The notes beneath the pieces were generated by a model that was not told the DNA's origin, did not search any database, and saw only the letters and a program-made list of their open reading frames with translations. A DNA stretch of 64,000 bases, taken from NCBI GenBank assembly GCA_963769025.1, contig CAVYKI010000006.1, forward strand, positions 480,001 through 544,000, given 5' to 3'. Each line of letters starts with the position of its first letter. Position 1 is the stretch's first letter. This document shows positions 1 through 64,000 of the stretch, piece by piece. The DNA is from an uncultured Verrucomicrobiae bacterium. Its GTDB lineage: Bacteria > Verrucomicrobiota > Verrucomicrobiia > Chthoniobacterales > Chthoniobacteraceae. The position numbers and the translations under genes were made by a program.

Positions 1-544
1 AGTAGGGCGCCTCGGCCACTCCGAGCATCGGGACTGCGATGATGTAAGACGCGACGATGCCGAACGCACACGCCTCCGCGACCAGCAGCGGCATCGATAC
101 CATCATCGCGATGGAGCGGGGGACGACGAGGTAGTCGATGGGATGGACGCCGAGCGAGCGCAGGGCGTCGATTTGCTCGGTGACCTTCATCGTGCCGATT
201 TCCGCCGCGATGGCGGCACCCACGCGCCCCGAGACCATCAGTGCGCTGAGCGTTGGGCCCAGCTCGCGGAAAAGCGCGAGCGACGCGACGGAGCCGACGG
301 CGGAGTCCATTCCGAACCGGTGAAACTGGAAGAAAATCTGCGCCGCGAAGACGGCGCCTGTGAAAGCCCCGGTGACCGCCACGACGACCTGCGAGCGAGA
401 ACCGACCTCGATGATTTGCTGGAACACCAGCTTCCACCGGATCGGTGCGACGAACATCGCCTTGACCGTCTCCGCGGTGAGGATGCCGAGCTGGCCGAGA
501 TACGTGATCGCCTGCAGTGTGCTGCGGCCGATGGCGGTAATCAT
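1..544 (-). CDS. mlaE: ABC transporter permease MlaE family (3' end runs off window)
   Basis: Manual translation from ATG at 544: MITAIGRSTLQAITYLGQLG...LFRELGPTLSALMVSGRVGAAIAAEIGTMKVTEQIDALRSLGVHPIDYLVVPR, the MlaE signature. Confidence 0.9.
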   Translation of the reverse strand, partial: MITAIGRSTLQAITYLGQLGILTAETVKAMFVAPIRWKLVFQQIIEVGSRSQVVVAVTGAFTGAVFAAQIFFQFHRFGMDSAVGSVASLALFRELGPTLSALMVSGRVGAAIAAEIGTMKVTEQIDALRSLGVHPIDYLVVPRSIAMMVSMPLLVAEACAFGIVASYIIAVPMLGVAEAPY

Positions 545-629
545 GCGTGCATGCGGTGAAACTTGCTCCTCTGCACGACCGGCCCGGCCACGGGGGTGAA
601 GGCGAAACTCAGGCTGGCGATTCGCGCTG

Positions 630-902
630 TCAGGCGGGTAGGTGAATCGGCTGGGTCCGCGTCTTCTTTGGGTTCAGCTCCGGGGGAATCGCCCCGACGA
701 ATTTTGCATCCAGGCCGAGCTTCGCAAAAATCCCCTTGAGTTCCTGAACCGAGACCGTCGCGTGTTCGAATTCGAGGTAAATGATGTCGTGGTTGCTATC
801 GACCTTGTAGTGAAGGCCGGAAATCGTCTCGAGTTCATGATCGAGTTCCAGGATCTTCTCCAGGCTGCGAATTCCGGCGGCGTAAACCTCAAGTTCAATC
901 AT
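630..902 (-). CDS. Small conserved-looking hypothetical protein, possibly HMA/ferredoxin-like fold without CxxC
   Basis: 90-aa ORF with globular composition, co-oriented between dapF and mlaE; fold is a guess from the beta/alpha pattern. Confidence 0.65.
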   Translation of the reverse strand: MIELEVYAAGIRSLEKILELDHELETISGLHYKVDSNHDIIYLEFEHATVSVQELKGIFAKLGLDAKFVGAIPPELNPKKTRTQPIHLPA

Positions 903-974
903 AGGGTGAGGGGCGTAAAGTTGGCCGGAGGTTAGGCTGCCGCCTGCGGAGTGGCAAAGGGAATTCGCTCCGCG

Positions 975-1796
975 TCAAAGGGCGGCGTCGCCCTCGAAGA
1001 CGAAATCCGCCGGGCCGGTCAGGGTGACATTCTTCCATCCGTCGCCCGCGGGATCGAAGCCGACCTGCAGCGTGTCGCCTCCCCGAACCTGCACCCGCAC
1101 GGGCGAAGACGCGCCGGTCAGCCGGGCAAAAATGAGCGCAGCCGCCGTGACGCCCGTTCCGCACGCGAGCGTCTCATTCTCCACGCCGCGCTCGTAGGTG
1201 CGGATGGCGATGCCGCCGCCGGGTAGCTCGGCGATGAAATTCGCATTTGTGCCCTTCGGCGCGAAGTGCGTGTGGTAACGCAGCGCCGAGCCAAGCCGGA
1301 CGATGTCCGTCTTTTCCAATTCCTCGACGAAGACCACGGCGTGCGGGACGCCTGTGTTGAGAAAATGCACGGTGAGCATTTCATCCGCCACGAGCAGTTC
1401 GGTGCCGAGCGCGAGCGAATGCGGTGCGGACATCGCGAGCTGTACTTCGTCGCCGAGGAGTCGCGCGCCGATCACGCCGGCCTGCGTCTCGAAAGTGATC
1501 GCACCGCTCTTGTCCGCGATGCGGCTCGCAAACCGTGCGAAGCAGCGCGCGCCATTCCCGCACATGTCCGCTTCGCCGCCGTCGGCGTTGTAGTAGCGCA
1601 TCCGGAAATCCGCGCCGTTCTGCGCGGGCTCCACTGCGATGAGGCCGTCCGCGCCGATGCCGCGGTGGCGATCGCAAAGCCGTGCGATCGCGGCATTGTC
1701 GAGGCTCCGGCTGAGGTCGCGGTTGTCGAGCATCACGAAGTCATTTCCGGCTCCGTTCATCTTGGTGAAGTGCAGTGTTGGCATCTGATTCGACAT
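975..1796 (-). CDS. dapF: Diaminopimelate epimerase
   Basis: KMNGAGNDF, GIGADG, MCGNGARC, GVPH, YERGVENETLACGTG motifs; start may be the second Met. Confidence 0.97.
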   Translation of the reverse strand: MSNQMPTLHFTKMNGAGNDFVMLDNRDLSRSLDNAAIARLCDRHRGIGADGLIAVEPAQNGADFRMRYYNADGGEADMCGNGARCFARFASRIADKSGAITFETQAGVIGARLLGDEVQLAMSAPHSLALGTELLVADEMLTVHFLNTGVPHAVVFVEELEKTDIVRLGSALRYHTHFAPKGTNANFIAELPGGGIAIRTYERGVENETLACGTGVTAAALIFARLTGASSPVRVQVRGGDTLQVGFDPAGDGWKNVTLTGPADFVFEGDAAL

Positions 1797-1815
1797 ACGC
1801 GAAGCACGCCGGTTG

Positions 1816-4431
1816 TCAAAGCGGAGCCCTTCGCCAGGTCCGGCGCCGGAGGAAAATATCCACGGGCAGCAGCGCGAGCGCGGCGATGAGGAACCAATTC
1901 GTCAAGTCGCGCCGCCGCTGCGCAGGGCGTTCCGGTCGCGCGAAGACGTCCCCGGGTTTCGGATCGTATTTTCCATTCCCGGCGATCGCGATCTCGCGGA
2001 GCAGCGCCTCGTTCGTCCCGGTGGCGAGGAATTCCGGCGGATAGCTCCGCGCATGCGCGAATGTCAGGCCACCATCGGGCAGATCGCGCGAGGAAACGTT
2101 GATGACCGTGATTCCTTCGGCCGGCAGCGAAACCTTCGTGCGATAGCTGCCCGGGCTGTCCTGCGCGGCCGCGACGGTCTGTGTGGCATCGTCCGGCGTG
2201 CGTGCATGAATGGTGATCGGCAGCCGGTTGCGGAACGCGCCCTCGGGTGTCACTGCGTCCACGCGGATATCCAGCGTGTCGCCATTTTCGCGTCGGGTGA
2301 CTTCAAATGCCGCCGGCCCGCCTTTGCGCAGCAGGCCGCGCACGGTCTGCGTCCAAAACTTCGCGTAGCCGGGCCACGTCATCCATTCCGCCGCCCAGCG
2401 CGCCTTCGCATCGCTGGTAAAGGCGGCGGCCTGGCCGAGCCCGTAGCGCCACGTCGCGAGGAGCGGCTCGCCGCGTTCCGTCGCGAGCAGCACGTCCGCG
2501 GTCGGCTTCGGTTTCGCGGCATTGTAGCCGAGCAGCAGGGGCGATTGCGCCCAGTCGATGCCCGCGATCGCCGTCGATTTGCCGACCGGAACAGCCTGCG
2601 TCGGCTCCTCGACGATCGACGACTGCGCGACCTTCATCGTTTCCGTGGAAAAAATCTGGGGCAGAGTGGTCGCGTCATTCGTCAGGTAAAAACGTCCCTG
2701 CCCGCGCTCGGCGAGCTGGCGGAGAAATGGCACATCCTTGTCCTGCTCGCTGCCCAGGCCGACGACGGACGTCGTGATTTTTGCGGCGGTCATCGCACTC
2801 GCGAGATCGAGGGAATTCCCGCCGCTCGGAGTTCCATCGGGCTGCTCGCCGGCGACCTTTTCCTCCGCGTCGGCTGCATCCGAGAAAAGGATGACGTGCT
2901 TGATGCGCGCGTTCACCTCGCGCATCGCCTGGAACGCCTCGGCGAGCGAAGTGTAGATGTAGATGCCACCGCCGCCCGCTGTGATCGACAGGATGCGCTG
3001 CACGATGGGCTCCTTGGCCGCGTGGCGTTCGAGCGGCGCGATCACGTGGGCCCGCGTGTCCACGGCGAACACGCCGAAATAATCGCGCGGGCCGAGGACA
3101 CCGAGGGCCATCGCCGCGCCCTGATCGGCGAGCGCGATTTTCGTCTGACCACCAGCCTGCGCGCTCATCGATCCCGATCGGTCGAGCACGATGAGCAGGG
3201 CGACCGTGGGCAATTCCTCGCGGTCGTTGTGTTCCATGCGCACGGGCAGCATCTGCTCGATGGGCGTGCGGAAATACCCGCCGACGCCGAAGCTGTTCTC
3301 ACCACCGAGCAGGATGAAGCCGCCGCCGAAGTCCTGCACCCAGCGCCGGTACAGATCCATCTGGTCGCGCCCCAGCGACAGCGCGCTGATGTCGCTGAGC
3401 ATGAAGAGATCGAACTGCTGCAGGTCCTCCAGCGTGCGAGGGAGTCCCGACGGGCCGCGCAGTTCGACGGCGATGCGCGCGCCGCGCAACGCCTGTTCCA
3501 GCGGACGCGCTTTCTGTTCGTCGCTGTCCACGAGCAGGACGCGCGGCTGCCCGCGCAGGCTTGCGACCGCCGACGCGCGGTTGTTTTCAAGTGAGGTGTC
3601 TGCCGCGGGAACGATTTCGACATCGTATTGGACAAAATTTCCCTCGGGGTGCAGGCCGGTTTCACGGAATGTGTTGTCGCCCGGATTGAGAGCCATCTCC
3701 CGCTCGGCGAGCAGAAATTGGCTTTGATACACGCGCACCTTCGCGGTTGTGGCGATGGTGCTGCGGAGGTTTGCCGTGAGGTCGAAGGACTCGCCTTCCT
3801 TCAGCCGTGCCGGGATCTCGACGCGCTCGACCAGCACCTCGGGCCGCGCCGGGTTGCGCAGAGGAACCGTCCACACTTCGACGCCCGAACGGGCGAGCCG
3901 CGTCGCCGTTTCCAGCGCATGGCCAGAGGTGTCATTTCCATCGGAGATGAGCACCACGCGGCGTGACTGGTCGGCGGGGAACAGGGCACTCGAAAAATCA
4001 AGCGCATGTCCGATGTCGGTTGCCTTCGCATCTCCGACTGCCGGCCATTTACCGAGCGCCGCACCTTCTTTCGGCGCCTCCCAGACGTGCGTCCGCCGTC
4101 CGAACCCGGTGATGCCTGCCGTGTCGCCGCGCCGCTGGGACTTGAGCGCGCTTGCGGCAAATTCACGCGCCGCGAGCGCCGCCTCGGGCGAGATGCTGGC
4201 TGAGGCATCCACCGCAAAGATGACGCTGAGCTCCGACGAAGGCAGCAGCACGCGGAGACCCGCGAGCGCGAGCGCGATGAACGTCAGGAGAAGGCTGCGG
4301 ACAATCATGCAGGTGTTCCGTTGCGCACGGCCAAAGCCAGCGAGCGAACGGCGGAGCACGAGCGGCAACAGCACGAGCGCTGCAAGCAGGGCCAGGCACC
4401 ATGGGTTTGAAAATGCGATCCCGGCGCTCAT
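1816..4431 (-). CDS. Membrane protein with two vWA domains and a glutamine-amidotransferase-like domain
   Basis: N-terminal TM segments; MIDAS motifs VDASASIS and LDRSGSMS; GGGFILLGGENSFGVGGY GATase-like segment; C-terminal TM. Start MSAGIAF overlaps the upstream stop (ATGA). Confidence 0.85.
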   Translation of the reverse strand: MSAGIAFSNPWCLALLAALVLLPLVLRRSLAGFGRAQRNTCMIVRSLLLTFIALALAGLRVLLPSSELSVIFAVDASASISPEAALAAREFAASALKSQRRGDTAGITGFGRRTHVWEAPKEGAALGKWPAVGDAKATDIGHALDFSSALFPADQSRRVVLISDGNDTSGHALETATRLARSGVEVWTVPLRNPARPEVLVERVEIPARLKEGESFDLTANLRSTIATTAKVRVYQSQFLLAEREMALNPGDNTFRETGLHPEGNFVQYDVEIVPAADTSLENNRASAVASLRGQPRVLLVDSDEQKARPLEQALRGARIAVELRGPSGLPRTLEDLQQFDLFMLSDISALSLGRDQMDLYRRWVQDFGGGFILLGGENSFGVGGYFRTPIEQMLPVRMEHNDREELPTVALLIVLDRSGSMSAQAGGQTKIALADQGAAMALGVLGPRDYFGVFAVDTRAHVIAPLERHAAKEPIVQRILSITAGGGGIYIYTSLAEAFQAMREVNARIKHVILFSDAADAEEKVAGEQPDGTPSGGNSLDLASAMTAAKITTSVVGLGSEQDKDVPFLRQLAERGQGRFYLTNDATTLPQIFSTETMKVAQSSIVEEPTQAVPVGKSTAIAGIDWAQSPLLLGYNAAKPKPTADVLLATERGEPLLATWRYGLGQAAAFTSDAKARWAAEWMTWPGYAKFWTQTVRGLLRKGGPAAFEVTRRENGDTLDIRVDAVTPEGAFRNRLPITIHARTPDDATQTVAAAQDSPGSYRTKVSLPAEGITVINVSSRDLPDGGLTFAHARSYPPEFLATGTNEALLREIAIAGNGKYDPKPGDVFARPERPAQRRRDLTNWFLIAALALLPVDIFLRRRTWRRAPL

Positions 4432-6290
4432 TCCGTTTTCCTCCGGTGAAAGAGCCACCATTCCCCAGTGATGAGCACGAATGCCGCAAGGGCCAGCCAT
4501 TGCCAGATCGGGAATCCGCGAAACCCCGCCGAGGCAACCGGCAGGGGCGCGGGCTCGCTGCCGGGCGCGTCAGGCGTGCGAAGATCCGACTCCGCGTCAC
4601 TGAAGGTATTCACTGGCAGCCAGCGTGTGGCTCCGTCGTCATCAAGGCGGTAGAAGCCATTTTGCAGCGGCTGGAAAAAGCCTGTGATGCGCGCCGGTTG
4701 CAACGGTTCACGTGGTCCGGGCGCAGTTCTGAGTGAGGCCGCCGCGACATTTTGACCTGGCGGCAGTGACAGCGTTTCGCCGGCGGCAAGCGTGGGAGTC
4801 TGCTCAGCGCGCGTGCCGGAGAGCCACTGCAGCGTGCTGTGAATCAGCAGGGGGAACGCGACGCGCAGCGGGAGGTCCGAGTCGAGGACTCCGAATGCCA
4901 GCGCCGCGACGCGCTGGCGTCCGCGTTCACCAACGATGAGGAGCGGATGCTCTCCGGAACGCAGCGGTGCGGTGAAATTCCAGCCGTCGTGCGCCGCGGG
5001 CAGCACGAGCGGATGCGCCCTGAGAATCGTGGTGTTCTGCAGGTTTACGAGCCGCGTGGTGGGATGCGACGCGTCCACATCGGTGACGACCGGCTGATCG
5101 AGCGGCGCTCCGGTGGCGGCGAATGGCGTTGCCTTGAGGAAAAGAAAATTCCCGGTCGCGCTTTTGAGGTCGAACTCCGCAGGAACGATTCCGTCGAAAA
5201 TGACGGCCTCGAATTTTCCGCTCATCGCCGGCTGATACACCTCGGGTCCGACGAACTGAAATTTCAGCGAGGTGTCTACGCCGAGCAATTTTTCGAGAAA
5301 GGGGCTTCCTTTCGAGACGAGGAGCACACGATTCGCGCGGGTGGAAGGGAGGACGGCGTAGGCGATGTTGTCCGGTGGGAGCGCGTCGTTCGCGGACAAT
5401 CGCGCGGTGAGCCAGCCGCGCGCGCTCAGTGTGGGGCGGGGGACGGAGGTGAAGATGTCGAGCCGCCGTTCGCCCGGCGCCAGCGAAAGCGGCTTCACTT
5501 CGAGGGGGCGTCCGTCGAATGCGATCTCCACCTCGGTGCGCGCTGGCGCGTGTCCGAAGTTTTGCGTCTCGAGGAGAACTTCGCTCGTCTCGGGATTCGA
5601 CGGCAGCGGCCGTGTCGCGAAGCGTGTGATCGCGACGTTATCCTGCGGCGAGCCGAGCGCATGAGTCACGAACTCAGACGCCGGCCTGGCCTGCGCGCGC
5701 GTCGAAGCGCTGGTGAGCAGCACGATCCGGTGGTGCCCGCTTCGTGCAGCCAGCAGCGCGTCGGCGAGTGCGATGGCTCCGTCGACGCCGCCCGTTGCAT
5801 CGGTGGGTGCGATCTGTCCGAGCGCCTGCAGGAGAATCTTTTCATCGCCGGTGAATGGAACGGCGACCGACGGGTTTGCGGCAAGGGTCAGCAGGGCGAA
5901 TTCCCTGCCGCCGCCTGCCTGCCGCACGTAGTCGCGCGCCAGGTCCAGTGCCATTTCGAAACGCGTGCGCCCGCCAGGTTCGACCGCTTGCATGCGAGCC
6001 CTCGTGTCCAGGATCAGCACCGTGGCCGAGCCGTCGCGGATGAAGCGATCCCAGACCGGACGGGCGAGCGCGCCGAGCAGCAGGAGAAAAATGAGGAGGT
6101 GCAGCAGGAGCGAGAGGAGATTTCGGAGTCGCTGGAAGAACGCGCGGCGCCCGCCTTCCTGCATCACACGCTGCCAGAACATGAGCGTGGAGACGGTCTG
6201 CGGCTGCCGCTTCAGCCGAAGCAGGTACAGCAGCACGATGGCCGGAATCCCGGCGAGAAACCACGCGGCCCATGGTTGCAGCCACGTCAT
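4428..6290 (-). CDS. BatA N-terminal plus vWA domain membrane protein
   Basis: AGIPAIVLLYLLRLKR...VSTLMFW...LLLGALARP (BatA); degenerate MIDAS LDTRARM; C-terminal TM with EWWLFHRR. Confidence 0.85.
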   Translation of the reverse strand: MTWLQPWAAWFLAGIPAIVLLYLLRLKRQPQTVSTLMFWQRVMQEGGRRAFFQRLRNLLSLLLHLLIFLLLLGALARPVWDRFIRDGSATVLILDTRARMQAVEPGGRTRFEMALDLARDYVRQAGGGREFALLTLAANPSVAVPFTGDEKILLQALGQIAPTDATGGVDGAIALADALLAARSGHHRIVLLTSASTRAQARPASEFVTHALGSPQDNVAITRFATRPLPSNPETSEVLLETQNFGHAPARTEVEIAFDGRPLEVKPLSLAPGERRLDIFTSVPRPTLSARGWLTARLSANDALPPDNIAYAVLPSTRANRVLLVSKGSPFLEKLLGVDTSLKFQFVGPEVYQPAMSGKFEAVIFDGIVPAEFDLKSATGNFLFLKATPFAATGAPLDQPVVTDVDASHPTTRLVNLQNTTILRAHPLVLPAAHDGWNFTAPLRSGEHPLLIVGERGRQRVAALAFGVLDSDLPLRVAFPLLIHSTLQWLSGTRAEQTPTLAAGETLSLPPGQNVAAASLRTAPGPREPLQPARITGFFQPLQNGFYRLDDDGATRWLPVNTFSDAESDLRTPDAPGSEPAPLPVASAGFRGFPIWQWLALAAFVLITGEWWLFHRRKTE

Positions 6291-7195
6291 CGCACCATCA
6301 CTCCATCACGCAGCGCGCGGAGGACGACATCCTCGAACGCGGCATCAGTTGTCACTCGCGCAAACGCGATTCCGCGCCGGAGGCAGAAGGACTCCAGCGT
6401 ATTGTTGAACGCGGTAATCTCCTCGACGTAGCGCGTCAGCAGCTTTTCGTTCACGGTCACTTCCATGATCTGTCCGGTTTCGATTTCCAGCAGCCGCAGA
6501 TCGCCGGTTGCTGCAGGCGCGATTTCTTCCGGCGCGAGAATCTGGAGGGCGTGGATTTCAAACTGGCTGTGCTGGAGAAGGCCGAGCGGCTCCTCGTATC
6601 CGTGCGGATCGAAAAAATCGCTGAGGACAAAGACGAGGCCGCGCCGCCGCGCACGCTGGCTGAGCGCCTGCGCCGCGGCGAGCAGCCGGGTGGGGCCGTC
6701 AGGTTCCGGAGCGGTCCCGAGAAATTTCAGGATCGAGTGGAACTGCGCCTTCCCCCGTGCCACGCCGAGCTCCGCGACCGGATTCGCCGCGAAGAAGTGG
6801 ATGTTTACGCGGTCGAGATTTGCGAGCGCGATGTAGGCGAGTGCGGCACAGATCCGCCGTGACTGATCCAATTTATCAAACGCGCCGGGCGCGCCCTCGG
6901 GCACCCAGCGCATGCTCGCGCTGCAATCCACGAGGAACGTCACCGGCAGGTCGCGCTCCTGCTCGTAGAGCTTCACGAAAAGCCGATCGAGCCTGCCGTA
7001 GGCGTTCCAGTCGATGCTCCGCGGTTCGTCGCCGGGCGTGTATTCGCGGTAGTCGGCAAATTCGAGGCTCGATCCGACCTGCCGAGTGCGCCGTTCCGCT
7101 CGGTGTTCACCGCGGAACATCCGCTTTGCGAGCAGATGGAGCTGCTCCAGTTTCGCCAGAAAGGCGGAGTCGAACAGCGGGGCTCGCGTGCTCAC
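6287..7195 (-). CDS. DUF58 domain protein (MoxR-associated)
   Basis: GSSLEFADYREYTPGDEPRSIDWN, VDCSASM, LSDFFD; GTG start. Confidence 0.92.
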   Translation of the reverse strand: MSTRAPLFDSAFLAKLEQLHLLAKRMFRGEHRAERRTRQVGSSLEFADYREYTPGDEPRSIDWNAYGRLDRLFVKLYEQERDLPVTFLVDCSASMRWVPEGAPGAFDKLDQSRRICAALAYIALANLDRVNIHFFAANPVAELGVARGKAQFHSILKFLGTAPEPDGPTRLLAAAQALSQRARRRGLVFVLSDFFDPHGYEEPLGLLQHSQFEIHALQILAPEEIAPAATGDLRLLEIETGQIMEVTVNEKLLTRYVEEITAFNNTLESFCLRRGIAFARVTTDAAFEDVVLRALRDGVMVR

Positions 7196-7208
7196 CGGCG
7201 GGAGTCGC

Positions 7209-7688
7209 TCAGCCGGGAATCTCGACGCTGGCGACGGCCGTCGCGGCGATCCCTTCGCCGCGCCCGAGGAAGCCCATGCGCTCGTTGGTCGTCGCCTTCA
7301 CGCCGACGCGGGCCGGCTCGATGCCAATGACCCGCGCGAGGTTCGCTTTCATCGCCGTGATGTGCGCACTGATCTTCGGCGCCTCGGCGATGAGGCACGA
7401 GTCCACGTTGTTGATGCGCCCGCCCGCCGCAGTCACAAGGTCCGCGGCCTTGCGGACGATTTCGAGCGAACTGATGCCGCGGATCGTCGGATCGTTGTTC
7501 GGAAAATGGTGCCCGATGTCGCGTTCACCGATCGCGCCGAGGATCGCATCGGCAATCGCGTGGCAGAGCACGTCGGCATCGCTGTGGCCGTCGAGCCCGT
7601 GCGTGTGCGGGATTTCGACGCCGCCGAGGATCAGCTTCCGCCCCTCGGCGAAGCGGTGGACGTCGTAACCGGTTCCTACGAGATTCAT
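7209..7688 (-). CDS. ispF: 2-C-methyl-D-erythritol 2,4-cyclodiphosphate synthase
   Basis: GYDVH, GHSDADVLCHA, DIGHHFP, KATTNE motifs; ATGA overlap with suhB stop. Confidence 0.97.
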   Translation of the reverse strand: MNLVGTGYDVHRFAEGRKLILGGVEIPHTHGLDGHSDADVLCHAIADAILGAIGERDIGHHFPNNDPTIRGISSLEIVRKAADLVTAAGGRINNVDSCLIAEAPKISAHITAMKANLARVIGIEPARVGVKATTNERMGFLGRGEGIAATAVASVEIPG

Positions 7689-8446
7689 TCGTTTGGAAGC
7701 AGTTGGATTTTCCCGTTCCACGCGCGGACCGAAAGCTTGTCGGGATTCTCAGTGCGCGGCGTGACCTCGATTTTGCCCCCCGCGTTTTCCACGAGCAGGT
7801 GTCCCGCTGCGATGTCCCAGAGGCTCACGCTCTGCTCGATGTATGCGTCGAGCCGGCCTGTCGCGACGTAGGCGAGGTCGAGCGCGGCGCTGCCCATCAT
7901 CCGGCACTTGCGGACGCGCTCCACGTATTTCGGCAGAAGCTGGAGGCCGGCATTGATCGTGGCCTTGGATTTTGCGAAGCCGACGCTCATCACGCAGTCC
8001 GCGAGCTCCGTGCGTTCGCTCACGCAGATGGTGCGACCGTTGAGCATGGAGGGGCCGCCTTTCACCGTCTCCCACAATTCGTCCCGCGACGGATCGTATA
8101 TGACACCGAGCTGCATTTCACCGCCGCGCCTCAGCGCGATGCTGATGCAGTAGTGGGGGAGGCCGTAGAAGTAATTCACCGTCCCGTCGATCGGATCCAC
8201 GATCCACTGCCAGTCGCTGGCTTGATTTCCGGCGATGCCTTCCTCGCCGTAAAGCGCATGGTCCGGGAAGCGACCGAGCAGGCGGCGAGTGATGACTTCC
8301 TGGGCCTCCACGTCGAGCGCGAGCTTGATGTCGTGCGCATGCGTTTCGTTCACCACGGGAGGGAGGCCAAAATGCTCCTTGAGGAGCACGCCGGCCTCGC
8401 GTGCGGCTTGGACGGCGGTTTCGAGGGCGCTGGAGAGTTCGGTCAT
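7685..8446 (-). CDS. suhB: Inositol monophosphatase family protein
   Basis: GEE, WIVDPIDGTVNY, GSAALDLAYVATG, WDIAAG motifs. Confidence 0.92.
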   Translation of the reverse strand: MTELSSALETAVQAAREAGVLLKEHFGLPPVVNETHAHDIKLALDVEAQEVITRRLLGRFPDHALYGEEGIAGNQASDWQWIVDPIDGTVNYFYGLPHYCISIALRRGGEMQLGVIYDPSRDELWETVKGGPSMLNGRTICVSERTELADCVMSVGFAKSKATINAGLQLLPKYVERVRKCRMMGSAALDLAYVATGRLDAYIEQSVSLWDIAAGHLLVENAGGKIEVTPRTENPDKLSVRAWNGKIQLLPNE

Positions 8447-8524
8447 TCGGAAAGTGGGCACTATGGATGGTGGATGCCTCCGCGGCGGGCAAGCGCAACC
8501 TCGAACGAACGGCTGCATCCGGGC

Positions 8525-8562
8525 AAAAAAATGAGAGGCGAACCGTAAGATTCGCCTCCCAT
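8525..8562 (-). terminator. Rho-independent terminator after the Lys/Ala microprotein
   Basis: Minus strand ATGGGAGGCGAATC-TTAC-GGTTCGCCTCTCAT then a T run; 14-bp stem whose G.U wobbles only work on the minus strand. Confidence 0.85.
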
Positions 8563-8585
8563 TGTTTAGTTGAGCAGGGGTTAAC

Positions 8586-8657
8586 CTACTTTTTCTTCTT
8601 CGCTGCTGCTTTCTTCTTCGGTGCAGCTTTCTTCGCTGCTTTTTTCTTTGCGGCCAT
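8586..8657 (-). CDS. 23-aa basic microprotein MAAKKKAAKKAAPKKKAAAKKKK (histone H1-tail-like)
   Basis: ATG...TAG ORF below the ORF-track cutoff; purine-rich RBS GGAAGGGGG upstream; mixed synonymous codons; dedicated terminator. Confidence 0.75.
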   Translation of the reverse strand: MAAKKKAAKKAAPKKKAAAKKKK

Positions 8658-8753
8658 TATTAGACACCCCCTTCCTGCCCGCAGTGGCGGGACTGAGAAA
8701 TCTGTTTGGGGGATTTATCGGAGGTGCGGAAAATCATCACGCTCGGTGCAGGT

Positions 8754-8782
8754 GAAGTATCCACTACAGATAGACGCGTCAA
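8754..8782 (-). promoter_or_regulatory. Candidate sigma70-type promoter for the microprotein
   Basis: Minus-strand TTGACG followed by GATACT/TACTTC in an AT-rich intergenic stretch; spacing or -10 box is imperfect. Confidence 0.3.
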
Positions 8783-8997
8783 CAACAATTCTTCGTTCTG
8801 AGCACAATATTTTGCGGTTACGTCGATCCAGTTGAAAAAACCACAACGCGGAAGTGCTGTCCAAGGCCTCGGCGTGAGGTTGGTTTCGGCAGGTGTTTTC
8901 CCGAGGCGATCACCGGTTTTGGAAGCCTTCTGGAGCTCATCTCTTCTTTTGAAAATCTGGGGAGTTTTCACGGCGCGTTTCCTTGGGTCGATTGGCC

Positions 8998-9585
8998 CTA
9001 GCGTGCTATCCGACCGGTCTTCCCAGCCGGGCGGGGCGGCGTCGCGTGCAGGCATTTTGCGAGCGCACGGCTTACGATCTCCGGGACCGGCGCCAGGCGG
9101 CCGAGGCCCTCATAGCCGCAGGCGAGGATGCCTGCTTCGGGTCCGATGAATTCCGCGCCTCGCTGTCTGAGCAGCTCCACGTTCGACTTCGTCGCCGCGT
9201 GCTCCCACATCTTTCCGTTCATCGCGGGCGCGATGAGGAGCGGCGCGCGTGTCGCCAGCGCGATTTCGGTGAGCGGAGTTCCCGCCAAGCCGTGCGCGAG
9301 CTCCGCGATCACATTCGCAGTGGCCGGCGCGATGAGCAGAAGGTCCGCACGATCCGCGAGATCGATGTGTCCCGGTTTCCAATTCGTCTGCGCATCCCAC
9401 GCGCCGGTGACGACGGGATTTCGCGAAAGCGTCTGCATCGTCAGCGGCGTGATGAAATCGCACGCGTGCGCCGTCATCACCACATGCACCTCAGCGCCAC
9501 CCTTCACGAGCTGGCTCGCGAGATCCGCGGCCTTGAATGCCGCGATGCTTCCCGTGACTCCGAGGATGATGACAGGCGCGCTCAA
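8998..9585 (-). CDS. coaC: Phosphopantothenoylcysteine decarboxylase (stand-alone CoaC half of CoaBC)
   Basis: GVTGSIAAFKA, HIDLAD, APATAN, APAMN, LACGYEGLGRL; no CoaB domain. Confidence 0.9.
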   Translation of the reverse strand: MSAPVIILGVTGSIAAFKAADLASQLVKGGAEVHVVMTAHACDFITPLTMQTLSRNPVVTGAWDAQTNWKPGHIDLADRADLLLIAPATANVIAELAHGLAGTPLTEIALATRAPLLIAPAMNGKMWEHAATKSNVELLRQRGAEFIGPEAGILACGYEGLGRLAPVPEIVSRALAKCLHATPPRPAGKTGRIAR

Positions 9586-9591
9586 GCAGGT

Positions 9592-10194
9592 TTAGAAATC
9601 CAATTCCAACCGCGTGCTGCGCAAGCGCTCGGTCTGCATGATTGCCCGGAAATTTTCAAAGTCCTGCATGGGAGTACCGCTGAGCATTGTGTAGCGGTAG
9701 TTCCTCCATTCGGCCATCTCTGATTTCGCATTTCGGAGACGAACGTCGAGCTGCTCGGGCGATTCCGTCGCGCGTTTCAGCAGGCGGCGGCGCAGTTCGT
9801 CCATGCTCGGCGGCATCAGGAAAATGTCCACCAGCGCCTCGCGCATCGGCCCGTCGGCATTCGCGCGGATGCGCGCGGCGCCCTGGATGTCCACGTCCAT
9901 GAGCACGTCGCGCCCGCTGTTCATGCTGTCGAGGATCGTCTGCCGGAGCGTGCCGTAGAAATTTCCATGCACCTGCGCGTGCTCGATGAATTCCCCGGAA
10001 GCGATGCGCCGCTCGAATTCCCCGACGCTGAGGAAATGATAATCCCGCCCGTCCAGTTCGCCGGGGCGCGGCGCGCGCGTCGTGCAGGAGACAGAATACA
10101 CAAAATCCGGCTCCTCGGCGAGCATCCGCAGCAGCGTGCTTTTCCCGCCGCCCGATGGTGCCGAGATGAGAAAAAGAATCCCGCGGCGTTTCAT
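9592..10194 (-). CDS. gmk: Guanylate kinase
   Basis: SAPSGGGKST, SCTTRAPRPGE, YGT, DVDIQGA; ATGA overlap with yicC. Confidence 0.96.
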   Translation of the reverse strand: MKRRGILFLISAPSGGGKSTLLRMLAEEPDFVYSVSCTTRAPRPGELDGRDYHFLSVGEFERRIASGEFIEHAQVHGNFYGTLRQTILDSMNSGRDVLMDVDIQGAARIRANADGPMREALVDIFLMPPSMDELRRRLLKRATESPEQLDVRLRNAKSEMAEWRNYRYTMLSGTPMQDFENFRAIMQTERLRSTRLELDF

Positions 10195-11066
10195 TCGATG
10201 TTCTGGATTTGCTCGCGGATCTTTTCCATCTCCGCCTTGCACGACACGACGAGCTGCGAAATCTCCACGTCGTTCGCCTTCGCGCCGAGCGTGTTGAATT
10301 CGCGGCCGATCTCCTGGCACATGAACTCCAGCGTCCGTCCGACCGGCTCGTTTTTCGCGAGGTGATGCTCGAACTGATCGAAATGGCTCGCGAGCCGCGT
10401 GAGTTCCTCCGTCACGTCGCTCTTGTCCGCGAAAATCGCGATTTCCTTCAGCAGCCGTTCATCGTCCACCGGGACTTCGATGCCCGCCCGCGCGATGCGT
10501 TCGCGCAACTGCTCGCGGTGGCGTTTCACGACGTCCGGTTGCAGCTTGCGGACCTTCTTCACCGCATCGCGCACAAGCTTCAGCCGCTTGCGAAGATCGG
10601 CGGCAAGATGCTTCCCCTCGCGCTCGCGCATTATCAGGAGATCGGCGAGCGCATCGCGCAGCGCGGATTCGACGTGCGGCCACGAGGTGTCGGGTGCGAG
10701 CTGTTCCTCCGGCGCCTTGAGCACACCCGGCGCACGGAGCACGGTTTCGATGCTGATCTCCCCGGCGGCCCCGAGCTCCTTCTGGAGGTCGCGCATCGCG
10801 TCGTAGTACGTCCGCGCGAGCTGATGATCGAGCGCGAGGTTCTGTGGCGTGCTCGCTCCGGCGTGAAATGCGATGACCACCGTGAGACGCCCGCGGGTTA
10901 TCTCCGCGTTGATCGCGTCACGCACGCGCGGCTCGAGTTCGGCAAGTTCGCGCGGCAGGCTCACGACCACGTCGCTCTGCTTCCGGTTCACGGAGTTCAG
11001 CTCGACGCTGAACTTCGCGCCATCGTGGACGCTTTGTCCGCGGCCGTATCCGGTCATGCTTCTCAT
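10191..11066 (-). CDS. yicC: YicC/YloC family endoribonuclease
   Basis: MRSMTGYGR, DVTEELTRL, QEIGREFNTLGAK, KIREQIQNIE; classic yicC-gmk synteny. Confidence 0.95.
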   Translation of the reverse strand: MRSMTGYGRGQSVHDGAKFSVELNSVNRKQSDVVVSLPRELAELEPRVRDAINAEITRGRLTVVIAFHAGASTPQNLALDHQLARTYYDAMRDLQKELGAAGEISIETVLRAPGVLKAPEEQLAPDTSWPHVESALRDALADLLIMREREGKHLAADLRKRLKLVRDAVKKVRKLQPDVVKRHREQLRERIARAGIEVPVDDERLLKEIAIFADKSDVTEELTRLASHFDQFEHHLAKNEPVGRTLEFMCQEIGREFNTLGAKANDVEISQLVVSCKAEMEKIREQIQNIE

Positions 11067-11111
11067 TGCGCAGATAGCTACGGAGATGCCGCGCAGCCTG
11101 CGAGAGGAAAG

Positions 11112-11837
11112 TCACTCGCTTGCCGCCGGTTCCTGTTTCGCGATCGCCGCCTTGCTGAATGCGCGTTCACCCGCGAGCCAGCGTTCCTGCGCGGCCGGAT
11201 CGCCGAGCGCCTCCGCGAGCGCGCTGCCGAGGTCGTACACGGTCTTGTCGAGCCCCGCTTCGAGAAATGCGAAGGACGTCCCGTCGCTCGCAACCGTCAT
11301 CGCAAGCTTGGACTCCGCGTGCGAGCCGCCCTTTGCCGTGAGGTCGTCGGGATTTTGAAATGCCCGCTCGCAGATGCGCACATCCGTCGAGTGCCCGATG
11401 CGGCACACGCCTGGCCGCGCGGGATGTGCGCTGCAACTCATGTCGCGGAGCAGGGGACATGGGCGTACGGTGCGAAGATGCTGATCGAGAGTGAGCGGGG
11501 AGACCGCGGCTGCGTGCGCCCGTGCGCGTTCGAGGACGGCATCTTGCTCCCCGGCGGTGAAATTTTGCCGAATCCAATCGGCGAGTGCGAAAACCTCGTG
11601 TGCCCGCGCGTCAATTTTTCCGAGGTGGCAGCACGTCCCGCAGCCGGCCTTGCAATCCACCCGCACGCGATGCGCGGTGAAGAGCTTCGTTTCGAGTTGG
11701 TTCAGCCGTTCGTGTGCGTGCAGCGTTGCTGCGTGCACATCCTGCGCGGTTTTCGCGGTGGCGAGCTCCTCTGCCGCCGCGTCACGGAACGAGGTCGCAA
11801 GTTGCAGGAGTTCTTCGCGGGTCGTGAAAGGCGGCAT
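11112..11837 (-). CDS. YkgJ family cysteine-cluster (Fe-S/Zn) protein
   Basis: CKAGCGTCC, CPLL, CSAHPARPGVC motifs; start MPPFTT. Confidence 0.8.
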   Translation of the reverse strand: MPPFTTREELLQLATSFRDAAAEELATAKTAQDVHAATLHAHERLNQLETKLFTAHRVRVDCKAGCGTCCHLGKIDARAHEVFALADWIRQNFTAGEQDAVLERARAHAAAVSPLTLDQHLRTVRPCPLLRDMSCSAHPARPGVCRIGHSTDVRICERAFQNPDDLTAKGGSHAESKLAMTVASDGTSFAFLEAGLDKTVYDLGSALAEALGDPAAQERWLAGERAFSKAAIAKQEPAASE

Positions 11838-12017
11838 GACGGTCGCGCAGCGTATCAGAACGAAAGAAAATCTCGCGTGGGAAATTGGGGGCGCGAACAC
11901 GTCCCGTCTCGCGTATGCGGAGAGCCGACGTTCATATCCACGGCTTTTGCGAGCGTTGCTGCACGGGCGGAGAGCGGCCTTGTCCACCGCGATGTCGGTG
12001 CTAGGTTTCGCCCGCTC

Positions 12018-13262
12018 ATGACCCTCCGGTATTCCACCGCCCTGCCGGGCATCCTGTTCGCTTCGCTCGCGTGCGCCGAGCCGAGCTACAAGAATTTCGA
12101 CGAGCCTCCGCACAATTACCACACGGCGCCGCTGAAGGATCGCTTCACGAAGCTGAAGGCCGACATCGAATCGCGCCGCATCCCGCTGGATCACAGCAGC
12201 GAGAAGGCGTTCGTCATCAGCCTGCTGAAGGCGCTCGATATTCCCGCGTCGTCGCAGATGCTCGTGTTCTCGACGACGAGCCTCCAGCTCCGGTTCATCA
12301 CGCCGCGCAATCCCCGGGCGATCTACTTCAACGACGGCCTCTACGTCGGCTACATCCCCGGTGCGAAGATCGAGATTCTTTCGATGGATCCGGAACTCGG
12401 CGCGATTTTCTACATGTTCGACATCCCGCATGACTCGCGGCCGATCACCGTAGAGCGCTCCGAGCGCTGCGTGAACTGCCACACGAGGGAGGATACGGGC
12501 TTCGTGCCTGGGATCGTGATCAAATCGGTGATTCCAGGCCCGACGGGCGGCAGCCTGAAAACCTTTCGCTCGGAGGTGACGGGCCACGGCATTCCGTTCT
12601 CGGAGCGTTTCGGCGGGTGGTATGTGACGGGCGACCGGGGCATCGCGCAGGAGTGGGGGAATGTGATCGGCCGCTTCTCAGGCGATGACATTTCTAAGAC
12701 CGTCATCCGTCCGGGGGACCTGTTTGATTTTGCAAGGTATCCCGTCGCCACGAGCGATATCCTTCCGCAGCTCGTGCACGAGCATCAGGCCGGGTTCGCG
12801 AACCGTGTGCTTCAGGCCTCCTACCGCGCGCGCACGGCATTCTACCTCGACAAGGGCAATCTCAGCGCCGCCCATTACGCGGAGCTGGATGAGCAGGCGC
12901 GCAGCCTCGTCCGCTACCTCCTCTTCGCAGATGAAGTGCCGCTCCCTGCGGGCGGTCTGGAGGGAGACGCGGCGTTCAAGGCCGACTTCGTGAAGGCCGG
13001 TCGCGTGGCACCAGGTGGTGCGACGCTGCGGGATTTCGATCTGCGCACGCGGCTCTTCCGGCATCGCTGCAGCTACATGATCTACAGCCCCGAGTTCCAG
13101 GGCCTGCCGCCAAAGATGAAGCAGCAGATCTACATTCGCCTCCGCGAGGCGCTCAGCGTCGAGAAGCCGGCGAAGGAGTATGCCTACCTGCCCGCCGCGG
13201 AGAAGCAGGCCATCCGCACGATCCTCAAAGGAACGCTGACTGATCTCCCTGCCGGTTGGTGA
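12018..13262 (+). CDS. Exported hypothetical protein with one CxxCH heme-binding motif
   Basis: Signal peptide MTLRYSTALPGILFASLACA; CVNCH; upstream part of the 1017-aa ORF is antisense shadow. Confidence 0.8.
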   Translation: MTLRYSTALPGILFASLACAEPSYKNFDEPPHNYHTAPLKDRFTKLKADIESRRIPLDHSSEKAFVISLLKALDIPASSQMLVFSTTSLQLRFITPRNPRAIYFNDGLYVGYIPGAKIEILSMDPELGAIFYMFDIPHDSRPITVERSERCVNCHTREDTGFVPGIVIKSVIPGPTGGSLKTFRSEVTGHGIPFSERFGGWYVTGDRGIAQEWGNVIGRFSGDDISKTVIRPGDLFDFARYPVATSDILPQLVHEHQAGFANRVLQASYRARTAFYLDKGNLSAAHYAELDEQARSLVRYLLFADEVPLPAGGLEGDAAFKADFVKAGRVAPGGATLRDFDLRTRLFRHRCSYMIYSPEFQGLPPKMKQQIYIRLREALSVEKPAKEYAYLPAAEKQAIRTILKGTLTDLPAGW

Positions 13263-13276
13263 GGATTTCGGTACGC

Positions 13277-13312
13277 AAAACGGGCGCCTCCCGCAGTGCG
13301 AGAGACGCCCGT
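13277..13312 (-). terminator. Rho-independent terminator after the rhodanese gene (between convergent genes)
   Basis: Minus strand ACGGGCGTCTCTCGC-ACT-GCGGGAGGCGCCCGT followed by TTT. Confidence 0.7.
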
Positions 13313-13332
13313 GAATTGGCGAGCCGTGGCGC

Positions 13333-13719
13333 TTACTTCGCGGCTTCGAGCGGCGCGTTCGCGGCCTTCCAGCCGGAGATGCCGGCGGACAGGTGCTTCA
13401 CGTTCGTGTAGCCGAGTTCCTTCGCGGCCTTGGCGGCGGCGGAGTAGGCGTTGCAGGTCGGGCCGCCGCAGTAGGCGACGACGAGCGTGCTCTTATCGGC
13501 GGGCAGGAGCTTGGCGAGTTCCGCCTTCTGGGCACGGAAGTCGATCGCTCCGGGGATGTGGCCGGCTTTGTAGGAGGCCGAGCCATTCACATCGAGGACG
13601 GCGACTTTTTTTTCCGTGATGGCGGATTTCAGCTCAGCGACGCTGATGTCCGGGAATTCACCGGCTTGTGCGCTGACGGCGATGAATGCAGTGGCGAGGA
13701 GTGCGAGGAGTTTCTTCAT
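13333..13719 (-). CDS. Exported rhodanese-like domain protein
   Basis: Signal peptide MKKLLALL...AQA; GHIPGA, YCGGPTC, LSAGISGW. Confidence 0.9.
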   Translation of the reverse strand: MKKLLALLATAFIAVSAQAGEFPDISVAELKSAITEKKVAVLDVNGSASYKAGHIPGAIDFRAQKAELAKLLPADKSTLVVAYCGGPTCNAYSAAAKAAKELGYTNVKHLSAGISGWKAANAPLEAAK

Positions 13720-13924
13720 GTTGGTTTGTTTTTGTTGGTTCTGTTTTTTGGGATTGCCCCGTTGGAGGGGCAAAGTGGTGAGGGGATTCCTGCCGCGGAA
13801 GCGGTAAGCATCAAAGAGCGTAAATGCGCGGAAGTTGCGAATCTTTGATCGGTTTTTTTGTTCGTGGCACCGTAGGAAGGAAACGTCCGCGCGGCGATTC
13901 CGGATGCATGCGGTCGGCCCTTTG

Positions 13925-14497
13925 TTACTTCAGCCGCGAGATTTCGCGATGGCGGAAGCAGCACGTGAGATGGTCGTTCACCATGCCCGTGGCCTGCATG
14001 AACGCGTAGCAGATTGTCGAGCCGACGAACTTGAATCCGCGCCGCAGCAGTTCCTTGCTTATCGCGTCGGACTCCGCGGTGCGCGCAGGCACGTCCTTCA
14101 TGCTGCGCCGGCGGTTCTGGATTGGCTGGTGATCCACAAAGCTCCACAGGAGCGCGTCGAGGCTGCCGAGTTCTTCGACCACGGTGATGCAGGCCTTCGC
14201 ATTCTGGATGGTCGCGGCAATTTTCAGCCGGTTGCGCACGATGCCGGGATTCGCGAGCAGTTCCGCGGTCTTGCGCGGCGTGTAGCGGGCGATGCGTTCC
14301 ACGTCGAATCCGTCGAACGCCGCCCGGTAGTTCTCGCGCTTCGCGAGGATCGTGGACCAGCTCAGCCCCGCCTGCGCGCCTTCGAGGATGAGCATCTCGA
14401 AAAGATGCCGGTCGTCGTGGACAGGCACGCCCCACTCGGTGTCGTGGTAGGTGATGTCGAGCGGCTTCGTCGGCCAGGGGCAGCGGAGGGGTTCCAT
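13925..14497 (-). CDS. tag: DNA-3-methyladenine glycosylase I
   Basis: RCPW, YHDTEWG, LEGAQAGLSW, FMQATGMVNDH motifs. Confidence 0.96.
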   Translation of the reverse strand: MEPLRCPWPTKPLDITYHDTEWGVPVHDDRHLFEMLILEGAQAGLSWSTILAKRENYRAAFDGFDVERIARYTPRKTAELLANPGIVRNRLKIAATIQNAKACITVVEELGSLDALLWSFVDHQPIQNRRRSMKDVPARTAESDAISKELLRRGFKFVGSTICYAFMQATGMVNDHLTCCFRHREISRLK

Positions 14498-14573
14498 GGT
14501 GGTGTGCTGAAAGGGAAAGCGCCCGGATTGCTCCGGGCGCTTTGAATTTTCAAAGCAAGAATCGGGGCCTCGT

Positions 14574-15989
14574 TTACACGTACCATTCCTGCCAGACCTT
14601 CCCCTTCTTCAATCCAGGCGTCGGCACGGGATATTTGCCGTCCTTGTCGGAGAGCAGCGGCGGCGGGCTGTCCATCGTGAGCTTGTCCGCATCCGGGCAA
14701 TACTCGTGCTCATGGTTCAGCATCTCGTCGAAGGTGACCTCTTGGCCGGTGTGCGCGGCCATGCGGCCCATCGAGGTCACGACGCTGGCTTCGACGCCGT
14801 ATTTGACTTCGTTGAACGGCTTGTCGCTGCGGATCGCGTCGATGAGATCGGTCCACTCGTTGAAGTGCGACTCCATCTCGTGCTTTGCCACGTCGGACTG
14901 CCAGATCTGGTTGCTCTTGCTCGGCAGTCTGTCCCTTGTACGTGCTCGAAGGCAGCCCGGTGTCCCCGCTCTTCGCGGCGATGGCCATGCCCTTTGTGCC
15001 GTGCACGTAGCTGGAGTAGATGCTGGTGCGCGCCGATCATGCAGCGGCCATCCATGTAGAGTTTCGCGCCGTCCTCGAAGGTGTATTCGACCGCGTAGCT
15101 GTCGAAATTCTGATCCACGTAGTTGTCGCGGTAGTGGCGTCCGCCGAGCGCCTGCGCCTTCACGGGCCAGGCGTTTTTCATCCAGCTCAGGTGATCGATG
15201 TGGTGGATGTAGAAGTCGCTGAAGCAGCCGCCGCTCGCCCAGATGAAGCTGTGGAAACGCGAAAGCTGCCACTGCAATTCCGTCGGCTTGCCGGGCAGGT
15301 TGTTGTCGGGGCCGGGATATTTTTCCGAGAATGCCGAGCCGATCGGCGGCTGACATGCGGTAGCCGCGCATGAGCATGATGTCGCCGATTTCGCCGTCCT
15401 GCACCCGCTTGTGAAGCTCCTGGAGCGCGCGGCTGTGGCGGCTGTTCAGCCCGACGCCGACCTTCAGGCCCTTCTTCAGCGCCTCCTCGTTCAGCTTCAG
15501 CATCAGGCGCGACTTCGGGCCGTCCGCCGTCACGGGCTTTTCCATGAAAATGTTCACGCCCTTTTCAACCGCATACGCGAAGTGCGCCGCGCGGAACGCC
15601 ATCGGCGTCGTGAAGATCGCGACGTCGCCCTTTTTCAGGCAGTCGATCGCCTTCTTGTAGCCGTCGAAGCCGATGAACTTCTGGTCCTCCGGCACCTTCA
15701 CCTGCGTGGCCAGGTTCCTCTTCAGCGAGTCGTGGCTGCCTTGCAGGCGGTGCTGGAAGATGTCCGCCATCGCGACGAGATTGATCGGCGGGCCGGTCTG
15801 ATCCATTGCGTTCTTCGCCGCACCGGTGCCGCGTCCGCCGCAGCCGACGAGCGCGATATTGATCGTCTCGCTGCTCGCGGCATGCACGAACGGGATGCTG
15901 ACGCCCGCGAGCGCCGAAACCGCGGCGATCTGGCCGGAAGTCTTCAGAAATTCACGACGGGTGGAGAGAGGAGGCTGGGAGTTGTTCAT
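14574..15989 (-). CDS. Tat-exported Gfo/Idh/MocA oxidoreductase, with three apparent +1 frameshifts (~15353, ~15029, ~14928)
   Basis: STRREFLK Tat signal, VGCGGRG, EKPV; middle section (WQLSRFHSFIWASGG...IHHID) lies in other frames and the reading returns to the original frame. Confidence 0.85.
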   Translation of the reverse strand: MNNSQPPLSTRREFLKTSGQIAAVSALAGVSIPFVHAASSETINIALVGCGGRGTGAAKNAMDQTGPPINLVAMADIFQHRLQGSHDSLKRNLATQVKVPEDQKFIGFDGYKKAIDCLKKGDVAIFTTPMAFRAAHFAYAVEKGVNIFMEKPVTADGPKSRLMLKLNEEALKKGLKVGVGLNSRHSRALQELHKRVQDGEIGDIMLMRGYRMSAADRLGILGKISRPRQQPARQADGIAVAAFAFPQLHLGERRLLQRLLHPPHRSPELDEKRLAREGAGARRTPLPRQLRGSEFRQLRGRIHLRGRRETLHGWPLHDRRAPASTPATCTAQRAWPSPRRAGTPGCLRARTRDRLPSKSNQIWQSDVAKHEMESHFNEWTDLIDAIRSDKPFNEVKYGVEASVVTSMGRMAAHTGQEVTFDEMLNHEHEYCPDADKLTMDSPPPLLSDKDGKYPVPTPGLKKGKVWQEWYV

Positions 15990-16272
15990 GCCTGAGAGTC
16001 GGGTTGCGATTCGCCTCGTGTCAATCGCCGTGCTGCGGGAGACAGTTTTTTCATGCGAGCGGCCGGCTTTTTTCTAACAAGAAGCGACCTTCCGGGTCTT
16101 ACTCATTGTTCTGGGGGGAACATCGGGGCCGTCGGAAGCGTCTTAGGATACCGGCGGCCCCGAACATTTCGCCGCGATCCTCAAATGCGGCAGCCCTGAA
16201 TGTCCCGTGGTTTCCGGCGCGGCGTCCCGCAGGCATCGTTGGACTTCCTTCCGTTGCCGGAGAAAATACAGC

Positions 16273-16986
16273 ATGTCTCGCTTTTGGCTGCTGCTCCTTT
16301 GCCTCAGCTTGCTGGCTTGCAAGCCGGAGACTCCCCTGCGTGCGGCGGACGCCGTGGAGCGGGAGGCAATGGTCCAGACGCAGATCGCGGCGCGCAAGGT
16401 CAAGGATGCGCGGGTGCTCGCGGCGATGCGTTCGGTCCCACGGCATGAGTTTGTGCCCGCGGAGCTGCGCGCCTACGCGTATGAAGATCGCCCGCTGCCG
16501 ATCGGCTACGACCAGACGATCTCGCAACCGTACATCGTGGCTTTCATGACGGCGCAGCTCGCGCCGAAACCGGCGGATCGGGTGCTCGAGATCGGCACGG
16601 GCTCGGGTTATCAGGCGGCGGTGATGGCGAAGCTGGTGGCGCAGGTCTTCACAATCGAGATCGTGGAGCCGCTGGCAAAGCGCGCCGGCGCTGATCTGGC
16701 CCGGCTAGGTTTTAAAAACGTGCACGTCCGTGCTGGCGATGGCTACAAAGGCTGGCCGGAGGAGGCGCCATTCGACTCGATCATCGTGACCTGCGCTCCC
16801 GACCACGTGCCGGAGCCGCTCGTGCGCCAGCTCAAGGACGGCGGCCGGATGATCATCCCGGTCGGCGAATTTGGCAGGCAGCAGCTTTACGTGCTCGAAA
16901 AGCGCGCCGGCAAAGTCGAGCAGCGCGCGGTGTTGCCGGTCATGTTCGTGCCGATGACGGGGAAGGCGCGGGAGGACGGCAAATGA
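16273..16986 (+). CDS. pcm: Protein-L-isoaspartate O-methyltransferase
   Basis: VPRHEF, QTISQP, LEIGTGSGYQAA, GDGYKGWPEEAPFD. Confidence 0.95.
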   Translation: MSRFWLLLLCLSLLACKPETPLRAADAVEREAMVQTQIAARKVKDARVLAAMRSVPRHEFVPAELRAYAYEDRPLPIGYDQTISQPYIVAFMTAQLAPKPADRVLEIGTGSGYQAAVMAKLVAQVFTIEIVEPLAKRAGADLARLGFKNVHVRAGDGYKGWPEEAPFDSIIVTCAPDHVPEPLVRQLKDGGRMIIPVGEFGRQQLYVLEKRAGKVEQRAVLPVMFVPMTGKAREDGK

Positions 16987-17020
16987 GGGACTTCACGACG
17001 CGGGATTCCGCTGAAACGCC

Positions 17021-18656
17021 TCAGACGTGCTTCGACATCCGCTCGGCGAGGCGGCCCAAGGCGGCGGAGTGATCGAGCGGGTCGAGTCGCACGTCGAGCA
17101 GGCAGTAGCTTTCCGTGTGCTTCGCCGCTGCAACCAGCGCGGCATCGAGCTGCGCTTCCGTCTCGACGAGGAATGCGCGGCCGGCACCGAGCAACTCGGG
17201 CAGCTTGTGGTAATTCCACACGAGCACGTCGTTGAACGGGCCTTCGTGGATGTGCCGCTCGGTGCCGTAGCCGGCGTTGTTGAGCACGATCACCACGGGG
17301 TTCAGTTTCTGAGCGCACGATCGACGAGAGCTCCATGCCGGTCATCTGGAACGCGCCGTCGCCCACGAGCACCAGCGGCCGCAGTTCTGGCCGCGCCATC
17401 TGCGCACCGAGCGCCGCCGGTACCGCAAAACCCATCGAGGCGTAGTAGGCCGGTCCGAGGAATTCCGTGCGCTTGTGGATGGAAAGGTCGATCGCGCCAA
17501 AGAGCGCGTTGCCGACATCGGCGATGACGATCGTGTCGTCGCCGATGAATCCGTTCAGTCGCTCGAAAAGCCGCGCAACGGTCACCGGAGCGTCAGGCTT
17601 GGGGACGAATTCCTGCGGCTGCGGCGGTGTCGGGCGCGGCCCCGTCTCGCGTTTCCGCAGATCCGCGGCGATGAGGCCGCGGAGGAAATCCTTGAAGCGC
17701 ACATTTTCGAACATGTGATGGCGGATGGAGAGCTTCTCGCTCGTCGCGTAGATGCTTTTGCCCAGGTCGAGCTGCGCGGTGTAGATGCCGAGATTGATGT
17801 CCGTCATGAAGACGCCGAGCAGGATCACGCAATCGCTGGATTCCACGTATCGCTGCACGTCCTGCCGCCCCATCGCACCTTCGTACAAACCGATGTAGAG
17901 CGGGTGCTGCTCGCTGATCACCGACTTGCCGAGAATGGTGGCCGCAACCGGGATGTTGGTTTGTTCGATGAACTTCAGGAGCTCGTTCTGCAGGCCGAAC
18001 CGGTGGATTTCCACGTCGGCTAGAACCACGGGCTGCTTCGCGGCGTTGATCATGCCCGCGGCCTCCTGCAGCGCCTCCGCGAGCGCGAGCGGTTCGCTCG
18101 CCTCGTGGATCTCCGGCGTGCGATGGTGGGCGAGCCCCGGCACGCTCACGAGGTCGCGGGGAAGTTCAAGATAGACCGGCCGCTTGTACCGCAGCGCGGC
18201 ATGAAGCACGCGGTCGATTTCTGCCATCGCGGTATTCGGATCGCTGAGCACCGCGGAAGCGACCGTGATCTGCTCGAAGACCCGCTTCTGCGTGTCGAAG
18301 TCGCGGACCTTATGGTGAAGGAGCGGATTCTTGTCGCGCTCGCTCATCCCCGGCGCACCGCTGATCACGACCACCGGCGATTTCTCCGCAAAGGCACCCG
18401 CCACGGGGTTCACAACCTTCAACCCGCCGACGCAATACGTGATGCACGCCACGCCCAGCCCGGCGACGCGCGCATATGCATCCGCGGCAAAGCCGGCGCC
18501 CTGCTCGTCGCATGTCGTCACGATTTTGATCCGGCTGGATTTGAGCTGTTCGTAAAAGCCGAGCACGTAGTCGCCCGGGATGCCGAAGACATGACGCACG
18601 CCATGTGCGTAAAGCCGTTGAATCAGATATTCGCCGATCTCGGTGCCTCGATTCAT
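17021..18656 (-). CDS. TPP-dependent alpha-keto acid decarboxylase (IpdC/PDC family), apparent +1 frameshift at ~17312
   Basis: FGIPGDY, DEQGAGFAADAYAR, LLHH, GDGAFQMT; the VLNNAGYGTE C-terminus is in ORF 17021..17296. Confidence 0.88.
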
Positions 18657-18708
18657 GCCCGACATTAACTTCGAAGCGAACGGATTGCGAATGCTAACCG
18701 CCCGGAAG

Positions 18709-19827
18709 TCAGCGGAATTTGCGTCGCGCCGGGCCGGTGTAGAGGGAGCGGGGCCGGATGAGGTGATTGTGGTCATGCTGCTCGATCACGTGGGCGCACC
18801 AGCCGGCGATCCGGGAGCAGGCAAAAATGGAGGGATTCAGCGCGGCCGGAATGCCCATCAGCCGGAACACCACCGCGGCGTACAGATCGACGTTCGCGCA
18901 GAGACCTTTCTCGCGCTGCATGACCTCTTCCAGCTTTTCGCAGACGGGCACCCATTGCGGCTCGCCGGCGCGCTCGGAGAGCTGGCGCGCGAGGTCGCGC
19001 ATCACCGGCACGCGCGAATCGCCCGTCTTGTACACCCGGTGCCCGAATCCCATGATCTTCACCTTTCGCGAAAGCCTGTCCTTCACCCACGTCTCCACGC
19101 GGCCGGCTTCGCCGATTTCTTCCAGCATTTGCATGGACTCCTCGTTGGCGCCGCCGTGGAGCGGCCCCTTCAGGGTTCCGATGCCGGTGGTCGCGGCGGA
19201 GTAAATGTCCGAGAGCGTCGAGGCAGTGACGCGCGCCGAGAAGGTCGAGGCGTTGAACTCGTGATCGGCGTAGAGGATGAGCACCGTGTCGAAAATGCGC
19301 GTCTGCCAGATTTCCGGCGGCTTGCCGGTGAGCGTGAGGAGAAAGTTGCCCGCATGCGTGCGTGTCGGATCTGACTGCACGGGGTCATGACCTTCGCGGA
19401 TCCGCCAGCCGTCGGTGATGAGCGCGGAAAGCCTCGCGATCAGCCGGACGGCCTTCCGGAGATTCGCATCGTGCGAGCCATCATTCAGCGCGGGATCGAA
19501 AGCGGCGAGCATCGAGACGCCGGTGCGCAGCACGTCCATCGGATGCGCGTCGCGCGGAAAGAGCGCGAGCATTTCCAGCACCGACTTTGGCAGCGAGCGA
19601 TTGAGCGCGAGATCGTGCGTGAAGCCCGCCAACTGCTCCGGACCGGGCAATTCCCCGTGCAGGAGCAGCCATGCTATCTCCTCAAAGCTGCTCCCGCCTG
19701 CGAGCTCGTGAATGTCGTAGCCTCGGTAGAGCAGGCCGGCGTTGGGATCCACCCAGCAGATGGCGGATTCTCCGGCGATGACCCCGGCGAGCCCGGGGCT
19801 GTAGGCGGGTTTCGTTTCGTCACTCAT
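18709..19827 (-). CDS. prpC: 2-methylcitrate synthase / citrate synthase
   Basis: DHEFNASTF, GPLHGGANE, GFGHRVYK, NVDLY; coupled to prpB and prpD. Confidence 0.88.
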   Translation of the reverse strand: MSDETKPAYSPGLAGVIAGESAICWVDPNAGLLYRGYDIHELAGGSSFEEIAWLLLHGELPGPEQLAGFTHDLALNRSLPKSVLEMLALFPRDAHPMDVLRTGVSMLAAFDPALNDGSHDANLRKAVRLIARLSALITDGWRIREGHDPVQSDPTRTHAGNFLLTLTGKPPEIWQTRIFDTVLILYADHEFNASTFSARVTASTLSDIYSAATTGIGTLKGPLHGGANEESMQMLEEIGEAGRVETWVKDRLSRKVKIMGFGHRVYKTGDSRVPVMRDLARQLSERAGEPQWVPVCEKLEEVMQREKGLCANVDLYAAVVFRLMGIPAALNPSIFACSRIAGWCAHVIEQHDHNHLIRPRSLYTGPARRKFR

Positions 19828-20699
19828 GGTTGGGTACCTCCGCGGGGAAAATCGTCCCGTTTCGGGTCGTAGCCAAGCAGTTCGTACAGGTCCGCGCGCG
19901 TTAGCATTTTGCTGAGCCACGGCCGTTGCGAGCCGCTCCGTTTCAAGTCACGCAGGCATTCGGCCTCGGTGTGCATCGCGGCGCGGAAGGCGGTGACGGG
20001 AAAGAGCACCATCCGGTATCCCATCGCCGCAAGCTGGCGGATGCTCAGCAGCGGGCTGCGGCCAAACTCCGTCATGTTTGCCATCAGCGGCGCGCGCACG
20101 CGGCGTGCGAATTCCCGGAACTCGCGCGCACTCTCCAGCGCCTCGGGAAAAATCGCATCCGCCCCGGCTGCGAGATACGCCTGGGCCCGCTGTACCGCGG
20201 CATCGAAGCCCTCCACCGCGCGCGCATCGGTGCGCGCGACGATGAGAAAATCCGGATCGGTCCTCGCACGGATCGCCGCGCTGATTTTTTTGCAGAATGC
20301 GTTCACCGGCACGACTTCCTTGCCAGCGAGATGCCCGCAGCGCTTCGGAAAGACCTGATCCTCGAGGTGCATCCCGGCCAGTCCGGCGCGCTCGAATTCC
20401 CTCACTGCGCGCGCGGTTTCGCGGAGCCCGCCGAAGCCCGTATCCGCATCGACGAGCGCCGGAATCTTCACCGCACGCGCGATGTAGCCCGCAAGCTGTG
20501 CCACCTCGCCGAGCGTGAGCAGACCGGTGTCGGGCACGCCGGCGGTCGCGTTCGCCAGCCCCGCGCCGCTCACGTAAACGGCGGAAAAGCCGGCGCGTTC
20601 GATCAGCTTCGCCGTGGCCGCATTGAAAGCGCCAGGCATCGCCACGCACTCTTTGCGGATCATTCGCCGGAGCACCGTCGTTTTGCGGAGGGCTGTCAT
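19824..20699 (-). CDS. prpB: Methylisocitrate lyase
   Basis: KRCGH motif (isocitrate lyase has KKCGH), DADTGFG, ARTDA, ANMTEFG. Confidence 0.93.
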   Translation of the reverse strand: MTALRKTTVLRRMIRKECVAMPGAFNAATAKLIERAGFSAVYVSGAGLANATAGVPDTGLLTLGEVAQLAGYIARAVKIPALVDADTGFGGLRETARAVREFERAGLAGMHLEDQVFPKRCGHLAGKEVVPVNAFCKKISAAIRARTDPDFLIVARTDARAVEGFDAAVQRAQAYLAAGADAIFPEALESAREFREFARRVRAPLMANMTEFGRSPLLSIRQLAAMGYRMVLFPVTAFRAAMHTEAECLRDLKRSGSQRPWLSKMLTRADLYELLGYDPKRDDFPRGGTQP

Positions 20700-22054
20700 G
20701 GGAGTTCGGTGAGGGGCAACAGGTCGCGCACGGATTCCATCGTATCGAGCCTCCAGATGCCGTGCAGCAATTCAGCAGCGCGCTCCGCGCCGAGTCTGGG
20801 CCCGGCGAGCGTGCGAAACTTTGCCTCGACCTCGGCATCACTCAACGGCGCACGCGAATGTCCCGGCGGATCGTCCACGCGCTCGGTCAGCAGGCGGCCA
20901 TCGCGAAGGTGGACGCTCACGATATTGCCCACCCGCCCGGGATACTGCGCGCTCAGTTCCGGATCGCGCTCGACTTTCACCCGCTGGACGAGCGCGAGCA
21001 GCGCCGCGTCGGTGAAGCGCTCCCGCGCAAATTGCCGCTCGGTCACTTCACCGTCGGCGAGCGCAACGGCGACGATGTAGGGCAGGCTGTGATCCGCCGT
21101 CTCGCGGCTGGTCGGGCGCCACTGCGCCGGGCTCCCGCCGATGATCTCCACCGCCGCGTCGTGGCTGCGCACGAGCACCGACTCGATCTGCGCCGGATCG
21201 TCGATCTGCGTCCGGAGCTTCAGTGCCGCCGCGATCGCGCTCTGCGAATGGTACTCGGCGGGCCAGAACTTGATGCTCGTCCGCAGAATCATGAAGTCCC
21301 GCCAGTCTTCAACATCGAGCGCGAGCGGTTGTCCGGCGACGAGTTTCTCAAAACCAAACCCGCCTTCAAAGATCGGCGCCGGTCCGCTCATCCCCTCGCG
21401 CGCCAGCAGCGCCGCGAAGACACCGCGCCGCGCCGCATGCGCGACGGTGCATGCCTTCCAATGCGAAAGCTCGCCGATGCGCGACTGGCGCAGCGACCCG
21501 CTCGATACTCCCGCGATGTTCACCGCCTGTTCCATGCGCGCGGCATCGAGCCGCATGAGATGCGCCGCGGCGAGCGTGCTGGAAAATGCGACGTACGTCA
21601 CATGGTCCCACCCGCGTGCGCGCAGGCTGGCCGCGTCGCAAAGCCGGCATTGGATTTCATACGCAAGCGCGACGGCCGTGATCAGTTCTCGCCCGGATGC
21701 GCCTTCGGTCTCCGCCACCGCGAGCGCCGCCGCGATGTTGTCGCTCGGGTGCGCCGGCTCCTTCGAGAGATATGTGTCGTTGAAATCGAGATACCGCACG
21801 AGGCAGCCGTTCGCGAAAGCCGCCCAGTCCGGCGACACCCGCAGCGACGTGCCGAGCATCGTCGCGCCGCGCTCCGTCGGAAATCGCCCGGCCGTCCGTC
21901 GCGCGATCGCGCACGGTTCCGCGTCCCAGGCGCCGAACGCGCATCCGACTGAATCAATGATCCTCCTTTTGACCTCATGCACCACCGGCGCCGGCAGCGC
22001 CTCGAAGCGGAGGCCGGCCGCAAAGTCCGCGAGCCGTTGGGCGAGCGTGCGCAT
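20696..22054 (-). CDS. prpD: 2-methylcitrate dehydratase, MmgE/PrpD family
   Basis: VRYLDFNDTY, HPSDN, SHWKA, ETADHSLPY. Confidence 0.92.
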   Translation of the reverse strand: MRTLAQRLADFAAGLRFEALPAPVVHEVKRRIIDSVGCAFGAWDAEPCAIARRTAGRFPTERGATMLGTSLRVSPDWAAFANGCLVRYLDFNDTYLSKEPAHPSDNIAAALAVAETEGASGRELITAVALAYEIQCRLCDAASLRARGWDHVTYVAFSSTLAAAHLMRLDAARMEQAVNIAGVSSGSLRQSRIGELSHWKACTVAHAARRGVFAALLAREGMSGPAPIFEGGFGFEKLVAGQPLALDVEDWRDFMILRTSIKFWPAEYHSQSAIAAALKLRTQIDDPAQIESVLVRSHDAAVEIIGGSPAQWRPTSRETADHSLPYIVAVALADGEVTERQFARERFTDAALLALVQRVKVERDPELSAQYPGRVGNIVSVHLRDGRLLTERVDDPPGHSRAPLSDAEVEAKFRTLAGPRLGAERAAELLHGIWRLDTMESVRDLLPLTELP

Positions 22055-22089
22055 TGCGAAGTGTGACGACGAAGCCTAGGTTGGCGTGC

Positions 22090-23658
22090 ATGAGCGGGCA
22101 AGAACCAGTCTGCTTCAACTTCGCCGCCGACGTGATGGAACGCTGGGCGGTAATGACTCCGCGCGCCCCGGCGCTGTGGTGCGTGGACGAAAGCGGCGGT
22201 CCCGGGCAGCGGTTCACCTTTGCGCAGCTTGCGGACCAGTTTCGCCGGGCGGCTCATTTTTTTCACACGGCCGGCGTGCGGCGCGGCGATCGTGTGCTCG
22301 TCATGCTCCCGCGTGTGCCGCAGTGGTGGGTCGCGATGCTCGGGCTCACGAAGCTCGGCGCAGTGCCGATTCCCGGCACAATGCTGCTCACCGAGAAAGA
22401 CATCCTCTACCGCATCCAGGCGGCGGAGGTCGCCGCCGTGATCACGTGCGGGGAGATCGCGGACCGGGTCGGCGACTTTTCAGGCATCAAAATCCTCGCC
22501 GGCGGCGAGTGCGCGGGATGGCTGAACTTTTTCGCGGGAATCCGCGACGCGGACGATGATTTCGATCCCGGGCCGACGCGTGCGGACGAGCCGGGTATCC
22601 TCTATTTCACCAGCGGGACGACGGGGGCGCCGAAGATGGTGCTGCACACGCAGGCGAGCTACGGCCTCGGCCATCGCGTGACGGGCGAGCAGTGGCTCTG
22701 GTCCAAGCCGGACGACATCCACTGGAACCTCGCGGACAACGGCTGGGCCAAGGCTGCGTGGTCGAGCCTGTTCGGGCCATGGCACATGGGCGCGTGCATT
22801 TTCACCGTGGATTCCCGCGGGAAATTCGACGCCGGCGCGGCGCTGCGGACGCTCGCGCGTTATCCGATCACGACATGGTGCGCGCCGCCGACCGCGCTGC
22901 GGCTGATCGTGCGCGAGGATCTTTCCGGATATCGCTTCCCCCATCTGCGCCACTGCGTGAGCGCGGGGGAGCCGCTCAATCCCGAGGTGATCGAAACGTG
23001 GAAGCGCGCGACCGGGCTCACCATTTACGAAGGCTACGGCCAGACGGAGAGCGTGGTGATGATCGCCAATTGTCGCGCGCGCGGCGACGTGGTGAATCCC
23101 GGCTCGATGGGAAGGCCCGTGCCGGGCTTCGAGATCGCATTGCTCGACGACGAACTGCGCGAACTGCCGTCCGGTGTGGAAGGCGAAGTGGCCGTGCGCA
23201 TCGCACCGCGCCGCCCGCTGGGGCTCTTCCGCGAATACTGGCGCAACCCGGAGGAGAACGCCGCGCGCTTTCGCGGCGACTGGTACCTCACCGGCGACCG
23301 TGCCACGCGCGACGAGGAGGGCTGCTACTGGTTCGTCGGCCGCACGGATGATGTGATCAAGAGCGCCGGCTATCGCATCGGGCCTTTCGAGGTGGAGAGC
23401 GTCCTCATCGAACACCCGGCCGTGCTCGAAGCAGCCGTTGTCGCCAAAGCCGACGCCACGCGCGGCGCGATCGTCAAAGCGTTCGTGGTGCTGCGCAAGG
23501 ATCGCGAGCCGAGTGACGCCCTGAAGACGGAATTGCAGGAACACTGCAAACGCGCGACGGCCCCTTACAAGTATCCGCGTGAGATCGAATTCCTCGCCGA
23601 GTTGCCCAAGACGATCAGCGGAAAAATCCGGCGCCTGGAACTGCGGCGACGCGGGTGA
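22090..23658 (+). CDS. Short/medium-chain acyl-CoA synthetase (ACSM-like)
   Basis: YFTSGTTGAPKMVLH, YEGYGQTE, GYRIGPFEVES, PKTISGK. Confidence 0.92.
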   Translation: MSGQEPVCFNFAADVMERWAVMTPRAPALWCVDESGGPGQRFTFAQLADQFRRAAHFFHTAGVRRGDRVLVMLPRVPQWWVAMLGLTKLGAVPIPGTMLLTEKDILYRIQAAEVAAVITCGEIADRVGDFSGIKILAGGECAGWLNFFAGIRDADDDFDPGPTRADEPGILYFTSGTTGAPKMVLHTQASYGLGHRVTGEQWLWSKPDDIHWNLADNGWAKAAWSSLFGPWHMGACIFTVDSRGKFDAGAALRTLARYPITTWCAPPTALRLIVREDLSGYRFPHLRHCVSAGEPLNPEVIETWKRATGLTIYEGYGQTESVVMIANCRARGDVVNPGSMGRPVPGFEIALLDDELRELPSGVEGEVAVRIAPRRPLGLFREYWRNPEENAARFRGDWYLTGDRATRDEEGCYWFVGRTDDVIKSAGYRIGPFEVESVLIEHPAVLEAAVVAKADATRGAIVKAFVVLRKDREPSDALKTELQEHCKRATAPYKYPREIEFLAELPKTISGKIRRLELRRRG

Positions 23659-23664
23659 CCGGCC

Positions 23665-25695
23665 ATGAAGACGTTCGACCTTGGGGGCGAGATCGTCTGG
23701 CGACCGACCGCGGATTGGATCGAGCGCAGCAACCTCCGCCGGTTCATGGACGCGCACGGCATCGCGTCGCCCGAAGAATTGCAGCGCCGGTCCACGGACG
23801 ACATCGCGTGGTTTTGGGACGCGGTGTTGCGCGATCTGGGTATCGAGTTTCACACGCCATATTCGCAAGTCGTGGACCTCTCTCGCGGCATCGCGTTGCC
23901 GCGATGGTGCGTAGGCGGCGGGATGAACATCGTCCACAACTGCCTCGACAAATACGCCGGCACACCGACTGACGGGCGCGTCGCGCTGCGGTGGGAAGGC
24001 GAGGAAGGCGCGGTGCGCACGCTCACTTATGCGGAGCTGCGGGGCGAGGTGAACCAGGCGGGGAATGCGCTGCGCTCGCTGGGGCTGGGCAAGGGTGATG
24101 TCGTCGGCGTCTTCATGCCGATGACGCCGGAGTGCGTCGTGGCGATGCTCGCGATCATCAAGATTGGCGCGATTTTCCTGCCGCTCTTCTCCGGCTACGG
24201 CGCGCAGGCTGTCGCTTCGCGACTCGTGGATGCCGAGGCGAAAGCGCTCTTCACGGCCGACGGCATGTGGCGCCGGGGTAAGCTCGTGCCGATGAAGCCG
24301 GTGGCCGACGCCGCAGCCGCACAAGTTCCTACGCTCCGGCACCTGATCGTGCACAAACGGACGGGCTGCGACGTGGCGTGGAATCCGGCGAGCGATCATT
24401 GGTGGCATGAGGTGATCGGGAGGCAATCGCACGATGCGGAAACCGAACGCACAAACGCGGAGGACGTGCTCATGCTCATCTACACCTCGGGCACGACGGG
24501 GAAGCCGAAGGGCACGGTGCACACGCACTGCGGCTTTCCCATCAAAGCCGCGCAGGACATGTCACACGGGCTCGACCTGCACGCCGATGAGACGCTCTTC
24601 TGGGTCACCGACATGGGCTGGATGATGGGGCCGTGGCTCGTCTTCGGCACGCTCCTGCTCGGTGCGACGATGATGATCTGCGACGGCGCGCCGGATTTTC
24701 CGGGCCCGGACCGGCTCTGGTCGCTGGTCGCGCGGCATGGCGTGACCTCGCTCGGCATCTCCCCGACGCTCGTCCGCGCGCTGCTCCGCCACGGCGACGC
24801 GCCGGTGCGTGCGCACGACCTTTCGTCACTGCGGAAATTCGCCTCGACCGGCGAGCCGTGGAACCCCGCGCCGTGGATGTGGCTTTTCCAAAATGTCGGC
24901 GGCGGCATGCGGCCGATCGTCAACTACTCCGGCGGCACCGAGATTTCCGGCGGCATCCTGATGGGCAACGTGCTCACTCCGCTGAAGCCGTGCGCCTTTT
25001 CCGGCCCGCTGCCCGGCATGGCTGCGGATGTCGTGAACGAACGCGGCGAGTCCGTCCGCGGCGAGGTCGGCGAACTGGTTATCCGTCAGCCGTGGATCGG
25101 GATGACGCGCGGATTTTGGCGCGACCCGGAGCGCTATCTCGAAACGTATTGGTCGCGCTTCCCGGACGTGTGGGTCCATGGCGACTGGGCGGCGATCGAT
25201 GATGACGGCCTGTGGTTCATCGTTGGCCGCTCCGACGACACGATCAAAATCGCCGGCAAGCGCGTCGGGCCTGCGGAGGTCGAGTCCGTGCTCGTCGCGC
25301 ACGACGCCGTGAGCGAAGCCGCGGCGATCGGTGTGCCGGATGAGTTGAAAGGCGAGGCGCTCGTCTGCTTTTGCGTGCTGAAGCCGGGCCACGAGCCGGG
25401 CGATGCGCTCCGGGAGGCACTGCGCGCGGCCATCGTCGGCGCCCTCGGAAAACCGCTCGCGCCACGCGAGGTGCTGTTCGTCCGCGACCTTCCGAGAACG
25501 CGGAACGCAAAAATCATGCGCCGCGTCATCCGCGCTGCGCATCTGGGTCTGGATCCCGGCGACATTTCATCGCTCGAGAATCCGGCCGCTGTGGAGGCGA
25601 TCCGGCGGTCGGAATCCAGTCATCACGCTGAGACGCCGCGTGAACCGGAGCCGCGAGTGAACGACGAGGCGGAGGGAAAGCGCGCGGGCAAGTGA
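23665..25695 (+). CDS. Acetate/propionate-CoA ligase family AMP-binding protein
   Basis: IYTSGTTGKPKG, WVTDMGWMMG, NYSGGTE, PRTRNAKIMRR. Confidence 0.9.
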   Translation: MKTFDLGGEIVWRPTADWIERSNLRRFMDAHGIASPEELQRRSTDDIAWFWDAVLRDLGIEFHTPYSQVVDLSRGIALPRWCVGGGMNIVHNCLDKYAGTPTDGRVALRWEGEEGAVRTLTYAELRGEVNQAGNALRSLGLGKGDVVGVFMPMTPECVVAMLAIIKIGAIFLPLFSGYGAQAVASRLVDAEAKALFTADGMWRRGKLVPMKPVADAAAAQVPTLRHLIVHKRTGCDVAWNPASDHWWHEVIGRQSHDAETERTNAEDVLMLIYTSGTTGKPKGTVHTHCGFPIKAAQDMSHGLDLHADETLFWVTDMGWMMGPWLVFGTLLLGATMMICDGAPDFPGPDRLWSLVARHGVTSLGISPTLVRALLRHGDAPVRAHDLSSLRKFASTGEPWNPAPWMWLFQNVGGGMRPIVNYSGGTEISGGILMGNVLTPLKPCAFSGPLPGMAADVVNERGESVRGEVGELVIRQPWIGMTRGFWRDPERYLETYWSRFPDVWVHGDWAAIDDDGLWFIVGRSDDTIKIAGKRVGPAEVESVLVAHDAVSEAAAIGVPDELKGEALVCFCVLKPGHEPGDALREALRAAIVGALGKPLAPREVLFVRDLPRTRNAKIMRRVIRAAHLGLDPGDISSLENPAAVEAIRRSESSHHAETPREPEPRVNDEAEGKRAGK

Positions 25696-25758
25696 CGTTG
25701 CTCCGCCGGGGATCGGCTCCGAGGTTGCACGGCGGGACGATCCGAACCACAATAAGGC

Positions 25759-27012
25759 ATGCGCCCCGTTTACATGCTCAGCGGCGGGATCACGAAGTTC
25801 GCAAAAGCGCATCCGGATAAGGATTTTCGGCTGATGGTGAAGGAGGCGTTCGATCTCGCGCTTGCGGACCTCGGCGGGAAGCTCACCCCGGCGGACATCG
25901 ATGGCAGTGTGATTTCGTACTTCAGCGATCACTTCACCGGCCAGCTCAAGGCGGGCGCGATGGTGCAGGATTTCGTGGGGCTCTGCCCGAAGCCGAATAT
26001 CCGCATCGAGGGTGGCGGGGCGACGGGCGGGCTGTGCTTTCAGGCGGCGGTGCAGGCGGTGGCGAGCGGGCGCTTCGATGTGTGTGCCACGATGGGCTTC
26101 GAGACGATGAGCACGGTGGAGACGTGGAAGGGGAATGACTTCATCGCGCTCGCGAGCGACACGCACTTTGACTATCCGCTTGGCGGATTTTACACTGGAT
26201 ACTATGCGATGATGGCCGTGCGGCACATGCACGAATTTGGCACCACCGAGGAGCAGATGGCGCGCGTTGCGGTGAAGAATTACGGCAATGCTGCGCACAA
26301 TCCTTTCTCTCAGCACCGGCGCGCTGTGACTGTCGACGATGTGATGCAGTCCGAGATGATCGCGTATCCCTGCCGCCGCATGACGACCTGCGTGATGAGC
26401 GACGGCGCGGCGGCGATCATTCTCGCGAGCGAGGAAGCGGCACGGAAATTTTGCGACAATCCGATCCGCGTCGCGGGCATCGGAAGCGGCTCGGACACAA
26501 TGCGCATGGCCGACCGTCCACATGGCCGCGTGCCGCTCCTGCCGCATGAAAGCGAGGGCGACTACGGCGATTTGAAATACCCGGGCGTGCATTCGTTCCG
26601 CGCTGGACGGATGGCGGCGATGGAAGCCTACCGGCAGGCCGGCGTCCGCGACCCGCGCGAGGACATCCAAGTCTGGGAATTGCACGATGCGTATGCCTCC
26701 GCCGAGCTGCAGCAGTACGAGGACGTGGGACTTTGCAAATATGGCGAGGCCGGGCGATTCATCGAAAGCGGCCCGCCGTGCATCGGCGGGAAGAATCCCG
26801 TGAATCCCAGCGGCGGCCTGCTGGCGTGCGGGCATCCGGTCGGCGCGACTGGGCTGATGCAGATGGTGTTCTGCTTCTGGCAATGCCAGCAGACGATCGG
26901 GAAGCATTTCGGTGATCCATTTTGCCAGATTCAGAATGTGAAACGCGCCGCCGCCTACAGCCACGCAGGCACGGGGACGTACGTGACGATTTCAATCCTG
27001 GAGAAGCCATGA
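25759..27012 (+). CDS. SCP2-type thiolase-like protein lacking canonical catalytic cysteines
   Basis: SDGAAA, VNPSGGL, GHPVGATG; EGGGATGG in place of CASG and HDAY in place of HDCF. Confidence 0.85.
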   Translation: MRPVYMLSGGITKFAKAHPDKDFRLMVKEAFDLALADLGGKLTPADIDGSVISYFSDHFTGQLKAGAMVQDFVGLCPKPNIRIEGGGATGGLCFQAAVQAVASGRFDVCATMGFETMSTVETWKGNDFIALASDTHFDYPLGGFYTGYYAMMAVRHMHEFGTTEEQMARVAVKNYGNAAHNPFSQHRRAVTVDDVMQSEMIAYPCRRMTTCVMSDGAAAIILASEEAARKFCDNPIRVAGIGSGSDTMRMADRPHGRVPLLPHESEGDYGDLKYPGVHSFRAGRMAAMEAYRQAGVRDPREDIQVWELHDAYASAELQQYEDVGLCKYGEAGRFIESGPPCIGGKNPVNPSGGLLACGHPVGATGLMQMVFCFWQCQQTIGKHFGDPFCQIQNVKRAAAYSHAGTGTYVTISILEKP

Positions 27013-27473
27013 AACTCCCCGAAAAAACCGATGGCCCGTGGGTGACAAACTTCGACCCGCTCACCCGGCAGTGGACATACAGCGTGACTTACAACGTGAG
27101 CTACGCGGAGGATTCGCCGTTTTTCCACGCGCTCGGACGCGGCAAGCTGCTCGGCAGCGAATGCAAGAAGTGCAACTACCGCTACGCAACGCCCCGCACG
27201 GTGTGCATGGGTTGCGGCGGTGCGACCGAATGGTTCGAGCTGCCGCTCGAAGGGCGCGTGCATAGCTGGACGATCTGCAACTTCAGCGGCGAGCCATACC
27301 TCGCGGAGTGCCCGTTCATGCTCGGACTGATCGAGTTCGAAGGCGTGGACACGCTCTTCATGACGCGGCTCATCGGCATCGAGGATCCGAAAATCGGGCA
27401 GCCGGTGCGGGCGCAATTTCGCCGGAAGAAAACGTGGTCGGTGAACGATGTCTATTTTGTCCCGGCACCATGA
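27009..27473 (+). CDS. DUF35 Zn-ribbon/OB-fold acyl-CoA-binding protein
   Basis: CKKC...PRTVCMGC Zn ribbon, EGRVHSWT OB fold; ATGA overlap with the thiolase-like gene. Confidence 0.9.
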   Translation: MKLPEKTDGPWVTNFDPLTRQWTYSVTYNVSYAEDSPFFHALGRGKLLGSECKKCNYRYATPRTVCMGCGGATEWFELPLEGRVHSWTICNFSGEPYLAECPFMLGLIEFEGVDTLFMTRLIGIEDPKIGQPVRAQFRRKKTWSVNDVYFVPAP

Positions 27474-29238
27474 GCGCGCACGGATTCCAGCAGCACGAAA
27501 AGGAAATCCACGACGCGGAAGAGTTGCTCTTCACCGGTCCGCAACGGTTCGGCGTCGCCAAGGGCCTCTTCCTCGGCCGCTTCGTCGCGGATTGGGTGCT
27601 GCCCTACCCCGCGATGCCTGCCGAACAGAGCAAGGCACTCGATGTCGATGCTGCCGGAACTGCGCCGGTTTCTCGACGAGAAGCTCGATCCGGCGGCCAT
27701 CGACCGGAATGCGGACATCCCGCGCGAGGTCATCGAAGGTCTCGGACGGTTGGGCGTGCTCGGAATGACGGCGCCGGTGGAGTTTGGCGGGCGCGGCATT
27801 TTCGCAGATGGCGAACGGTCGCGTGCTCGAGGAAATCGGATCCCGGTGCGCCTCGACGTCGGTGTTCGTGAATGCGCATCACTCCATCGGCATCCGCGCG
27901 CTGCTGCTCTTTGGCACGCCGGAGCAAAAGCGACGCTGGCTGCCGCCACTCACCAGCGGCAGGCAGCTCGCCGCGTTTGCGCTCACCGAACCCGAGGCCG
28001 GGTCCGACGCGGCGAATGTCCAGACGCGCGCCGACCTGAGTGCGGACGGCACTCACTACATCTTGAACGGCCAGAAGCGCTACATCACCAACGCCGCCAT
28101 CGCGCAGGTGCTTACCGTCATGGCCCGCACGAAGGTTCCCGGCAGCGAACAGACGGCGGTGACCGCGTTCCTCGTCACACCGGACATGCCGGGCTTTTCC
28201 GTCGTCGAGCCGCGCATGGAAAAGCTCGGCATCCGCGGCACCGCCACGGGGCGGCTGGAGTTCCGCGACATGCGCGTGCCGCGCGAGAATATCCTCGGTG
28301 CGCCCGGCAAAGGGCTGAAGGTCGCGCTCAGCGTGCTCGACTTTGGCCGCACGACATTCGGCGCCTGCTGCACCGGTGCGGCGAAGACATGTCTGCGGCT
28401 CGCCACGCAGCACGCGAGGACGCGGCGGCAGTTTGGCCACCCGCTCGGCGACTTTGAGCTGATCAAAAAGAAAATCGCGCGCATGGCCGCGAGCGCCTAC
28501 GCGATGGAGGCGATGACGACCGTCACCGCGTCCATCATCGACAGGGGGCTTGAGGATTACATGATCGAGACGGCGATGCTGAAGGTCTTCACGACGGAGG
28601 CGCTGTGGCAGATCGTCAACGACGCGTTTCAGATTCACGGCGGGCCCGCCTACTTCACCGACCTGCCGCTCGAACGCATGCTGCGCGATGCGCGGATCAA
28701 TCACATCGGCGAAGGAGCGAATGAAGTCCTCACGTCCTTCATCGCGCTGGTCGGGATGCGTGGGCCGGGGATGCAGCTCAAGGAAATCTGGGACGCCATG
28801 CATCATCCGATCGGCCACCTCCGCAAGGCGTGGCTCGCGGGCTGGGATCGCGCCGGGGCTGCGTTGCACGCGCCCGACGTGCCCGTCCGCACCGATGGGC
28901 TTCGCAGGCACGCGCAGCAGCTTGGCCGGCTCATCTGGCGGTTCAACCTTGCCGTGGATCGAGCGCTCATCCGCTACCGCGAGGGAATCCTCGATCGGCA
29001 GTACGTTCAGGAGCGGATTGCAAACGCGGCGATGGAACTTTTCGCCTCGGCGTGCGTCCTCAGCCGGCGCGATGCCGAATGGCAGGCGGGGATCATGCAT
29101 CACGATGCCGCTGCCGGGCTTTTTCTGCGCGAATCCGCACGCCGGGTGCGCCGGTGCCTCGCCGGACTGCGCGACAACGACGACGAGGCGGTCACCGCAG
29201 CCGCTGATGCAGCTCTGCGGCACGACGGCGAGACGTAG
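27470..29238 (+). CDS. Acyl-CoA dehydrogenase (VLCAD/ACAD9-like length), two apparent +1 frameshifts (~27645, ~27795)
   Basis: AFALTEPEAGSDA, NGQKRYITN, RRQFG, QIHGG, RDARINHIGEGANE; N-terminus spread over three frames. Confidence 0.88.
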
Positions 29239-29248
29239 GAGGTGCGCG

Positions 29249-30886
29249 ATGGCGCCCAGTTACAGCCACGGCGTTTCCACAAAGCCGCTCATCGGCAAAA
29301 CGATCGGCGCGATGCTGGATGATGTCGCGGGGGAGTTCTGTGCGAATGAAGCGCTGGTCTCGGTGTTCGAGAATCGGCGACTCACCTACGCGCAGTTGCG
29401 CGGCGAAGCGGACCGCTGCTCGCGGGCGCTGATGGCCATCGGAGTCGGAAAAGGCGACCGCATCGGGCTATGGTCCACGAACTGCGCGGCGTGGGTGATC
29501 GTGCAATTTGCGACTGCGAAAGCCGGGGCAGTCCTCGTGAACATCAATCCCGCGTACCGCGCATCGGAGCTCGAATACACGCTCAACCAATCCGAGGCGA
29601 CCTGCCTGATCATCGGTGAAGGTTTCAAGGACACCTGCTACGCGGACATGCTGGCGAAGCTGCGCAGCAGGCTGCCGCATCTGCGTAAGGTGATTTCACT
29701 GGTGCCGAAAACGGGGCTGACGGAATGGGACGGGTTTCTGGCCGGCGCGGAGTGCGTCGAACCGGATGCGCTGGCTGATCGGGAGGCGTCGCTCGATTGC
29801 GATGACGTCATCAACGTGCAGTACACCTCGGGCACGACCGGCTTTCCGAAGGGCGCGATGCTCACGCATCACAACATCCTCAACAACGGCTTCTGGGTCG
29901 GCGAGCGGATGCGACTGACGCGTCTTGATCGGCTCTGCATCCCGGTGCCGTTCTACCACTGCTTCGGCATGGTCCTCGCGAATCTCGCTTGCGTGACCCA
30001 TGGCGCGACCATGGTCCTGCCAGCCCCGCACTTCTCGCCCATCCACACGCTTGAAGCGGTCGCGCGCGAGCGCTGCACGGCGCTGCACGGCGTGCCGACG
30101 ATGTTCATCGCCGAACTCGATCATCCGCGATTCCGCGAGTTCGATTTGTCGACGCTCCGCACGGGCATCATGGCCGGCGCGCCGTGCCCGATCGAGGTGA
30201 TGAAGCGAGTGATGAGCGAGATGCACATGGCCGAGATCACCATCGCGTGCGGGATGACCGAGACCTCGCCGGTTTGCAACATGACGGAGGTGGACGACCC
30301 GATCGAAGTGCGCACCGGCACCGTGGGCAAGGTCATGCCGCATCAGGAGCAAAAAATCATCGACCCCGAGACGGGCCGCATTCTCCCGCGCGGCGAGCCG
30401 GGCGAACTCTGCTACCGCGGCTATCAGGTTATGCGCGGCTACCTGAACAACCCCGATGGCACCCGCCAGACGATCGACGAGGCGGGCTGGCTGCACGGCG
30501 GCGATCTCGCCGTGATGGACGAGCACGGTTACGTGCGCATGACCGGCCGTCTCAAGGACATGATCTGCCGCGGCGGGGAGAAGATCTTCCCGCGCGAGGT
30601 GGAGGAATTCCTCTTTGCGCACCCGAAAATCGCCGAGGCATACGTGGTCGGCGTGCCCGACGCGTACTACGGCGAGCAGGTCGTAGCATGGGTGAAAGCG
30701 AAGGACGGTCAGACGCTGACAGCGGAGGAAGTGACCGCCTTCTGCCGCGGGCAAATCATGGATTACAAGATCCCCACCCACGTAAAATTCGTGAGCGAAT
30801 TTCCGACGACGGTGACCGGCAAGATCCAGAAATACAAAATGCGCGAGGAGAGCGCCCGGGAACTCGGTCTCACACCGACGGCCTGA
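29249..30886 (+). CDS. Fatty acyl-CoA synthetase (ACSF2-like AMP-binding protein)
   Basis: AGGAGG RBS; YTSGTTGFPKG, PFYHCFGMV, GMTETSP, TVTGKIQK. Confidence 0.92.
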   Translation: MAPSYSHGVSTKPLIGKTIGAMLDDVAGEFCANEALVSVFENRRLTYAQLRGEADRCSRALMAIGVGKGDRIGLWSTNCAAWVIVQFATAKAGAVLVNINPAYRASELEYTLNQSEATCLIIGEGFKDTCYADMLAKLRSRLPHLRKVISLVPKTGLTEWDGFLAGAECVEPDALADREASLDCDDVINVQYTSGTTGFPKGAMLTHHNILNNGFWVGERMRLTRLDRLCIPVPFYHCFGMVLANLACVTHGATMVLPAPHFSPIHTLEAVARERCTALHGVPTMFIAELDHPRFREFDLSTLRTGIMAGAPCPIEVMKRVMSEMHMAEITIACGMTETSPVCNMTEVDDPIEVRTGTVGKVMPHQEQKIIDPETGRILPRGEPGELCYRGYQVMRGYLNNPDGTRQTIDEAGWLHGGDLAVMDEHGYVRMTGRLKDMICRGGEKIFPREVEEFLFAHPKIAEAYVVGVPDAYYGEQVVAWVKAKDGQTLTAEEVTAFCRGQIMDYKIPTHVKFVSEFPTTVTGKIQKYKMREESARELGLTPTA

Positions 30887-32630
30887 ATTTACCGACCAGT
30901 TCGGACAACCGTCCGGTGATCTGGCCGAGCGAGCAGTGTTCGACGGTTTTGATCAGTTCGGCGAAGACGTTGCCGCCGCTCTCGACCACGCACGCAAGGG
31001 CGTCGAGGGCGCGACCGGATTTCGCGGCGTTGCGCCGTTTGAATTTCCGCAGGCGATCGACCTGAAGCTGCTTCTTGTTGCGTGGCGTGCGGACGACCTT
31101 CGGTTCCGCGAGCTGGTCGGCCGGGGTGACGTAGCGATTGAGGCCGATGATGGGGCGGGTGCCGTCGGCGATCTGCTGTTCGTAGCGGTGCGCGGCAGCC
31201 TGGATTTGCGCCCGCTGATAGCGCAGCTCGACGGCTGGGAGGACGCCGCCGAGACGATTGAGCGTGCGGAATTCGTCGAGGATCGCGCGTTCGACGGCCT
31301 GCTCGACGAGTTGCATCCCCGGCGAGCCGCCGAAGAGATTTGTCATGTGCCGGAAGAGGCCGGTCTCCTCAAGCAGGATGGACTGCGCGTGCGCGGCGAG
31401 GCGGACGTATTCCTCGCCGGGCGTGGTGAACGGTTCGTCGGCGCTGTTGCTGTGGCAGGAGTTGGTGGCGTTGATGTACGCGAGCAGCAGCTCGACTGCC
31501 GTGCGCGTCAGGTTGTTCTTGAACTCGTGGGCGATGAGCGAGCGTCCGCTGGTCTGCGTGTGGAGCCTGAAGAGCTGAGCGCGCTCGCCGGCGCCGAAGA
31601 CGTCGCGCATCCCGATGGCCCAGATCTTCCGGCAGACGCGGGCGAGCGCGAGGTATTCGATGTCGAGACCGCAATCGAGGAAGAACGAGAGCCGCGGGCC
31701 GAAGCGATCGACATCGAGCCCGCGCGCGCGGAAGAGTTCGACGTAGGCGAAGCCGTTGGAAAGCGTGTAGGCGGCCTGCTGCACGGGCGTCGCGCCGGCT
31801 TCGGCGATGTGGTAGCCGCTGATCGAAATGGGATACCAGCGCGGCATGTGCGCCGTGGTGTATTCGACCATGTCGGTGAGGAAGCGCAGCGAGGCTTCGA
31901 GCGGAAAGATGATTTCGTTCTGCGCCTGCACCTCCTTCAAAATGTCGGCCTGGATGGTGCCGCGCAGCTTGGCGGCGATGCGCGGCCCGAAGCGGCGCCG
32001 GGCGGCGGCGACATACATCGCGAGGATGATCGGCGCCGGGCCGTTGATCGTCATCGAGGCGGAGAAATGCGCGTCGCCGAGGGGAAAGCGGGCGAACAGG
32101 CGCTCCATGTCGTCGATCGTGTCGATGGCCACGCCGCCTTCGCCGATCTTGCCGAAGACTCCGTCGGCGTCGCTGTCGAGCCCGTAGAGCGTCGGCCCGT
32201 CGAATGCGGTGCTGAGGCGGAGTGAACGCTGATGTTTCGTGAGGAAATGGAAGCGCGCATTTGTGTCCTCCGCGAGCCCGAGGCCGGCGAAGAGGCGGGT
32301 CGGTTCCTCGGATGTGCGGTCGGCCGATGCGCCCGAACCGCTGTGATACGTCTCCGGGTAGATCGCATTCGTGAACGGGAATTTGCCGGGCAATCCTTCG
32401 CCGAAAAGAACGCGGGCGATCTCGCCGGGCTCATCGCCGGCGGGCAGGGCGGCTGCCGGAAGCTCAAGACCTGTCGGTGTGCGCACCGTGCGGATGCCCT
32501 TGCGGATTGTCTTCCATTGGCGGCGCAATTTTCCGCCGAAAACAGCGTCCTCGCGGGCGCGGTGCACCTGAGCGGACACGAAGCGCGCATGCGCCTCGAC
32601 ACTCTCGCAGACGCGGGCCAGGGCGCTCAT
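30870..32630 (-). CDS. Acyl-CoA mutase substrate-binding subunit (IcmF C-terminal-like, isobutyryl-CoA mutase type)
   Basis: RLFAG, RLSTAFD, SMTINGPAP, GTIQADILKEVQAQN, ISISGYHIAEAG, HTQTSGRSL; no B12-binding domain. Confidence 0.88.
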   Translation of the reverse strand: MSALARVCESVEAHARFVSAQVHRAREDAVFGGKLRRQWKTIRKGIRTVRTPTGLELPAAALPAGDEPGEIARVLFGEGLPGKFPFTNAIYPETYHSGSGASADRTSEEPTRLFAGLGLAEDTNARFHFLTKHQRSLRLSTAFDGPTLYGLDSDADGVFGKIGEGGVAIDTIDDMERLFARFPLGDAHFSASMTINGPAPIILAMYVAAARRRFGPRIAAKLRGTIQADILKEVQAQNEIIFPLEASLRFLTDMVEYTTAHMPRWYPISISGYHIAEAGATPVQQAAYTLSNGFAYVELFRARGLDVDRFGPRLSFFLDCGLDIEYLALARVCRKIWAIGMRDVFGAGERAQLFRLHTQTSGRSLIAHEFKNNLTRTAVELLLAYINATNSCHSNSADEPFTTPGEEYVRLAAHAQSILLEETGLFRHMTNLFGGSPGMQLVEQAVERAILDEFRTLNRLGGVLPAVELRYQRAQIQAAAHRYEQQIADGTRPIIGLNRYVTPADQLAEPKVVRTPRNKKQLQVDRLRKFKRRNAAKSGRALDALACVVESGGNVFAELIKTVEHCSLGQITGRLSELVGKFRPSV

Positions 32631-33697
32631 GCGCTCACCTCCTCGAAAAGCCGATCCACGCCGGTGTCGCGATGCCGTTTGGCGACGGTGGCGATGACGC
32701 GCTGGCCGCGCCCGTTTGCCGCAAGCCGCGCTCCGATCTCCGCGACGGCGGTCGCGGCACCGGCGAGGTCGCCTTTGTTCACGACGACGATGTCCGCGGC
32801 GTCGAGCATCACGATCTTCTGGAGTTGGAGGCGGCTGCCGTAGTCTGAGCCCATGACGAAGAGCGACTTGTCCACGAGTCCGCGACGGAACGGGAGCGCT
32901 TCCTGCCCAATGCCGACCGTCTCGACGAAAATCACATCGAACCCGCCGTGTTTCATCGCCCGCAACCAGCGCGCGCTTTCCAGCGAAAGACCGCCGGCGC
33001 GACCGCGCGTGGCGAGGCTGTGCATGAAGACGCGGTCGTCCTGCGAATGGATCATCGTCGCGCGGTCGCCGAGCAGCGCGCCTTTGCCGGTGATGCTCGG
33101 ATCGTGGGAGAGAATGGCGATGCGCGCTTCGGGGCGCGCCTTCAGCCAGCGCAGCACGAGTTCGTCGATGAGCGTGGATTTTCCCGCACCGCCGGCACCG
33201 GCGATGCCGACGACGGTGGGGCGACGACGGGGGCGCATTTTCGGAGTGCTCCAGCCATCGAGCGTTGGGCGTTGGACCTTGGACGTTCGACGTTTTGCCC
33301 GGCCGTATCGCTCGCGCACGAAGGCCACGATCGCCGTGAGCGGTTCACCGGCGAAGAAGATCCGGTCCACGCCCTTGCGTCCCAAGATCGCGGCGTCCGC
33401 TTTCGTGATGGTTCCGCCGCCGCCACCGAAGACGCCGATGTGAGAGGCGCGCAGCATTTTCAGAAGGGAGACGACCTCGGTGAAGAAGTCGACGTGCCCG
33501 CCATTGTAGCTGGAGATGCCGATGGCGCGGACGTTTTCCTGGACGGCCGCCCGGACGATGTCGCGCGCCGAGCGATGGTAGCCGAGGTAGACGACCTCGA
33601 TGCCGTGCCGGATGAACTCAAGATTGATCGTATTGATCGCGCTGTCGTGCCCGTCGCAAATCGGCACTGCGGTGAGTAGGCGGATGGGTTCGGCCAT
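32627..33697 (-). CDS. Cobalamin-binding domain fused to MeaB-like GTPase (IcmF N-terminal half)
   Basis: DGHD B12 motif, SSYNGGH, FGGGGG; Walker A GAGGAGKS, DPS, ALLGDR, ETVGIGQ, NKGD. Confidence 0.88.
   Translation of the reverse strand: MAEPIRLLTAVPICDGHDSAINTINLEFIRHGIEVVYLGYHRSARDIVRAAVQENVRAIGISSYNGGHVDFFTEVVSLLKMLRASHIGVFGGGGGTITKADAAILGRKGVDRIFFAGEPLTAIVAFVRERYGRAKRRTSKVQRPTLDGWSTPKMRPRRRPTVVGIAGAGGAGKSTLIDELVLRWLKARPEARIAILSHDPSITGKGALLGDRATMIHSQDDRVFMHSLATRGRAGGLSLESARWLRAMKHGGFDVIFVETVGIGQEALPFRRGLVDKSLFVMGSDYGSRLQLQKIVMLDAADIVVVNKGDLAGAATAVAEIGARLAANGRGQRVIATVAKRHRDTGVDRLFEEVSA
33257..33294. repeat. Degenerate 7-nt tandem repeat (TTGGACG-like, about 5 units) inside the Cbl-GTPase linker
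   Basis: tcgagcg ttgggcg ttggacc ttggacg ttcgacg; encodes KRRTSKVQRPTLD. Confidence 0.7.
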
Positions 33698-33754
33698 TGG
33701 AGAATCTCCCGGCGCCAGCGTAATGCGAAACGGAGTGCGGGGCAACGCGCCGCT

Positions 33755-34996
33755 TTATGCGGCTTCCCAAATCATCACGACCGTCGTGGTCACGCTGCCG
33801 CCGATGTTGCAGGTGAGGAAGCGCTTTGCCCCCTCGATCTGCCGCGCGCCAGCCGTGCCGGTGAGATGCTGATACGCTTCGACGACCTGCCTCACGCCGG
33901 TGGCGCCGACAGGGTGGCCCTCGCCGAGCAGGCCGCCGCCGGCATTGACGGGAAGATTTCGGATTCCGGATTCCGGATTCCGGATTTGGACAAACTCACG
34001 GACGGTGGGAAGCGAAGTCGCGCCGCTCTCGAGCAGCGCCGCGCCTTTTCCCGGCGCTGCGAGGCCGAGCAATTCATATTGGACGATCTCGGAAATCGAA
34101 AAGCAGTCATGCACTTCAGCGCCGTGAATGTCGCCCGGACCGATGCCAGCCATCGCGTAGGCATGGGCCGATGCCATGGCGGCGATGGGAAAATCAGGGA
34201 GTTCCTTCCGATCGAGCGCGAGATGGTCCGTCGTGTGGCCAAAGCCGAGCAGGCGTGCCGTGCGCCGTGCGGCGTGCGTGCGGAAATAGCGCTCCGAACA
34301 AAGCACAAGTGCGGCGGCACCGTCGGTGATTTGCGAGCAGTCGCTCAGCTTGAGGGGTGGTGCGATGATCGGGTTTTCCACACCCGCAGCGGATGCCTCC
34401 CCGAAGGTCAGCGCCGTCTCGCGCGTTTGCGCGAGAGGATTCAGGCGTGCGTGAGCGCGATTTTTTACGGCGACCGTTGCGAGCTGTGCTTCCGTCAATC
34501 CGTGGCGCTCCGCATACCGCAGCGCGATGCGGGCGAAGAGCTTCGGAAACAGGAAGTCTCCATACTGCGCCCGCTCTTCCACGTAATGGGCGGCGGCACC
34601 GAGCACGTCGGCACCTTCCGCAGGGGACATGGTCTTTTGCTGTTCGGCGCCGACGACGAGAACGACATCGTGAAGGCCGCCCATGATCTGTTGCGCACCG
34701 GCGAGCACGGCAACGCCCCCGGAGGCGCATGCCGCCTCGACATGCATGGTGGGAAGTCCGCGTATCGCCGGATTGATCTCCGTCAGGAACGCGCCGAGAT
34801 GGAGCTGTCGGGTGAAGAGGCCGGCGGCAAAATTGCCGACGACGCCAGCCTCGATGTCAGCCGGTGCGATCCGCGCATCCGCAATTGCCACGTGTCCCGC
34901 CTCGATGATCAGATCCCCGAGCGCCAAACCTTCCTTGCGGAGGTTTCTCCGGAAGTCAGTCCGCCCCGCACCCAGGATGAAGACAGGCTCGGCCAT
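33755..34996 (-). CDS. Acetyl-CoA acetyltransferase, SCP2-type thiolase (catalytically intact)
   Basis: EAACASGG, TDGAAA, HDCF, GHPVGATG, NIGGS. Confidence 0.92.
   Translation of the reverse strand: MAEPVFILGAGRTDFRRNLRKEGLALGDLIIEAGHVAIADARIAPADIEAGVVGNFAAGLFTRQLHLGAFLTEINPAIRGLPTMHVEAACASGGVAVLAGAQQIMGGLHDVVLVVGAEQQKTMSPAEGADVLGAAAHYVEERAQYGDFLFPKLFARIALRYAERHGLTEAQLATVAVKNRAHARLNPLAQTRETALTFGEASAAGVENPIIAPPLKLSDCSQITDGAAALVLCSERYFRTHAARRTARLLGFGHTTDHLALDRKELPDFPIAAMASAHAYAMAGIGPGDIHGAEVHDCFSISEIVQYELLGLAAPGKGAALLESGATSLPTVREFVQIRNPESGIRNLPVNAGGGLLGEGHPVGATGVRQVVEAYQHLTGTAGARQIEGAKRFLTCNIGGSVTTTVVMIWEAA
33954..33990. repeat. 7-nt tandem repeat (GGATTCC, 5 units incl. 2 variants) inside the thiolase
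   Basis: agatttc ggattcc ggattcc ggattcc ggatttg; encodes QIRNPESGIRNL. Confidence 0.85.
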
Positions 34997-35265
34997 TTTG
35001 TTTTCGTTGGGATAGACTACGCGCCAACTCGCATGGGATCAACGGGGCGGCTGGAATCGGTGCGGGGTGATGAGGAAGGGCGGGGGAACAATGCGGGCGA
35101 GGTTGGGGGGCGACGGGTGGCAGAGGCGATTCTCTCCCCGCTGGGGTCCGATGCGCTGAAAGTGCGATTGTCGGGACGGTCGTGCGCGAACGATGTGCGC
35201 CGGATTGCGATCACCCACTGGCCGGGGTTGATCGGTTTTTCCGAGGCATCCAAGGCCTCTCGGAA

Positions 35266-35355
35266 TGGCGGAAGGGGTGGGATTCGAACCCACGGTAGGT
35301 TTTACCCTACTCTCGATTTCGAGTCGAGTGCCTTTAACCACTCAGCCACCCTTCC
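35266..35355 (-). tRNA. tRNA-Ser (anticodon CGA)
   Basis: GGAAGGGTGGCTGAGTGGTTAAAGGCA-CTCGA CT CGA AA TCGAG-long variable arm-GTGGGTTCGAATCCCAC-CCCTTCCG CCA. Confidence 0.97.
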
Positions 35356-35655
35356 ATTGAGCTTCGCCATCGGTTTTCGGAAAACTGCCGCTTGCGCGGC
35401 GATTCCGGCCACCGTGGGAATGGCCGTTACTATGGGAACACGCGCGCTGTCGGCAAGGGAGAAAATCGAAGACCCGTGAAAGCGCGCGTTTCATGCGACA
35501 TGATGGCTGAGGTCTCGCGGAGCGCGGAAGATCAGCTCCGCCATTGCTCTGGCTTGCGGGCGGCGAAAGGAACGGATGCGAGGTTGCGGCGGTCAGCGGA
35601 TTTCCGGGCGACGTTTGCGGGGCCCGGTGGCACGGCACGTGCGGATGAAGGTGTC

Positions 35656-36264
35656 ATGATGCGGACAAAGCCCAAAAAAAGCACCACGCGCCGGAAACAT
35701 TTTCCAACAGTAAAGACGAGGAGGCTCCTTGTGTTCGCGAGTGCCCTGATGTTCGTCGCCGTTCTGCAAAATGTTCCATGGCTGGTCTCCAATGACTTTG
35801 GCGCCGACGGTCCCGCGATTCCCGACAATCGTCCTGCATCGGGCTTCGGCTTGGGCACCGAATCGACGTTGGATGACAGCGCAGCGCAAGGCGGTCTGCC
35901 AGGCGTGCCGCAGACGATCCAGCAGGCCTTTGCGCATGGCGGAACGACGGCGGCTCCGGACAAGTCCGGGAGTGCATGGAACGACGACTACCTGATCGTT
36001 TATGAGGGCTCGCAATCCGCGGGTCGGGTGATGGCCAAGAGTGCCCCGGACGCACAAGGGTTCGTCTCGACTGCTGGTTCCGGCGGAGGTTCGGTCCGTT
36101 CGCACGGAGGCAGCTTTTTTGTCCCATTTTCGAGCCTCGCAAAAAGTGCGGTGGCTGAGGAGGGGGGCGGTGGGAGTTCATCCGAGCGGTTTGGTGGAGG
36201 GGTGACCGCAAGTGTCACTTCATCCGCGGGCTCGCTCCCTTCGCTGTCGGTGGTCAGCCCCTGA
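35656..36264 (+). CDS. Hypothetical protein: basic N-terminus, one TM segment, Gly/Ser-rich tail
   Basis: MMRTKPKKSTTRRKH, then LLVFASALMFVAVL TM; no recognisable domain. Confidence 0.45.
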   Translation: MMRTKPKKSTTRRKHFPTVKTRRLLVFASALMFVAVLQNVPWLVSNDFGADGPAIPDNRPASGFGLGTESTLDDSAAQGGLPGVPQTIQQAFAHGGTTAAPDKSGSAWNDDYLIVYEGSQSAGRVMAKSAPDAQGFVSTAGSGGGSVRSHGGSFFVPFSSLAKSAVAEEGGGGSSSERFGGGVTASVTSSAGSLPSLSVVSP

Positions 36265-36595
36265 GTGCGTGGCTGGTTGGAAAATCCGGATTGCTTCTGA
36301 TTTTCAGGCGCCGGAGCAAACGACACGTGCGCTGCCAGCTGCCGGGGGGATGCTGATCGCGAAGCTGGGCCCGCGTGCTTTTGGCCATCGTGTATGCTCC
36401 GATGGGATGTGCCGTGAGGTGAGCGTGTCGAAGCTGCGCTTCGACGGTTGAGGTGGTGAGTTCGCAGCGCGGGCATTTCCGCTGCGGGACGCAGTCGCCG
36501 GACTTGCGACTTCGTGTCTTTTGTCGCACACGTTTGTTTCCATTGGATTGCACCAAAGCCACGCATTTCCCCGTCCGCAGCAGCGACTCTCCTTC

Positions 36596-39500
36596 ATGAA
36601 ATTCCCACTCAGCCTTCATTCTGCGTTCCTTGTCGCCACGATGCTCGTGCAAGGTGAAACTCCCGCCCATGCTGCGCCAGCGGCACCCGTGGTGAATGCG
36701 GCGGCTGCGAAGCCCGTGTTCGAAACGCCGCCGATGACGAGCAGGTCGCAGCCGCGGCTCCTCACTGTGGATGCCCCGCTCAAGGGTGCGAAGGAACTTT
36801 ACCTCGTCGTCTCGGACGAATCCTCGAAGAGTTGCGATTGGGCCGACTGGCTCGATCCGAAACTCATCATGGCCGACGGCACCGTGAGGGATCTCACGTC
36901 ACTCAAATGGAAGTCGGCCACGGCTGGCTCCGGCAAGGTCTACACCGGGAAGAACGCGATGGGCTCCGCGCTGATGGTGGACAAGAAGACCTACACGAAC
37001 GGCATCGGCACGCACGGTGCCTCGATCATCGCCTACGATCTTCCCGCTGGCGTGGACCGCCTCACGGCGGAGGTTGCGATCGATGACGGTGGCATGATTC
37101 GCAAGGGCGGTCCCAGTGATGCCGCCGTGCGTTTTCTCGTTTTTACCGCGGCGCCGTTGCCGGTTGCGATTTCGGGAAAACGAGGCAAAGCGGCAAAGCC
37201 GAGCCTGACCGAGGGCCCGGAGTTTGTGCAGCCGGGGATGTTCACGGTGCCGGAGGGATTCGAGGTCACGCTCTGGGCGACTTCCCCGCTGCTGTTCAAT
37301 CCGACAAACATGGACTTTGACGCGCAGGGCCGGCTCTACGTGACCGAGGGCGTGAACTATCGCGGGAAGGGAGGACGCCGGTCGGAAGGTGACCGGGTCG
37401 TCGTGCTCGAAGACACCACCGGCTCCGGCAAGGCCGACAAGAGCACCGTTTTTGTGCAGGATCCGAATCTCGCTTCGCCGCTCGGTGTCGCGGTGCTCGG
37501 CGACAAGGTCATCGTCTCGCAGCCGCCCGACCTGCTCGTTTACACGGATGTGGACCGCGACGGGAAATTCGATCCCAAGGTGGACAAGCGCGAGGTGCTG
37601 CTCACCGGCTTCAACGGACGCCAGCACGACCACAGCCTGCACAGCGTCACCGCCGGGCCGGACGGGCAGTGGTATTTCAACCAGGGCAACACCGGCGCGC
37701 AGTTCACGGACAAGTCGGGCAAGACCTTCCGCATGGGCAGCCCTTACACCGCGTCCAAGACGGCCGTGGATCCGAGCACGGTCGCCGGCATGAAGAGCGA
37801 CGATGGCAACGTGTGGGTCGGCGGCTTCACCGCTCGGATGAATCCCGACGGCACGGGCGTGAAAATCATGGGGCACAATTACCGCAACAGCTACGAGCAG
37901 ACGGTCACTTCGCTCGGCGACATCTTCCAGAGCGACAACGACGATCCGCCGGCGTGCCGCGTGACGGCGGTCATCGAGGGCGGCAATGCGGGCTTCGCCT
38001 CCGCCGACGGCAAGCGCACGTGGAAGGCCGACATGCGCCCCGGCCAGACGACGCCCATCGCCGAATGGCGTCAGGAAGATCCCGGCACGATGCCCGCGGG
38101 CGATGTCTATGGCGGCGGCTCGCCGACCGGCGTCGCGTTTTATGAAAATGGCGCGCTCGGTGAAAAATGGAACGGCCTGCTGCTCGCGTGCGAGGCGGGG
38201 AAGAACGTCGTCTTCGGCTACTTCCCGAAACCCGACGGCGCGGGTTTCAAGATGGAGCGCTTCGATTTCATGACGTCGAACAAGGAGAAGGAATTTGCCG
38301 GTTCGGATTTCCTCGGTGGCGGCACGAGCGTCACGAATGAACTCAAGACGCTGTTCCGCCCGAGCGACGTGTGTGTCGGCCCCGACGGTGCGATCTACGT
38401 CGCGGACTGGTACGACCCCGGTGTCGGCGGCCACGGCACGCGCGATGATCGCTACACCGGATCGATCTACCGCATTGCGCCGAAAGGATTCCGCTCCGTC
38501 GTGCCGAAGCTCGATCTCATGACCACCGAAGGCCAGATCGCCGCACTGAAAAGCCCCGCGGTGAATGTCCGCAACAGCGGCTTCACGCGCCTGAAGGCGC
38601 AGGGCGCGAAGGCCGTGCCCGCCGTCGCCGCGCTGCTCGATGACAAAAATCCTTACATCGCCGCGCGCGCCGTGTGGCTGCTCGCGCAGATGCGCGATGA
38701 GGGTGTCGCTAAAGTCACGCCGCTGCTCGAATCGAAGGACGACACGGTGCGCCTCGTCGCATTCCGCGCGCTGCGCACGGGAAATCGCGACGTCCTCTCA
38801 ATGGACGTGAAGACGGTGGATGACAGTTCGGCGGCCGTGCGTCGCGAGGTCGCGCTCTCGCTCCGCGATTTTTCGGATGTGGCGGTCAGGAACCGTTGGA
38901 CGGTGCAAAAAAAGGTGCCTTTCGATCCGTACCTGAAGAGTCTGCTGACTCTCGCGGAGAAATTCGACGGCAAGGATCGCGCCTATCTCGAATCGTTTGG
39001 CCTCGCCTGCAAGGGGCACGAAGCGGAAGTCTATCCCATGATTGCTCATGCGATGGGCGGCAGCGCCGAGTCGTGGAGCGATGCCTTTGCGTGGCTCGCC
39101 TGGCGCCTGCATCCCGCCGAGGCGGTGAATGATTTCAAGACGCGCATCCTTTCCCCCAAGCTCAGCCTCGAACAGCGCAAGCTCATGCTCACCGCGCTCG
39201 CCTTTGTCCCCACGCGCGAGGCCGCCGGCGCGATGCTGGAGGTCGCACACGCGAAGGACTTCCCGATGAAGGACCTCGCAATGTGGTGGCTGCTGAACCG
39301 CAAGGGCAACGACTGGAAACCGTACGATGTCGAAGGCGGCATGAAGGCGCTCGGCCTCTACGATCCAGACAAGGTCAAGCTCGTCGCCGTCGAAATGCCG
39401 CCGATGTCCGCTGGCGCGCCGAAGCTCCCGCCTTTCGCCGAGATCGCGAAGCTCAAGGGCGACGCGAAGGACGGGCAGAACGCCATCGCCGTGTGCTACA

Positions 39501-39856
39501 CGTGCCATCGCGTCGGCGCGAACGGTGTGGACTTTGGCCCCGACCTCAGCGCCTTCGGGAGGCAGCAGACGACCGACATCATCGTGCAGGCCATCACCGA
39601 GCCGGGTGCGACGATTTCGCACGGCTACGAGGGCAGCGAGGTGAGGACGAAGGACGGACTCTGCATCACCGGAATGGTGCTGAGCGATGGCGACCCGCTT
39701 ATCATCAAATGCATGGGCGGCCTCGTACAGACGGTGCCGAAGTCGCGCATCAAGTCCGTGACGAAGATGACGCAGTCGCTGATGTACGAGCCCTCGCAGC
39801 TCGGTCTCACCGCGCAGGGCATCGCCGATATCGTGGCTTACCTGAAGAGCCTGTAG
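36596..39856 (+). CDS. PVC-type heme-binding CxxCH protein (NPCBM + beta-propeller dehydrogenase-like + HEAT repeats + cytochrome c)
   Basis: Signal peptide; DWADW and GIGTHG (NPCBM); PEGFEVTLWA, NPTNMDFD, RPSDVCVGPDGAIYVADW; CYTCH...GPDLS. Confidence 0.9.
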   Translation: MKFPLSLHSAFLVATMLVQGETPAHAAPAAPVVNAAAAKPVFETPPMTSRSQPRLLTVDAPLKGAKELYLVVSDESSKSCDWADWLDPKLIMADGTVRDLTSLKWKSATAGSGKVYTGKNAMGSALMVDKKTYTNGIGTHGASIIAYDLPAGVDRLTAEVAIDDGGMIRKGGPSDAAVRFLVFTAAPLPVAISGKRGKAAKPSLTEGPEFVQPGMFTVPEGFEVTLWATSPLLFNPTNMDFDAQGRLYVTEGVNYRGKGGRRSEGDRVVVLEDTTGSGKADKSTVFVQDPNLASPLGVAVLGDKVIVSQPPDLLVYTDVDRDGKFDPKVDKREVLLTGFNGRQHDHSLHSVTAGPDGQWYFNQGNTGAQFTDKSGKTFRMGSPYTASKTAVDPSTVAGMKSDDGNVWVGGFTARMNPDGTGVKIMGHNYRNSYEQTVTSLGDIFQSDNDDPPACRVTAVIEGGNAGFASADGKRTWKADMRPGQTTPIAEWRQEDPGTMPAGDVYGGGSPTGVAFYENGALGEKWNGLLLACEAGKNVVFGYFPKPDGAGFKMERFDFMTSNKEKEFAGSDFLGGGTSVTNELKTLFRPSDVCVGPDGAIYVADWYDPGVGGHGTRDDRYTGSIYRIAPKGFRSVVPKLDLMTTEGQIAALKSPAVNVRNSGFTRLKAQGAKAVPAVAALLDDKNPYIAARAVWLLAQMRDEGVAKVTPLLESKDDTVRLVAFRALRTGNRDVLSMDVKTVDDSSAAVRREVALSLRDFSDVAVRNRWTVQKKVPFDPYLKSLLTLAEKFDGKDRAYLESFGLACKGHEAEVYPMIAHAMGGSAESWSDAFAWLAWRLHPAEAVNDFKTRILSPKLSLEQRKLMLTALAFVPTREAAGAMLEVAHAKDFPMKDLAMWWLLNRKGNDWKPYDVEGGMKALGLYDPDKVKLVAVEMPPMSAGAPKLPPFAEIAKLKGDAKDGQNAIAVCYTCHRVGANGVDFGPDLSAFGRQQTTDIIVQAITEPGATISHGYEGSEVRTKDGLCITGMVLSDGDPLIIKCMGGLVQTVPKSRIKSVTKMTQSLMYEPSQLGLTAQGIADIVAYLKSL

Positions 39857-39890
39857 GGCCGTTCCTGCAAAATTCAGCGCAGATCGCGCG

Positions 39891-40829
39891 TCACTTCACA
39901 AACGTGTCGTAGAGCGCCTGCGCGCGCTTGCGGAATTCCTTGCGCTGATCGTCCGTCGGCTTCGACGTCACGCCTGCCGCGAGTTCGGCTACAAAGCGGT
40001 AGTTCACGGCCAGCGTCTCGCCCTTCTTCAGCGCCTTCGTGAAGAAAAAGCCGAAGCGACCGTAGTCGCGCCAGGAGAGTTCCTCGACCGGATTGGTCGG
40101 GGCGTTCAGGTGGGTGACGTGGTACCAGTGCTTGCCGATGGGGAAGGTGAGCTGCGCCCATTTCATCTCCGTGCTCTTCACCTTGCCGCCCTTGCCGTCC
40201 AGGTCTGGCTCCCATGCGTAGCTGGTCTCGCCTTTGCGATCCCCGACGCTCTTCGATGCGCGGAAATGGATGCCGGCGTGCTGGAGATCGCCGCTGAGCG
40301 TGAGGTCGCGCGCGGGATTCAGCTCGAACTTCGCATCGACCTGCACGGACTTGGGTGCGGGCTGCGAAATGGTGAGCGTGCGCGTTTCGGTGATCAGCAG
40401 TTTGCTGCCGTCCGCGCCGGGCTTGCCGGCGTTCCATTCGATCGTGGCGACGATCGTGGCGGAGTCCTTCCCGGGCTCGAGTTTCTCCAGCTTCTTTACC
40501 GTCATCGTGGAGCCCCCGGTCATGTGCCAGAGATCGAAAGTGCCGAGGTCCGACGCGATTTTATTCCATCCGATGTAGATGCCGCGGTGATGCGGAAACT
40601 GCTGCTTTGGATCCCAGTCATTCAGGCCGTCGCCTTCCTCGCCGTACAGCCGGAGATACGGCTTCACCTGGCCTTCGCCGTAGATGAAGCGTGCGACGAG
40701 CTTCCCGTCGTGGGCGATGTCCACCTTGCGGCCCTCCAGGTCCGTATTGGCGTCGTCTTTGAGCGTCCAATCGGCATGGGCTCCGGCGGTGGCGAGGATG
40801 CAGGCGAGAAGGATGGGGATGCGTTTCAT
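39891..40829 (-). CDS. Exported 'PmoA-family'/DUF6807-like protein
   Basis: Signal peptide; KPYL, FPHHRGIYIGW, WRDYGRFG. Confidence 0.7.
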   Translation of the reverse strand: MKRIPILLACILATAGAHADWTLKDDANTDLEGRKVDIAHDGKLVARFIYGEGQVKPYLRLYGEEGDGLNDWDPKQQFPHHRGIYIGWNKIASDLGTFDLWHMTGGSTMTVKKLEKLEPGKDSATIVATIEWNAGKPGADGSKLLITETRTLTISQPAPKSVQVDAKFELNPARDLTLSGDLQHAGIHFRASKSVGDRKGETSYAWEPDLDGKGGKVKSTEMKWAQLTFPIGKHWYHVTHLNAPTNPVEELSWRDYGRFGFFFTKALKKGETLAVNYRFVAELAAGVTSKPTDDQRKEFRKRAQALYDTFVK

Positions 40830-41037
40830 TTGGAATTGGGCGAGTGATTGAGGATTCGAGACGTGGGAATCGCGAGGCGGCGATTTCGCACTTCGATAGC
40901 CTTTCGCGACCGCCGTGGCCAGCGTGCAAAACTCGCCAAGATCGGCAAATGATGAGAGACCGAATTGGCAGCGAACCTTCAACCCATCCGACCCGATCAA
41001 AGCAGACACACACAACCGTGGACCGGCAGGCCGGCCT

Positions 41038-41595
41038 TTGCTTGTCCTCGCATCCGCGTCGCCGCGCCGCCGCATCCTTCTGCAGGAACATGGCTACGAA
41101 TTCGAGGTCCGGGTCCCGGCAGGCGTGGCCGAAATCGCACCGGCGCACCTTTCCGCCGGGGAGACGGTGCTGGCGAATGCGCGGGCGAAGGCGCGTGCCT
41201 GTCAGGTGAAGCAGCCCAACGAAATCGTGGTTGGCGTGGACACCGAGGTGTTTTTCGAGGGACGCGTACTCGGAAAGCCTGCGGACATGGACGCTGCGTT
41301 CGCGATGCTGCGACGGCTGAACGGGCGCACGCACGAGGTGTATTCCGGCGTGTGGATCGTGGGGCGGGGGAAGGAGCGCGGCTTCGTTGAGGTGACGCGC
41401 GTGCGGTTTCACCGGCGGAGCGATGCGGAGTTGAAGCGCTACCTCGCGCGCATTCATCCGCTCGACAAGGCGGGCGCATACGCGGCGCAGGAGGATCGCG
41501 GGGAGATGATCGCGAGTGTCGTCGGCTCGTTCTCCAATGTCATCGGCCTCCCGATGGAGCGCTTGCCCGTGGAATTGCAGGCGTTCGGCATTTGA
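41038..41595 (+). CDS. maf: Maf family nucleotide pyrophosphatase
   Basis: LASASPRRR, DTEV, GKP, DKAGAY, SNVIGLP; TTG start inferred. Confidence 0.92.
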   Translation: MLVLASASPRRRILLQEHGYEFEVRVPAGVAEIAPAHLSAGETVLANARAKARACQVKQPNEIVVGVDTEVFFEGRVLGKPADMDAAFAMLRRLNGRTHEVYSGVWIVGRGKERGFVEVTRVRFHRRSDAELKRYLARIHPLDKAGAYAAQEDRGEMIASVVGSFSNVIGLPMERLPVELQAFGI

Positions 41596-41702
41596 AACGC
41601 GCAGACGCAGAGGAAGCAGATTCGGGCGCTGAGCCGCACCAAATGGCATCCCGGCATTCCGGTTCGTCTCTTCTCCGCGTCTCTGCGTCTCTGCGTTTCA
41701 AA
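41591..41702. repeat. Inverted-repeat element with ACGCAGAG/CTCTGCGT units (REP/MITE-like)
   Basis: tttgaaacgcgcagacgcagag ... ctctgcgtctctgcgtttcaaa (22-nt arms, 2 mismatches). Confidence 0.7.
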
Positions 41703-41777
41703 ATAGGCCGCACGACCCGCCCGAACACTCCCCATTTACGAGCGCCGGATGCTCGTCTAGCTTCCGCACCCTTCGCC

Positions 41778-43145
41778 ATGCCGAAAGTTTTTCTCAAGAC
41801 CTATGGATGCCAGATGAACGAGCGCGACTCCGAGCAGGTCGCGCGCGATCTCGTCGGTCGCGGCTATGAGCTGACGGCGGAGGAAAAGGCCGCGGATGTC
41901 GTGCTCATCAACACGTGCAGCGTCCGCGACCTCGCGGAGCAGAAGGCGCTCGGAAAGATGGGGCTGCTCGGCCGGCTGCGCGCGAACAAGCCGGAGATGG
42001 TCTTCGGATTTCTCGGCTGCATGGCCCAGAGCCGCGGTGACGAGCTCGTCCGTGACATTGCGCACGTGGATCTCGTCGTGGGCACGCAGAAATTTCACAA
42101 GGTCGCCGACTACGTGGAGCAGCTCCTGCAGCGGAAACTCGCGCTCGGCGAGCGGCTCATGGACGACGCGCGTTTCAGCATCGTGGACATCGCGGAGGAG
42201 CCGGGCTCGCAGGACACGATCCGCGAGCATGTGCTGAAGGAACGGCAGGTGACGGCCTTCGTCAGCATCATGCAGGGATGCAACATGCACTGCACCTTTT
42301 GCATCGTGCCGAGCACGCGCGGCTCGGAGCGCTCGCGTCCCATCGCGGACATAGTGCAGGAAGTCGAGGGGCTCGTCGCGCGCGGCGTGCGCGAGGTGAC
42401 GCTGCTCGGGCAGATCGTGAACCAGTATGGTCGCCACGAGTTCCCGCGCGTCGGGGAAAAGTCGCCGTTCGTCCAGCTTCTTGAAGCGGTGCATGCGGTC
42501 GAAGGGCTGCAGCGGCTGCGTTTCACTTCGCCGCATCCCATCGGTTTTCGCTCAGACCTCGTGGATTGCTACGCGCGGCTGCCAAAGCTCATGGCGCACG
42601 TGCATCTCCCGGTGCAGAGCGGGAGCGACCGCATCCTCAAGGCGATGCATCGCACTTACACGGCGGAGAAGTATCTCAGGCTCGTCGATTCGCTGCGTGC
42701 CGCGCGGCCGGACATCGCCATCACCACGGATGTCATCGTCGGCTTTCCCGGCGAGACGGATGCCGACTTCGAGGCTTCGTGCGAACTCTACCGCCGCGTG
42801 GGTTTCGACAATGCATTTGTCTTCAAATACAGCACGCGCCGGGACACCCCGGCAGCGCTGATGGATGGGCAGGTGCCGGAGGAAATCCGCGATGAGCGCA
42901 ACCGGGTGCTGCTGGCGCTCGTGGATGATTTCGCGCTCAAGAAAAACGAGTTGCTCGTCGGCAAGCGCGTGGAGATTTTGTGCGAAGGGCCGAGCAGGAC
43001 GAATCCCTCGACGCTCTCGGGCCGTTCACCGGGGAACAAGATCGTGATCTTCGAGGGCGGCGAACGCCACGTCGGCCAAGTCTTCGACGTGCAGATCGAG
43101 CGGACGACCGGCTTCAGCCTCTACGGCAATCCCGCGGTGCTCTGA
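41778..43145 (+). CDS. miaB: tRNA-2-methylthio-N6-dimethylallyladenosine synthase
   Basis: TYGCQMNERDS, NTCSVR, GCMAQ, radical SAM CNMHCTFC, TSPHP, IVGFPGET, TRAM domain. Confidence 0.96.
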   Translation: MPKVFLKTYGCQMNERDSEQVARDLVGRGYELTAEEKAADVVLINTCSVRDLAEQKALGKMGLLGRLRANKPEMVFGFLGCMAQSRGDELVRDIAHVDLVVGTQKFHKVADYVEQLLQRKLALGERLMDDARFSIVDIAEEPGSQDTIREHVLKERQVTAFVSIMQGCNMHCTFCIVPSTRGSERSRPIADIVQEVEGLVARGVREVTLLGQIVNQYGRHEFPRVGEKSPFVQLLEAVHAVEGLQRLRFTSPHPIGFRSDLVDCYARLPKLMAHVHLPVQSGSDRILKAMHRTYTAEKYLRLVDSLRAARPDIAITTDVIVGFPGETDADFEASCELYRRVGFDNAFVFKYSTRRDTPAALMDGQVPEEIRDERNRVLLALVDDFALKKNELLVGKRVEILCEGPSRTNPSTLSGRSPGNKIVIFEGGERHVGQVFDVQIERTTGFSLYGNPAVL

Positions 43146-43147
43146 GC

Positions 43148-43549
43148 TCAGCGAGGGCGCTGCGCCTCGTTGGTGCCCTGCAGCACGCGCGTGCCGATGG
43201 CCGCGAGGCCCGCGAAAACCACGAAACCGAGCAGCCCCACGATGTGCAGCGCGAGGAGCACCTTGAACGGCAGCACCGCGAAGATCGCGACCAGCGCCAG
43301 CGCGACCGCCACGAAGAAGTAGATCGTCGCTGCTGCGATGAGCGAGATCTTCGACATCCCGGCGGCCTGTTCGCCGCGCGAAGTACCGCTGAAGGTGAAT
43401 GCAACCCACAGGAAAAGCTCGGACGCTGCGACCGCGCCGATACTCAGCCAGAACGTTTCCGTCCATTGTTCCTGCGGCACGAAGAGCATCGTGATGCCGA
43501 CGGTCGAGGCGATGATTGCGAGGAAGATGAGGGTCCAGATGGCTTTCAT
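43148..43549 (-). CDS. Small 4-TM membrane protein
   Basis: Four hydrophobic segments in 133 aa. Confidence 0.75.
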   Translation of the reverse strand: MKAIWTLIFLAIIASTVGITMLFVPQEQWTETFWLSIGAVAASELFLWVAFTFSGTSRGEQAAGMSKISLIAAATIYFFVAVALALVAIFAVLPFKVLLALHIVGLLGFVVFAGLAAIGTRVLQGTNEAQRPR

Positions 43550-43620
43550 GTTCGTGTGCGGAATGTGGGACCGAGCTGCGGCGCGTGCAATGATGAAGGT
43601 CGCGCGGATTTGTCATTGCC

Positions 43621-43705
43621 CGTAGCCGCCGACGGAAGGAGGCGGGCCATTTCTCACGCGGAACTTGGAGAAAGATCAGCCCGCCTCCTGCCGTCGGCGG
43701 CTACG
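43621..43705. repeat. GTAG-type REP doublet (REPIN-like inverted pair)
   Basis: cgtagccgccgacggaaggaggcggg (43621-43646) and cccgcctcctgccgtcggcggctacg (43680-43705), 25/26 complementary. Confidence 0.85.
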
Positions 43706-44735
43706 TGAGCGCTACGACGGCCTTGATCACGCCGCTTTCGGGCTTCAGCCAGGTGGGGAAGACGTCGATCATGTCGTCAAATCTCGCGTGATGCGTGATC
43801 CACGGGGCGGTGTTGATTTTCCCGTCCTCGATGAGCGAGATGATGCGCGTGAAATCGGGCGGCAGCGCATTCCGCGAGGCCATGATGGTGACTTCGCGGC
43901 GGTGCAATATCGGCGCGTGGAGGAAGCTGACCTCCTGCTGCGTGATGCCCACGTAAACGAGCCGGCCGGCGTAGGCGCAATAGGCGAGCGCGCCCCCCAT
44001 GCTCTTGTTGCTGCCGGTGGCGTCCACGACCACGTCGGCGAGTTGGCCGTTCGTGATTGTGGTGAGTTGCTCAAGCGCCTGCGCTTCGCCGCCGGGGGCG
44101 AGAAGGATCGTGTCGGGCACGCCCATTTTCTCGCGGACGAACTGCAGGCGCGCCGCGTTCATATCCATGACGACCGTGCGCGCGCCGCTGAGCCGCGCGA
44201 ATTCGATCACGGAAAGTCCGATCGGCCCCGCGCCGATGACGAGCACGTGCTCGCCGGGCTGCGGGTTTCCGCGGTTCACCGCATGGCAGCCGATGGCGAG
44301 CGTCTCGACGAGTGCGAGCTGATCGAAGGTGAGCTTGCGCGAGACGTGGAGCTTGCGCGCGGGAACGAGGAAGCGTTCGCACATTCCGCCGTCGCACATC
44401 ACTCCGAGCGTCTTGTGCGCCTCGCAGCAGTTCGAATGGCCGCGGCGGCACGAGTAGCATTTCTGGCAGTTGATGTACGGCTCGACGGAGCAGTGGTCGC
44501 CCGGCTTCACATTCGTCACGCCTTCGCCGACGGAGAGCACTTCGACGCCGAGTTCATGGCCGGGGATGCGCGGGTAGCTGAAAAAGGGCATCTTGCCGAG
44601 GAAGCCCGAGTAGTCCGTGCCGCAGATGCCGATGCGGTGAATGGTGACGACCGCGTCGCCGGGGCCGGGTGCGGGCGGCTCTGCGATTTCGATCTTGCGG
44701 AAGGACTGGGGCTTCTCGAGCTGGATTGCTTTCAT
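43701..44735 (-). CDS. Zinc-binding MDR dehydrogenase (YjjN/LgoD-like sugar-acid dehydrogenase)
   Basis: GICGTD, GHE, CQKCYSCRRGHSNCC, GAGPIG, ASRNA. Confidence 0.9.
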   Translation of the reverse strand: MKAIQLEKPQSFRKIEIAEPPAPGPGDAVVTIHRIGICGTDYSGFLGKMPFFSYPRIPGHELGVEVLSVGEGVTNVKPGDHCSVEPYINCQKCYSCRRGHSNCCEAHKTLGVMCDGGMCERFLVPARKLHVSRKLTFDQLALVETLAIGCHAVNRGNPQPGEHVLVIGAGPIGLSVIEFARLSGARTVVMDMNAARLQFVREKMGVPDTILLAPGGEAQALEQLTTITNGQLADVVVDATGSNKSMGGALAYCAYAGRLVYVGITQQEVSFLHAPILHRREVTIMASRNALPPDFTRIISLIEDGKINTAPWITHHARFDDMIDVFPTWLKPESGVIKAVVALT

Positions 44736-44771
44736 GTGGGGTTGGGAGAAAAGCGGATGCCGGCGTGCGGA

Positions 44772-45989
44772 TCAACGTATTGGCGTCTTCATGTTCGCCA
44801 ACAACTCGCGCGCGCAGGCCTCGGCGAATGGAGCGTCGTTGATCGCGCAGTCGAGTTCGACGACCCGGATGTCCTTGCGCAGCCGCGAAGTGAGCGTGTC
44901 GAAAAGCGCCTCGTCGGCCTCGCCATGCTCGAAAGGCTGGCCCGGTGCGCTGATCACGCTGATGCCGTTCCATGGAAGGAGCACGGTCACCGGCCCTGTG
45001 GAGCGGTTGATTTTCTCGGCGAGAATTTTTCCGAGCTGCTTGCACTCCTCCACGTTCGTCCGCATGAGCGTGACCTGCGGGTTGTGCTGGTAAAAGCGGC
45101 GTCCCTTGAACTTTGCGGGCACCGTCTCGGGTGCGCCGAAGTTCACCATGTCGAGGCAGCCGGGTGCGATGATGGCGGGCGTGCCGGTCTTCGCCGCGGC
45201 GTCCAGGCGTGACGGGCCTGCGGCGAGGACGCCGCCGACGAGTTCGTCCGCCCACTCGGTGGTCGTGATGTCGAGCACGCCAGCGGCCATTCCGCTCTCG
45301 ATGAGGGACTCCATCGTGCGCCCGCCGGTGCCGGTGGCGGCGAAGATGAGCACCTCGAAGCCCGCGCCCTCGACGAGGGCCTTTGCCCGCTGCACGCACT
45401 CGGTCGTGTTGCCAAACATGCTCGCGACGACGATCGGCTTTTCCGCCGCATCCGCCGGCACCTGTGCCTCGACCATTCCGCAAATCGCGCCGGCGGCTCG
45501 CGTGAGGATGGTGCGCGAGATGCGGTTGATGCCGGCGACATCGACGACCGCGGGGAACATCACGATGTCCTTCACGCCGACGTACTGCGCCGTGTTGCCG
45601 CTCGCGAGCGTGGACACCATGAGCTTTGGAAAACCGAGCGGCAGCGCGCGCATCCCGGCGGTCGCGATGGCCGTGCCTCCGCCGCCGCCGAGTGAGATGA
45701 CGCCGTCGATCTTTCCCTCGGTCTGGAACTTCGCAAGCACCGCGGCAGCCGCGCCCGCCATCGCCGCGACGCACTCGCCGCGGTCGTGCCGGGCGATGAG
45801 CGCCGGGAGATCGAGGCCGGCGATGCGCGCGACTTCCTCGCGGGAAATGTCGGGCTTCAGCCGCGGCGGTTGGTCGGTGCCGACATCGATGACGAGGGTG
45901 CCGTGGCCGCGCGCGCGGATTTGTGCGGCGACGAATGCGTGCTCGTCGCCCTTCGTGTCCAGGGTGCCGAGGAGTGCGATGGTGGCCAT
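44772..45989 (-). CDS. Tm-1-like ATP-binding domain protein (UPF0261)
   Basis: GTLDTKGDE, GGGGGT, PKLMVST, SMFGNTT, TGTGGRTME, PGCLDMVNFG. Confidence 0.9.
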   Translation of the reverse strand: MATIALLGTLDTKGDEHAFVAAQIRARGHGTLVIDVGTDQPPRLKPDISREEVARIAGLDLPALIARHDRGECVAAMAGAAAAVLAKFQTEGKIDGVISLGGGGGTAIATAGMRALPLGFPKLMVSTLASGNTAQYVGVKDIVMFPAVVDVAGINRISRTILTRAAGAICGMVEAQVPADAAEKPIVVASMFGNTTECVQRAKALVEGAGFEVLIFAATGTGGRTMESLIESGMAAGVLDITTTEWADELVGGVLAAGPSRLDAAAKTGTPAIIAPGCLDMVNFGAPETVPAKFKGRRFYQHNPQVTLMRTNVEECKQLGKILAEKINRSTGPVTVLLPWNGISVISAPGQPFEHGEADEALFDTLTSRLRKDIRVVELDCAINDAPFAEACARELLANMKTPIR

Positions 45990-46000
45990 GCGGCGCGGAA

Positions 46001-46618
46001 CTACGGCAGTTCCTCGATGGCGATGTCCTTGAAAAAGACCACGGCCTTTGCACCGCCGTGGATTTGCAGCGCGATGAGGCCTTCCTCGGCGATGTCCTTT
46101 TCCTCCTCGGTATAGTCGATGGTCTGCACGCCATTGAGCCAGATCTGGATGCGCTTCCCTTCGCAGCGGATGCGGTAGTCGTTCCAGTCATTGCGGCGAA
46201 GGACCTTGTTGACGGCTTCCATGTCGGATTTCGCGAGGACCTTCTTGCGGCGCGACTCGTCGTAGAGGCAGCCCCACCACGTCGGGTCGCCGATGTCGGC
46301 CTGGTAGCCGAACATTTCGTGCGCGGGCTTTTCCATGCGCACGCTGCGGACCTGGACGCCGGAATTCACGAAGCCCTCGGTGCCGGTGAGCTTGAATTTC
46401 AGCGTGAGGTCGAAATTTCTGTACGTCTTTTTTGCCGAGAGGAATTCATTGCGCGGGACTGTTTCATCGAGCGAGCCGCCGGTGATGCAGCCATCCTGAA
46501 CGCGCCACGTTTTCGCGGTGTCGCCGCTCCAGCCGTCGAGGGTTTTGCCGTCGAAGAGGCTGACGGGTGCGGCGTGGCCGGTGGTGATGAGCGCGATCGC
46601 GAGGAGGATGTGTTTCAT
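46001..46618 (-). CDS. DUF1080 (3-keto-disaccharide hydrolase-like) exported protein
   Basis: LFDGKTLDGW, NSGVQVR, GYQAD, WNDYRI, GLIALQIH. Confidence 0.92.
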   Translation of the reverse strand: MKHILLAIALITTGHAAPVSLFDGKTLDGWSGDTAKTWRVQDGCITGGSLDETVPRNEFLSAKKTYRNFDLTLKFKLTGTEGFVNSGVQVRSVRMEKPAHEMFGYQADIGDPTWWGCLYDESRRKKVLAKSDMEAVNKVLRRNDWNDYRIRCEGKRIQIWLNGVQTIDYTEEEKDIAEEGLIALQIHGGAKAVVFFKDIAIEELP

Positions 46619-46628
46619 AAGGTGCGGA

Positions 46629-47351
46629 CTATTGATGGGGCTGGTTGGGGTCGATGTCGCCGAGGATCTGCCAGATGCGATCCTGCGCGGCGTTGTTGCC
46701 GGCGCTGATCGAGGAGCAGCTCGCGAGCTCGGACTTGAATTTTTCGCGTGGTACCCAGCGTCCGCTGCCGTCGGTGAAGATGACGTTGACGCCGTCCTTG
46801 TGGCGGGAGTCCACGCGAGCGGGCATGCCGACGCCGTCGGCGATGAGGGGAGTGCGTGGGAGGGTGGTGAGGCGGATGGGGACTTCCGGAAAGTCGGACG
46901 TGCCCCAGTCCACGAGCGGGTTGGTGCCGTAGCCGCCCTGCAGGTTTTTGCCGGCCTGGATGGGCCACGGATTTTCCTTGGTATTGTAGGCCTGCGTCTT
47001 GTCCCGCTCGGAGGGGCAGAAGAACCCGCGCGCGTCCTTGGCGCTGTTGCCCGCGAGGAGCTTGCCCAGGAGGACGTATTGGTTCACGGAAGAGGCGTAG
47101 AGCGTGGTGTTGAACTGCTTTTGCCCGAGCCGGTATCCGATGGGAAGCGCGCCGTCATTATCCGCGGCAAAGCCGGAGACGAGGGAGTGCAACTGGCGGA
47201 GGTTCGACATGCAGGCCGCGCGGTTGCCTTGCTCGCGGCTGCGGCCGAGCGCGGTGAGGATGAGCCCGGCGAGGATGGCGATGACCGCGATGACGACGAG
47301 CAGTTCGATCAACGTGAAGGCGGACGGACGCGGGCGGGGGAGGGGGTTCAA
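46629..47351 (-). CDS. Prepilin-type N-terminal cleavage/methylation domain protein
   Basis: [45 protein letters not shown] (H-X9-DG); TTG start inferred. Confidence 0.88.
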
Positions 47352-47460
47352 AGCATGCGCAGTCTGGCGGGCCGCATGCGGGGACTCAAGCGTGCGTTCG
47401 GCGGCGGAGGGACGCAGTTGCGGATTGCAGCGGCGGACGCACCCGGCACAACTGCGCCGG

Positions 47461-48219
47461 ATGCAGCCCGACAACACACGATCCCGGCAGATACTCGGCG
47501 TCCGGTTTTTTACCGGGAGCGTGGAGGAGGCTGTCGCGATCGCGATGCGTGGCGGGTTGGTCGTGGTGCCATCCGCACCGGTGCTGGTGACTGCGGCGGA
47601 AGACCCGGCGACCCAGGCGGCGCTGGTGGGGAGCGATCTGGCGATCACGGACAGCGGGTTGATGATCCTGCTTTGGCTCGCTCTGAAAGGGGAGCGCATC
47701 CCGCGGGTGTCGGGCCTTGCGTATCTGAAGCTGCTGCTCCGCGAACCCGCCGTCCGCGCGCCGGGCGCGACGCTGTGGGTGATGCCGGGCGAGGAGTCGG
47801 CGCGGCGAAATTCCGAGTGGCTGCGGGCGAACGGATGCGCGGTGGAACGGGAAGATTGCTACGTGGCTCCGGCGTACGCCGGCGGCGCGCTGAGCGATCC
47901 GGCACTGCTGGCGGAGGTGCAGAGGCGGAGGCCGGCACACATCATCATGGCGATCGGCGGCGGGGTGCAGGAGCGTCTGGGACATTTTCTGCAGCGGAAT
48001 GCCGGATACCGTCCCGCGATTCACTGCACCGGCGCGGCGATCGGCTTCCTGAGCGGCGAGCAGGTGAGCATCCCCGTGTGGGCCGATCGGTTTTTTCTGG
48101 GGTGGCTGTTCCGGTGCCTCCAATCGCCGTCGCGTTTCATCCCGCGGTATGTGAAGGCGATAAAATTGATTTTCCTTATGCTCCGGTGGCGTGCCACTGT
48201 CCCCGGCTCCACTCCCTGA
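47461..48219 (+). CDS. WecB/TagA/CpsF family glycosyltransferase
   Basis: [41 protein letters not shown]. Confidence 0.85.
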
Positions 48220-49595
48220 TGCGCCCTCACCGTCCACCGCTGATAAAGACACGCTGCCTCCCAGGCTCGCGTGTCCGGGAGGCGGTCGTTTCGGGCTGGC
48301 GCTGCTGGCTCATGGTTCCGATGGCGTTTGGCGCGATGCTCGCACAGCAAGCCGGCGCTCAGGAAATCCCCCGACCGTCGTATGCTCGGCAAAAGCAGAG
48401 GACGGTGCTTCCGACGGTGTCGAATTTCCGGATCGGGGAAGTGCTGATGCGGGTCGATGCGCACCTGTCGACGCAATTTACGGACAACGTGGATCTGTCG
48501 CAGACTCCCAAGTCGGACCTGCTGATGAACCCGGAGATTGGCGTCAACGCGACATGGGCAGTGACCAAGCTGAATACCCTCCGGTTCCGCGCGGCGGTCG
48601 GCTACGCGTACTACTTGAACAGTCCTTTGCTGAACCGGCAGACAATGACGATCTCGCCGGATTCTGCGTTGAGCTTCGACATTTACGCGGGCGATGTGAA
48701 AATCAACCTTCACAACCAGTTCTCGCTGCAGCAGGACGCGATCAGCCAAGGTTCGCTGAGCGGTGTGGCGACGGTGGAGCGGTTCACCAACACGGCAGGT
48801 TTTTCGGTTTTGTGGGACACGAACGACGTGGTCTGGAACGTCGGCTACGACCACTACAATTTCATCACCCTCGGCGGTGCGAATTCGAGTTCCGGATCGG
48901 TCGCAAGCACACTGAGCACCCTGGACCACTCCACGGATCAGGTCTCGGTGTCGGTGGCCGTGAAACTCAGCACGGTGCTGATCGGCGGCATCGAGGGCAC
49001 CGCGGGGTATTCCGATTATCCTGAGCAAACCGACTCCAATTACTCGGCGATCTCATTTGGCCCGTTTTTCGAGATGCAGCTCACAAAATACACCCACGTG
49101 TTCATGTCCGGCGGCTACAAGGGATACTATTCCGGTGCAAACGCCGTGGGATCCGTGGCGGTGAGTTCCGCGACGGCTGCGCAGCCTTCGCAGGGTGATC
49201 CGACCGGTTATTACGCAAATGTCGGCTTTGTGCACCGCTTGAACCGCTACTACTCCGACCGTCTGGACTTCAGCCATTCGGACGATGTGGATGCGCTGGG
49301 CGGCCACTCGGCGACGGACACGATCCGTTATTCCGGGAGCTGGCGGGTCAATCGGAGGCTTGCGTTGGGCATCGGGCTTTTCATTGAGGATGTCCGGATT
49401 CTCGCAGGCAGCGCCTTGGGAGGAACGGTGGCTTCGGACTACAGCCGGGTCGGCGCCTCGCTCAGCACGGGGTATCAGCTCACCGAGCATCTGGACCTCG
49501 CATTGTCGTATCAGTATTTTAGAAAAACCGCTGAGCGTGAGTCGGAAAGTTACAGCCAGAACAGCGTCACAATCTCACTTGGATATCGCTTTTGA
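48219..49595 (+). CDS. Outer-membrane beta-barrel protein of polysaccharide export loci
   Basis: Amphipathic beta-strands rich in Tyr/Ser/Gly, C-terminal SLGYRF; true start may be further downstream. Confidence 0.78.
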   Translation: MRPHRPPLIKTRCLPGSRVREAVVSGWRCWLMVPMAFGAMLAQQAGAQEIPRPSYARQKQRTVLPTVSNFRIGEVLMRVDAHLSTQFTDNVDLSQTPKSDLLMNPEIGVNATWAVTKLNTLRFRAAVGYAYYLNSPLLNRQTMTISPDSALSFDIYAGDVKINLHNQFSLQQDAISQGSLSGVATVERFTNTAGFSVLWDTNDVVWNVGYDHYNFITLGGANSSSGSVASTLSTLDHSTDQVSVSVAVKLSTVLIGGIEGTAGYSDYPEQTDSNYSAISFGPFFEMQLTKYTHVFMSGGYKGYYSGANAVGSVAVSSATAAQPSQGDPTGYYANVGFVHRLNRYYSDRLDFSHSDDVDALGGHSATDTIRYSGSWRVNRRLALGIGLFIEDVRILAGSALGGTVASDYSRVGASLSTGYQLTEHLDLALSYQYFRKTAERESESYSQNSVTISLGYRF

Positions 49596-49614
49596 ATGCG
49601 CTATGCTAGAAACT

Positions 49615-50439
49615 ATGATTTCGCGTCCCCGCTTCTTCCCCGTGCTGGTGTCTCTTACCTGGATGTTTCATAGCGCAGCCGTTTCGCTTTCCGTGGCGGC
49701 CCCCGTCGTCCCTGGCGGGGGACGGCCGGATGCGCCAGTCCCCCCGGACAACAGGGGGGCGGCTTCCCAGGTGCTCGGGACGAGCACGGTGGCCTACACC
49801 ACTTCGATGGAAGTCCTCAACGACACGACAAAGCTCGGCAGGGGCGACCGTGTCAGTTTTCGCGTCGTCGAGGATCGGCGTGATCCGATCGGGTTGGTCG
49901 TCACGGATTCGGGCGAGATGGAAGTGCCGCTCATCGGCCGCGTGAAGGCGCTCGACAAGACGTGCAAGGAACTCGCGCACGACATCAAGCCGCTGCTCGA
50001 AAAGGATTACTACGTGAAGGCGACCGTGATCATCGGGCTCGACCTCATCGGCACCAAATCCCGCGGGAAGGTGTATCTCACGGGCCAGATCCGCAGCCCC
50101 GGGGTGATGGAACTCATGCCCGGCGAAGACGTCACCGTCAGCCAGGCGATTCTGCGGGCGGGCGGCCTCGCCGATTTTGCGAACAAGCGAGAAGTCCGCA
50201 TCGTGCGGAAAAAGGAAGGCGTGAAGGCGCCGACAGCGGCAGCGATGAAGGCGGCGCAACGCAGCAAGCCGAGCTGGCTCGCGCGGCAGTTTGGCAAGAA
50301 GGAGGACACGACCAATGACTCCACGGAGACCATCATCGTGGACCTCGTGGAAATCCTCGAAAAAGGGCACCTGGAGAGAGACCCGGTGCTCCAGGTCGGC
50401 GACCTCATCGTAGTCCCGGAGCGACTTATCAATTTCTAA
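49615..50439 (+). CDS. Polysaccharide export protein (Wza/Poly_export + SLBB)
   Basis: LGRGDRV, GEMEVPLIG, VYLTGQIRSPG, AILRAGG, LQVGDLIVVPE. Confidence 0.88.
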   Translation: MISRPRFFPVLVSLTWMFHSAAVSLSVAAPVVPGGGRPDAPVPPDNRGAASQVLGTSTVAYTTSMEVLNDTTKLGRGDRVSFRVVEDRRDPIGLVVTDSGEMEVPLIGRVKALDKTCKELAHDIKPLLEKDYYVKATVIIGLDLIGTKSRGKVYLTGQIRSPGVMELMPGEDVTVSQAILRAGGLADFANKREVRIVRKKEGVKAPTAAAMKAAQRSKPSWLARQFGKKEDTTNDSTETIIVDLVEILEKGHLERDPVLQVGDLIVVPERLINF

Positions 50440-50451
50440 CTGACGTCACAC

Positions 50452-52569
50452 ATGGCATTGGCACTCCCGCAGGCACAGACACTCGCAGCCCCTTCGAGCA
50501 TGAACCGGGTGCGGGTTCAGTCGATCCGCTACTTTCACCTGCTGAAAAAGCGCTGGTGGGTGCTGATCCTCCTCGTAAGCATCGGCCTCTGCATCGCGGC
50601 ATGGAGTGTCATGCAGCAGCCGCCCGCATACGTCTCGACCGGGCGCCTGATGGTGTCCGGGCAGATCCGGGTGGGGGATTCCGCAGCGGTCTATTCCGAG
50701 GAACTCATGAATTTCTTCGGCACGCAGATCGAGCTGATGCAGAGCGGTGAGGTGCAGAAGAGGGCTCACACGCGGGTGCGTTCGCTGCACCCCGACCTGC
50801 CGCCCGAGAAGGTGGAATTGGTCGTGGGACAGCTCCCGAAGGCGGCGATTTTCGTGATGCGTGTCCTCGGCAAGTCGCCGGCATACGCGCAGGCGTACCT
50901 CGATGCGTGCATGGACGAGTACATCGCCACCAAGAAGGAAATGCGCGCCAGCACGCGCGAAGGGGCAATCGTCGCGATTCAGGATGAACTCGTCCGCCTC
51001 GAGAAGGACATGCTCAAGGAAGAGGAGGAGATGCATACCTTCCAAAAGGAAAACAACATCGGCTTCCTCCGTGAAGACGGGAACAGCGCCGCCAACTACC
51101 TCGCCATGCTGAACCGGCAAATGGCCGAACTGAAGACGGAGTTCGACCTCCTCCAGTTGCTCGATCTCGACCAGAATCTGGACAGGCCGCAGATGACACC
51201 GTCTTCCGGCGAAAAAGGGGGCAGCAGGATGGAATCGATCGTCTCCACGCCGGGCCCGCTGGGTGAGTATCTGAAGGCCAAGCAAACCATCCAGCAGCTC
51301 AAGGCCGACCGGGAGGAAATGTCGAAGACGCTGCGCACCAAGCACCCGACGATGGTCGCGCTCGACGAGCAAATCACCAAGGGTGAAGCCATGCTGACCA
51401 CCTACCGGGATCTCAGCCAGGAGGCTCTCAAGAGCCGTCGCAGTTCCATCAAGCTTCAGGTCGAAAACCTCGAGGGGACCATCAAGATTTGGGAAGGCAA
51501 GGCTCTCGAACTCGCACGGCGCGTCGCGGATTGGGACAAGATCCGCTCGAAGATCGATCGCACCAAGCAGCAGTACGACCGGTTGAACGCAAACCTCCGG
51601 AGCATGGACGTGTATCGCAATCTCGATCAGGATTCGGTTTCCATCCTGGAGCGCGCCTCCCCGGCGGTCTCGATGCGGCCGGGGCTGGAGAAAATGCTCG
51701 CGATTGGCGGCCTCAGCGGACTCGTGCTCGGCCTCCTGATCCTCTTCATTCTCGACAAGCTGGACGACCGCATCGGCTCCTTCTTCGAGTTTCGCGACAA
51801 GTTCCCCGAGACCCTACTCGGCCAGGTTCCGCGCGAACTCGGAAAGTCCGGCGTCGCGATGCTCGCCTCGAACGATCCACGACACGCCTTGCTCGAATCG
51901 TTTCGAACGCTGCGATCATCGATCATCTTTTTACCGATCGAGGGCGTCCGGCCAAAGACGCTCCTCATCACCAGCGCCACGCCCGGCGAGGGCAAGACCA
52001 CCATCGCCGCAAACCTCGCGATCACGCTCGCGTTTTCCGGCGCGAAAACCCTGCTCGTGGACGCGGATCTCCGTCTCGGCCGGATCGCGAAGGCCTTCCA
52101 GATCGACAGCGAAGTCGGCCTTTCCGACGTGCTCCGGCAGCGGATCCATTGGCGGGAAGTGATCGTCCCGACGTCCACGCCGAACCTCTCGGTCCTCCCG
52201 CGTGGAAAGACCCTGCCGCATCCTGCGGAACACTTCCTCGGAAAGGTCACCGACCAATTCCTCCAGGAGATTTATGCGGAGTTTGACTACATCCTCTTCG
52301 ACACGCCTCCGGTGATGGCCGCGGATGATGTGCTCAGCCTCGCCCCGAAGATCGACGGGACCATCTTCGTCATCCGTTTCTCGACGTCCTCGGCCCGCCG
52401 GAGCCGGACGGCCATCAACCTGCTCGTGCAACGGCAGGCGAATCTCCTCGGCGTCGTCTGCAACGACGTCCGCCTTGCGGAATCCGAATACGGCTACGGC
52501 AACTACTACCAGTATTCCGCCTACCGCGAGAATGCCGAGGCGGACGAGCCGGTGAAGACCCTCAAGTAA
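50452..52569 (+). CDS. wzc: Polysaccharide co-polymerase / tyrosine autokinase
   Basis: Two TMs flanking a coiled coil; PGEGKT, VDADLR, DTPP; C-terminal Tyr cluster YGYGNYYQY. Confidence 0.92.
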   Translation: MALALPQAQTLAAPSSMNRVRVQSIRYFHLLKKRWWVLILLVSIGLCIAAWSVMQQPPAYVSTGRLMVSGQIRVGDSAAVYSEELMNFFGTQIELMQSGEVQKRAHTRVRSLHPDLPPEKVELVVGQLPKAAIFVMRVLGKSPAYAQAYLDACMDEYIATKKEMRASTREGAIVAIQDELVRLEKDMLKEEEEMHTFQKENNIGFLREDGNSAANYLAMLNRQMAELKTEFDLLQLLDLDQNLDRPQMTPSSGEKGGSRMESIVSTPGPLGEYLKAKQTIQQLKADREEMSKTLRTKHPTMVALDEQITKGEAMLTTYRDLSQEALKSRRSSIKLQVENLEGTIKIWEGKALELARRVADWDKIRSKIDRTKQQYDRLNANLRSMDVYRNLDQDSVSILERASPAVSMRPGLEKMLAIGGLSGLVLGLLILFILDKLDDRIGSFFEFRDKFPETLLGQVPRELGKSGVAMLASNDPRHALLESFRTLRSSIIFLPIEGVRPKTLLITSATPGEGKTTIAANLAITLAFSGAKTLLVDADLRLGRIAKAFQIDSEVGLSDVLRQRIHWREVIVPTSTPNLSVLPRGKTLPHPAEHFLGKVTDQFLQEIYAEFDYILFDTPPVMAADDVLSLAPKIDGTIFVIRFSTSSARRSRTAINLLVQRQANLLGVVCNDVRLAESEYGYGNYYQYSAYRENAEADEPVKTLK

Positions 52570-52587
52570 GGCGGCGGCACCGCCCTG

Positions 52588-54945
52588 CTAACGGGAATCC
52601 TTTTCGATGAATCGCAGCCAGGCCGCCCACGCCTGCTGCCATTCCTGCCGGTCCTCGCGCAACTCGGCCTCGATGAATGCGAGGTAGGACGGCGCACCTC
52701 GGACTGCCTGCAGCGACTGCAAGGTTTCGAGCGCGTCGTTGCCTTGCCCCGCGGCGCGCTGTGCGCTGAAGAGCTGGAGGCCGGCTTGGAAATCATCGGG
52801 ACGGAAGCGAAACGTCCGTTGCAACTCGGCCAGCGACTTCGCCGGGATCACTTTCGGCATCGTCGGCACGGGGCTGTCTTCGCGCGCGACCTTGCACGCG
52901 CTTTCGTAATCCTTCCGCTCGGCGTAGGTCATGGCGAGCCACCGCCAGCCGGTCTCCCTCAGCTCGGGATTTTCGGACAGCTTTGCCACCAGCAGATGGC
53001 GGTCGCCCTTGTGAAACCAGATCGAAAAAAGCGCCTGTCGCTGTGCGACGGAAAAGGACTTCAAGTTCGGCTCGGCTTCGATGAGGCGGCTGATCAGGTC
53101 TTCACATTCCAAACGGTCGGCGTGACGGAGGAAGACGAGCAGGTAATCAGGGTTGCTCCGGGCGAGTCTGCCCAGCCCGGCGTGCAGGCGACTCCGTCCG
53201 CGTGCCCAGTCGAGCATCTGGTGGTAGAGGATCGGTCCGCGCTCGCCGGCGCGTCGCAACGCCTCGACCCATGCATCCAGCGCGAGTTTTTCCTGCGACA
53301 CTTCCACCCATGCCGTGCCCTCTGCGAAGCACAGCTCCGCCCAGTGCGGTTCGAGAAAGCGCGCCGTCCCGAAATCCCACGCCGCACCCCACGTTGAGAA
53401 CGCCTCCGCCACGCGCGCGAAGCCGCGCTGGTAGTAGAGATCCGCGCCCAGCGGCTTGATGCGGAGCGCGTCATTCGCAGTCACCACCGCCGCGACGTAA
53501 TCCTTTTGCGCATTCTGCCGTTCGAGCCGTGCCTCCAGCGTGGCGAGTGTCGCGAGTGTGGGCGCGACCTTTCCTGCGCGCTCGGAAAACACGGAGGCAA
53601 ACCACCACGCTGCGATGCCCGCGAGCATCACTCCGAGCATCCGGAAAACCGGGGCGACCCAGCGCCGCGCTTCGCCGGCCCGGCGCGGATCCAGCGCCAG
53701 CCCGGCGAGGAAAAGCGCCGGCCACGCGGAGCCGGGGCGGTGCCCGGAGACATCGGCCAGCGAGTGAAACGCGAACGCCACGCCGCATACCATCGCCGCG
53801 GAACGCAGCGCACGATCCGAACCGCGCGACAGCGGGAGACACCGCCGCACCCACAGGGCGAATGCCGCCATGAGGAGCAGCGCCGCCGGCCAGCCCATTT
53901 CGACCGCGACCCACAGCCAGTCGCTCTCGGGGTGGATGGCGCGGTTCTGGTCGGCGGACGCCTGCCTTGCCATCGCGAAGACGGGCGCAAAATTCCCGAG
54001 CCCCTGGCCGAACCACGGCGCGGTCGCCGTGAGATGCAGCGCGTCTTTCTGGATGAGGACGCGGTAGTCCATGAGCCCTTCCCCACCCATCTTCTGGAAC
54101 CGCTCAAACGTCCGCCCGCCGAAGACAAAAAATGCCGTCAGCAGCAGCGTGATGCCGGCGACAGCCAGCGCGGCGCCCTTGCGGGACGGCGAGAACGAGA
54201 CCGAGAGGAGCACCCATGCCGCGATTCCGAGGAAGAAAAGCAGGATGCCCGCGCGCGAATACGTCTGCACGATGGCCGCGCCGAGGATGATGACCGAGAC
54301 GGTCCAGAACCACGCGGCCTTGCGCTGCCGCTCGAACGCGTCGAACGCGAGCGCCGTGGCCATGATCCCGGCGAGCGCCAGCACGTTCGCGGTCTGGTTG
54401 CGGTTTGGGAAAAAGCCGAATTCGTTGCCGACGTTCATCACCTTCGGCCAAAACGGCACCTTCAGCCCGGAGATGAGCGAGACGAGCGCGAGCAGCGCGA
54501 GGACCACGATTCCGCCGGTGTACCAGCGCGCGGCCTGCCGGCGCGTCTGCGGTCCCCAGAGCTGCGCGGTGATATAGAGGGCAAAGACCAATCCCGCGAA
54601 AAGCAGGCACGTCTCGTGGAGGCTCATCCACGGCTGCGCCGAAAAAGTGTCCGGCAGCTCCACGCGGAAGTCGGTCGTGAGCTGCTGCCGCCACGTGGGA
54701 ATGCGAACCCAGTGCGCCGGGAGAAACGCCACCAGCCCGAGTGCGAAAATCCCGGCGGCCAGCAGACACCACGCGGCTCCCGGCGAACGCCGTGGCGGCG
54801 CGACAATCAGCAGCAACCCGAGCGCCATGAGCAGCACCGCCTGCGCGAGCGTGTCCGTGGCGACTCCCAGTGCCGGCCCCAGCAGCGCGAGCGCAATCAG
54901 CGCCGCCGTGTGCCATTTCGGAGTGGATTCAGTCCGCCGTTCCAT
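52588..54945 (-). CDS. O-antigen ligase/polymerase family protein with C-terminal TPR-like region
   Basis: Multiple TMs; FPNRN, SRAG, GQGLGNF, HPESDWL. Confidence 0.88.
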   Translation of the reverse strand: MERRTESTPKWHTAALIALALLGPALGVATDTLAQAVLLMALGLLLIVAPPRRSPGAAWCLLAAGIFALGLVAFLPAHWVRIPTWRQQLTTDFRVELPDTFSAQPWMSLHETCLLFAGLVFALYITAQLWGPQTRRQAARWYTGGIVVLALLALVSLISGLKVPFWPKVMNVGNEFGFFPNRNQTANVLALAGIMATALAFDAFERQRKAAWFWTVSVIILGAAIVQTYSRAGILLFFLGIAAWVLLSVSFSPSRKGAALAVAGITLLLTAFFVFGGRTFERFQKMGGEGLMDYRVLIQKDALHLTATAPWFGQGLGNFAPVFAMARQASADQNRAIHPESDWLWVAVEMGWPAALLLMAAFALWVRRCLPLSRGSDRALRSAAMVCGVAFAFHSLADVSGHRPGSAWPALFLAGLALDPRRAGEARRWVAPVFRMLGVMLAGIAAWWFASVFSERAGKVAPTLATLATLEARLERQNAQKDYVAAVVTANDALRIKPLGADLYYQRGFARVAEAFSTWGAAWDFGTARFLEPHWAELCFAEGTAWVEVSQEKLALDAWVEALRRAGERGPILYHQMLDWARGRSRLHAGLGRLARSNPDYLLVFLRHADRLECEDLISRLIEAEPNLKSFSVAQRQALFSIWFHKGDRHLLVAKLSENPELRETGWRWLAMTYAERKDYESACKVAREDSPVPTMPKVIPAKSLAELQRTFRFRPDDFQAGLQLFSAQRAAGQGNDALETLQSLQAVRGAPSYLAFIEAELREDRQEWQQAWAAWLRFIEKDSR

Positions 54946-55005
54946 TTCCAGATGATGCGCGGCGTGCCGGATGAATTGCGAAGCTTCGTTCGGACATCCG
55001 GCACC

Positions 55006-56275
55006 TCAGCGCGAATCGCCGCGCTCCACGACCGGCTGCGCCGCCGCGATGTAATCCATGATCCGCGATTTTTCCTCGGCACTCAGATTCGCCCGCCTCG
55101 CCATGCCCGACACCTTCTGCTCCCACGCGCTGACCGAGCGTACATCGAGCATTTCCAAGTCGTGGCATCCCGTGCAGCGGTCGGTGTAGAGCCTTCGCCC
55201 GGCATCGAGGAGCTGCGGGGGCGTGCTTACTTTCGCCATGGCGAGGAAGGCGGGCGTCACCTGCGGGGAAGTGCGCGCCTCGAATGCCGCGCCGAGATCC
55301 TTCCTAAGCTCGCGCAGATCCGCGTGGTCGGAGCAGAGCTTGAGTCCGTCGTCGATCGCGCTCAGCGCGTGAATCGCACCGTTCTCGTTCCGGCGCATTT
55401 TCTTTGCCGTCTTGCAGAGCGAGTCCGCCTCGTCGATGTCGCCCTGCACGCTGGGCAGCATCGCCTTCAGGTCGGGGTGCGCGGGCTCCGCCTCGAGGCC
55501 CTCGTTGATCAGCTTCGCCGCCGCGACGAGATGCCGCCGCGCCACCGCCTGCCGTGCGAGCATGAACGCGCGCTGCGATGTCGCGGCGCGCTTGGAAATG
55601 TCTGCACGGTCGAGCTTCGAGGCAGGGATGGCGAGGCCGGCCACCTGCGCGCCGAGGCGCTCGGCGCCTTCGTCGAGCGGCAGCGCGAGGCTCGGCAGGC
55701 CGGCCTTGGCGAGTTGCTCCGCAGTGTCGCGGAGTCCCTGCAGCGCATTGATTGCCGATTGCTTTGCAGCGGGCGCGGCGCGCGTCTGCGCGATGGCCGC
55801 GAGTGCGCCGTTGAGCCGCGCGAGCAGCGCGCCGCCGAGGGCTGCGTAATTCTTGTCCTGCGCCGCGCGCGCGAGGAGACGCCGCGCCTCGTCGTAGCGC
55901 TGGTCGCGGAACGCCTCCGCGCCGCGGATCGAGATCGAGCGAGGGCAGGGGAGCGCTCGGCTCCACCACTTCGTCCGGCAGCGTGAGCGCGATGAGCGTG
56001 CCGTCGTCCTTGAGGAAGGACACAAACACGCGCTTCTGGCCCGCGTCGTGTTTGAGCAGCGTGAACTCCTGCCCCTTCGGCGCGAGCAGGAAATTCTTCC
56101 CCTGAAAGACAAGCATCTCGCTCTTCGTGACCTTCACCGGATCGCCGATGACAAATGCCGCCGCCGCCGCGCGGACAATGCCGGGCGCCGCGAGCACGGC
56201 GGCCAGCGCGAGCAGCGCGGACAGCGCCGCGAGCATCCCGACGCGGGAGAAATGAGGGAGGGTGCGCAGCTTCAT
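55006..56275 (-). CDS. Exported TPR-like protein with C-terminal cytochrome c domain, apparent +1 frameshift at ~55931
   Basis: Signal peptide and N-terminus in the frame of ORF 55304..56629; helical region and GRRLYTDRCTGCH...M in ORF 55006..56112. Confidence 0.75.
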
Positions 56276-57597
56276 TGCATCGGGAGCGAAAGTTCGACGG
56301 TCTTGCCGCCACGGAGCACCTTCGTCTTCACGCGCTCGCCCGCCTTGTGCCCGTTCAGCAGTTTGCCGATCAGCGCGCTCTCCGTGATCCGTGCCGACGA
56401 ACCGTCCAGTTCCGTGAGCACGTCCTCTTTCTGAAAGCCCGCGTTCTTCGCCGCCGCATGTTTGCCGTACTGGCCGACGCCCTTTGCGCGCAGCGCCATG
56501 CGGTCCTTCGCGATGCCGAGCTTCGCGCGTTCCTCGTCGGTGAGTTCCTCGAGCACGAGCCCGCCGAGCGCCATCCCGCGCATGGGCCACGTGCCGACAC
56601 GTTTTGAAATGTCCGCCTGCTCGCGCCATCCCGCGGGCAGCGCGATGCTGACCGCCGCCGGCGCGCCGCCGCGCTTCACGACCGCCGCGAGCGTCCCGGA
56701 TTCCGGAGTCCGGTGAAGCGTCCAGCTCACATCCGCGGGCGAGATGAGCGGCTGCCCCGCGAGGCTCACGAATTCATCCCCCGCGCGCAGCCCCGCCTTC
56801 GCCGCGATGCTCTCCGGTGCGACCGTCGCCACGCGCGCCGCGTGGTCCGCCGCCAGCGTGAGCCCGATCGTATCCGGTTGCGGGAACGGGTAGATCCATT
56901 CCATCGGCACCGGCTTGCCCTTGTCGCGATACGACGTTCGGAATGCATCGCCGACCTGATGGCAATGCACGCAGCTCTGCACCACCTTCCCCTCCCAATC
57001 CAGCTCCGCCTTGTAGCGCTGCGCCAGCGCCGGGATCTCCACCGGCGTCTTGAAAGGCACCGGCCCTCCCTGCTTCAGCGCGAGCTGCGCCTTGTTCCCC
57101 GGATAGCCCCGGTGGATCGCCAGCGCCCCCTCGAGCGTGCTCCGGAATCCATCCGTCGTCTTGTCCAGCGGATCGCGCTGGTGCGCCCACGAGCCGAAGC
57201 GCCCGTACACCGTCCCGTCGCCATTGAAAAACAGCGCCGACAGCGAAAGGTCGTAGTCGAACTGAAACCGCGCCAGGTCCAGCGCGTTCGCATTGATGAG
57301 CCGCACGCACACGAACTGATCCAGCAGCGGCGCCAGCGTCTTGTCCTCCAGCACCTGCGCGTCGATCCCCGCGCACGACAGGCACGGCACGCAGCGGATC
57401 ACCACCAGCAGCGGCTTGCCCGTCTGCTTCGCCTTGGCAAAGCCCGCGTTGAAATCATTGTAGATCCACCGCGCATCATATTCGAGCGCCGCGCGATCCT
57501 TGCGGACGGCGCCCTCGCGATCCTTCACGGTTTCGCCGTGGGCAGCGGTACAGAGGAAAGCGCCGGTCAGCGCGAGGAGGGGGAGACGGGGGGACAT
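56272..57597 (-). CDS. Thioredoxin-like (Trx7) + PDZ domain exported protein
   Basis: WIYND...AKQTGKPLLVVIRCVPCLSC, CVHCH, two PDZ-like segments (SIAAKAGLRAGD; AAKNAGFQKED). Confidence 0.85.
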   Translation of the reverse strand: MSPRLPLLALTGAFLCTAAHGETVKDREGAVRKDRAALEYDARWIYNDFNAGFAKAKQTGKPLLVVIRCVPCLSCAGIDAQVLEDKTLAPLLDQFVCVRLINANALDLARFQFDYDLSLSALFFNGDGTVYGRFGSWAHQRDPLDKTTDGFRSTLEGALAIHRGYPGNKAQLALKQGGPVPFKTPVEIPALAQRYKAELDWEGKVVQSCVHCHQVGDAFRTSYRDKGKPVPMEWIYPFPQPDTIGLTLAADHAARVATVAPESIAAKAGLRAGDEFVSLAGQPLISPADVSWTLHRTPESGTLAAVVKRGGAPAAVSIALPAGWREQADISKRVGTWPMRGMALGGLVLEELTDEERAKLGIAKDRMALRAKGVGQYGKHAAAKNAGFQKEDVLTELDGSSARITESALIGKLLNGHKAGERVKTKVLRGGKTVELSLPMQ

Positions 57598-57727
57598 GCG
57601 CCGCACTTTGCGGGACACTGCGCCACTCTTCAACCCGCAACTTGTCCCGCGCAATCCCGCGTCCCCGCGAACGCGATTTCCACTACGGTTCCGCAGCTCC
57701 GGCGCTCTTCCACTTCGACACCCCCCC

Positions 57728-58294
57728 ATGAAATCCACATTCCTCCTCGCCTCCCTCGTTGCGTTCACCTTCGCGCCCATCGGCGTGCGCGCCGATGAAC
57801 CCAGGAAACTCGCCATCGGCCAGCAGGCCCCCGCCTTCAAGATCAAGGACTCCAGCGGAAAGGAAATCGACCTCGCCGCCCTCACCGCCAGCGGCCCCGT
57901 CCTCGTCCGCCTCACCTGCGGATGCCTCGGCTGCAACAAGGAGCTGCCCTATTTCCAGGAACTCCACGCCGCCTATCGGGAGAAGGGCCTCACCAGCCTC
58001 GCCGTCTTCCGCGAGCCCGATGCGAAGGTCGAGGCCTACGTGAAGGAGAAAAAACTCAACATGCTCTACGCCGTGGATGCGAAGGGAGAGAGCTGGAAGG
58101 TCTTCCAGACCACCACCATGCCGAGCAATTTCCTCATCGATAAAGGCGGCCGCATCGCCGCCATCTCCGCCGGTTGCGACACGAGCGGCCTTATCGCCAC
58201 CAAACTCTCCGAAAAAGCCGCCGCCCTCGTCGGCACCGCGTCCGTGGACATCCGCGAAAAAGTGAACGCCGCCAAACCGGCTCCGGTGAAGTAA
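57728..58294 (+). CDS. Exported TlpA/peroxiredoxin-like redoxin
   Basis: Signal peptide; IGQQAPAF, TCGCLGCNKELP, MPSNFLIDKGG. Confidence 0.85.
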   Translation: MKSTFLLASLVAFTFAPIGVRADEPRKLAIGQQAPAFKIKDSSGKEIDLAALTASGPVLVRLTCGCLGCNKELPYFQELHAAYREKGLTSLAVFREPDAKVEAYVKEKKLNMLYAVDAKGESWKVFQTTTMPSNFLIDKGGRIAAISAGCDTSGLIATKLSEKAAALVGTASVDIREKVNAAKPAPVK

Positions 58295-58301
58295 CGCGGC
58301 C

Positions 58302-58970
58302 TCAGGCGAACCACGCCGCGAGGTCGGCGACCTGGAGCTCGTCGAGGCGGTGGACGACGCGGTCGGCGTGGCCGTCGAGGGCTGTGGCGGAGTTGGTCGT
58401 GGCGACGCCGACGGCTTTCATTCCGCCGGTGTGCGCAGCCTTCAGCCCGGCAAAGGAATCCTCGAAGACGACGCATTTCTCCGGGTCGCGGCGGATGAGG
58501 AGCGCGGCCTTGATGAACACCTCGGGGTTCGGCTTTCCGAGCTGTACATTTTCCGAGGTGATGACGCCGCGGAAGAACGGGCCGAGGCGGACCTTAGCCA
58601 TCGAGACCTCGATGTTCGCGAGGTGGGTGGAGGTGCCGACGGAGCAGGGGACGTTGGCCTCATGGAGCCGCTCGAGCCAGTCCCTCACGCCGGGCATGGG
58701 ATCGAGTTCACGCCCGACGACGAGTTCGCGGTAGAGCGCTTCCTTGCGCAGCGAGAGGCGCATGATCTCCGCGGGGTCGGTGGTCCAGCCGAGGATTTCG
58801 GGAATGATGATCTCGTTCTTGCGGCCGAACCCGAGGATGAAGTGGTCGCCGGGCAGCGTGCGCCCTTCTTCCTCCGCGAGGAGTTCCCACGAGCGTTCGT
58901 GGCTGGCGGAGGAGTCGATGATGACGCCATCCCAGTCGAAGATGGCACCCCAGGCGGCTTCTTCCGGCAT
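58302..58970 (-). CDS. HAD family phosphatase (beta-phosphoglucomutase-like)
   Basis: FDWDGVI, GKPNP, VFEDS. Confidence 0.9.
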   Translation of the reverse strand: MPEEAAWGAIFDWDGVIIDSSASHERSWELLAEEEGRTLPGDHFILGFGRKNEIIIPEILGWTTDPAEIMRLSLRKEALYRELVVGRELDPMPGVRDWLERLHEANVPCSVGTSTHLANIEVSMAKVRLGPFFRGVITSENVQLGKPNPEVFIKAALLIRRDPEKCVVFEDSFAGLKAAHTGGMKAVGVATTNSATALDGHADRVVHRLDELQVADLAAWFA

Positions 58971-58972
58971 GG

Positions 58973-60454
58973 CTACTCGAGATGGCTGAGCACGGGCAGG
59001 CCGTATTGCGCCTGCACCATGCGATTGGTTTTCTCGGCCTCGGCGGCGTCGAGGTAGATCGTCTTGGGATCCTCCTCGAATTCGACCTTGTGAAATCCGT
59101 TCTCGGGCTTCGCGAGCGCCCTCGGGACGTCGTCGAGCGTCTGCAGCTCGACGCCGTTGATTTTTTTCACCAGCAGGTGGTTCAGGTCCTCGTATCCGAC
59201 CGTCGCGGAGGTCGGCAGCACGCGGCTGAGGAAGACCAGCTTCTTCGGGCCGTCCTTGAACAGCTCGGTCTGGTAGCGGTCGTAAAACACGAGCCGCTCC
59301 GGTGCGCGCCGCAGCCAGTCGGCCCCGAAATCCTTGAGATACTGCCGCGAGAGCTCCTGGAGGATGAGGCCGCCGGCGATCGCGAACCGCGGCCGGCGAT
59401 CGATGATGTACGGTTCGCTGGTGAGGCTCGTCGGCGATTGCCGCGAGAGCTGGACTTCGAGCGTCTTATGTTCGGTGCCGCGGAGGACGTGCAGCTTCAT
59501 CTTGTCGCCGACGAAATGATGCGTGTTGAACAGGTGGCCCACCGGGATTTTTCCGTAAGCGGGGTCGTTGAAGTTGCCGTCCTTATCCACGGCGAAGTCA
59601 TCCACCGCGACGAGCACGTCGCCCTTTTGCAGGCCGGCCGCGGCGGCGGGCGCGTCCTTGAGGACGTCGGTGATGTAAACGCCGCCGGACACGTCGTCGG
59701 GGATCTTTGCGTAGCGGCGCAGCGCGGGATCGCGCGTCGGGCTGTAGGCGTAGCCGACCCGCGGGAAGCCCTTGTAGTTCCCGGACGAGGCGTCCTTCAG
59801 GAAATGCTGGATCACGGGCGCGGAGATGACGTTCGCGTTGTTCGACTGGCCGTCGAAGCCCATCAGCACGCCGGTGAGCCTGCCGTTGTTCACGACGGGC
59901 AACGTGAAGCTGCTCTCGCGGCCCTGGAGTTGCACCGTCACGCGGTAGATGAGGAAGTTTCCGAACACCGGATAGTTCGCCATCTCCGCCGTGGTCATGG
60001 GGCCTTTCGTGACGAGCAGACGCCCGTTGTTTTCGAGCTGCCACACGCTGAGCTGATCGCCGATGGCGCTTTCCGCGACCTGCAATGGCGGAAAGCTGGC
60101 GAGGAATTCCGGACTGTCGGCCTTCAGCAGCGCGAGGTTTGCCTCGTAGTCCACGGTCTCCACCGTGGCGGGGACCTTGCGCCCGCCCTCGGGCCGCTCG
60201 AGTTCGAGGTAGGTGGAATTTGCGACCAGTTCGGCGGCGACGAGCACGCGCTGGCCGGCGATGACCGCGCCGATGGCGCGGCGCGTGAACGGCTGCCGCT
60301 TGCCCCAAGGGCGGTGGAAATCCCACGCCTGCGTGGTGACGTTCACGCGCACGACGCTCAATTCAGCCTCGGCGCGCAGGCCGTCGGATGCGAGGAACAG
60401 GAGCGCGAGGAGGAGCGAAATGCGGTGCATGGGAAATCGGGGAAAGGGATTCAT
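58973..60454 (-). CDS. Deg/HtrA-like trypsin + 2 PDZ protein with degenerate catalytic triad (pseudoprotease)
   Basis: Colinear with the upstream protease, but AAELV, YEANLAL and RESSFTLP occupy the triad motif positions. Confidence 0.8.
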   Translation of the reverse strand: MNPFPRFPMHRISLLLALLFLASDGLRAEAELSVVRVNVTTQAWDFHRPWGKRQPFTRRAIGAVIAGQRVLVAAELVANSTYLELERPEGGRKVPATVETVDYEANLALLKADSPEFLASFPPLQVAESAIGDQLSVWQLENNGRLLVTKGPMTTAEMANYPVFGNFLIYRVTVQLQGRESSFTLPVVNNGRLTGVLMGFDGQSNNANVISAPVIQHFLKDASSGNYKGFPRVGYAYSPTRDPALRRYAKIPDDVSGGVYITDVLKDAPAAAAGLQKGDVLVAVDDFAVDKDGNFNDPAYGKIPVGHLFNTHHFVGDKMKLHVLRGTEHKTLEVQLSRQSPTSLTSEPYIIDRRPRFAIAGGLILQELSRQYLKDFGADWLRRAPERLVFYDRYQTELFKDGPKKLVFLSRVLPTSATVGYEDLNHLLVKKINGVELQTLDDVPRALAKPENGFHKVEFEEDPKTIYLDAAEAEKTNRMVQAQYGLPVLSHLE

Positions 60455-60456
60455 CT

Positions 60457-61941
60457 TCAGCGGGGCGAGAGCGATGGCGCGTCTTCGAGACGTTCCTCAT
60501 TGAGCACGTTGTAGCGCTGGCGGATTCGGTCGCGCGCGGTCTCGAGGTCGGCATGCTGGAGCACCAGCGGGCGCCCGATTCCCTCGAACTCGATGACATA
60601 TTCCTCCGCCGGTTTCAGGAAGGCCGCCGAGAGCTCCTTCATGTTCCGGATCTTGGTGCCGTTCACCTTGTCGAGGATGCCCTCGCGGAACTCGTCGAGG
60701 TAGGTATTGATCGGATCCGGCAGCAGCGCGGTGAGGATGATCACTTCGTCGCGCTCCTTGTAGAGCTCCTTGTCGATGAAGTGCGCGAAGTAATGGAAGA
60801 TGCGCGGATTTGCGAACTGGTAGGTCACCACGAGATTCCGGTTCATCGGCTGGAAGAGCAGCCCGCCGAACATGATATACTTCGGCGCATCGTAGCTCGT
60901 GGCCTGGTGGATGTACGGCCACGCCTGCGTGAAAGTGATTTCCTCCGTCATCCGCTTCCCTGCGCGCAACAGTTCAAACTTCACGGTGTCGCCCTTGAAC
61001 TTCCGCTCGGCGACCTCCGCCATCAGCATCCGTTCGCCATCGATCTGCACCATGCCGTCGCTCTCAATGTCGCGGCCGTCGATTTTCAGCAGCACGTCGC
61101 CCTCCTGCAGTTTGCCAAAGCACGCGCTCGCGCTGCCCACGCTCGTCACCGCCATGCCGCGGCCATCATCCGGCAGGCCGGCTGCGCGGCGGTATGCGGC
61201 GTTTTGCAGCGGAAAGGTGCCGATGCTCAGGTCCATGTAGCGGTCGTAGTGGCCGTCCTCGATGTCCTTCAGGAAATGCCCGATCACCGGTGTCGGGATC
61301 ATATATCCGACATTCTGCGCGTCCGCGCCTCCGAGCCCCTGAAATGCCACGCCGACGACCTTGCCGTCCTTCAGCACCGGTCCGCCCGAGTTGCCGGGAT
61401 TGATCGCGGCATCAATCTGAATGCAGAGGTGCGAATCCATCACCGAGTGCGCGTAGGTCCGGAAATCGACGCGCGAGACGATGCCCTTTGTCACGCTCAT
61501 GCGCTCGCCGCCGATCGGGTAGCCGTACACGGACACGGCCGTCTCGATCTCCGGAACGCCGCCGATCTCCAGCGGCCGCGTGTCCTTCCAAAAGGCCGGA
61601 TCCTCCACCTTCAGCAGGGCCAGGTCGCAGTCGTGCGCGATGAACTCCACCGTCGCCACGTACTTCTTCGGGTCATTCTCCTTTTCCACCGTGAGGAGGC
61701 GTGCGTTGGAGACCACGTGCGCGTTGGTCATCAGGCGATCCTTTTTCACCACCCAGCCCGTGCCCGAACCGCCGCTCATCGGTCCCGGCAGCCACGGCAC
61801 GCGGTAGTTGAATTCCTGCGCGGTATTGCTGATCCGGCAGAGCGACTTCCGGATTTCACCCGGCTGTGCGTGGAGGGAGGGGAGGAGGAACAGTGCGGCG
61901 GCTGCGAGCCAGATGCGGCGTGTCATTCGGGCGCGGAACAT
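60457..61941 (-). CDS. Serine protease, Do/Deg2-Deg9-like (trypsin + 2 PDZ)
   Basis: TNAHVV, HDCDLAL, IDAAINPGNSGGP; start may be MTRRIW at 61926. Confidence 0.92.
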   Translation of the reverse strand: MFRARMTRRIWLAAAALFLLPSLHAQPGEIRKSLCRISNTAQEFNYRVPWLPGPMSGGSGTGWVVKKDRLMTNAHVVSNARLLTVEKENDPKKYVATVEFIAHDCDLALLKVEDPAFWKDTRPLEIGGVPEIETAVSVYGYPIGGERMSVTKGIVSRVDFRTYAHSVMDSHLCIQIDAAINPGNSGGPVLKDGKVVGVAFQGLGGADAQNVGYMIPTPVIGHFLKDIEDGHYDRYMDLSIGTFPLQNAAYRRAAGLPDDGRGMAVTSVGSASACFGKLQEGDVLLKIDGRDIESDGMVQIDGERMLMAEVAERKFKGDTVKFELLRAGKRMTEEITFTQAWPYIHQATSYDAPKYIMFGGLLFQPMNRNLVVTYQFANPRIFHYFAHFIDKELYKERDEVIILTALLPDPINTYLDEFREGILDKVNGTKIRNMKELSAAFLKPAEEYVIEFEGIGRPLVLQHADLETARDRIRQRYNVLNEERLEDAPSLSPR

Positions 61942-61998
61942 GAACCGCGCGCGCCGCGATGCAAACGGAAAGAGGGAAAGGGCGGCGCGAAGCAGTGG

Positions 61999-62745
61999 CT
62001 AAAACGCGCCGATGCGCCAGAGGGCGACGAAGGCGGCGAAGGCGAGGATGAGGCCATCGAAGAGGCGCTGCGGGACGTGATGCAGCAGCCAGCGGCCGAG
62101 GAAGAGGCCGGCGAGGATGACGGGTGCCAGGACGAGATTGAAGAGCAGCGTGTCGCCGCGGATGAGGCCGAGGTGGAGGCTGAAGGGAATTTTGTAGAGA
62201 TTGATGAGCAGGAAGAACCACGCGCTGGTGCCGGCAAACTGGAATTTCGGCAGGCCGACGGAGAGGAAGTAGAGCCCCATGACGGGGCCGGCTGCGTTCG
62301 CCATCATCGTGGTGATGCCGGCGAGCAGGCCCATCGTGGAGGCGAAGGGCAGCGAGTGAGGGACATGCTCGAACATCGCGGGCTTCCACATTCGCCAGAG
62401 CTGCACGAGGACGAGCACGAGCACCGTCCAGCCGATGATGGGCCGGTAGGCTCCCGCCGGCACGAGCGTCATGAGCCACATCCCGATGGCGACGCCGATG
62501 CACGCAATGGGCAGCGTGCGGCCGACGTGCCGCCAGACGGCGTGGCGCTTGAACGCGATGACCGCGAAGATGTCGCCGATGCAAAGCATGGGCAGCACGA
62601 TGCCGGTGGAATCCCTGTCGCCGAAGATGGACGCCATGACGAGCACGTGCACGAGCGAGACGCCTGAGAAGCCGCTCTTTGCCACGCCGACGCCGAGTGC
62701 CGCGATGATGCAGAGCAGCCATTGGGCGACGGTGAGCGAGGGCAT
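61999..62745 (-). CDS. Sulfite exporter TauE/SafE family protein
   Basis: GVAKSGFSG, LPMLCIGD, ANAAGP, NLYKIPF; about 8 TMs. Confidence 0.88.
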   Translation of the reverse strand: MPSLTVAQWLLCIIAALGVGVAKSGFSGVSLVHVLVMASIFGDRDSTGIVLPMLCIGDIFAVIAFKRHAVWRHVGRTLPIACIGVAIGMWLMTLVPAGAYRPIIGWTVLVLVLVQLWRMWKPAMFEHVPHSLPFASTMGLLAGITTMMANAAGPVMGLYFLSVGLPKFQFAGTSAWFFLLINLYKIPFSLHLGLIRGDTLLFNLVLAPVILAGLFLGRWLLHHVPQRLFDGLILAFAAFVALWRIGAF

Positions 62746-62890
62746 GAAGGCGCGGACGTTTGCAACGCGGGCACGCGACGGCAAGCAGCAAGCCCTCGCG
62801 GTGCAGCAGTGCATCCCGGGGCGTCCGCGCCGGGTTGAGGCTTGATTGCGCGGGCCCATGGTGCAGCTTTCGCGGCGATTCCATCCCCTC

Positions 62891-63412
62891 GTGAAAGTCA
62901 TCCTCGCAGTCCTTGCAGCCGGCGTTTTGCTCGCCGACACGGCGTCCGCTATTCCGCAGACTTTCAGCGGTGTGAACGGTTTCGCGAACGCCGTCGGCAT
63001 GGCGTTCGAGCAATACGCGGCGTCCGCCGATCCGTGGGCGCCGGGCGCGGAACTGAAGGGCCCGTGGAAACCTCGCGACGGCAAACCGGCGAAGGCGGGC
63101 GCGGTGGAAACGCTCGACCTCGGTGTCGATGCGACGGTATTTGGCATCGCCGCGGCGCAGGTGTCCGCGGAGCGCGTGGCGGGCGTGGTGCGGCGATTCA
63201 CGGTGCGGTTCGTCGAGGGGAAATCGACGAACGGCAAGGCACGCGCGGGCGGGCTTTACGAGCAGGTGCTGGCAAATCTCAAGGCGCTCGCGGGCGAGGC
63301 GAAGTCGGTGGCGCCGAGCGGCGGGAAGACGTTTCGCCACGAGTCGGCGCTCATCACGGCGCGCAAGGCGGGCGGAAAGGAAGTGATCGTGGAATTCACT
63401 CCGGCGAAGTGA
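62891..63412 (+). CDS. Exported hypothetical protein
   Basis: GTG start with signal peptide KVILAVLAAGVLLADTASA. Confidence 0.65.
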   Translation: MKVILAVLAAGVLLADTASAIPQTFSGVNGFANAVGMAFEQYAASADPWAPGAELKGPWKPRDGKPAKAGAVETLDLGVDATVFGIAAAQVSAERVAGVVRRFTVRFVEGKSTNGKARAGGLYEQVLANLKALAGEAKSVAPSGGKTFRHESALITARKAGGKEVIVEFTPAK

Positions 63413-64000
63413 ACGCGTCTGCCGGCCGGCAGTGGCTGCGGGTGGCGATCCTGCTCTGCGGGATGGCGGGCGCGGTGTGCGGGCAGCTTGTGTTCCGCGC
63501 TGCGACGCGGACTTTTCCGGCGCCGGATGCGCTGAAGAACGCGGCGCTGTGGGATGCGCCCGAATTTCTCAGCGGCTGGGGCGCGGTGTCCGCGACTGCG
63601 CCGGAGGAGCACCGGAACTTTGGGGGGAAATGCGACGTGTTCGGTCACACGGCGCAGGCGGTGCACGGATTGTTCGAGCGCGGGCGCCTCACGGGAATCA
63701 CGGTCGTGGTGCTGGATGCCGGTGCGTGGTTCGGCTTCGTGCCGACGGCGGACGCGAAGCGTGTCGCAGCGGTGAAGGGGCCGCAGTTTGCGGCGCTCTA
63801 CAAGCAGACCGCGGCCGACGTGGAGCGCGGGCTCGCCGCACTCGCGGGTGGCGCGGGGAAGAAGGTCGCGTTCGTGGACAAGGGCGTGCTGAAACACGAC
63901 GTGCTCGTCTTTCACACCGGTGACCTGTGGGTGAGGCTCACGGTGCGCGAAAACCAGCTCGTGAAATTCACCGTGACGCGCACGGAGGCGGAAGCGACCA
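63409..64000 (+). CDS. Hypothetical protein (runs off window), apparent paralog of the upstream gene
   Basis: GTGA overlap; manual translation MNASAGRQWLRVAILLCGMAGAVCG...DVFGHTAQAV...LYKQ...LAALAGG, no stop seen. Confidence 0.65.
   Translation, partial: MNASAGRQWLRVAILLCGMAGAVCGQLVFRAATRTFPAPDALKNAALWDAPEFLSGWGAVSATAPEEHRNFGGKCDVFGHTAQAVHGLFERGRLTGITVVVLDAGAWFGFVPTADAKRVAAVKGPQFAALYKQTAADVERGLAALAGGAGKKVAFVDKGVLKHDVLVFHTGDLWVRLTVRENQLVKFTVTRTEAEAT

Follow-up and report, generated by a model that had tools for sequence, protein, structure and literature searches.

A verrucomicrobial acyl-CoA locus groups a predicted isobutyryl-CoA-mutase-type enzyme with methylcitrate genes and a cysteine-less thiolase-fold protein

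The B12 mutase IcmF interconverts isobutyryl-CoA with n-butyryl-CoA and isovaleryl-CoA with pivalyl-CoA (excerpts of PMC10481361). At the columns that determine specificity, MCM has Tyr/Arg, as an excerpt of PMC7238569 states, citing Jost 2015. In S. aureus, the succession of keto-acid decarboxylase, aldehyde dehydrogenase (ALDH) and MbcS-type ligase is a working model in the excerpted part of PMC11167679. We analysed a 64,000-nucleotide stretch of DNA (the window), in which 13 genes at positions 17021–34996 form three blocks (Table 1). Their chemistry is mostly familiar; the gene grouping and a cysteine-less thiolase-like enzyme are undescribed. The initial annotation had known of no description of the combination, which holds for the grouping but not for the decarboxylase–ALDH–MbcS part, already in print (same excerpts of PMC11167679).

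Pfam and NCBIfam searches and frame reading returned exactly the three adjacent blocks that had been proposed for this interval. Inside each block, neighbouring genes touch or overlap, with ATGA overlaps at 20696–20699, 27009–27012, 27470–27473 and 32627–32630, and the divergent starts of ligase 1 (22090) and the prpD-like gene lie only 35 bp apart. The true start of prpC may lie downstream of 19920. A hydratase, prpE, acnD/prpF and prpR are absent from the locus. The 3' end of a tRNA-Ser gene faces the right locus edge; it belongs to the flank and not to the pathway. The host genome is soil-type verrucomicrobial.

Table 1. Blocks and genes of the locus, with the flanking tRNA gene, in window coordinates
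Feature	Position	Strand	Content, domains or scores
Block 1		−	prpD-like, prpB, prpC, ThDP decarboxylase
ThDP-dependent 2-oxo-acid decarboxylase (IPDC/PPDC/KdcA group)	17021..18659	−	Pfam TPP_enzyme_N/M/C
2-methylcitrate synthase / citrate synthase II (PrpC)	18709..19920	−	PF00285 E 1.5e-127; TIGR01800 448.8 bits, above cut-off 421.3
Methylisocitrate lyase (PrpB)	19824..20699	−	PF13714; TIGR02317 373.5 bits, above cut-off 354.4
MmgE/PrpD-family protein	20696..22054	−	PF03972 + PF19305
Block 2		+	ligase, ACS-like ligase, thiolase-fold, DUF35, ACAD, ligase
Acyl-CoA ligase 1, short/medium-chain (ACSM/MACS/MbcS family)	22090..23658	+	PF00501 + PF13193
Acetyl-/propionyl-CoA-synthetase-like (ACS-like) ligase	23665..25695	+	ACAS_N + AMP-binding + AMP-binding_C
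SCP2-thiolase-fold protein without both catalytic cysteines	25759..27012	+	PRK06365 648.9 bits, cut-off 695
DUF35 protein (zinc ribbon + OB fold)	27009..27473	+	PF12172 + PF01796; CKKC...CMGC
Long acyl-CoA dehydrogenase (ACAD; VLCAD/Bacillus-FadE-like)	27470..29238	+	ACAD N, M, C + ACAD9/ACADV C domains
Fatty-acid CoA ligase family protein (PRK12583 type)	29249..30886	+	PRK12583 818.9 bits, cut-off 832
Block 3		−	thiolase, B12-binding+MeaB, mutase substrate subunit
Mutase substrate-binding (large) subunit, isobutyryl-CoA-mutase type (predicted)	30870..32630	−	PF01642 E 8.6e-112
B12-binding domain + MeaB-type G-protein chaperone fusion	32627..33697	−	PF02310 + PF03308
SCP2-type thiolase, catalytic motifs intact	33755..34996	−	PRK06289 370.8 bits, cut-off 375
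tRNA-Ser(CGA)	35266..35355	−	Rfam RF00005 61.1 bits; ARAGORN

Judged by its sequence, the locus mutase is most likely a B12 mutase of the isobutyryl-CoA-mutase type. The large subunit, the sole PF01642 match in the assembly, aligns to positions 523–1074 of the IcmF profile, and its best PDB match is IcmF 4xc6 (E 7e-120). Phe114, Ala142 and Gln237 align with the Phe/Ala/Gln of IcmF where HCM has Ile/Asp, the alanine occupying the column of the HCM aspartate. Frame reading of the B12-binding+MeaB protein reveals DGHDSA, the P-loop GAGGAGKS and NKGD; it corresponds to the two N-terminal IcmF domains made as a separate protein, and is a separate frame in the congener G015 as well. Its best 120 homologues span 340–503 aa, all with both domains, and 43 of 151 genomes searched in the order have open frames of this kind (roughly 280–680 aa, mostly about 380–430). 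The earlier label IcmF was apt for the isobutyryl-CoA-type determinants (Phe/Gln) but not for the implied fusion, as the enzyme is encoded by two ORFs in a conserved two-gene form.

A DUF35 protein is the usual partner of SCP2-type thiolase-fold proteins. We compared 61 related loci of the cysteine-less family, and in 51 of them the DUF35 gene comes after the thiolase-fold gene. The member at hand had been labelled thiolase-like; both catalytic cysteines are absent, and alignment to 6esq and BbsB places a glycine at the nucleophile position. Its motifs EGGGATGG and HDAY are invariant in the family alignments A1 and A2, and the 61 loci (55% identity or more) all keep them wherever their columns can be read. 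We found no characterised member of this family in the searchable literature. With both cysteines absent, the canonical cysteine mechanism of thiolysis is closed to the pair, which is probably a different C–C or decarboxylation enzyme connected to the mutase branch. The thiolase of block 3 keeps AACASGG and HDCF (alignment to 4bi9; A1).

The MmgE/PrpD-family protein is a presumed 2-methylcitrate dehydratase. It scores under all three PrpD equivalog cut-offs (237/950, 186/575 and 158/458), and its best PDB matches are the 2-methylcitrate dehydratases 5mvi, 5mux and 1szq (E about 1e-38), with cis-aconitate decarboxylases behind (E about 1e-30). Here its gene adjoins prpB/prpC, as it also does in Nitrospira/Scalindua loci and four genomes of another family (f14). 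Ligase 1 has MbcS (NF047394) as its best NCBIfam match, at 471.7 bits under a cut-off of 850, and ACSM2A 2wd9/2vze and 3etc as best PDB matches (E about 1e-139). The ACS-like ligase reaches 609.5 bits with PRK00174 (cut-off 657) and about 400 with the PrpE models (cut-off 955); in the Chloroflexi loci L082 and L087, homologues 64–66% identical to it come directly after DUF35. GGAGG precedes the start of the third ligase. The decarboxylase is joined to prpC across a 50-nt gap on the same strand, both here and in G015. Its C domain is cut at residue 489 (Pfam), the stop codon of the gene was read at 17021–17023, and its best PDB matches all fall within 311–326 bits: PPDC 2nxw first, followed by the keto-acid decarboxylases 6vgs, 9msa and 2vbf, so that aromatic (phenylpyruvate decarboxylase) and branched-chain enzymes score about alike.

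With moderate confidence, we read the locus as an accessory island that would break down short and branched carboxylates as well as branched-chain 2-oxo acids; candidate acids would be isobutyrate, 2-methylbutyrate, butyrate, propionate, acetate and similar. In the route that we infer (all of its substrates, the mutase direction and co-expression included), the three CoA ligases would activate free acids. The 2-oxo acids of branched-chain amino acids would enter through non-oxidative decarboxylation by the ThDP enzyme, and the aldehyde would be converted to the acid, before ligation, by an ALDH whose gene is part of the locus in G015 and G089 but lies elsewhere in the present genome. The two-piece IcmF-type mutase with its built-in G-protein chaperone would turn isobutyryl-CoA into its isomer n-butyryl-CoA, thereby making it a substrate for ordinary β-oxidation by the locus ACAD and by FadB/FadA from elsewhere. 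The SCP2-type thiolase may cleave 2-methyl-branched and odd-chain units to acetyl-CoA and propionyl-CoA, the latter to be removed by PrpC, the PrpD-like protein and PrpB.

With a single PF01642 mutase and no MMSDH above cut-off in the assembly (best 286.2 against 448.5), we found neither a methylmalonyl route nor the canonical last step of valine breakdown. Together with the ICM determinants, prpB and prpC above their cut-offs and a BCKDH operon before the ICM cluster of Nitrospira, this backs the route for branched short-chain acyl units put forward at the outset. The proposed bypass of the branched-chain keto-acid dehydrogenase stays conjectural: we counted two E1a loci of the heterodimer type and three E2 genes in the genome, one operon being badly broken, and a BCKDH may be among them. 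Missing steps had been ascribed to borrowed enzymes or non-standard chemistry. Mostly the locus borrows, since ALDH is in-locus in G015/G089, and FadA, FadB (ECH+HADH) and an ACAD, which lie on contig C9 here, adjoin the block in G015, where that ACAD is a second one. Non-standard chemistry keeps a place, given a thiolase-like protein with neither catalytic cysteine. Against the island reading speak the lack of a hydratase in the locus, a PrpD-like protein far under the PrpD cut-offs, blocks that do not form a fixed unit, a decarboxylase that stands alone in other genera, and the frameshifts and absent ALDH of the locus in this assembly.

We searched 41 relatives and 151 genomes of the order for the full set, which is not a universal unit: all three blocks were found together only here (G000) and in G015. 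There the whole block is colinear at 81–88% nucleotide identity; homology stops at window positions 17031 and about 35043, and both flanks differ. In the G015 copy, the ACS-like ligase and the thiolase-fold gene flank an ALDH (PF00171, E 2.4e-191). G089 carries blocks 2 and 3 with an ALDH as a 20.7-kb island of 62–67% GC in a contig of 51–59% GC, beside tRNA-Ala; prpDBC and a close decarboxylase are absent from that contig. Of 10 further neighbourhoods of mutase genes that we retrieved within the order, four have prpD-prpB-prpC 3.4–7.8 kb after the mutase, and mutase plus prpDBC recur in four f14 genomes, from which block 2 is absent. ICM-type mutases are also linked with prp, BCKDH and β-oxidation genes in other phyla. 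The cysteine-less thiolase/DUF35 pair stands beside an ICM-type mutase in 21 of the 61 loci, some with BCKDH or prpDBC too, and all 20 readable large subunits of these have Phe/Ala/Gln. In Nitrospira, a BCKDH E1a/E1b/E2 operon lies ahead of the equivalent ICM cluster: L054 reads BCKDH E1a-E1b-E2, thiolase, HADH, IcmA, MBL, IcmB, thiolase-like, DUF35, MeaB, and L051 then continues with ECH, prpD, prpB, prpC, ligase and ACAD. From the G015 colinearity, blocks 2 and 3 in G089, and mutase plus prpDBC in four genomes of another family, we conclude that the 13-gene arrangement exceeds chance.

The neighbourhood might still be composite and serve no single pathway: a set of acyl-CoA genes (mutase, thiolases, ligases, ACAD and prp genes) would have been acquired as an island and come to lie beside a native decarboxylase, with blocks that separately serve propionate detoxification, general short-chain acid activation and butyrate/isobutyrate isomerisation. 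We regard this as unlikely but worth keeping in view. The decarboxylase (66–80% identical) is present in 4 of 15 other family genomes, from four other genera, with no locus gene within 10–16 kb, whereas the mutase (0/15), the cysteine-less thiolase (0/15) and the prpD type (1/60, only as a 36% paralogue) are rare in the family; G089 without block 1 and f14 without block 2 fit the same picture. Yet the decarboxylase stays joined to prpC in both full loci despite their differing flanks, and ICM-type mutase, cysteine-less thiolase/DUF35, ACADs and prp genes co-occur in several phyla. Decay of the locus into a non-functional pathway seems improbable. Three single-base frame breaks affect two genes: one extra base at about 17313 in the decarboxylase, a single open frame of 564 codons in G015, and breaks at about 27648 and about 27795–27798 in the ACAD, whose domains are spread over three frames and which carries two extra single bases compared with the G015 gene, intact at 595 codons. 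Were these real, neither the entry route nor the ACAD step would work in this genome, and the ALDH found in the G015 and G089 loci would count as a further loss. At two of the three sites the relatives' contigs are unbroken (one base shorter at 17313 and, in one relative, at 27795), and the frameshifts occur in this assembly only. Broken frames are, however, not special to the locus: comparison with G015 shows splits in four or more genes, spread over three contigs, two 2-oxo-acid dehydrogenase E1a loci and one E2 gene lie in 2–4 frame pieces, the median GC3-supported open frame measures 145–337 aa across four 200-kb pieces but 420 aa in the contig of G015, and the assembly has 83% completeness with only 13 contigs. 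This combined pattern is that of indel errors, and because frames are broken genome-wide, the frameshifts are probably assembly errors.

An anabolic or salvage role, in which decarboxylase, ALDH, MbcS-like ligase and mutase would supply isobutyryl- and 2-methylbutyryl-CoA primers for iso/anteiso fatty-acid synthesis as S. aureus MbcS does, is very unlikely. MbcS is the family that ligase 1 matches best, the S. aureus model ties the same three enzyme types to branched fatty-acid synthesis (PMC11167679, in part) and the mutase reaction is reversible (excerpts of PMC10481361), but ligase 1 falls far short of the MbcS cut-off, the locus showed no fab genes, and the ACAD, catalytic thiolase and methylcitrate genes, with fadA/fadB adjoining in G015, are catabolic. 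The least probable case, which we give hardly any weight, is an aromatic Ehrlich-type route from phenylpyruvate or indolepyruvate through a phenylacetaldehyde-dehydrogenase-like ALDH to ligase activation. The best NCBIfam model of the decarboxylase is TIGR03394 (indolepyruvate/phenylpyruvate decarboxylase), its best PDB match is a phenylpyruvate decarboxylase, and the best model of the G015 ALDH is the phenylacetaldehyde dehydrogenase StyD (595.7 bits); that this ALDH scores about equally for aromatic and branched-chain enzymes also weighs against the island reading. All these scores nevertheless lie below cut-offs (416.3 against 554.5 bits for the G015 decarboxylase), the gap to PPDC is at most 15 bits for branched-chain keto-acid decarboxylases and that to StyD at most 8 bits for betaine-aldehyde dehydrogenase, Pfam and NCBIfam identify no paa-type gene among the 13, and the ICM-type mutase and methylcitrate genes would be left unexplained.

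Read as a catabolic island, the locus resembles tRNA-linked genomic islands in that its right edge lies at the tRNA-Ser 3' end and the G089 copy sits at tRNA-Ala with a clear GC jump; it differs in having no GC contrast in the present genome, no integrase in the locus and the few flanking ORFs, and no att-like repeat at its far edge. It shares with methylcitrate cycle clusters a PrpB and a PrpC above curated cut-offs and three adjacent genes on one strand, but its PrpD-like protein is a distant MmgE/PrpD member and a ThDP decarboxylase comes after prpC on that strand. The BKDH-independent route of S. aureus (IpdC/KdcA-like, ALDH, MbcS) has the same three enzyme types, of which at least ALDH and the MbcS-family ligase are clustered in G015/G089; as far as the excerpts of PMC11167679 describe it, the genes there are scattered, decarboxylase and ALDH are still hypothetical and the purpose is lipid-primer supply, whereas here the enzymes are linked with genes of catabolism and ligase 1 does not qualify as an MbcS equivalog. 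The thiolase-fold protein shares fold and DUF35 partner with the DUF35-dependent SCP2-type thiolases, among them its best PDB matches, archaeal acetoacetyl-CoA thiolase 6esq and BbsB (BbsAB 7pxp), but has neither a cysteine nucleophile nor HDCF. Like the thiolase-fold aldolase Sal it has glycine in place of the nucleophilic cysteine (excerpts of PMC12329534), while the aldolase tyrosine of Ltp2/Sal (YDHF or YDCY) is absent and HDAY is the family motif. The mutase is closest to IcmF of Cupriavidus metallidurans (4xc6; NF045497), with the same order of B12-binding domain, MeaB-type G-protein and substrate barrel, the same Phe/Ala/Gln columns, and the P-loop, NKxD and B12 His motif. It is encoded as two proteins, split in the linker: the profile is covered only at 185–391 and 523–1074, leaving about 130 linker positions without counterpart, and together the proteins come to 942 aa (likely starts) against 1076 profile positions. 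Classical IcmA/IcmB with separate MeaB, as in the Nitrospira loci, is a third layout, and the split seen here is conserved in G015, G089 and those 43 genomes of the order.

The window spans C6:480001-544000 of an assembly that comprises 5.34 Mb in 13 contigs (83% complete). GC content is ~64% across the window, with no contrast at the locus. We assigned genes from Pfam and NCBIfam scans of long open reading frames (ORFs), together with reading of frames and starts. This gave 13 genes in three tightly packed blocks, in agreement with the gene list and coordinates of the initial annotation. Blocks 1 and 2 are divergent, and the prpD-like gene and ligase 1 start only 35 bp apart (window 22055-22089); the promoters therefore have to extend into coding sequence unless the mRNAs are almost leaderless. 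Blocks 2 and 3 are convergent and overlap by 17 nt. Searching the whole window for riboswitches and other RNAs with Rfam at gathering scores returned a tRNA alone. To the right of this tRNA lie genes for a 1111-aa DUF7133/NPCBM/HEAT protein (36521-39856) and a DUF6807 protein (39891-41075), which are unrelated to the acyl-CoA locus.

Genes of the acyl-CoA locus, in window coordinates
Gene	Position	Strand	Block	Remark
MmgE/PrpD-family gene (prpD-like)	20696-22054	-	1	
prpB	19824-20699	-	1	TIGR02317, 373.5 bits (cut-off 354.4)
prpC	18709-19920	-	1	TIGR01800, 448.8 bits (cut-off 421.3)
ThDP 2-oxo-acid decarboxylase	17021-18659	-	1	50-nt gap after prpC
ACSM/MbcS-family ligase (ligase 1)	22090-23658	+	2	
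Acetyl-CoA-synthetase-like ligase (ligase 2)	23665-25695	+	2	
Thiolase-fold gene	25759-27012	+	2	
DUF35	27009-27473	+	2	
Long VLCAD-like ACAD	27470-29238	+	2	
PRK12583-type ligase (ligase 3)	29249-30886	+	2	
SCP2-type thiolase	33755-34996	-	3	
B12-binding+MeaB fusion	32627-33697	-	3	
Mutase substrate subunit	30870-32630	-	3	

The mutase of block 3 had been described as a fused IcmF; instead, it is encoded by two ORFs that overlap at an ATGA. Both products fall short of the 1500-bit cut-off of the IcmF profile NF045497 (substrate subunit, 520.5 bits; B12-binding/MeaB protein, 261.4 bits). The profile is covered at positions 185-391 and 523-1074, and ~130 linker positions have no counterpart. 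G015, a congener carrying the whole locus, and G089, a genome of another family carrying blocks 2 and 3, share this two-ORF layout. For the B12-binding/MeaB protein, the top 120 database relatives are 340-503 aa long, and all 120 contain PF02310 and PF03308; named sources among them are Chthoniobacter, Chthoniobacterales, Terrimicrobiaceae and Verrucomicrobia. Within the order, this frame was found in 43 of 151 sampled genomes, always as a separate protein (mostly ~380-430 aa) and never as a fused protein of ~1,000 aa. Counts by family were 14/15 (f6), 12/15 (f7), 15/15 (f14) and 1/8 (f5), with 0/15 in the genome's own family. By these sequence comparisons, the split of the mutase is genuine.

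The 372-aa B12-binding/MeaB protein contains a P-loop (GAGGAGKS, residue 183) and an NKGD motif (residue 323), the P-loop and NKxD base-specificity motif of a MeaB-type G-protein chaperone, and matches PF03308 with E 4.7e-33. The B12 motif DGHDSA is also present. The closest solved relative of the substrate subunit is IcmF (4xc6, E 7e-120). Its residues Phe114, Ala142 and Gln237 align with those of IcmF, where HCM has Ile and Asp, and MCM is described as carrying Tyr and Arg at the two specificity positions (PMC7238569). The Phe/Gln pair at these positions identifies the enzyme as a predicted isobutyryl-CoA mutase type. According to PMC10481361, IcmF interconverts isobutyryl-CoA and n-butyryl-CoA, and also isovaleryl-CoA and pivalyl-CoA. 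We found neither a second PF01642 mutase nor an MMSDH match passing its cut-off in the assembly, so that at 83% completeness both the methylmalonyl-CoA route for propionyl-CoA and the canonical end of valine degradation were not found. The G-protein chaperone field, as represented in PMC10481361, treats IcmF as the sole fused exception. We found no description of a two-piece IcmF in the literature searched, and this arrangement offers that field a natural experiment.

The remaining enzymes can be placed with differing precision. PrpB and PrpC score above their curated cut-offs. The PrpD-like protein contains both MmgE/PrpD Pfam domains and has 2-methylcitrate dehydratases as its closest PDB relatives, with all PrpD equivalog scores far below their cut-offs. 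Ligase 1 reaches 471.7 bits against the MbcS model NF047394 (cut-off 850), and its closest structures are ACSM2A and 3etc; ligase 2 lies slightly under the acetate-CoA ligase cut-off and ligase 3 slightly under that of PRK12583. By family, the three ligases would fit short-chain acids. The decarboxylase has the three ThDP-enzyme domains, the C domain being interrupted by a frameshift in the window, and the intact G015 protein scores 416.3 against TIGR03394 (cut-off 554.5). It can be placed only at family level, as a predicted member of the broad IPDC/PPDC/KdcA/KivD group with no readable substrate preference. Its neighbours in four genera gave no substrate clue: they include a PAS histidine kinase and a sigma54 activator in two genera and another ThDP enzyme in one. 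The orthologous gene is divergent from the PAS histidine kinase gene in both of the former (L124:16121-18821 in G158; L128:11160-12497 in G101). In G158, the kinase is followed by a sigma54-dependent response regulator, which might be a dedicated regulator and has no counterpart in the locus of the window.

The two thiolase-fold proteins of the locus differ in kind, as their active-site motifs show. The block 3 protein has both SCP2-thiolase motifs, AACASGG and HDCF. At the corresponding positions, the block 2 protein has EGGGATGG and HDAY and thus contains neither the nucleophilic nor the acid/base cysteine; the GHP histidine and the NPSGG asparagine are retained. We sampled 80 loci with homologues of this protein from contigs of one genome per species, 61 of them at ≥55% identity and 19 at 32-38%. 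The lack of both cysteines is a family trait: wherever the columns were readable, EGGGATGG/HDAY-type motifs occurred in all 61 closer homologues. Both cysteine motifs (xxCASxx and HDCF) are kept in 15 of the 19 distant homologues. Identity within the family is 55-74% across Verrucomicrobia, Thermoplasmata, Nitrospira, Scalindua, Acidobacteria, Chloroflexi, Deltaproteobacteria and Pedobacter. Binding of a DUF35 protein to a thiolase is a textbook pairing, and a DUF35 gene follows the cysteine-less thiolase gene in 51 of the 61 loci across phyla.

Gene linkage extends beyond this pair. A mutase large subunit lies within 9 kb of the cysteine-less thiolase in 21 of the 61 loci, and 8 of the loci have the prpD type of the window. 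The Phe/Ala/Gln residues are present in all 20 readable mutases of this set; the only Tyr/Arg mutase has as its neighbour a Halobacteriales homologue that is distant (35%) and not part of the 61-locus family. The gene order in Nitrospira sp. (L054) is BCKDH E1a, E1b, E2, thiolase, HADH, IcmA, MBL-fold, IcmB, cysteine-less thiolase, DUF35, MeaB, and in a Nitrospiraceae MAG (L051) the order goes on with ECH, prpD, prpB, prpC, ligase and ACAD. The MBL-fold gene between IcmA and IcmB of such clusters (L054:7752-8603, L051:2135-3037, L094:14403-15239) occurs in 8 of the 61 loci by clustering and has no counterpart in the window. Candidatus Scalindua rubra (L050) has the same core between prpB/prpD and lysine-fermentation genes. 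At L050:11863-17441, the IcmA-IcmB-thiolase-DUF35 core is followed by genes for HADH, a BKACE-family enzyme and lysine 2,3- and 5,6-aminomutases, a set of the lysine-fermentation type in an anammox bacterium.

Within the order, we fetched ten other mutase neighbourhoods. In four, all from family f14, prpD-prpB-prpC lies 3.4-7.8 kb downstream of the two-piece mutase; in the one annotated (G122), the mutase is surrounded by a short ACAD, the SCP2-type thiolase, an SDR and a ScoAB-type CoA transferase in fused form. Among the other six, one is G089, one has only thiolase and mutase, and four have no other locus gene near the mutase. The linkage across phyla makes the combination noted in the initial annotation a recurrent theme, not something confined to this genome. 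The feature that sets the locus apart is the decarboxylase/aldehyde dehydrogenase/ligase entry in place of BCKDH.

Lacking both cysteines, the thiolase-fold/DUF35 pair cannot carry out thiolysis by the canonical cysteine mechanism, and the oxyanion-hole residues that it still has would be suited to retro-aldol or decarboxylation chemistry. In Nitrospira operons the pair sits between IcmB and MeaB, a placement that favours a role in the mutase branch. The pair could be a new type of enzyme acting on C-C bonds within the ICM branch, with the island encoding an 'aldolytic' β-oxidation of short branched acyl-CoAs, an idea we regard as unlikely. Such an enzyme might split 3-hydroxy-2-methylacyl-CoA (or 3-hydroxyisobutyryl-CoA) by retro-aldol cleavage into an aldehyde and propionyl-CoA, and the aldehyde dehydrogenase and acetyl-CoA-synthetase-like ligase of the locus would recycle the released aldehyde; the pathway would be both dehydrogenase- and thiolase-independent. 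Alternatively, the pair could act as a (methyl/ethyl)malonyl-CoA-type decarboxylase. If true, the aldolytic reading would explain why ICM-type mutase, pair and methylcitrate genes are linked in lineages that range from Thermoplasmata-related families to Nitrospira and Verrucomicrobiota, and why the locus has three ligases and no HADH. G015 and G089 have an aldehyde dehydrogenase and an acetyl-CoA-synthetase-like ligase next to the pair, whereas two Chloroflexi loci have only the ligase there. Their adjacency would be compatible with an aldehyde-releasing cleavage, a speculation to which we give little weight. The context of the cysteine-less thiolase in Chloroflexi consists of housekeeping genes only (Asp23, NusB, TatC, SDR). 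Instead of being an enzyme, the pair may be a non-catalytic partner.

Known thiolase-fold aldolases provide a point of reference. Like Ltp2 and Sal, as described in PMC12329534, the block 2 protein has a glycine at the nucleophile position and a DUF35 partner. The catalytic tyrosine of those enzymes is placed there in YDHF (Ltp2) or YDCY (Sal). We rejected an Ltp2/Sal-type retro-aldolase identity: HDAY starts with histidine, and the catalytic tyrosine is absent. As HDAY fits neither motif, the protein falls outside both aldolase classes known from that source. The literature searched assigns no function to the cysteine-less thiolase-fold/DUF35 family, which, embedded in icm operons, presents a well-defined target for enzymology.

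Of 24 congeners searched, only G015 has a close thiolase-fold orthologue (93% amino acid identity). The entire block is colinear there, inverted and 81-88% identical in DNA, with homology ending at window positions 17031 and ~35043. The remainder of the G015 contig maps onto five other contigs of this genome, so the block stayed together amid reshuffled surroundings. Within the block, G015 has an additional aldehyde dehydrogenase (PF00171, E 2.4e-191) between the acetyl-CoA-synthetase-like ligase and the thiolase-fold gene, and an amino-acid (aspartate-type) kinase gene (G015:C10:27122-28381; L013/L012). The block is adjoined there by genes for a patatin/cNMP protein, an AMP-binding protein, FadA, a FadB-type ECH+HADH fusion, a second long ACAD and a GDPD; the counterpart of this β-oxidation cluster lies at C9:619574-628999 in the genome studied here.

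G089 has blocks 2 and 3 at 73-92% amino acid identity, with the same aldehyde dehydrogenase, an SDR and an EF-G paralogue. The stretch is 20.7 kb long at 62-67% GC in a contig of 51-59% GC, directly after a tRNA-Ala, and by these marks is clearly a predicted horizontally acquired island; neither prpDBC nor a close decarboxylase was found on its contig. GC rises from ~0.55 to ~0.64 exactly across it. The 759-aa EF-G paralogue (L019:9422-11698) is, like the aspartate-type kinase of G015, an insert unrelated to the island. In the window, the right edge of the locus faces the 3′ end of tRNA-Ser(CGA). The thiolase-side edge abuts a tRNA 3′ end in two genomes, with a different tRNA in each (tRNA-Ser(CGA), window 35266-35355, minus strand; tRNA-Ala(CGC), L018:16116-16191 in G089). 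Genomic-island marks comprise tRNA flanks in both genomes, a GC jump in G089 only and patchy occurrence of the genes in the family. No direct repeat of the tRNA end was found at the left edge (best match 12 nt, E 0.04), and no integrase among the ORFs checked. Searches of 15 genomes from the genome's own family returned neither the mutase nor the cysteine-less thiolase, and the prpD type was found in 1 of 60, as a 36% paralogue only. The decarboxylase occurs in 4 of 15 at 66-80% identity, with no locus gene within 10-16 kb. In our reading, an accessory acyl-CoA island that included the prp genes would have joined a native decarboxylase in the lineage of this genome and G015.

Two genes of the locus are broken in the window. 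The decarboxylase changes frame at ~17313 and the ACAD at ~27648 and ~27795-27798, the two ACAD breaks being single-base insertions relative to G015; in G015 each orthologue is an uninterrupted frame, of 564 and 595 codons, respectively. Metagenome contigs bridge 17313 and 27795, not 27648, and are one base shorter at 17313 (runs X1/X2, and X3 independently) and at 27795 (X1/X2). These contigs are ~92-96% identical to the window and represent relatives rather than the same strain; X1 and X2 yield identical contigs, probably one data set filed twice, and four read runs contain at most 0.17 of sampled words. When 85 GC3-supported open frames of a 101-kb G015 contig were used as queries against this genome, 69 were matched at ≥60% identity and 7 were marked as divided between frames, 4 of which are clear single genes in 2-4 pieces (contigs C3, C9 and C6). 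Across four 200-kb samples of this genome, GC3-supported frames have median lengths of 145-337 aa, compared with 420 aa for the G015 contig. Breaks into 2-4 frame pieces likewise affect two 2-oxo-acid dehydrogenase E1a loci and one E2 gene. E1a/E2 searches returned candidate operons, in pieces, that may encode BCKDH, PDH or acetoin dehydrogenase. Broken genes outside the locus (E1a, E2, a long ACAD and others) lie at C3:1179119-1180024, C4:61692-62413, C4:64328-64857, C9:627078-627423 and C3:1239361-1239377. The whole assembly seems to carry many single-base indels, and the breaks in the decarboxylase and ACAD are probably assembly indels rather than pathway decay.

We infer substrates, mutase direction and co-expression throughout from sequence. 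Isobutyryl-CoA would be linearised to butyryl-CoA and then β-oxidised; 2-methylbutyryl-CoA and odd-chain units would yield propionyl-CoA via the SCP2-type thiolase, and propionyl-CoA would be removed by PrpC, the PrpD-like protein and PrpB. If true, these soil Verrucomicrobiota would break down valine and isobutyrate through B12-dependent isomerisation to butyryl-CoA, not by the textbook methacrylyl-CoA route. Gene linkage would place the same route in Nitrospira, anammox bacteria and others. Propionyl-CoA would enter the methylcitrate cycle, and branched-acid turnover in soils and wetlands would be tied to cobalamin supply. The most likely reading of the locus is a catabolic island, accessory and horizontally mobile, whose individual chemistries are known. 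We found no description of its gene grouping or of the cysteine-less thiolase-fold partner in the literature searched.

The initial annotation had interpreted the locus as a route for branched short-chain acids or amino acids that bypasses the branched-chain keto-acid dehydrogenase. This interpretation is partly supported. The ICM-type residues, the sole PF01642 mutase and the absence of an MMSDH match above its cut-off fit a route in which isobutyryl-CoA is linearised to butyryl-CoA; a bypass of BCKDH would be possible. The entry route had already been proposed: a decarboxylase → aldehyde dehydrogenase → MbcS route around BKDH is put forward for S. aureus in PMC11167679, so that decarboxylase entry is not new as an idea. 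As outlined in that source, the S. aureus genes are unlinked and the route serves lipid synthesis, in contrast to the linked, putatively catabolic genes of the locus described here.
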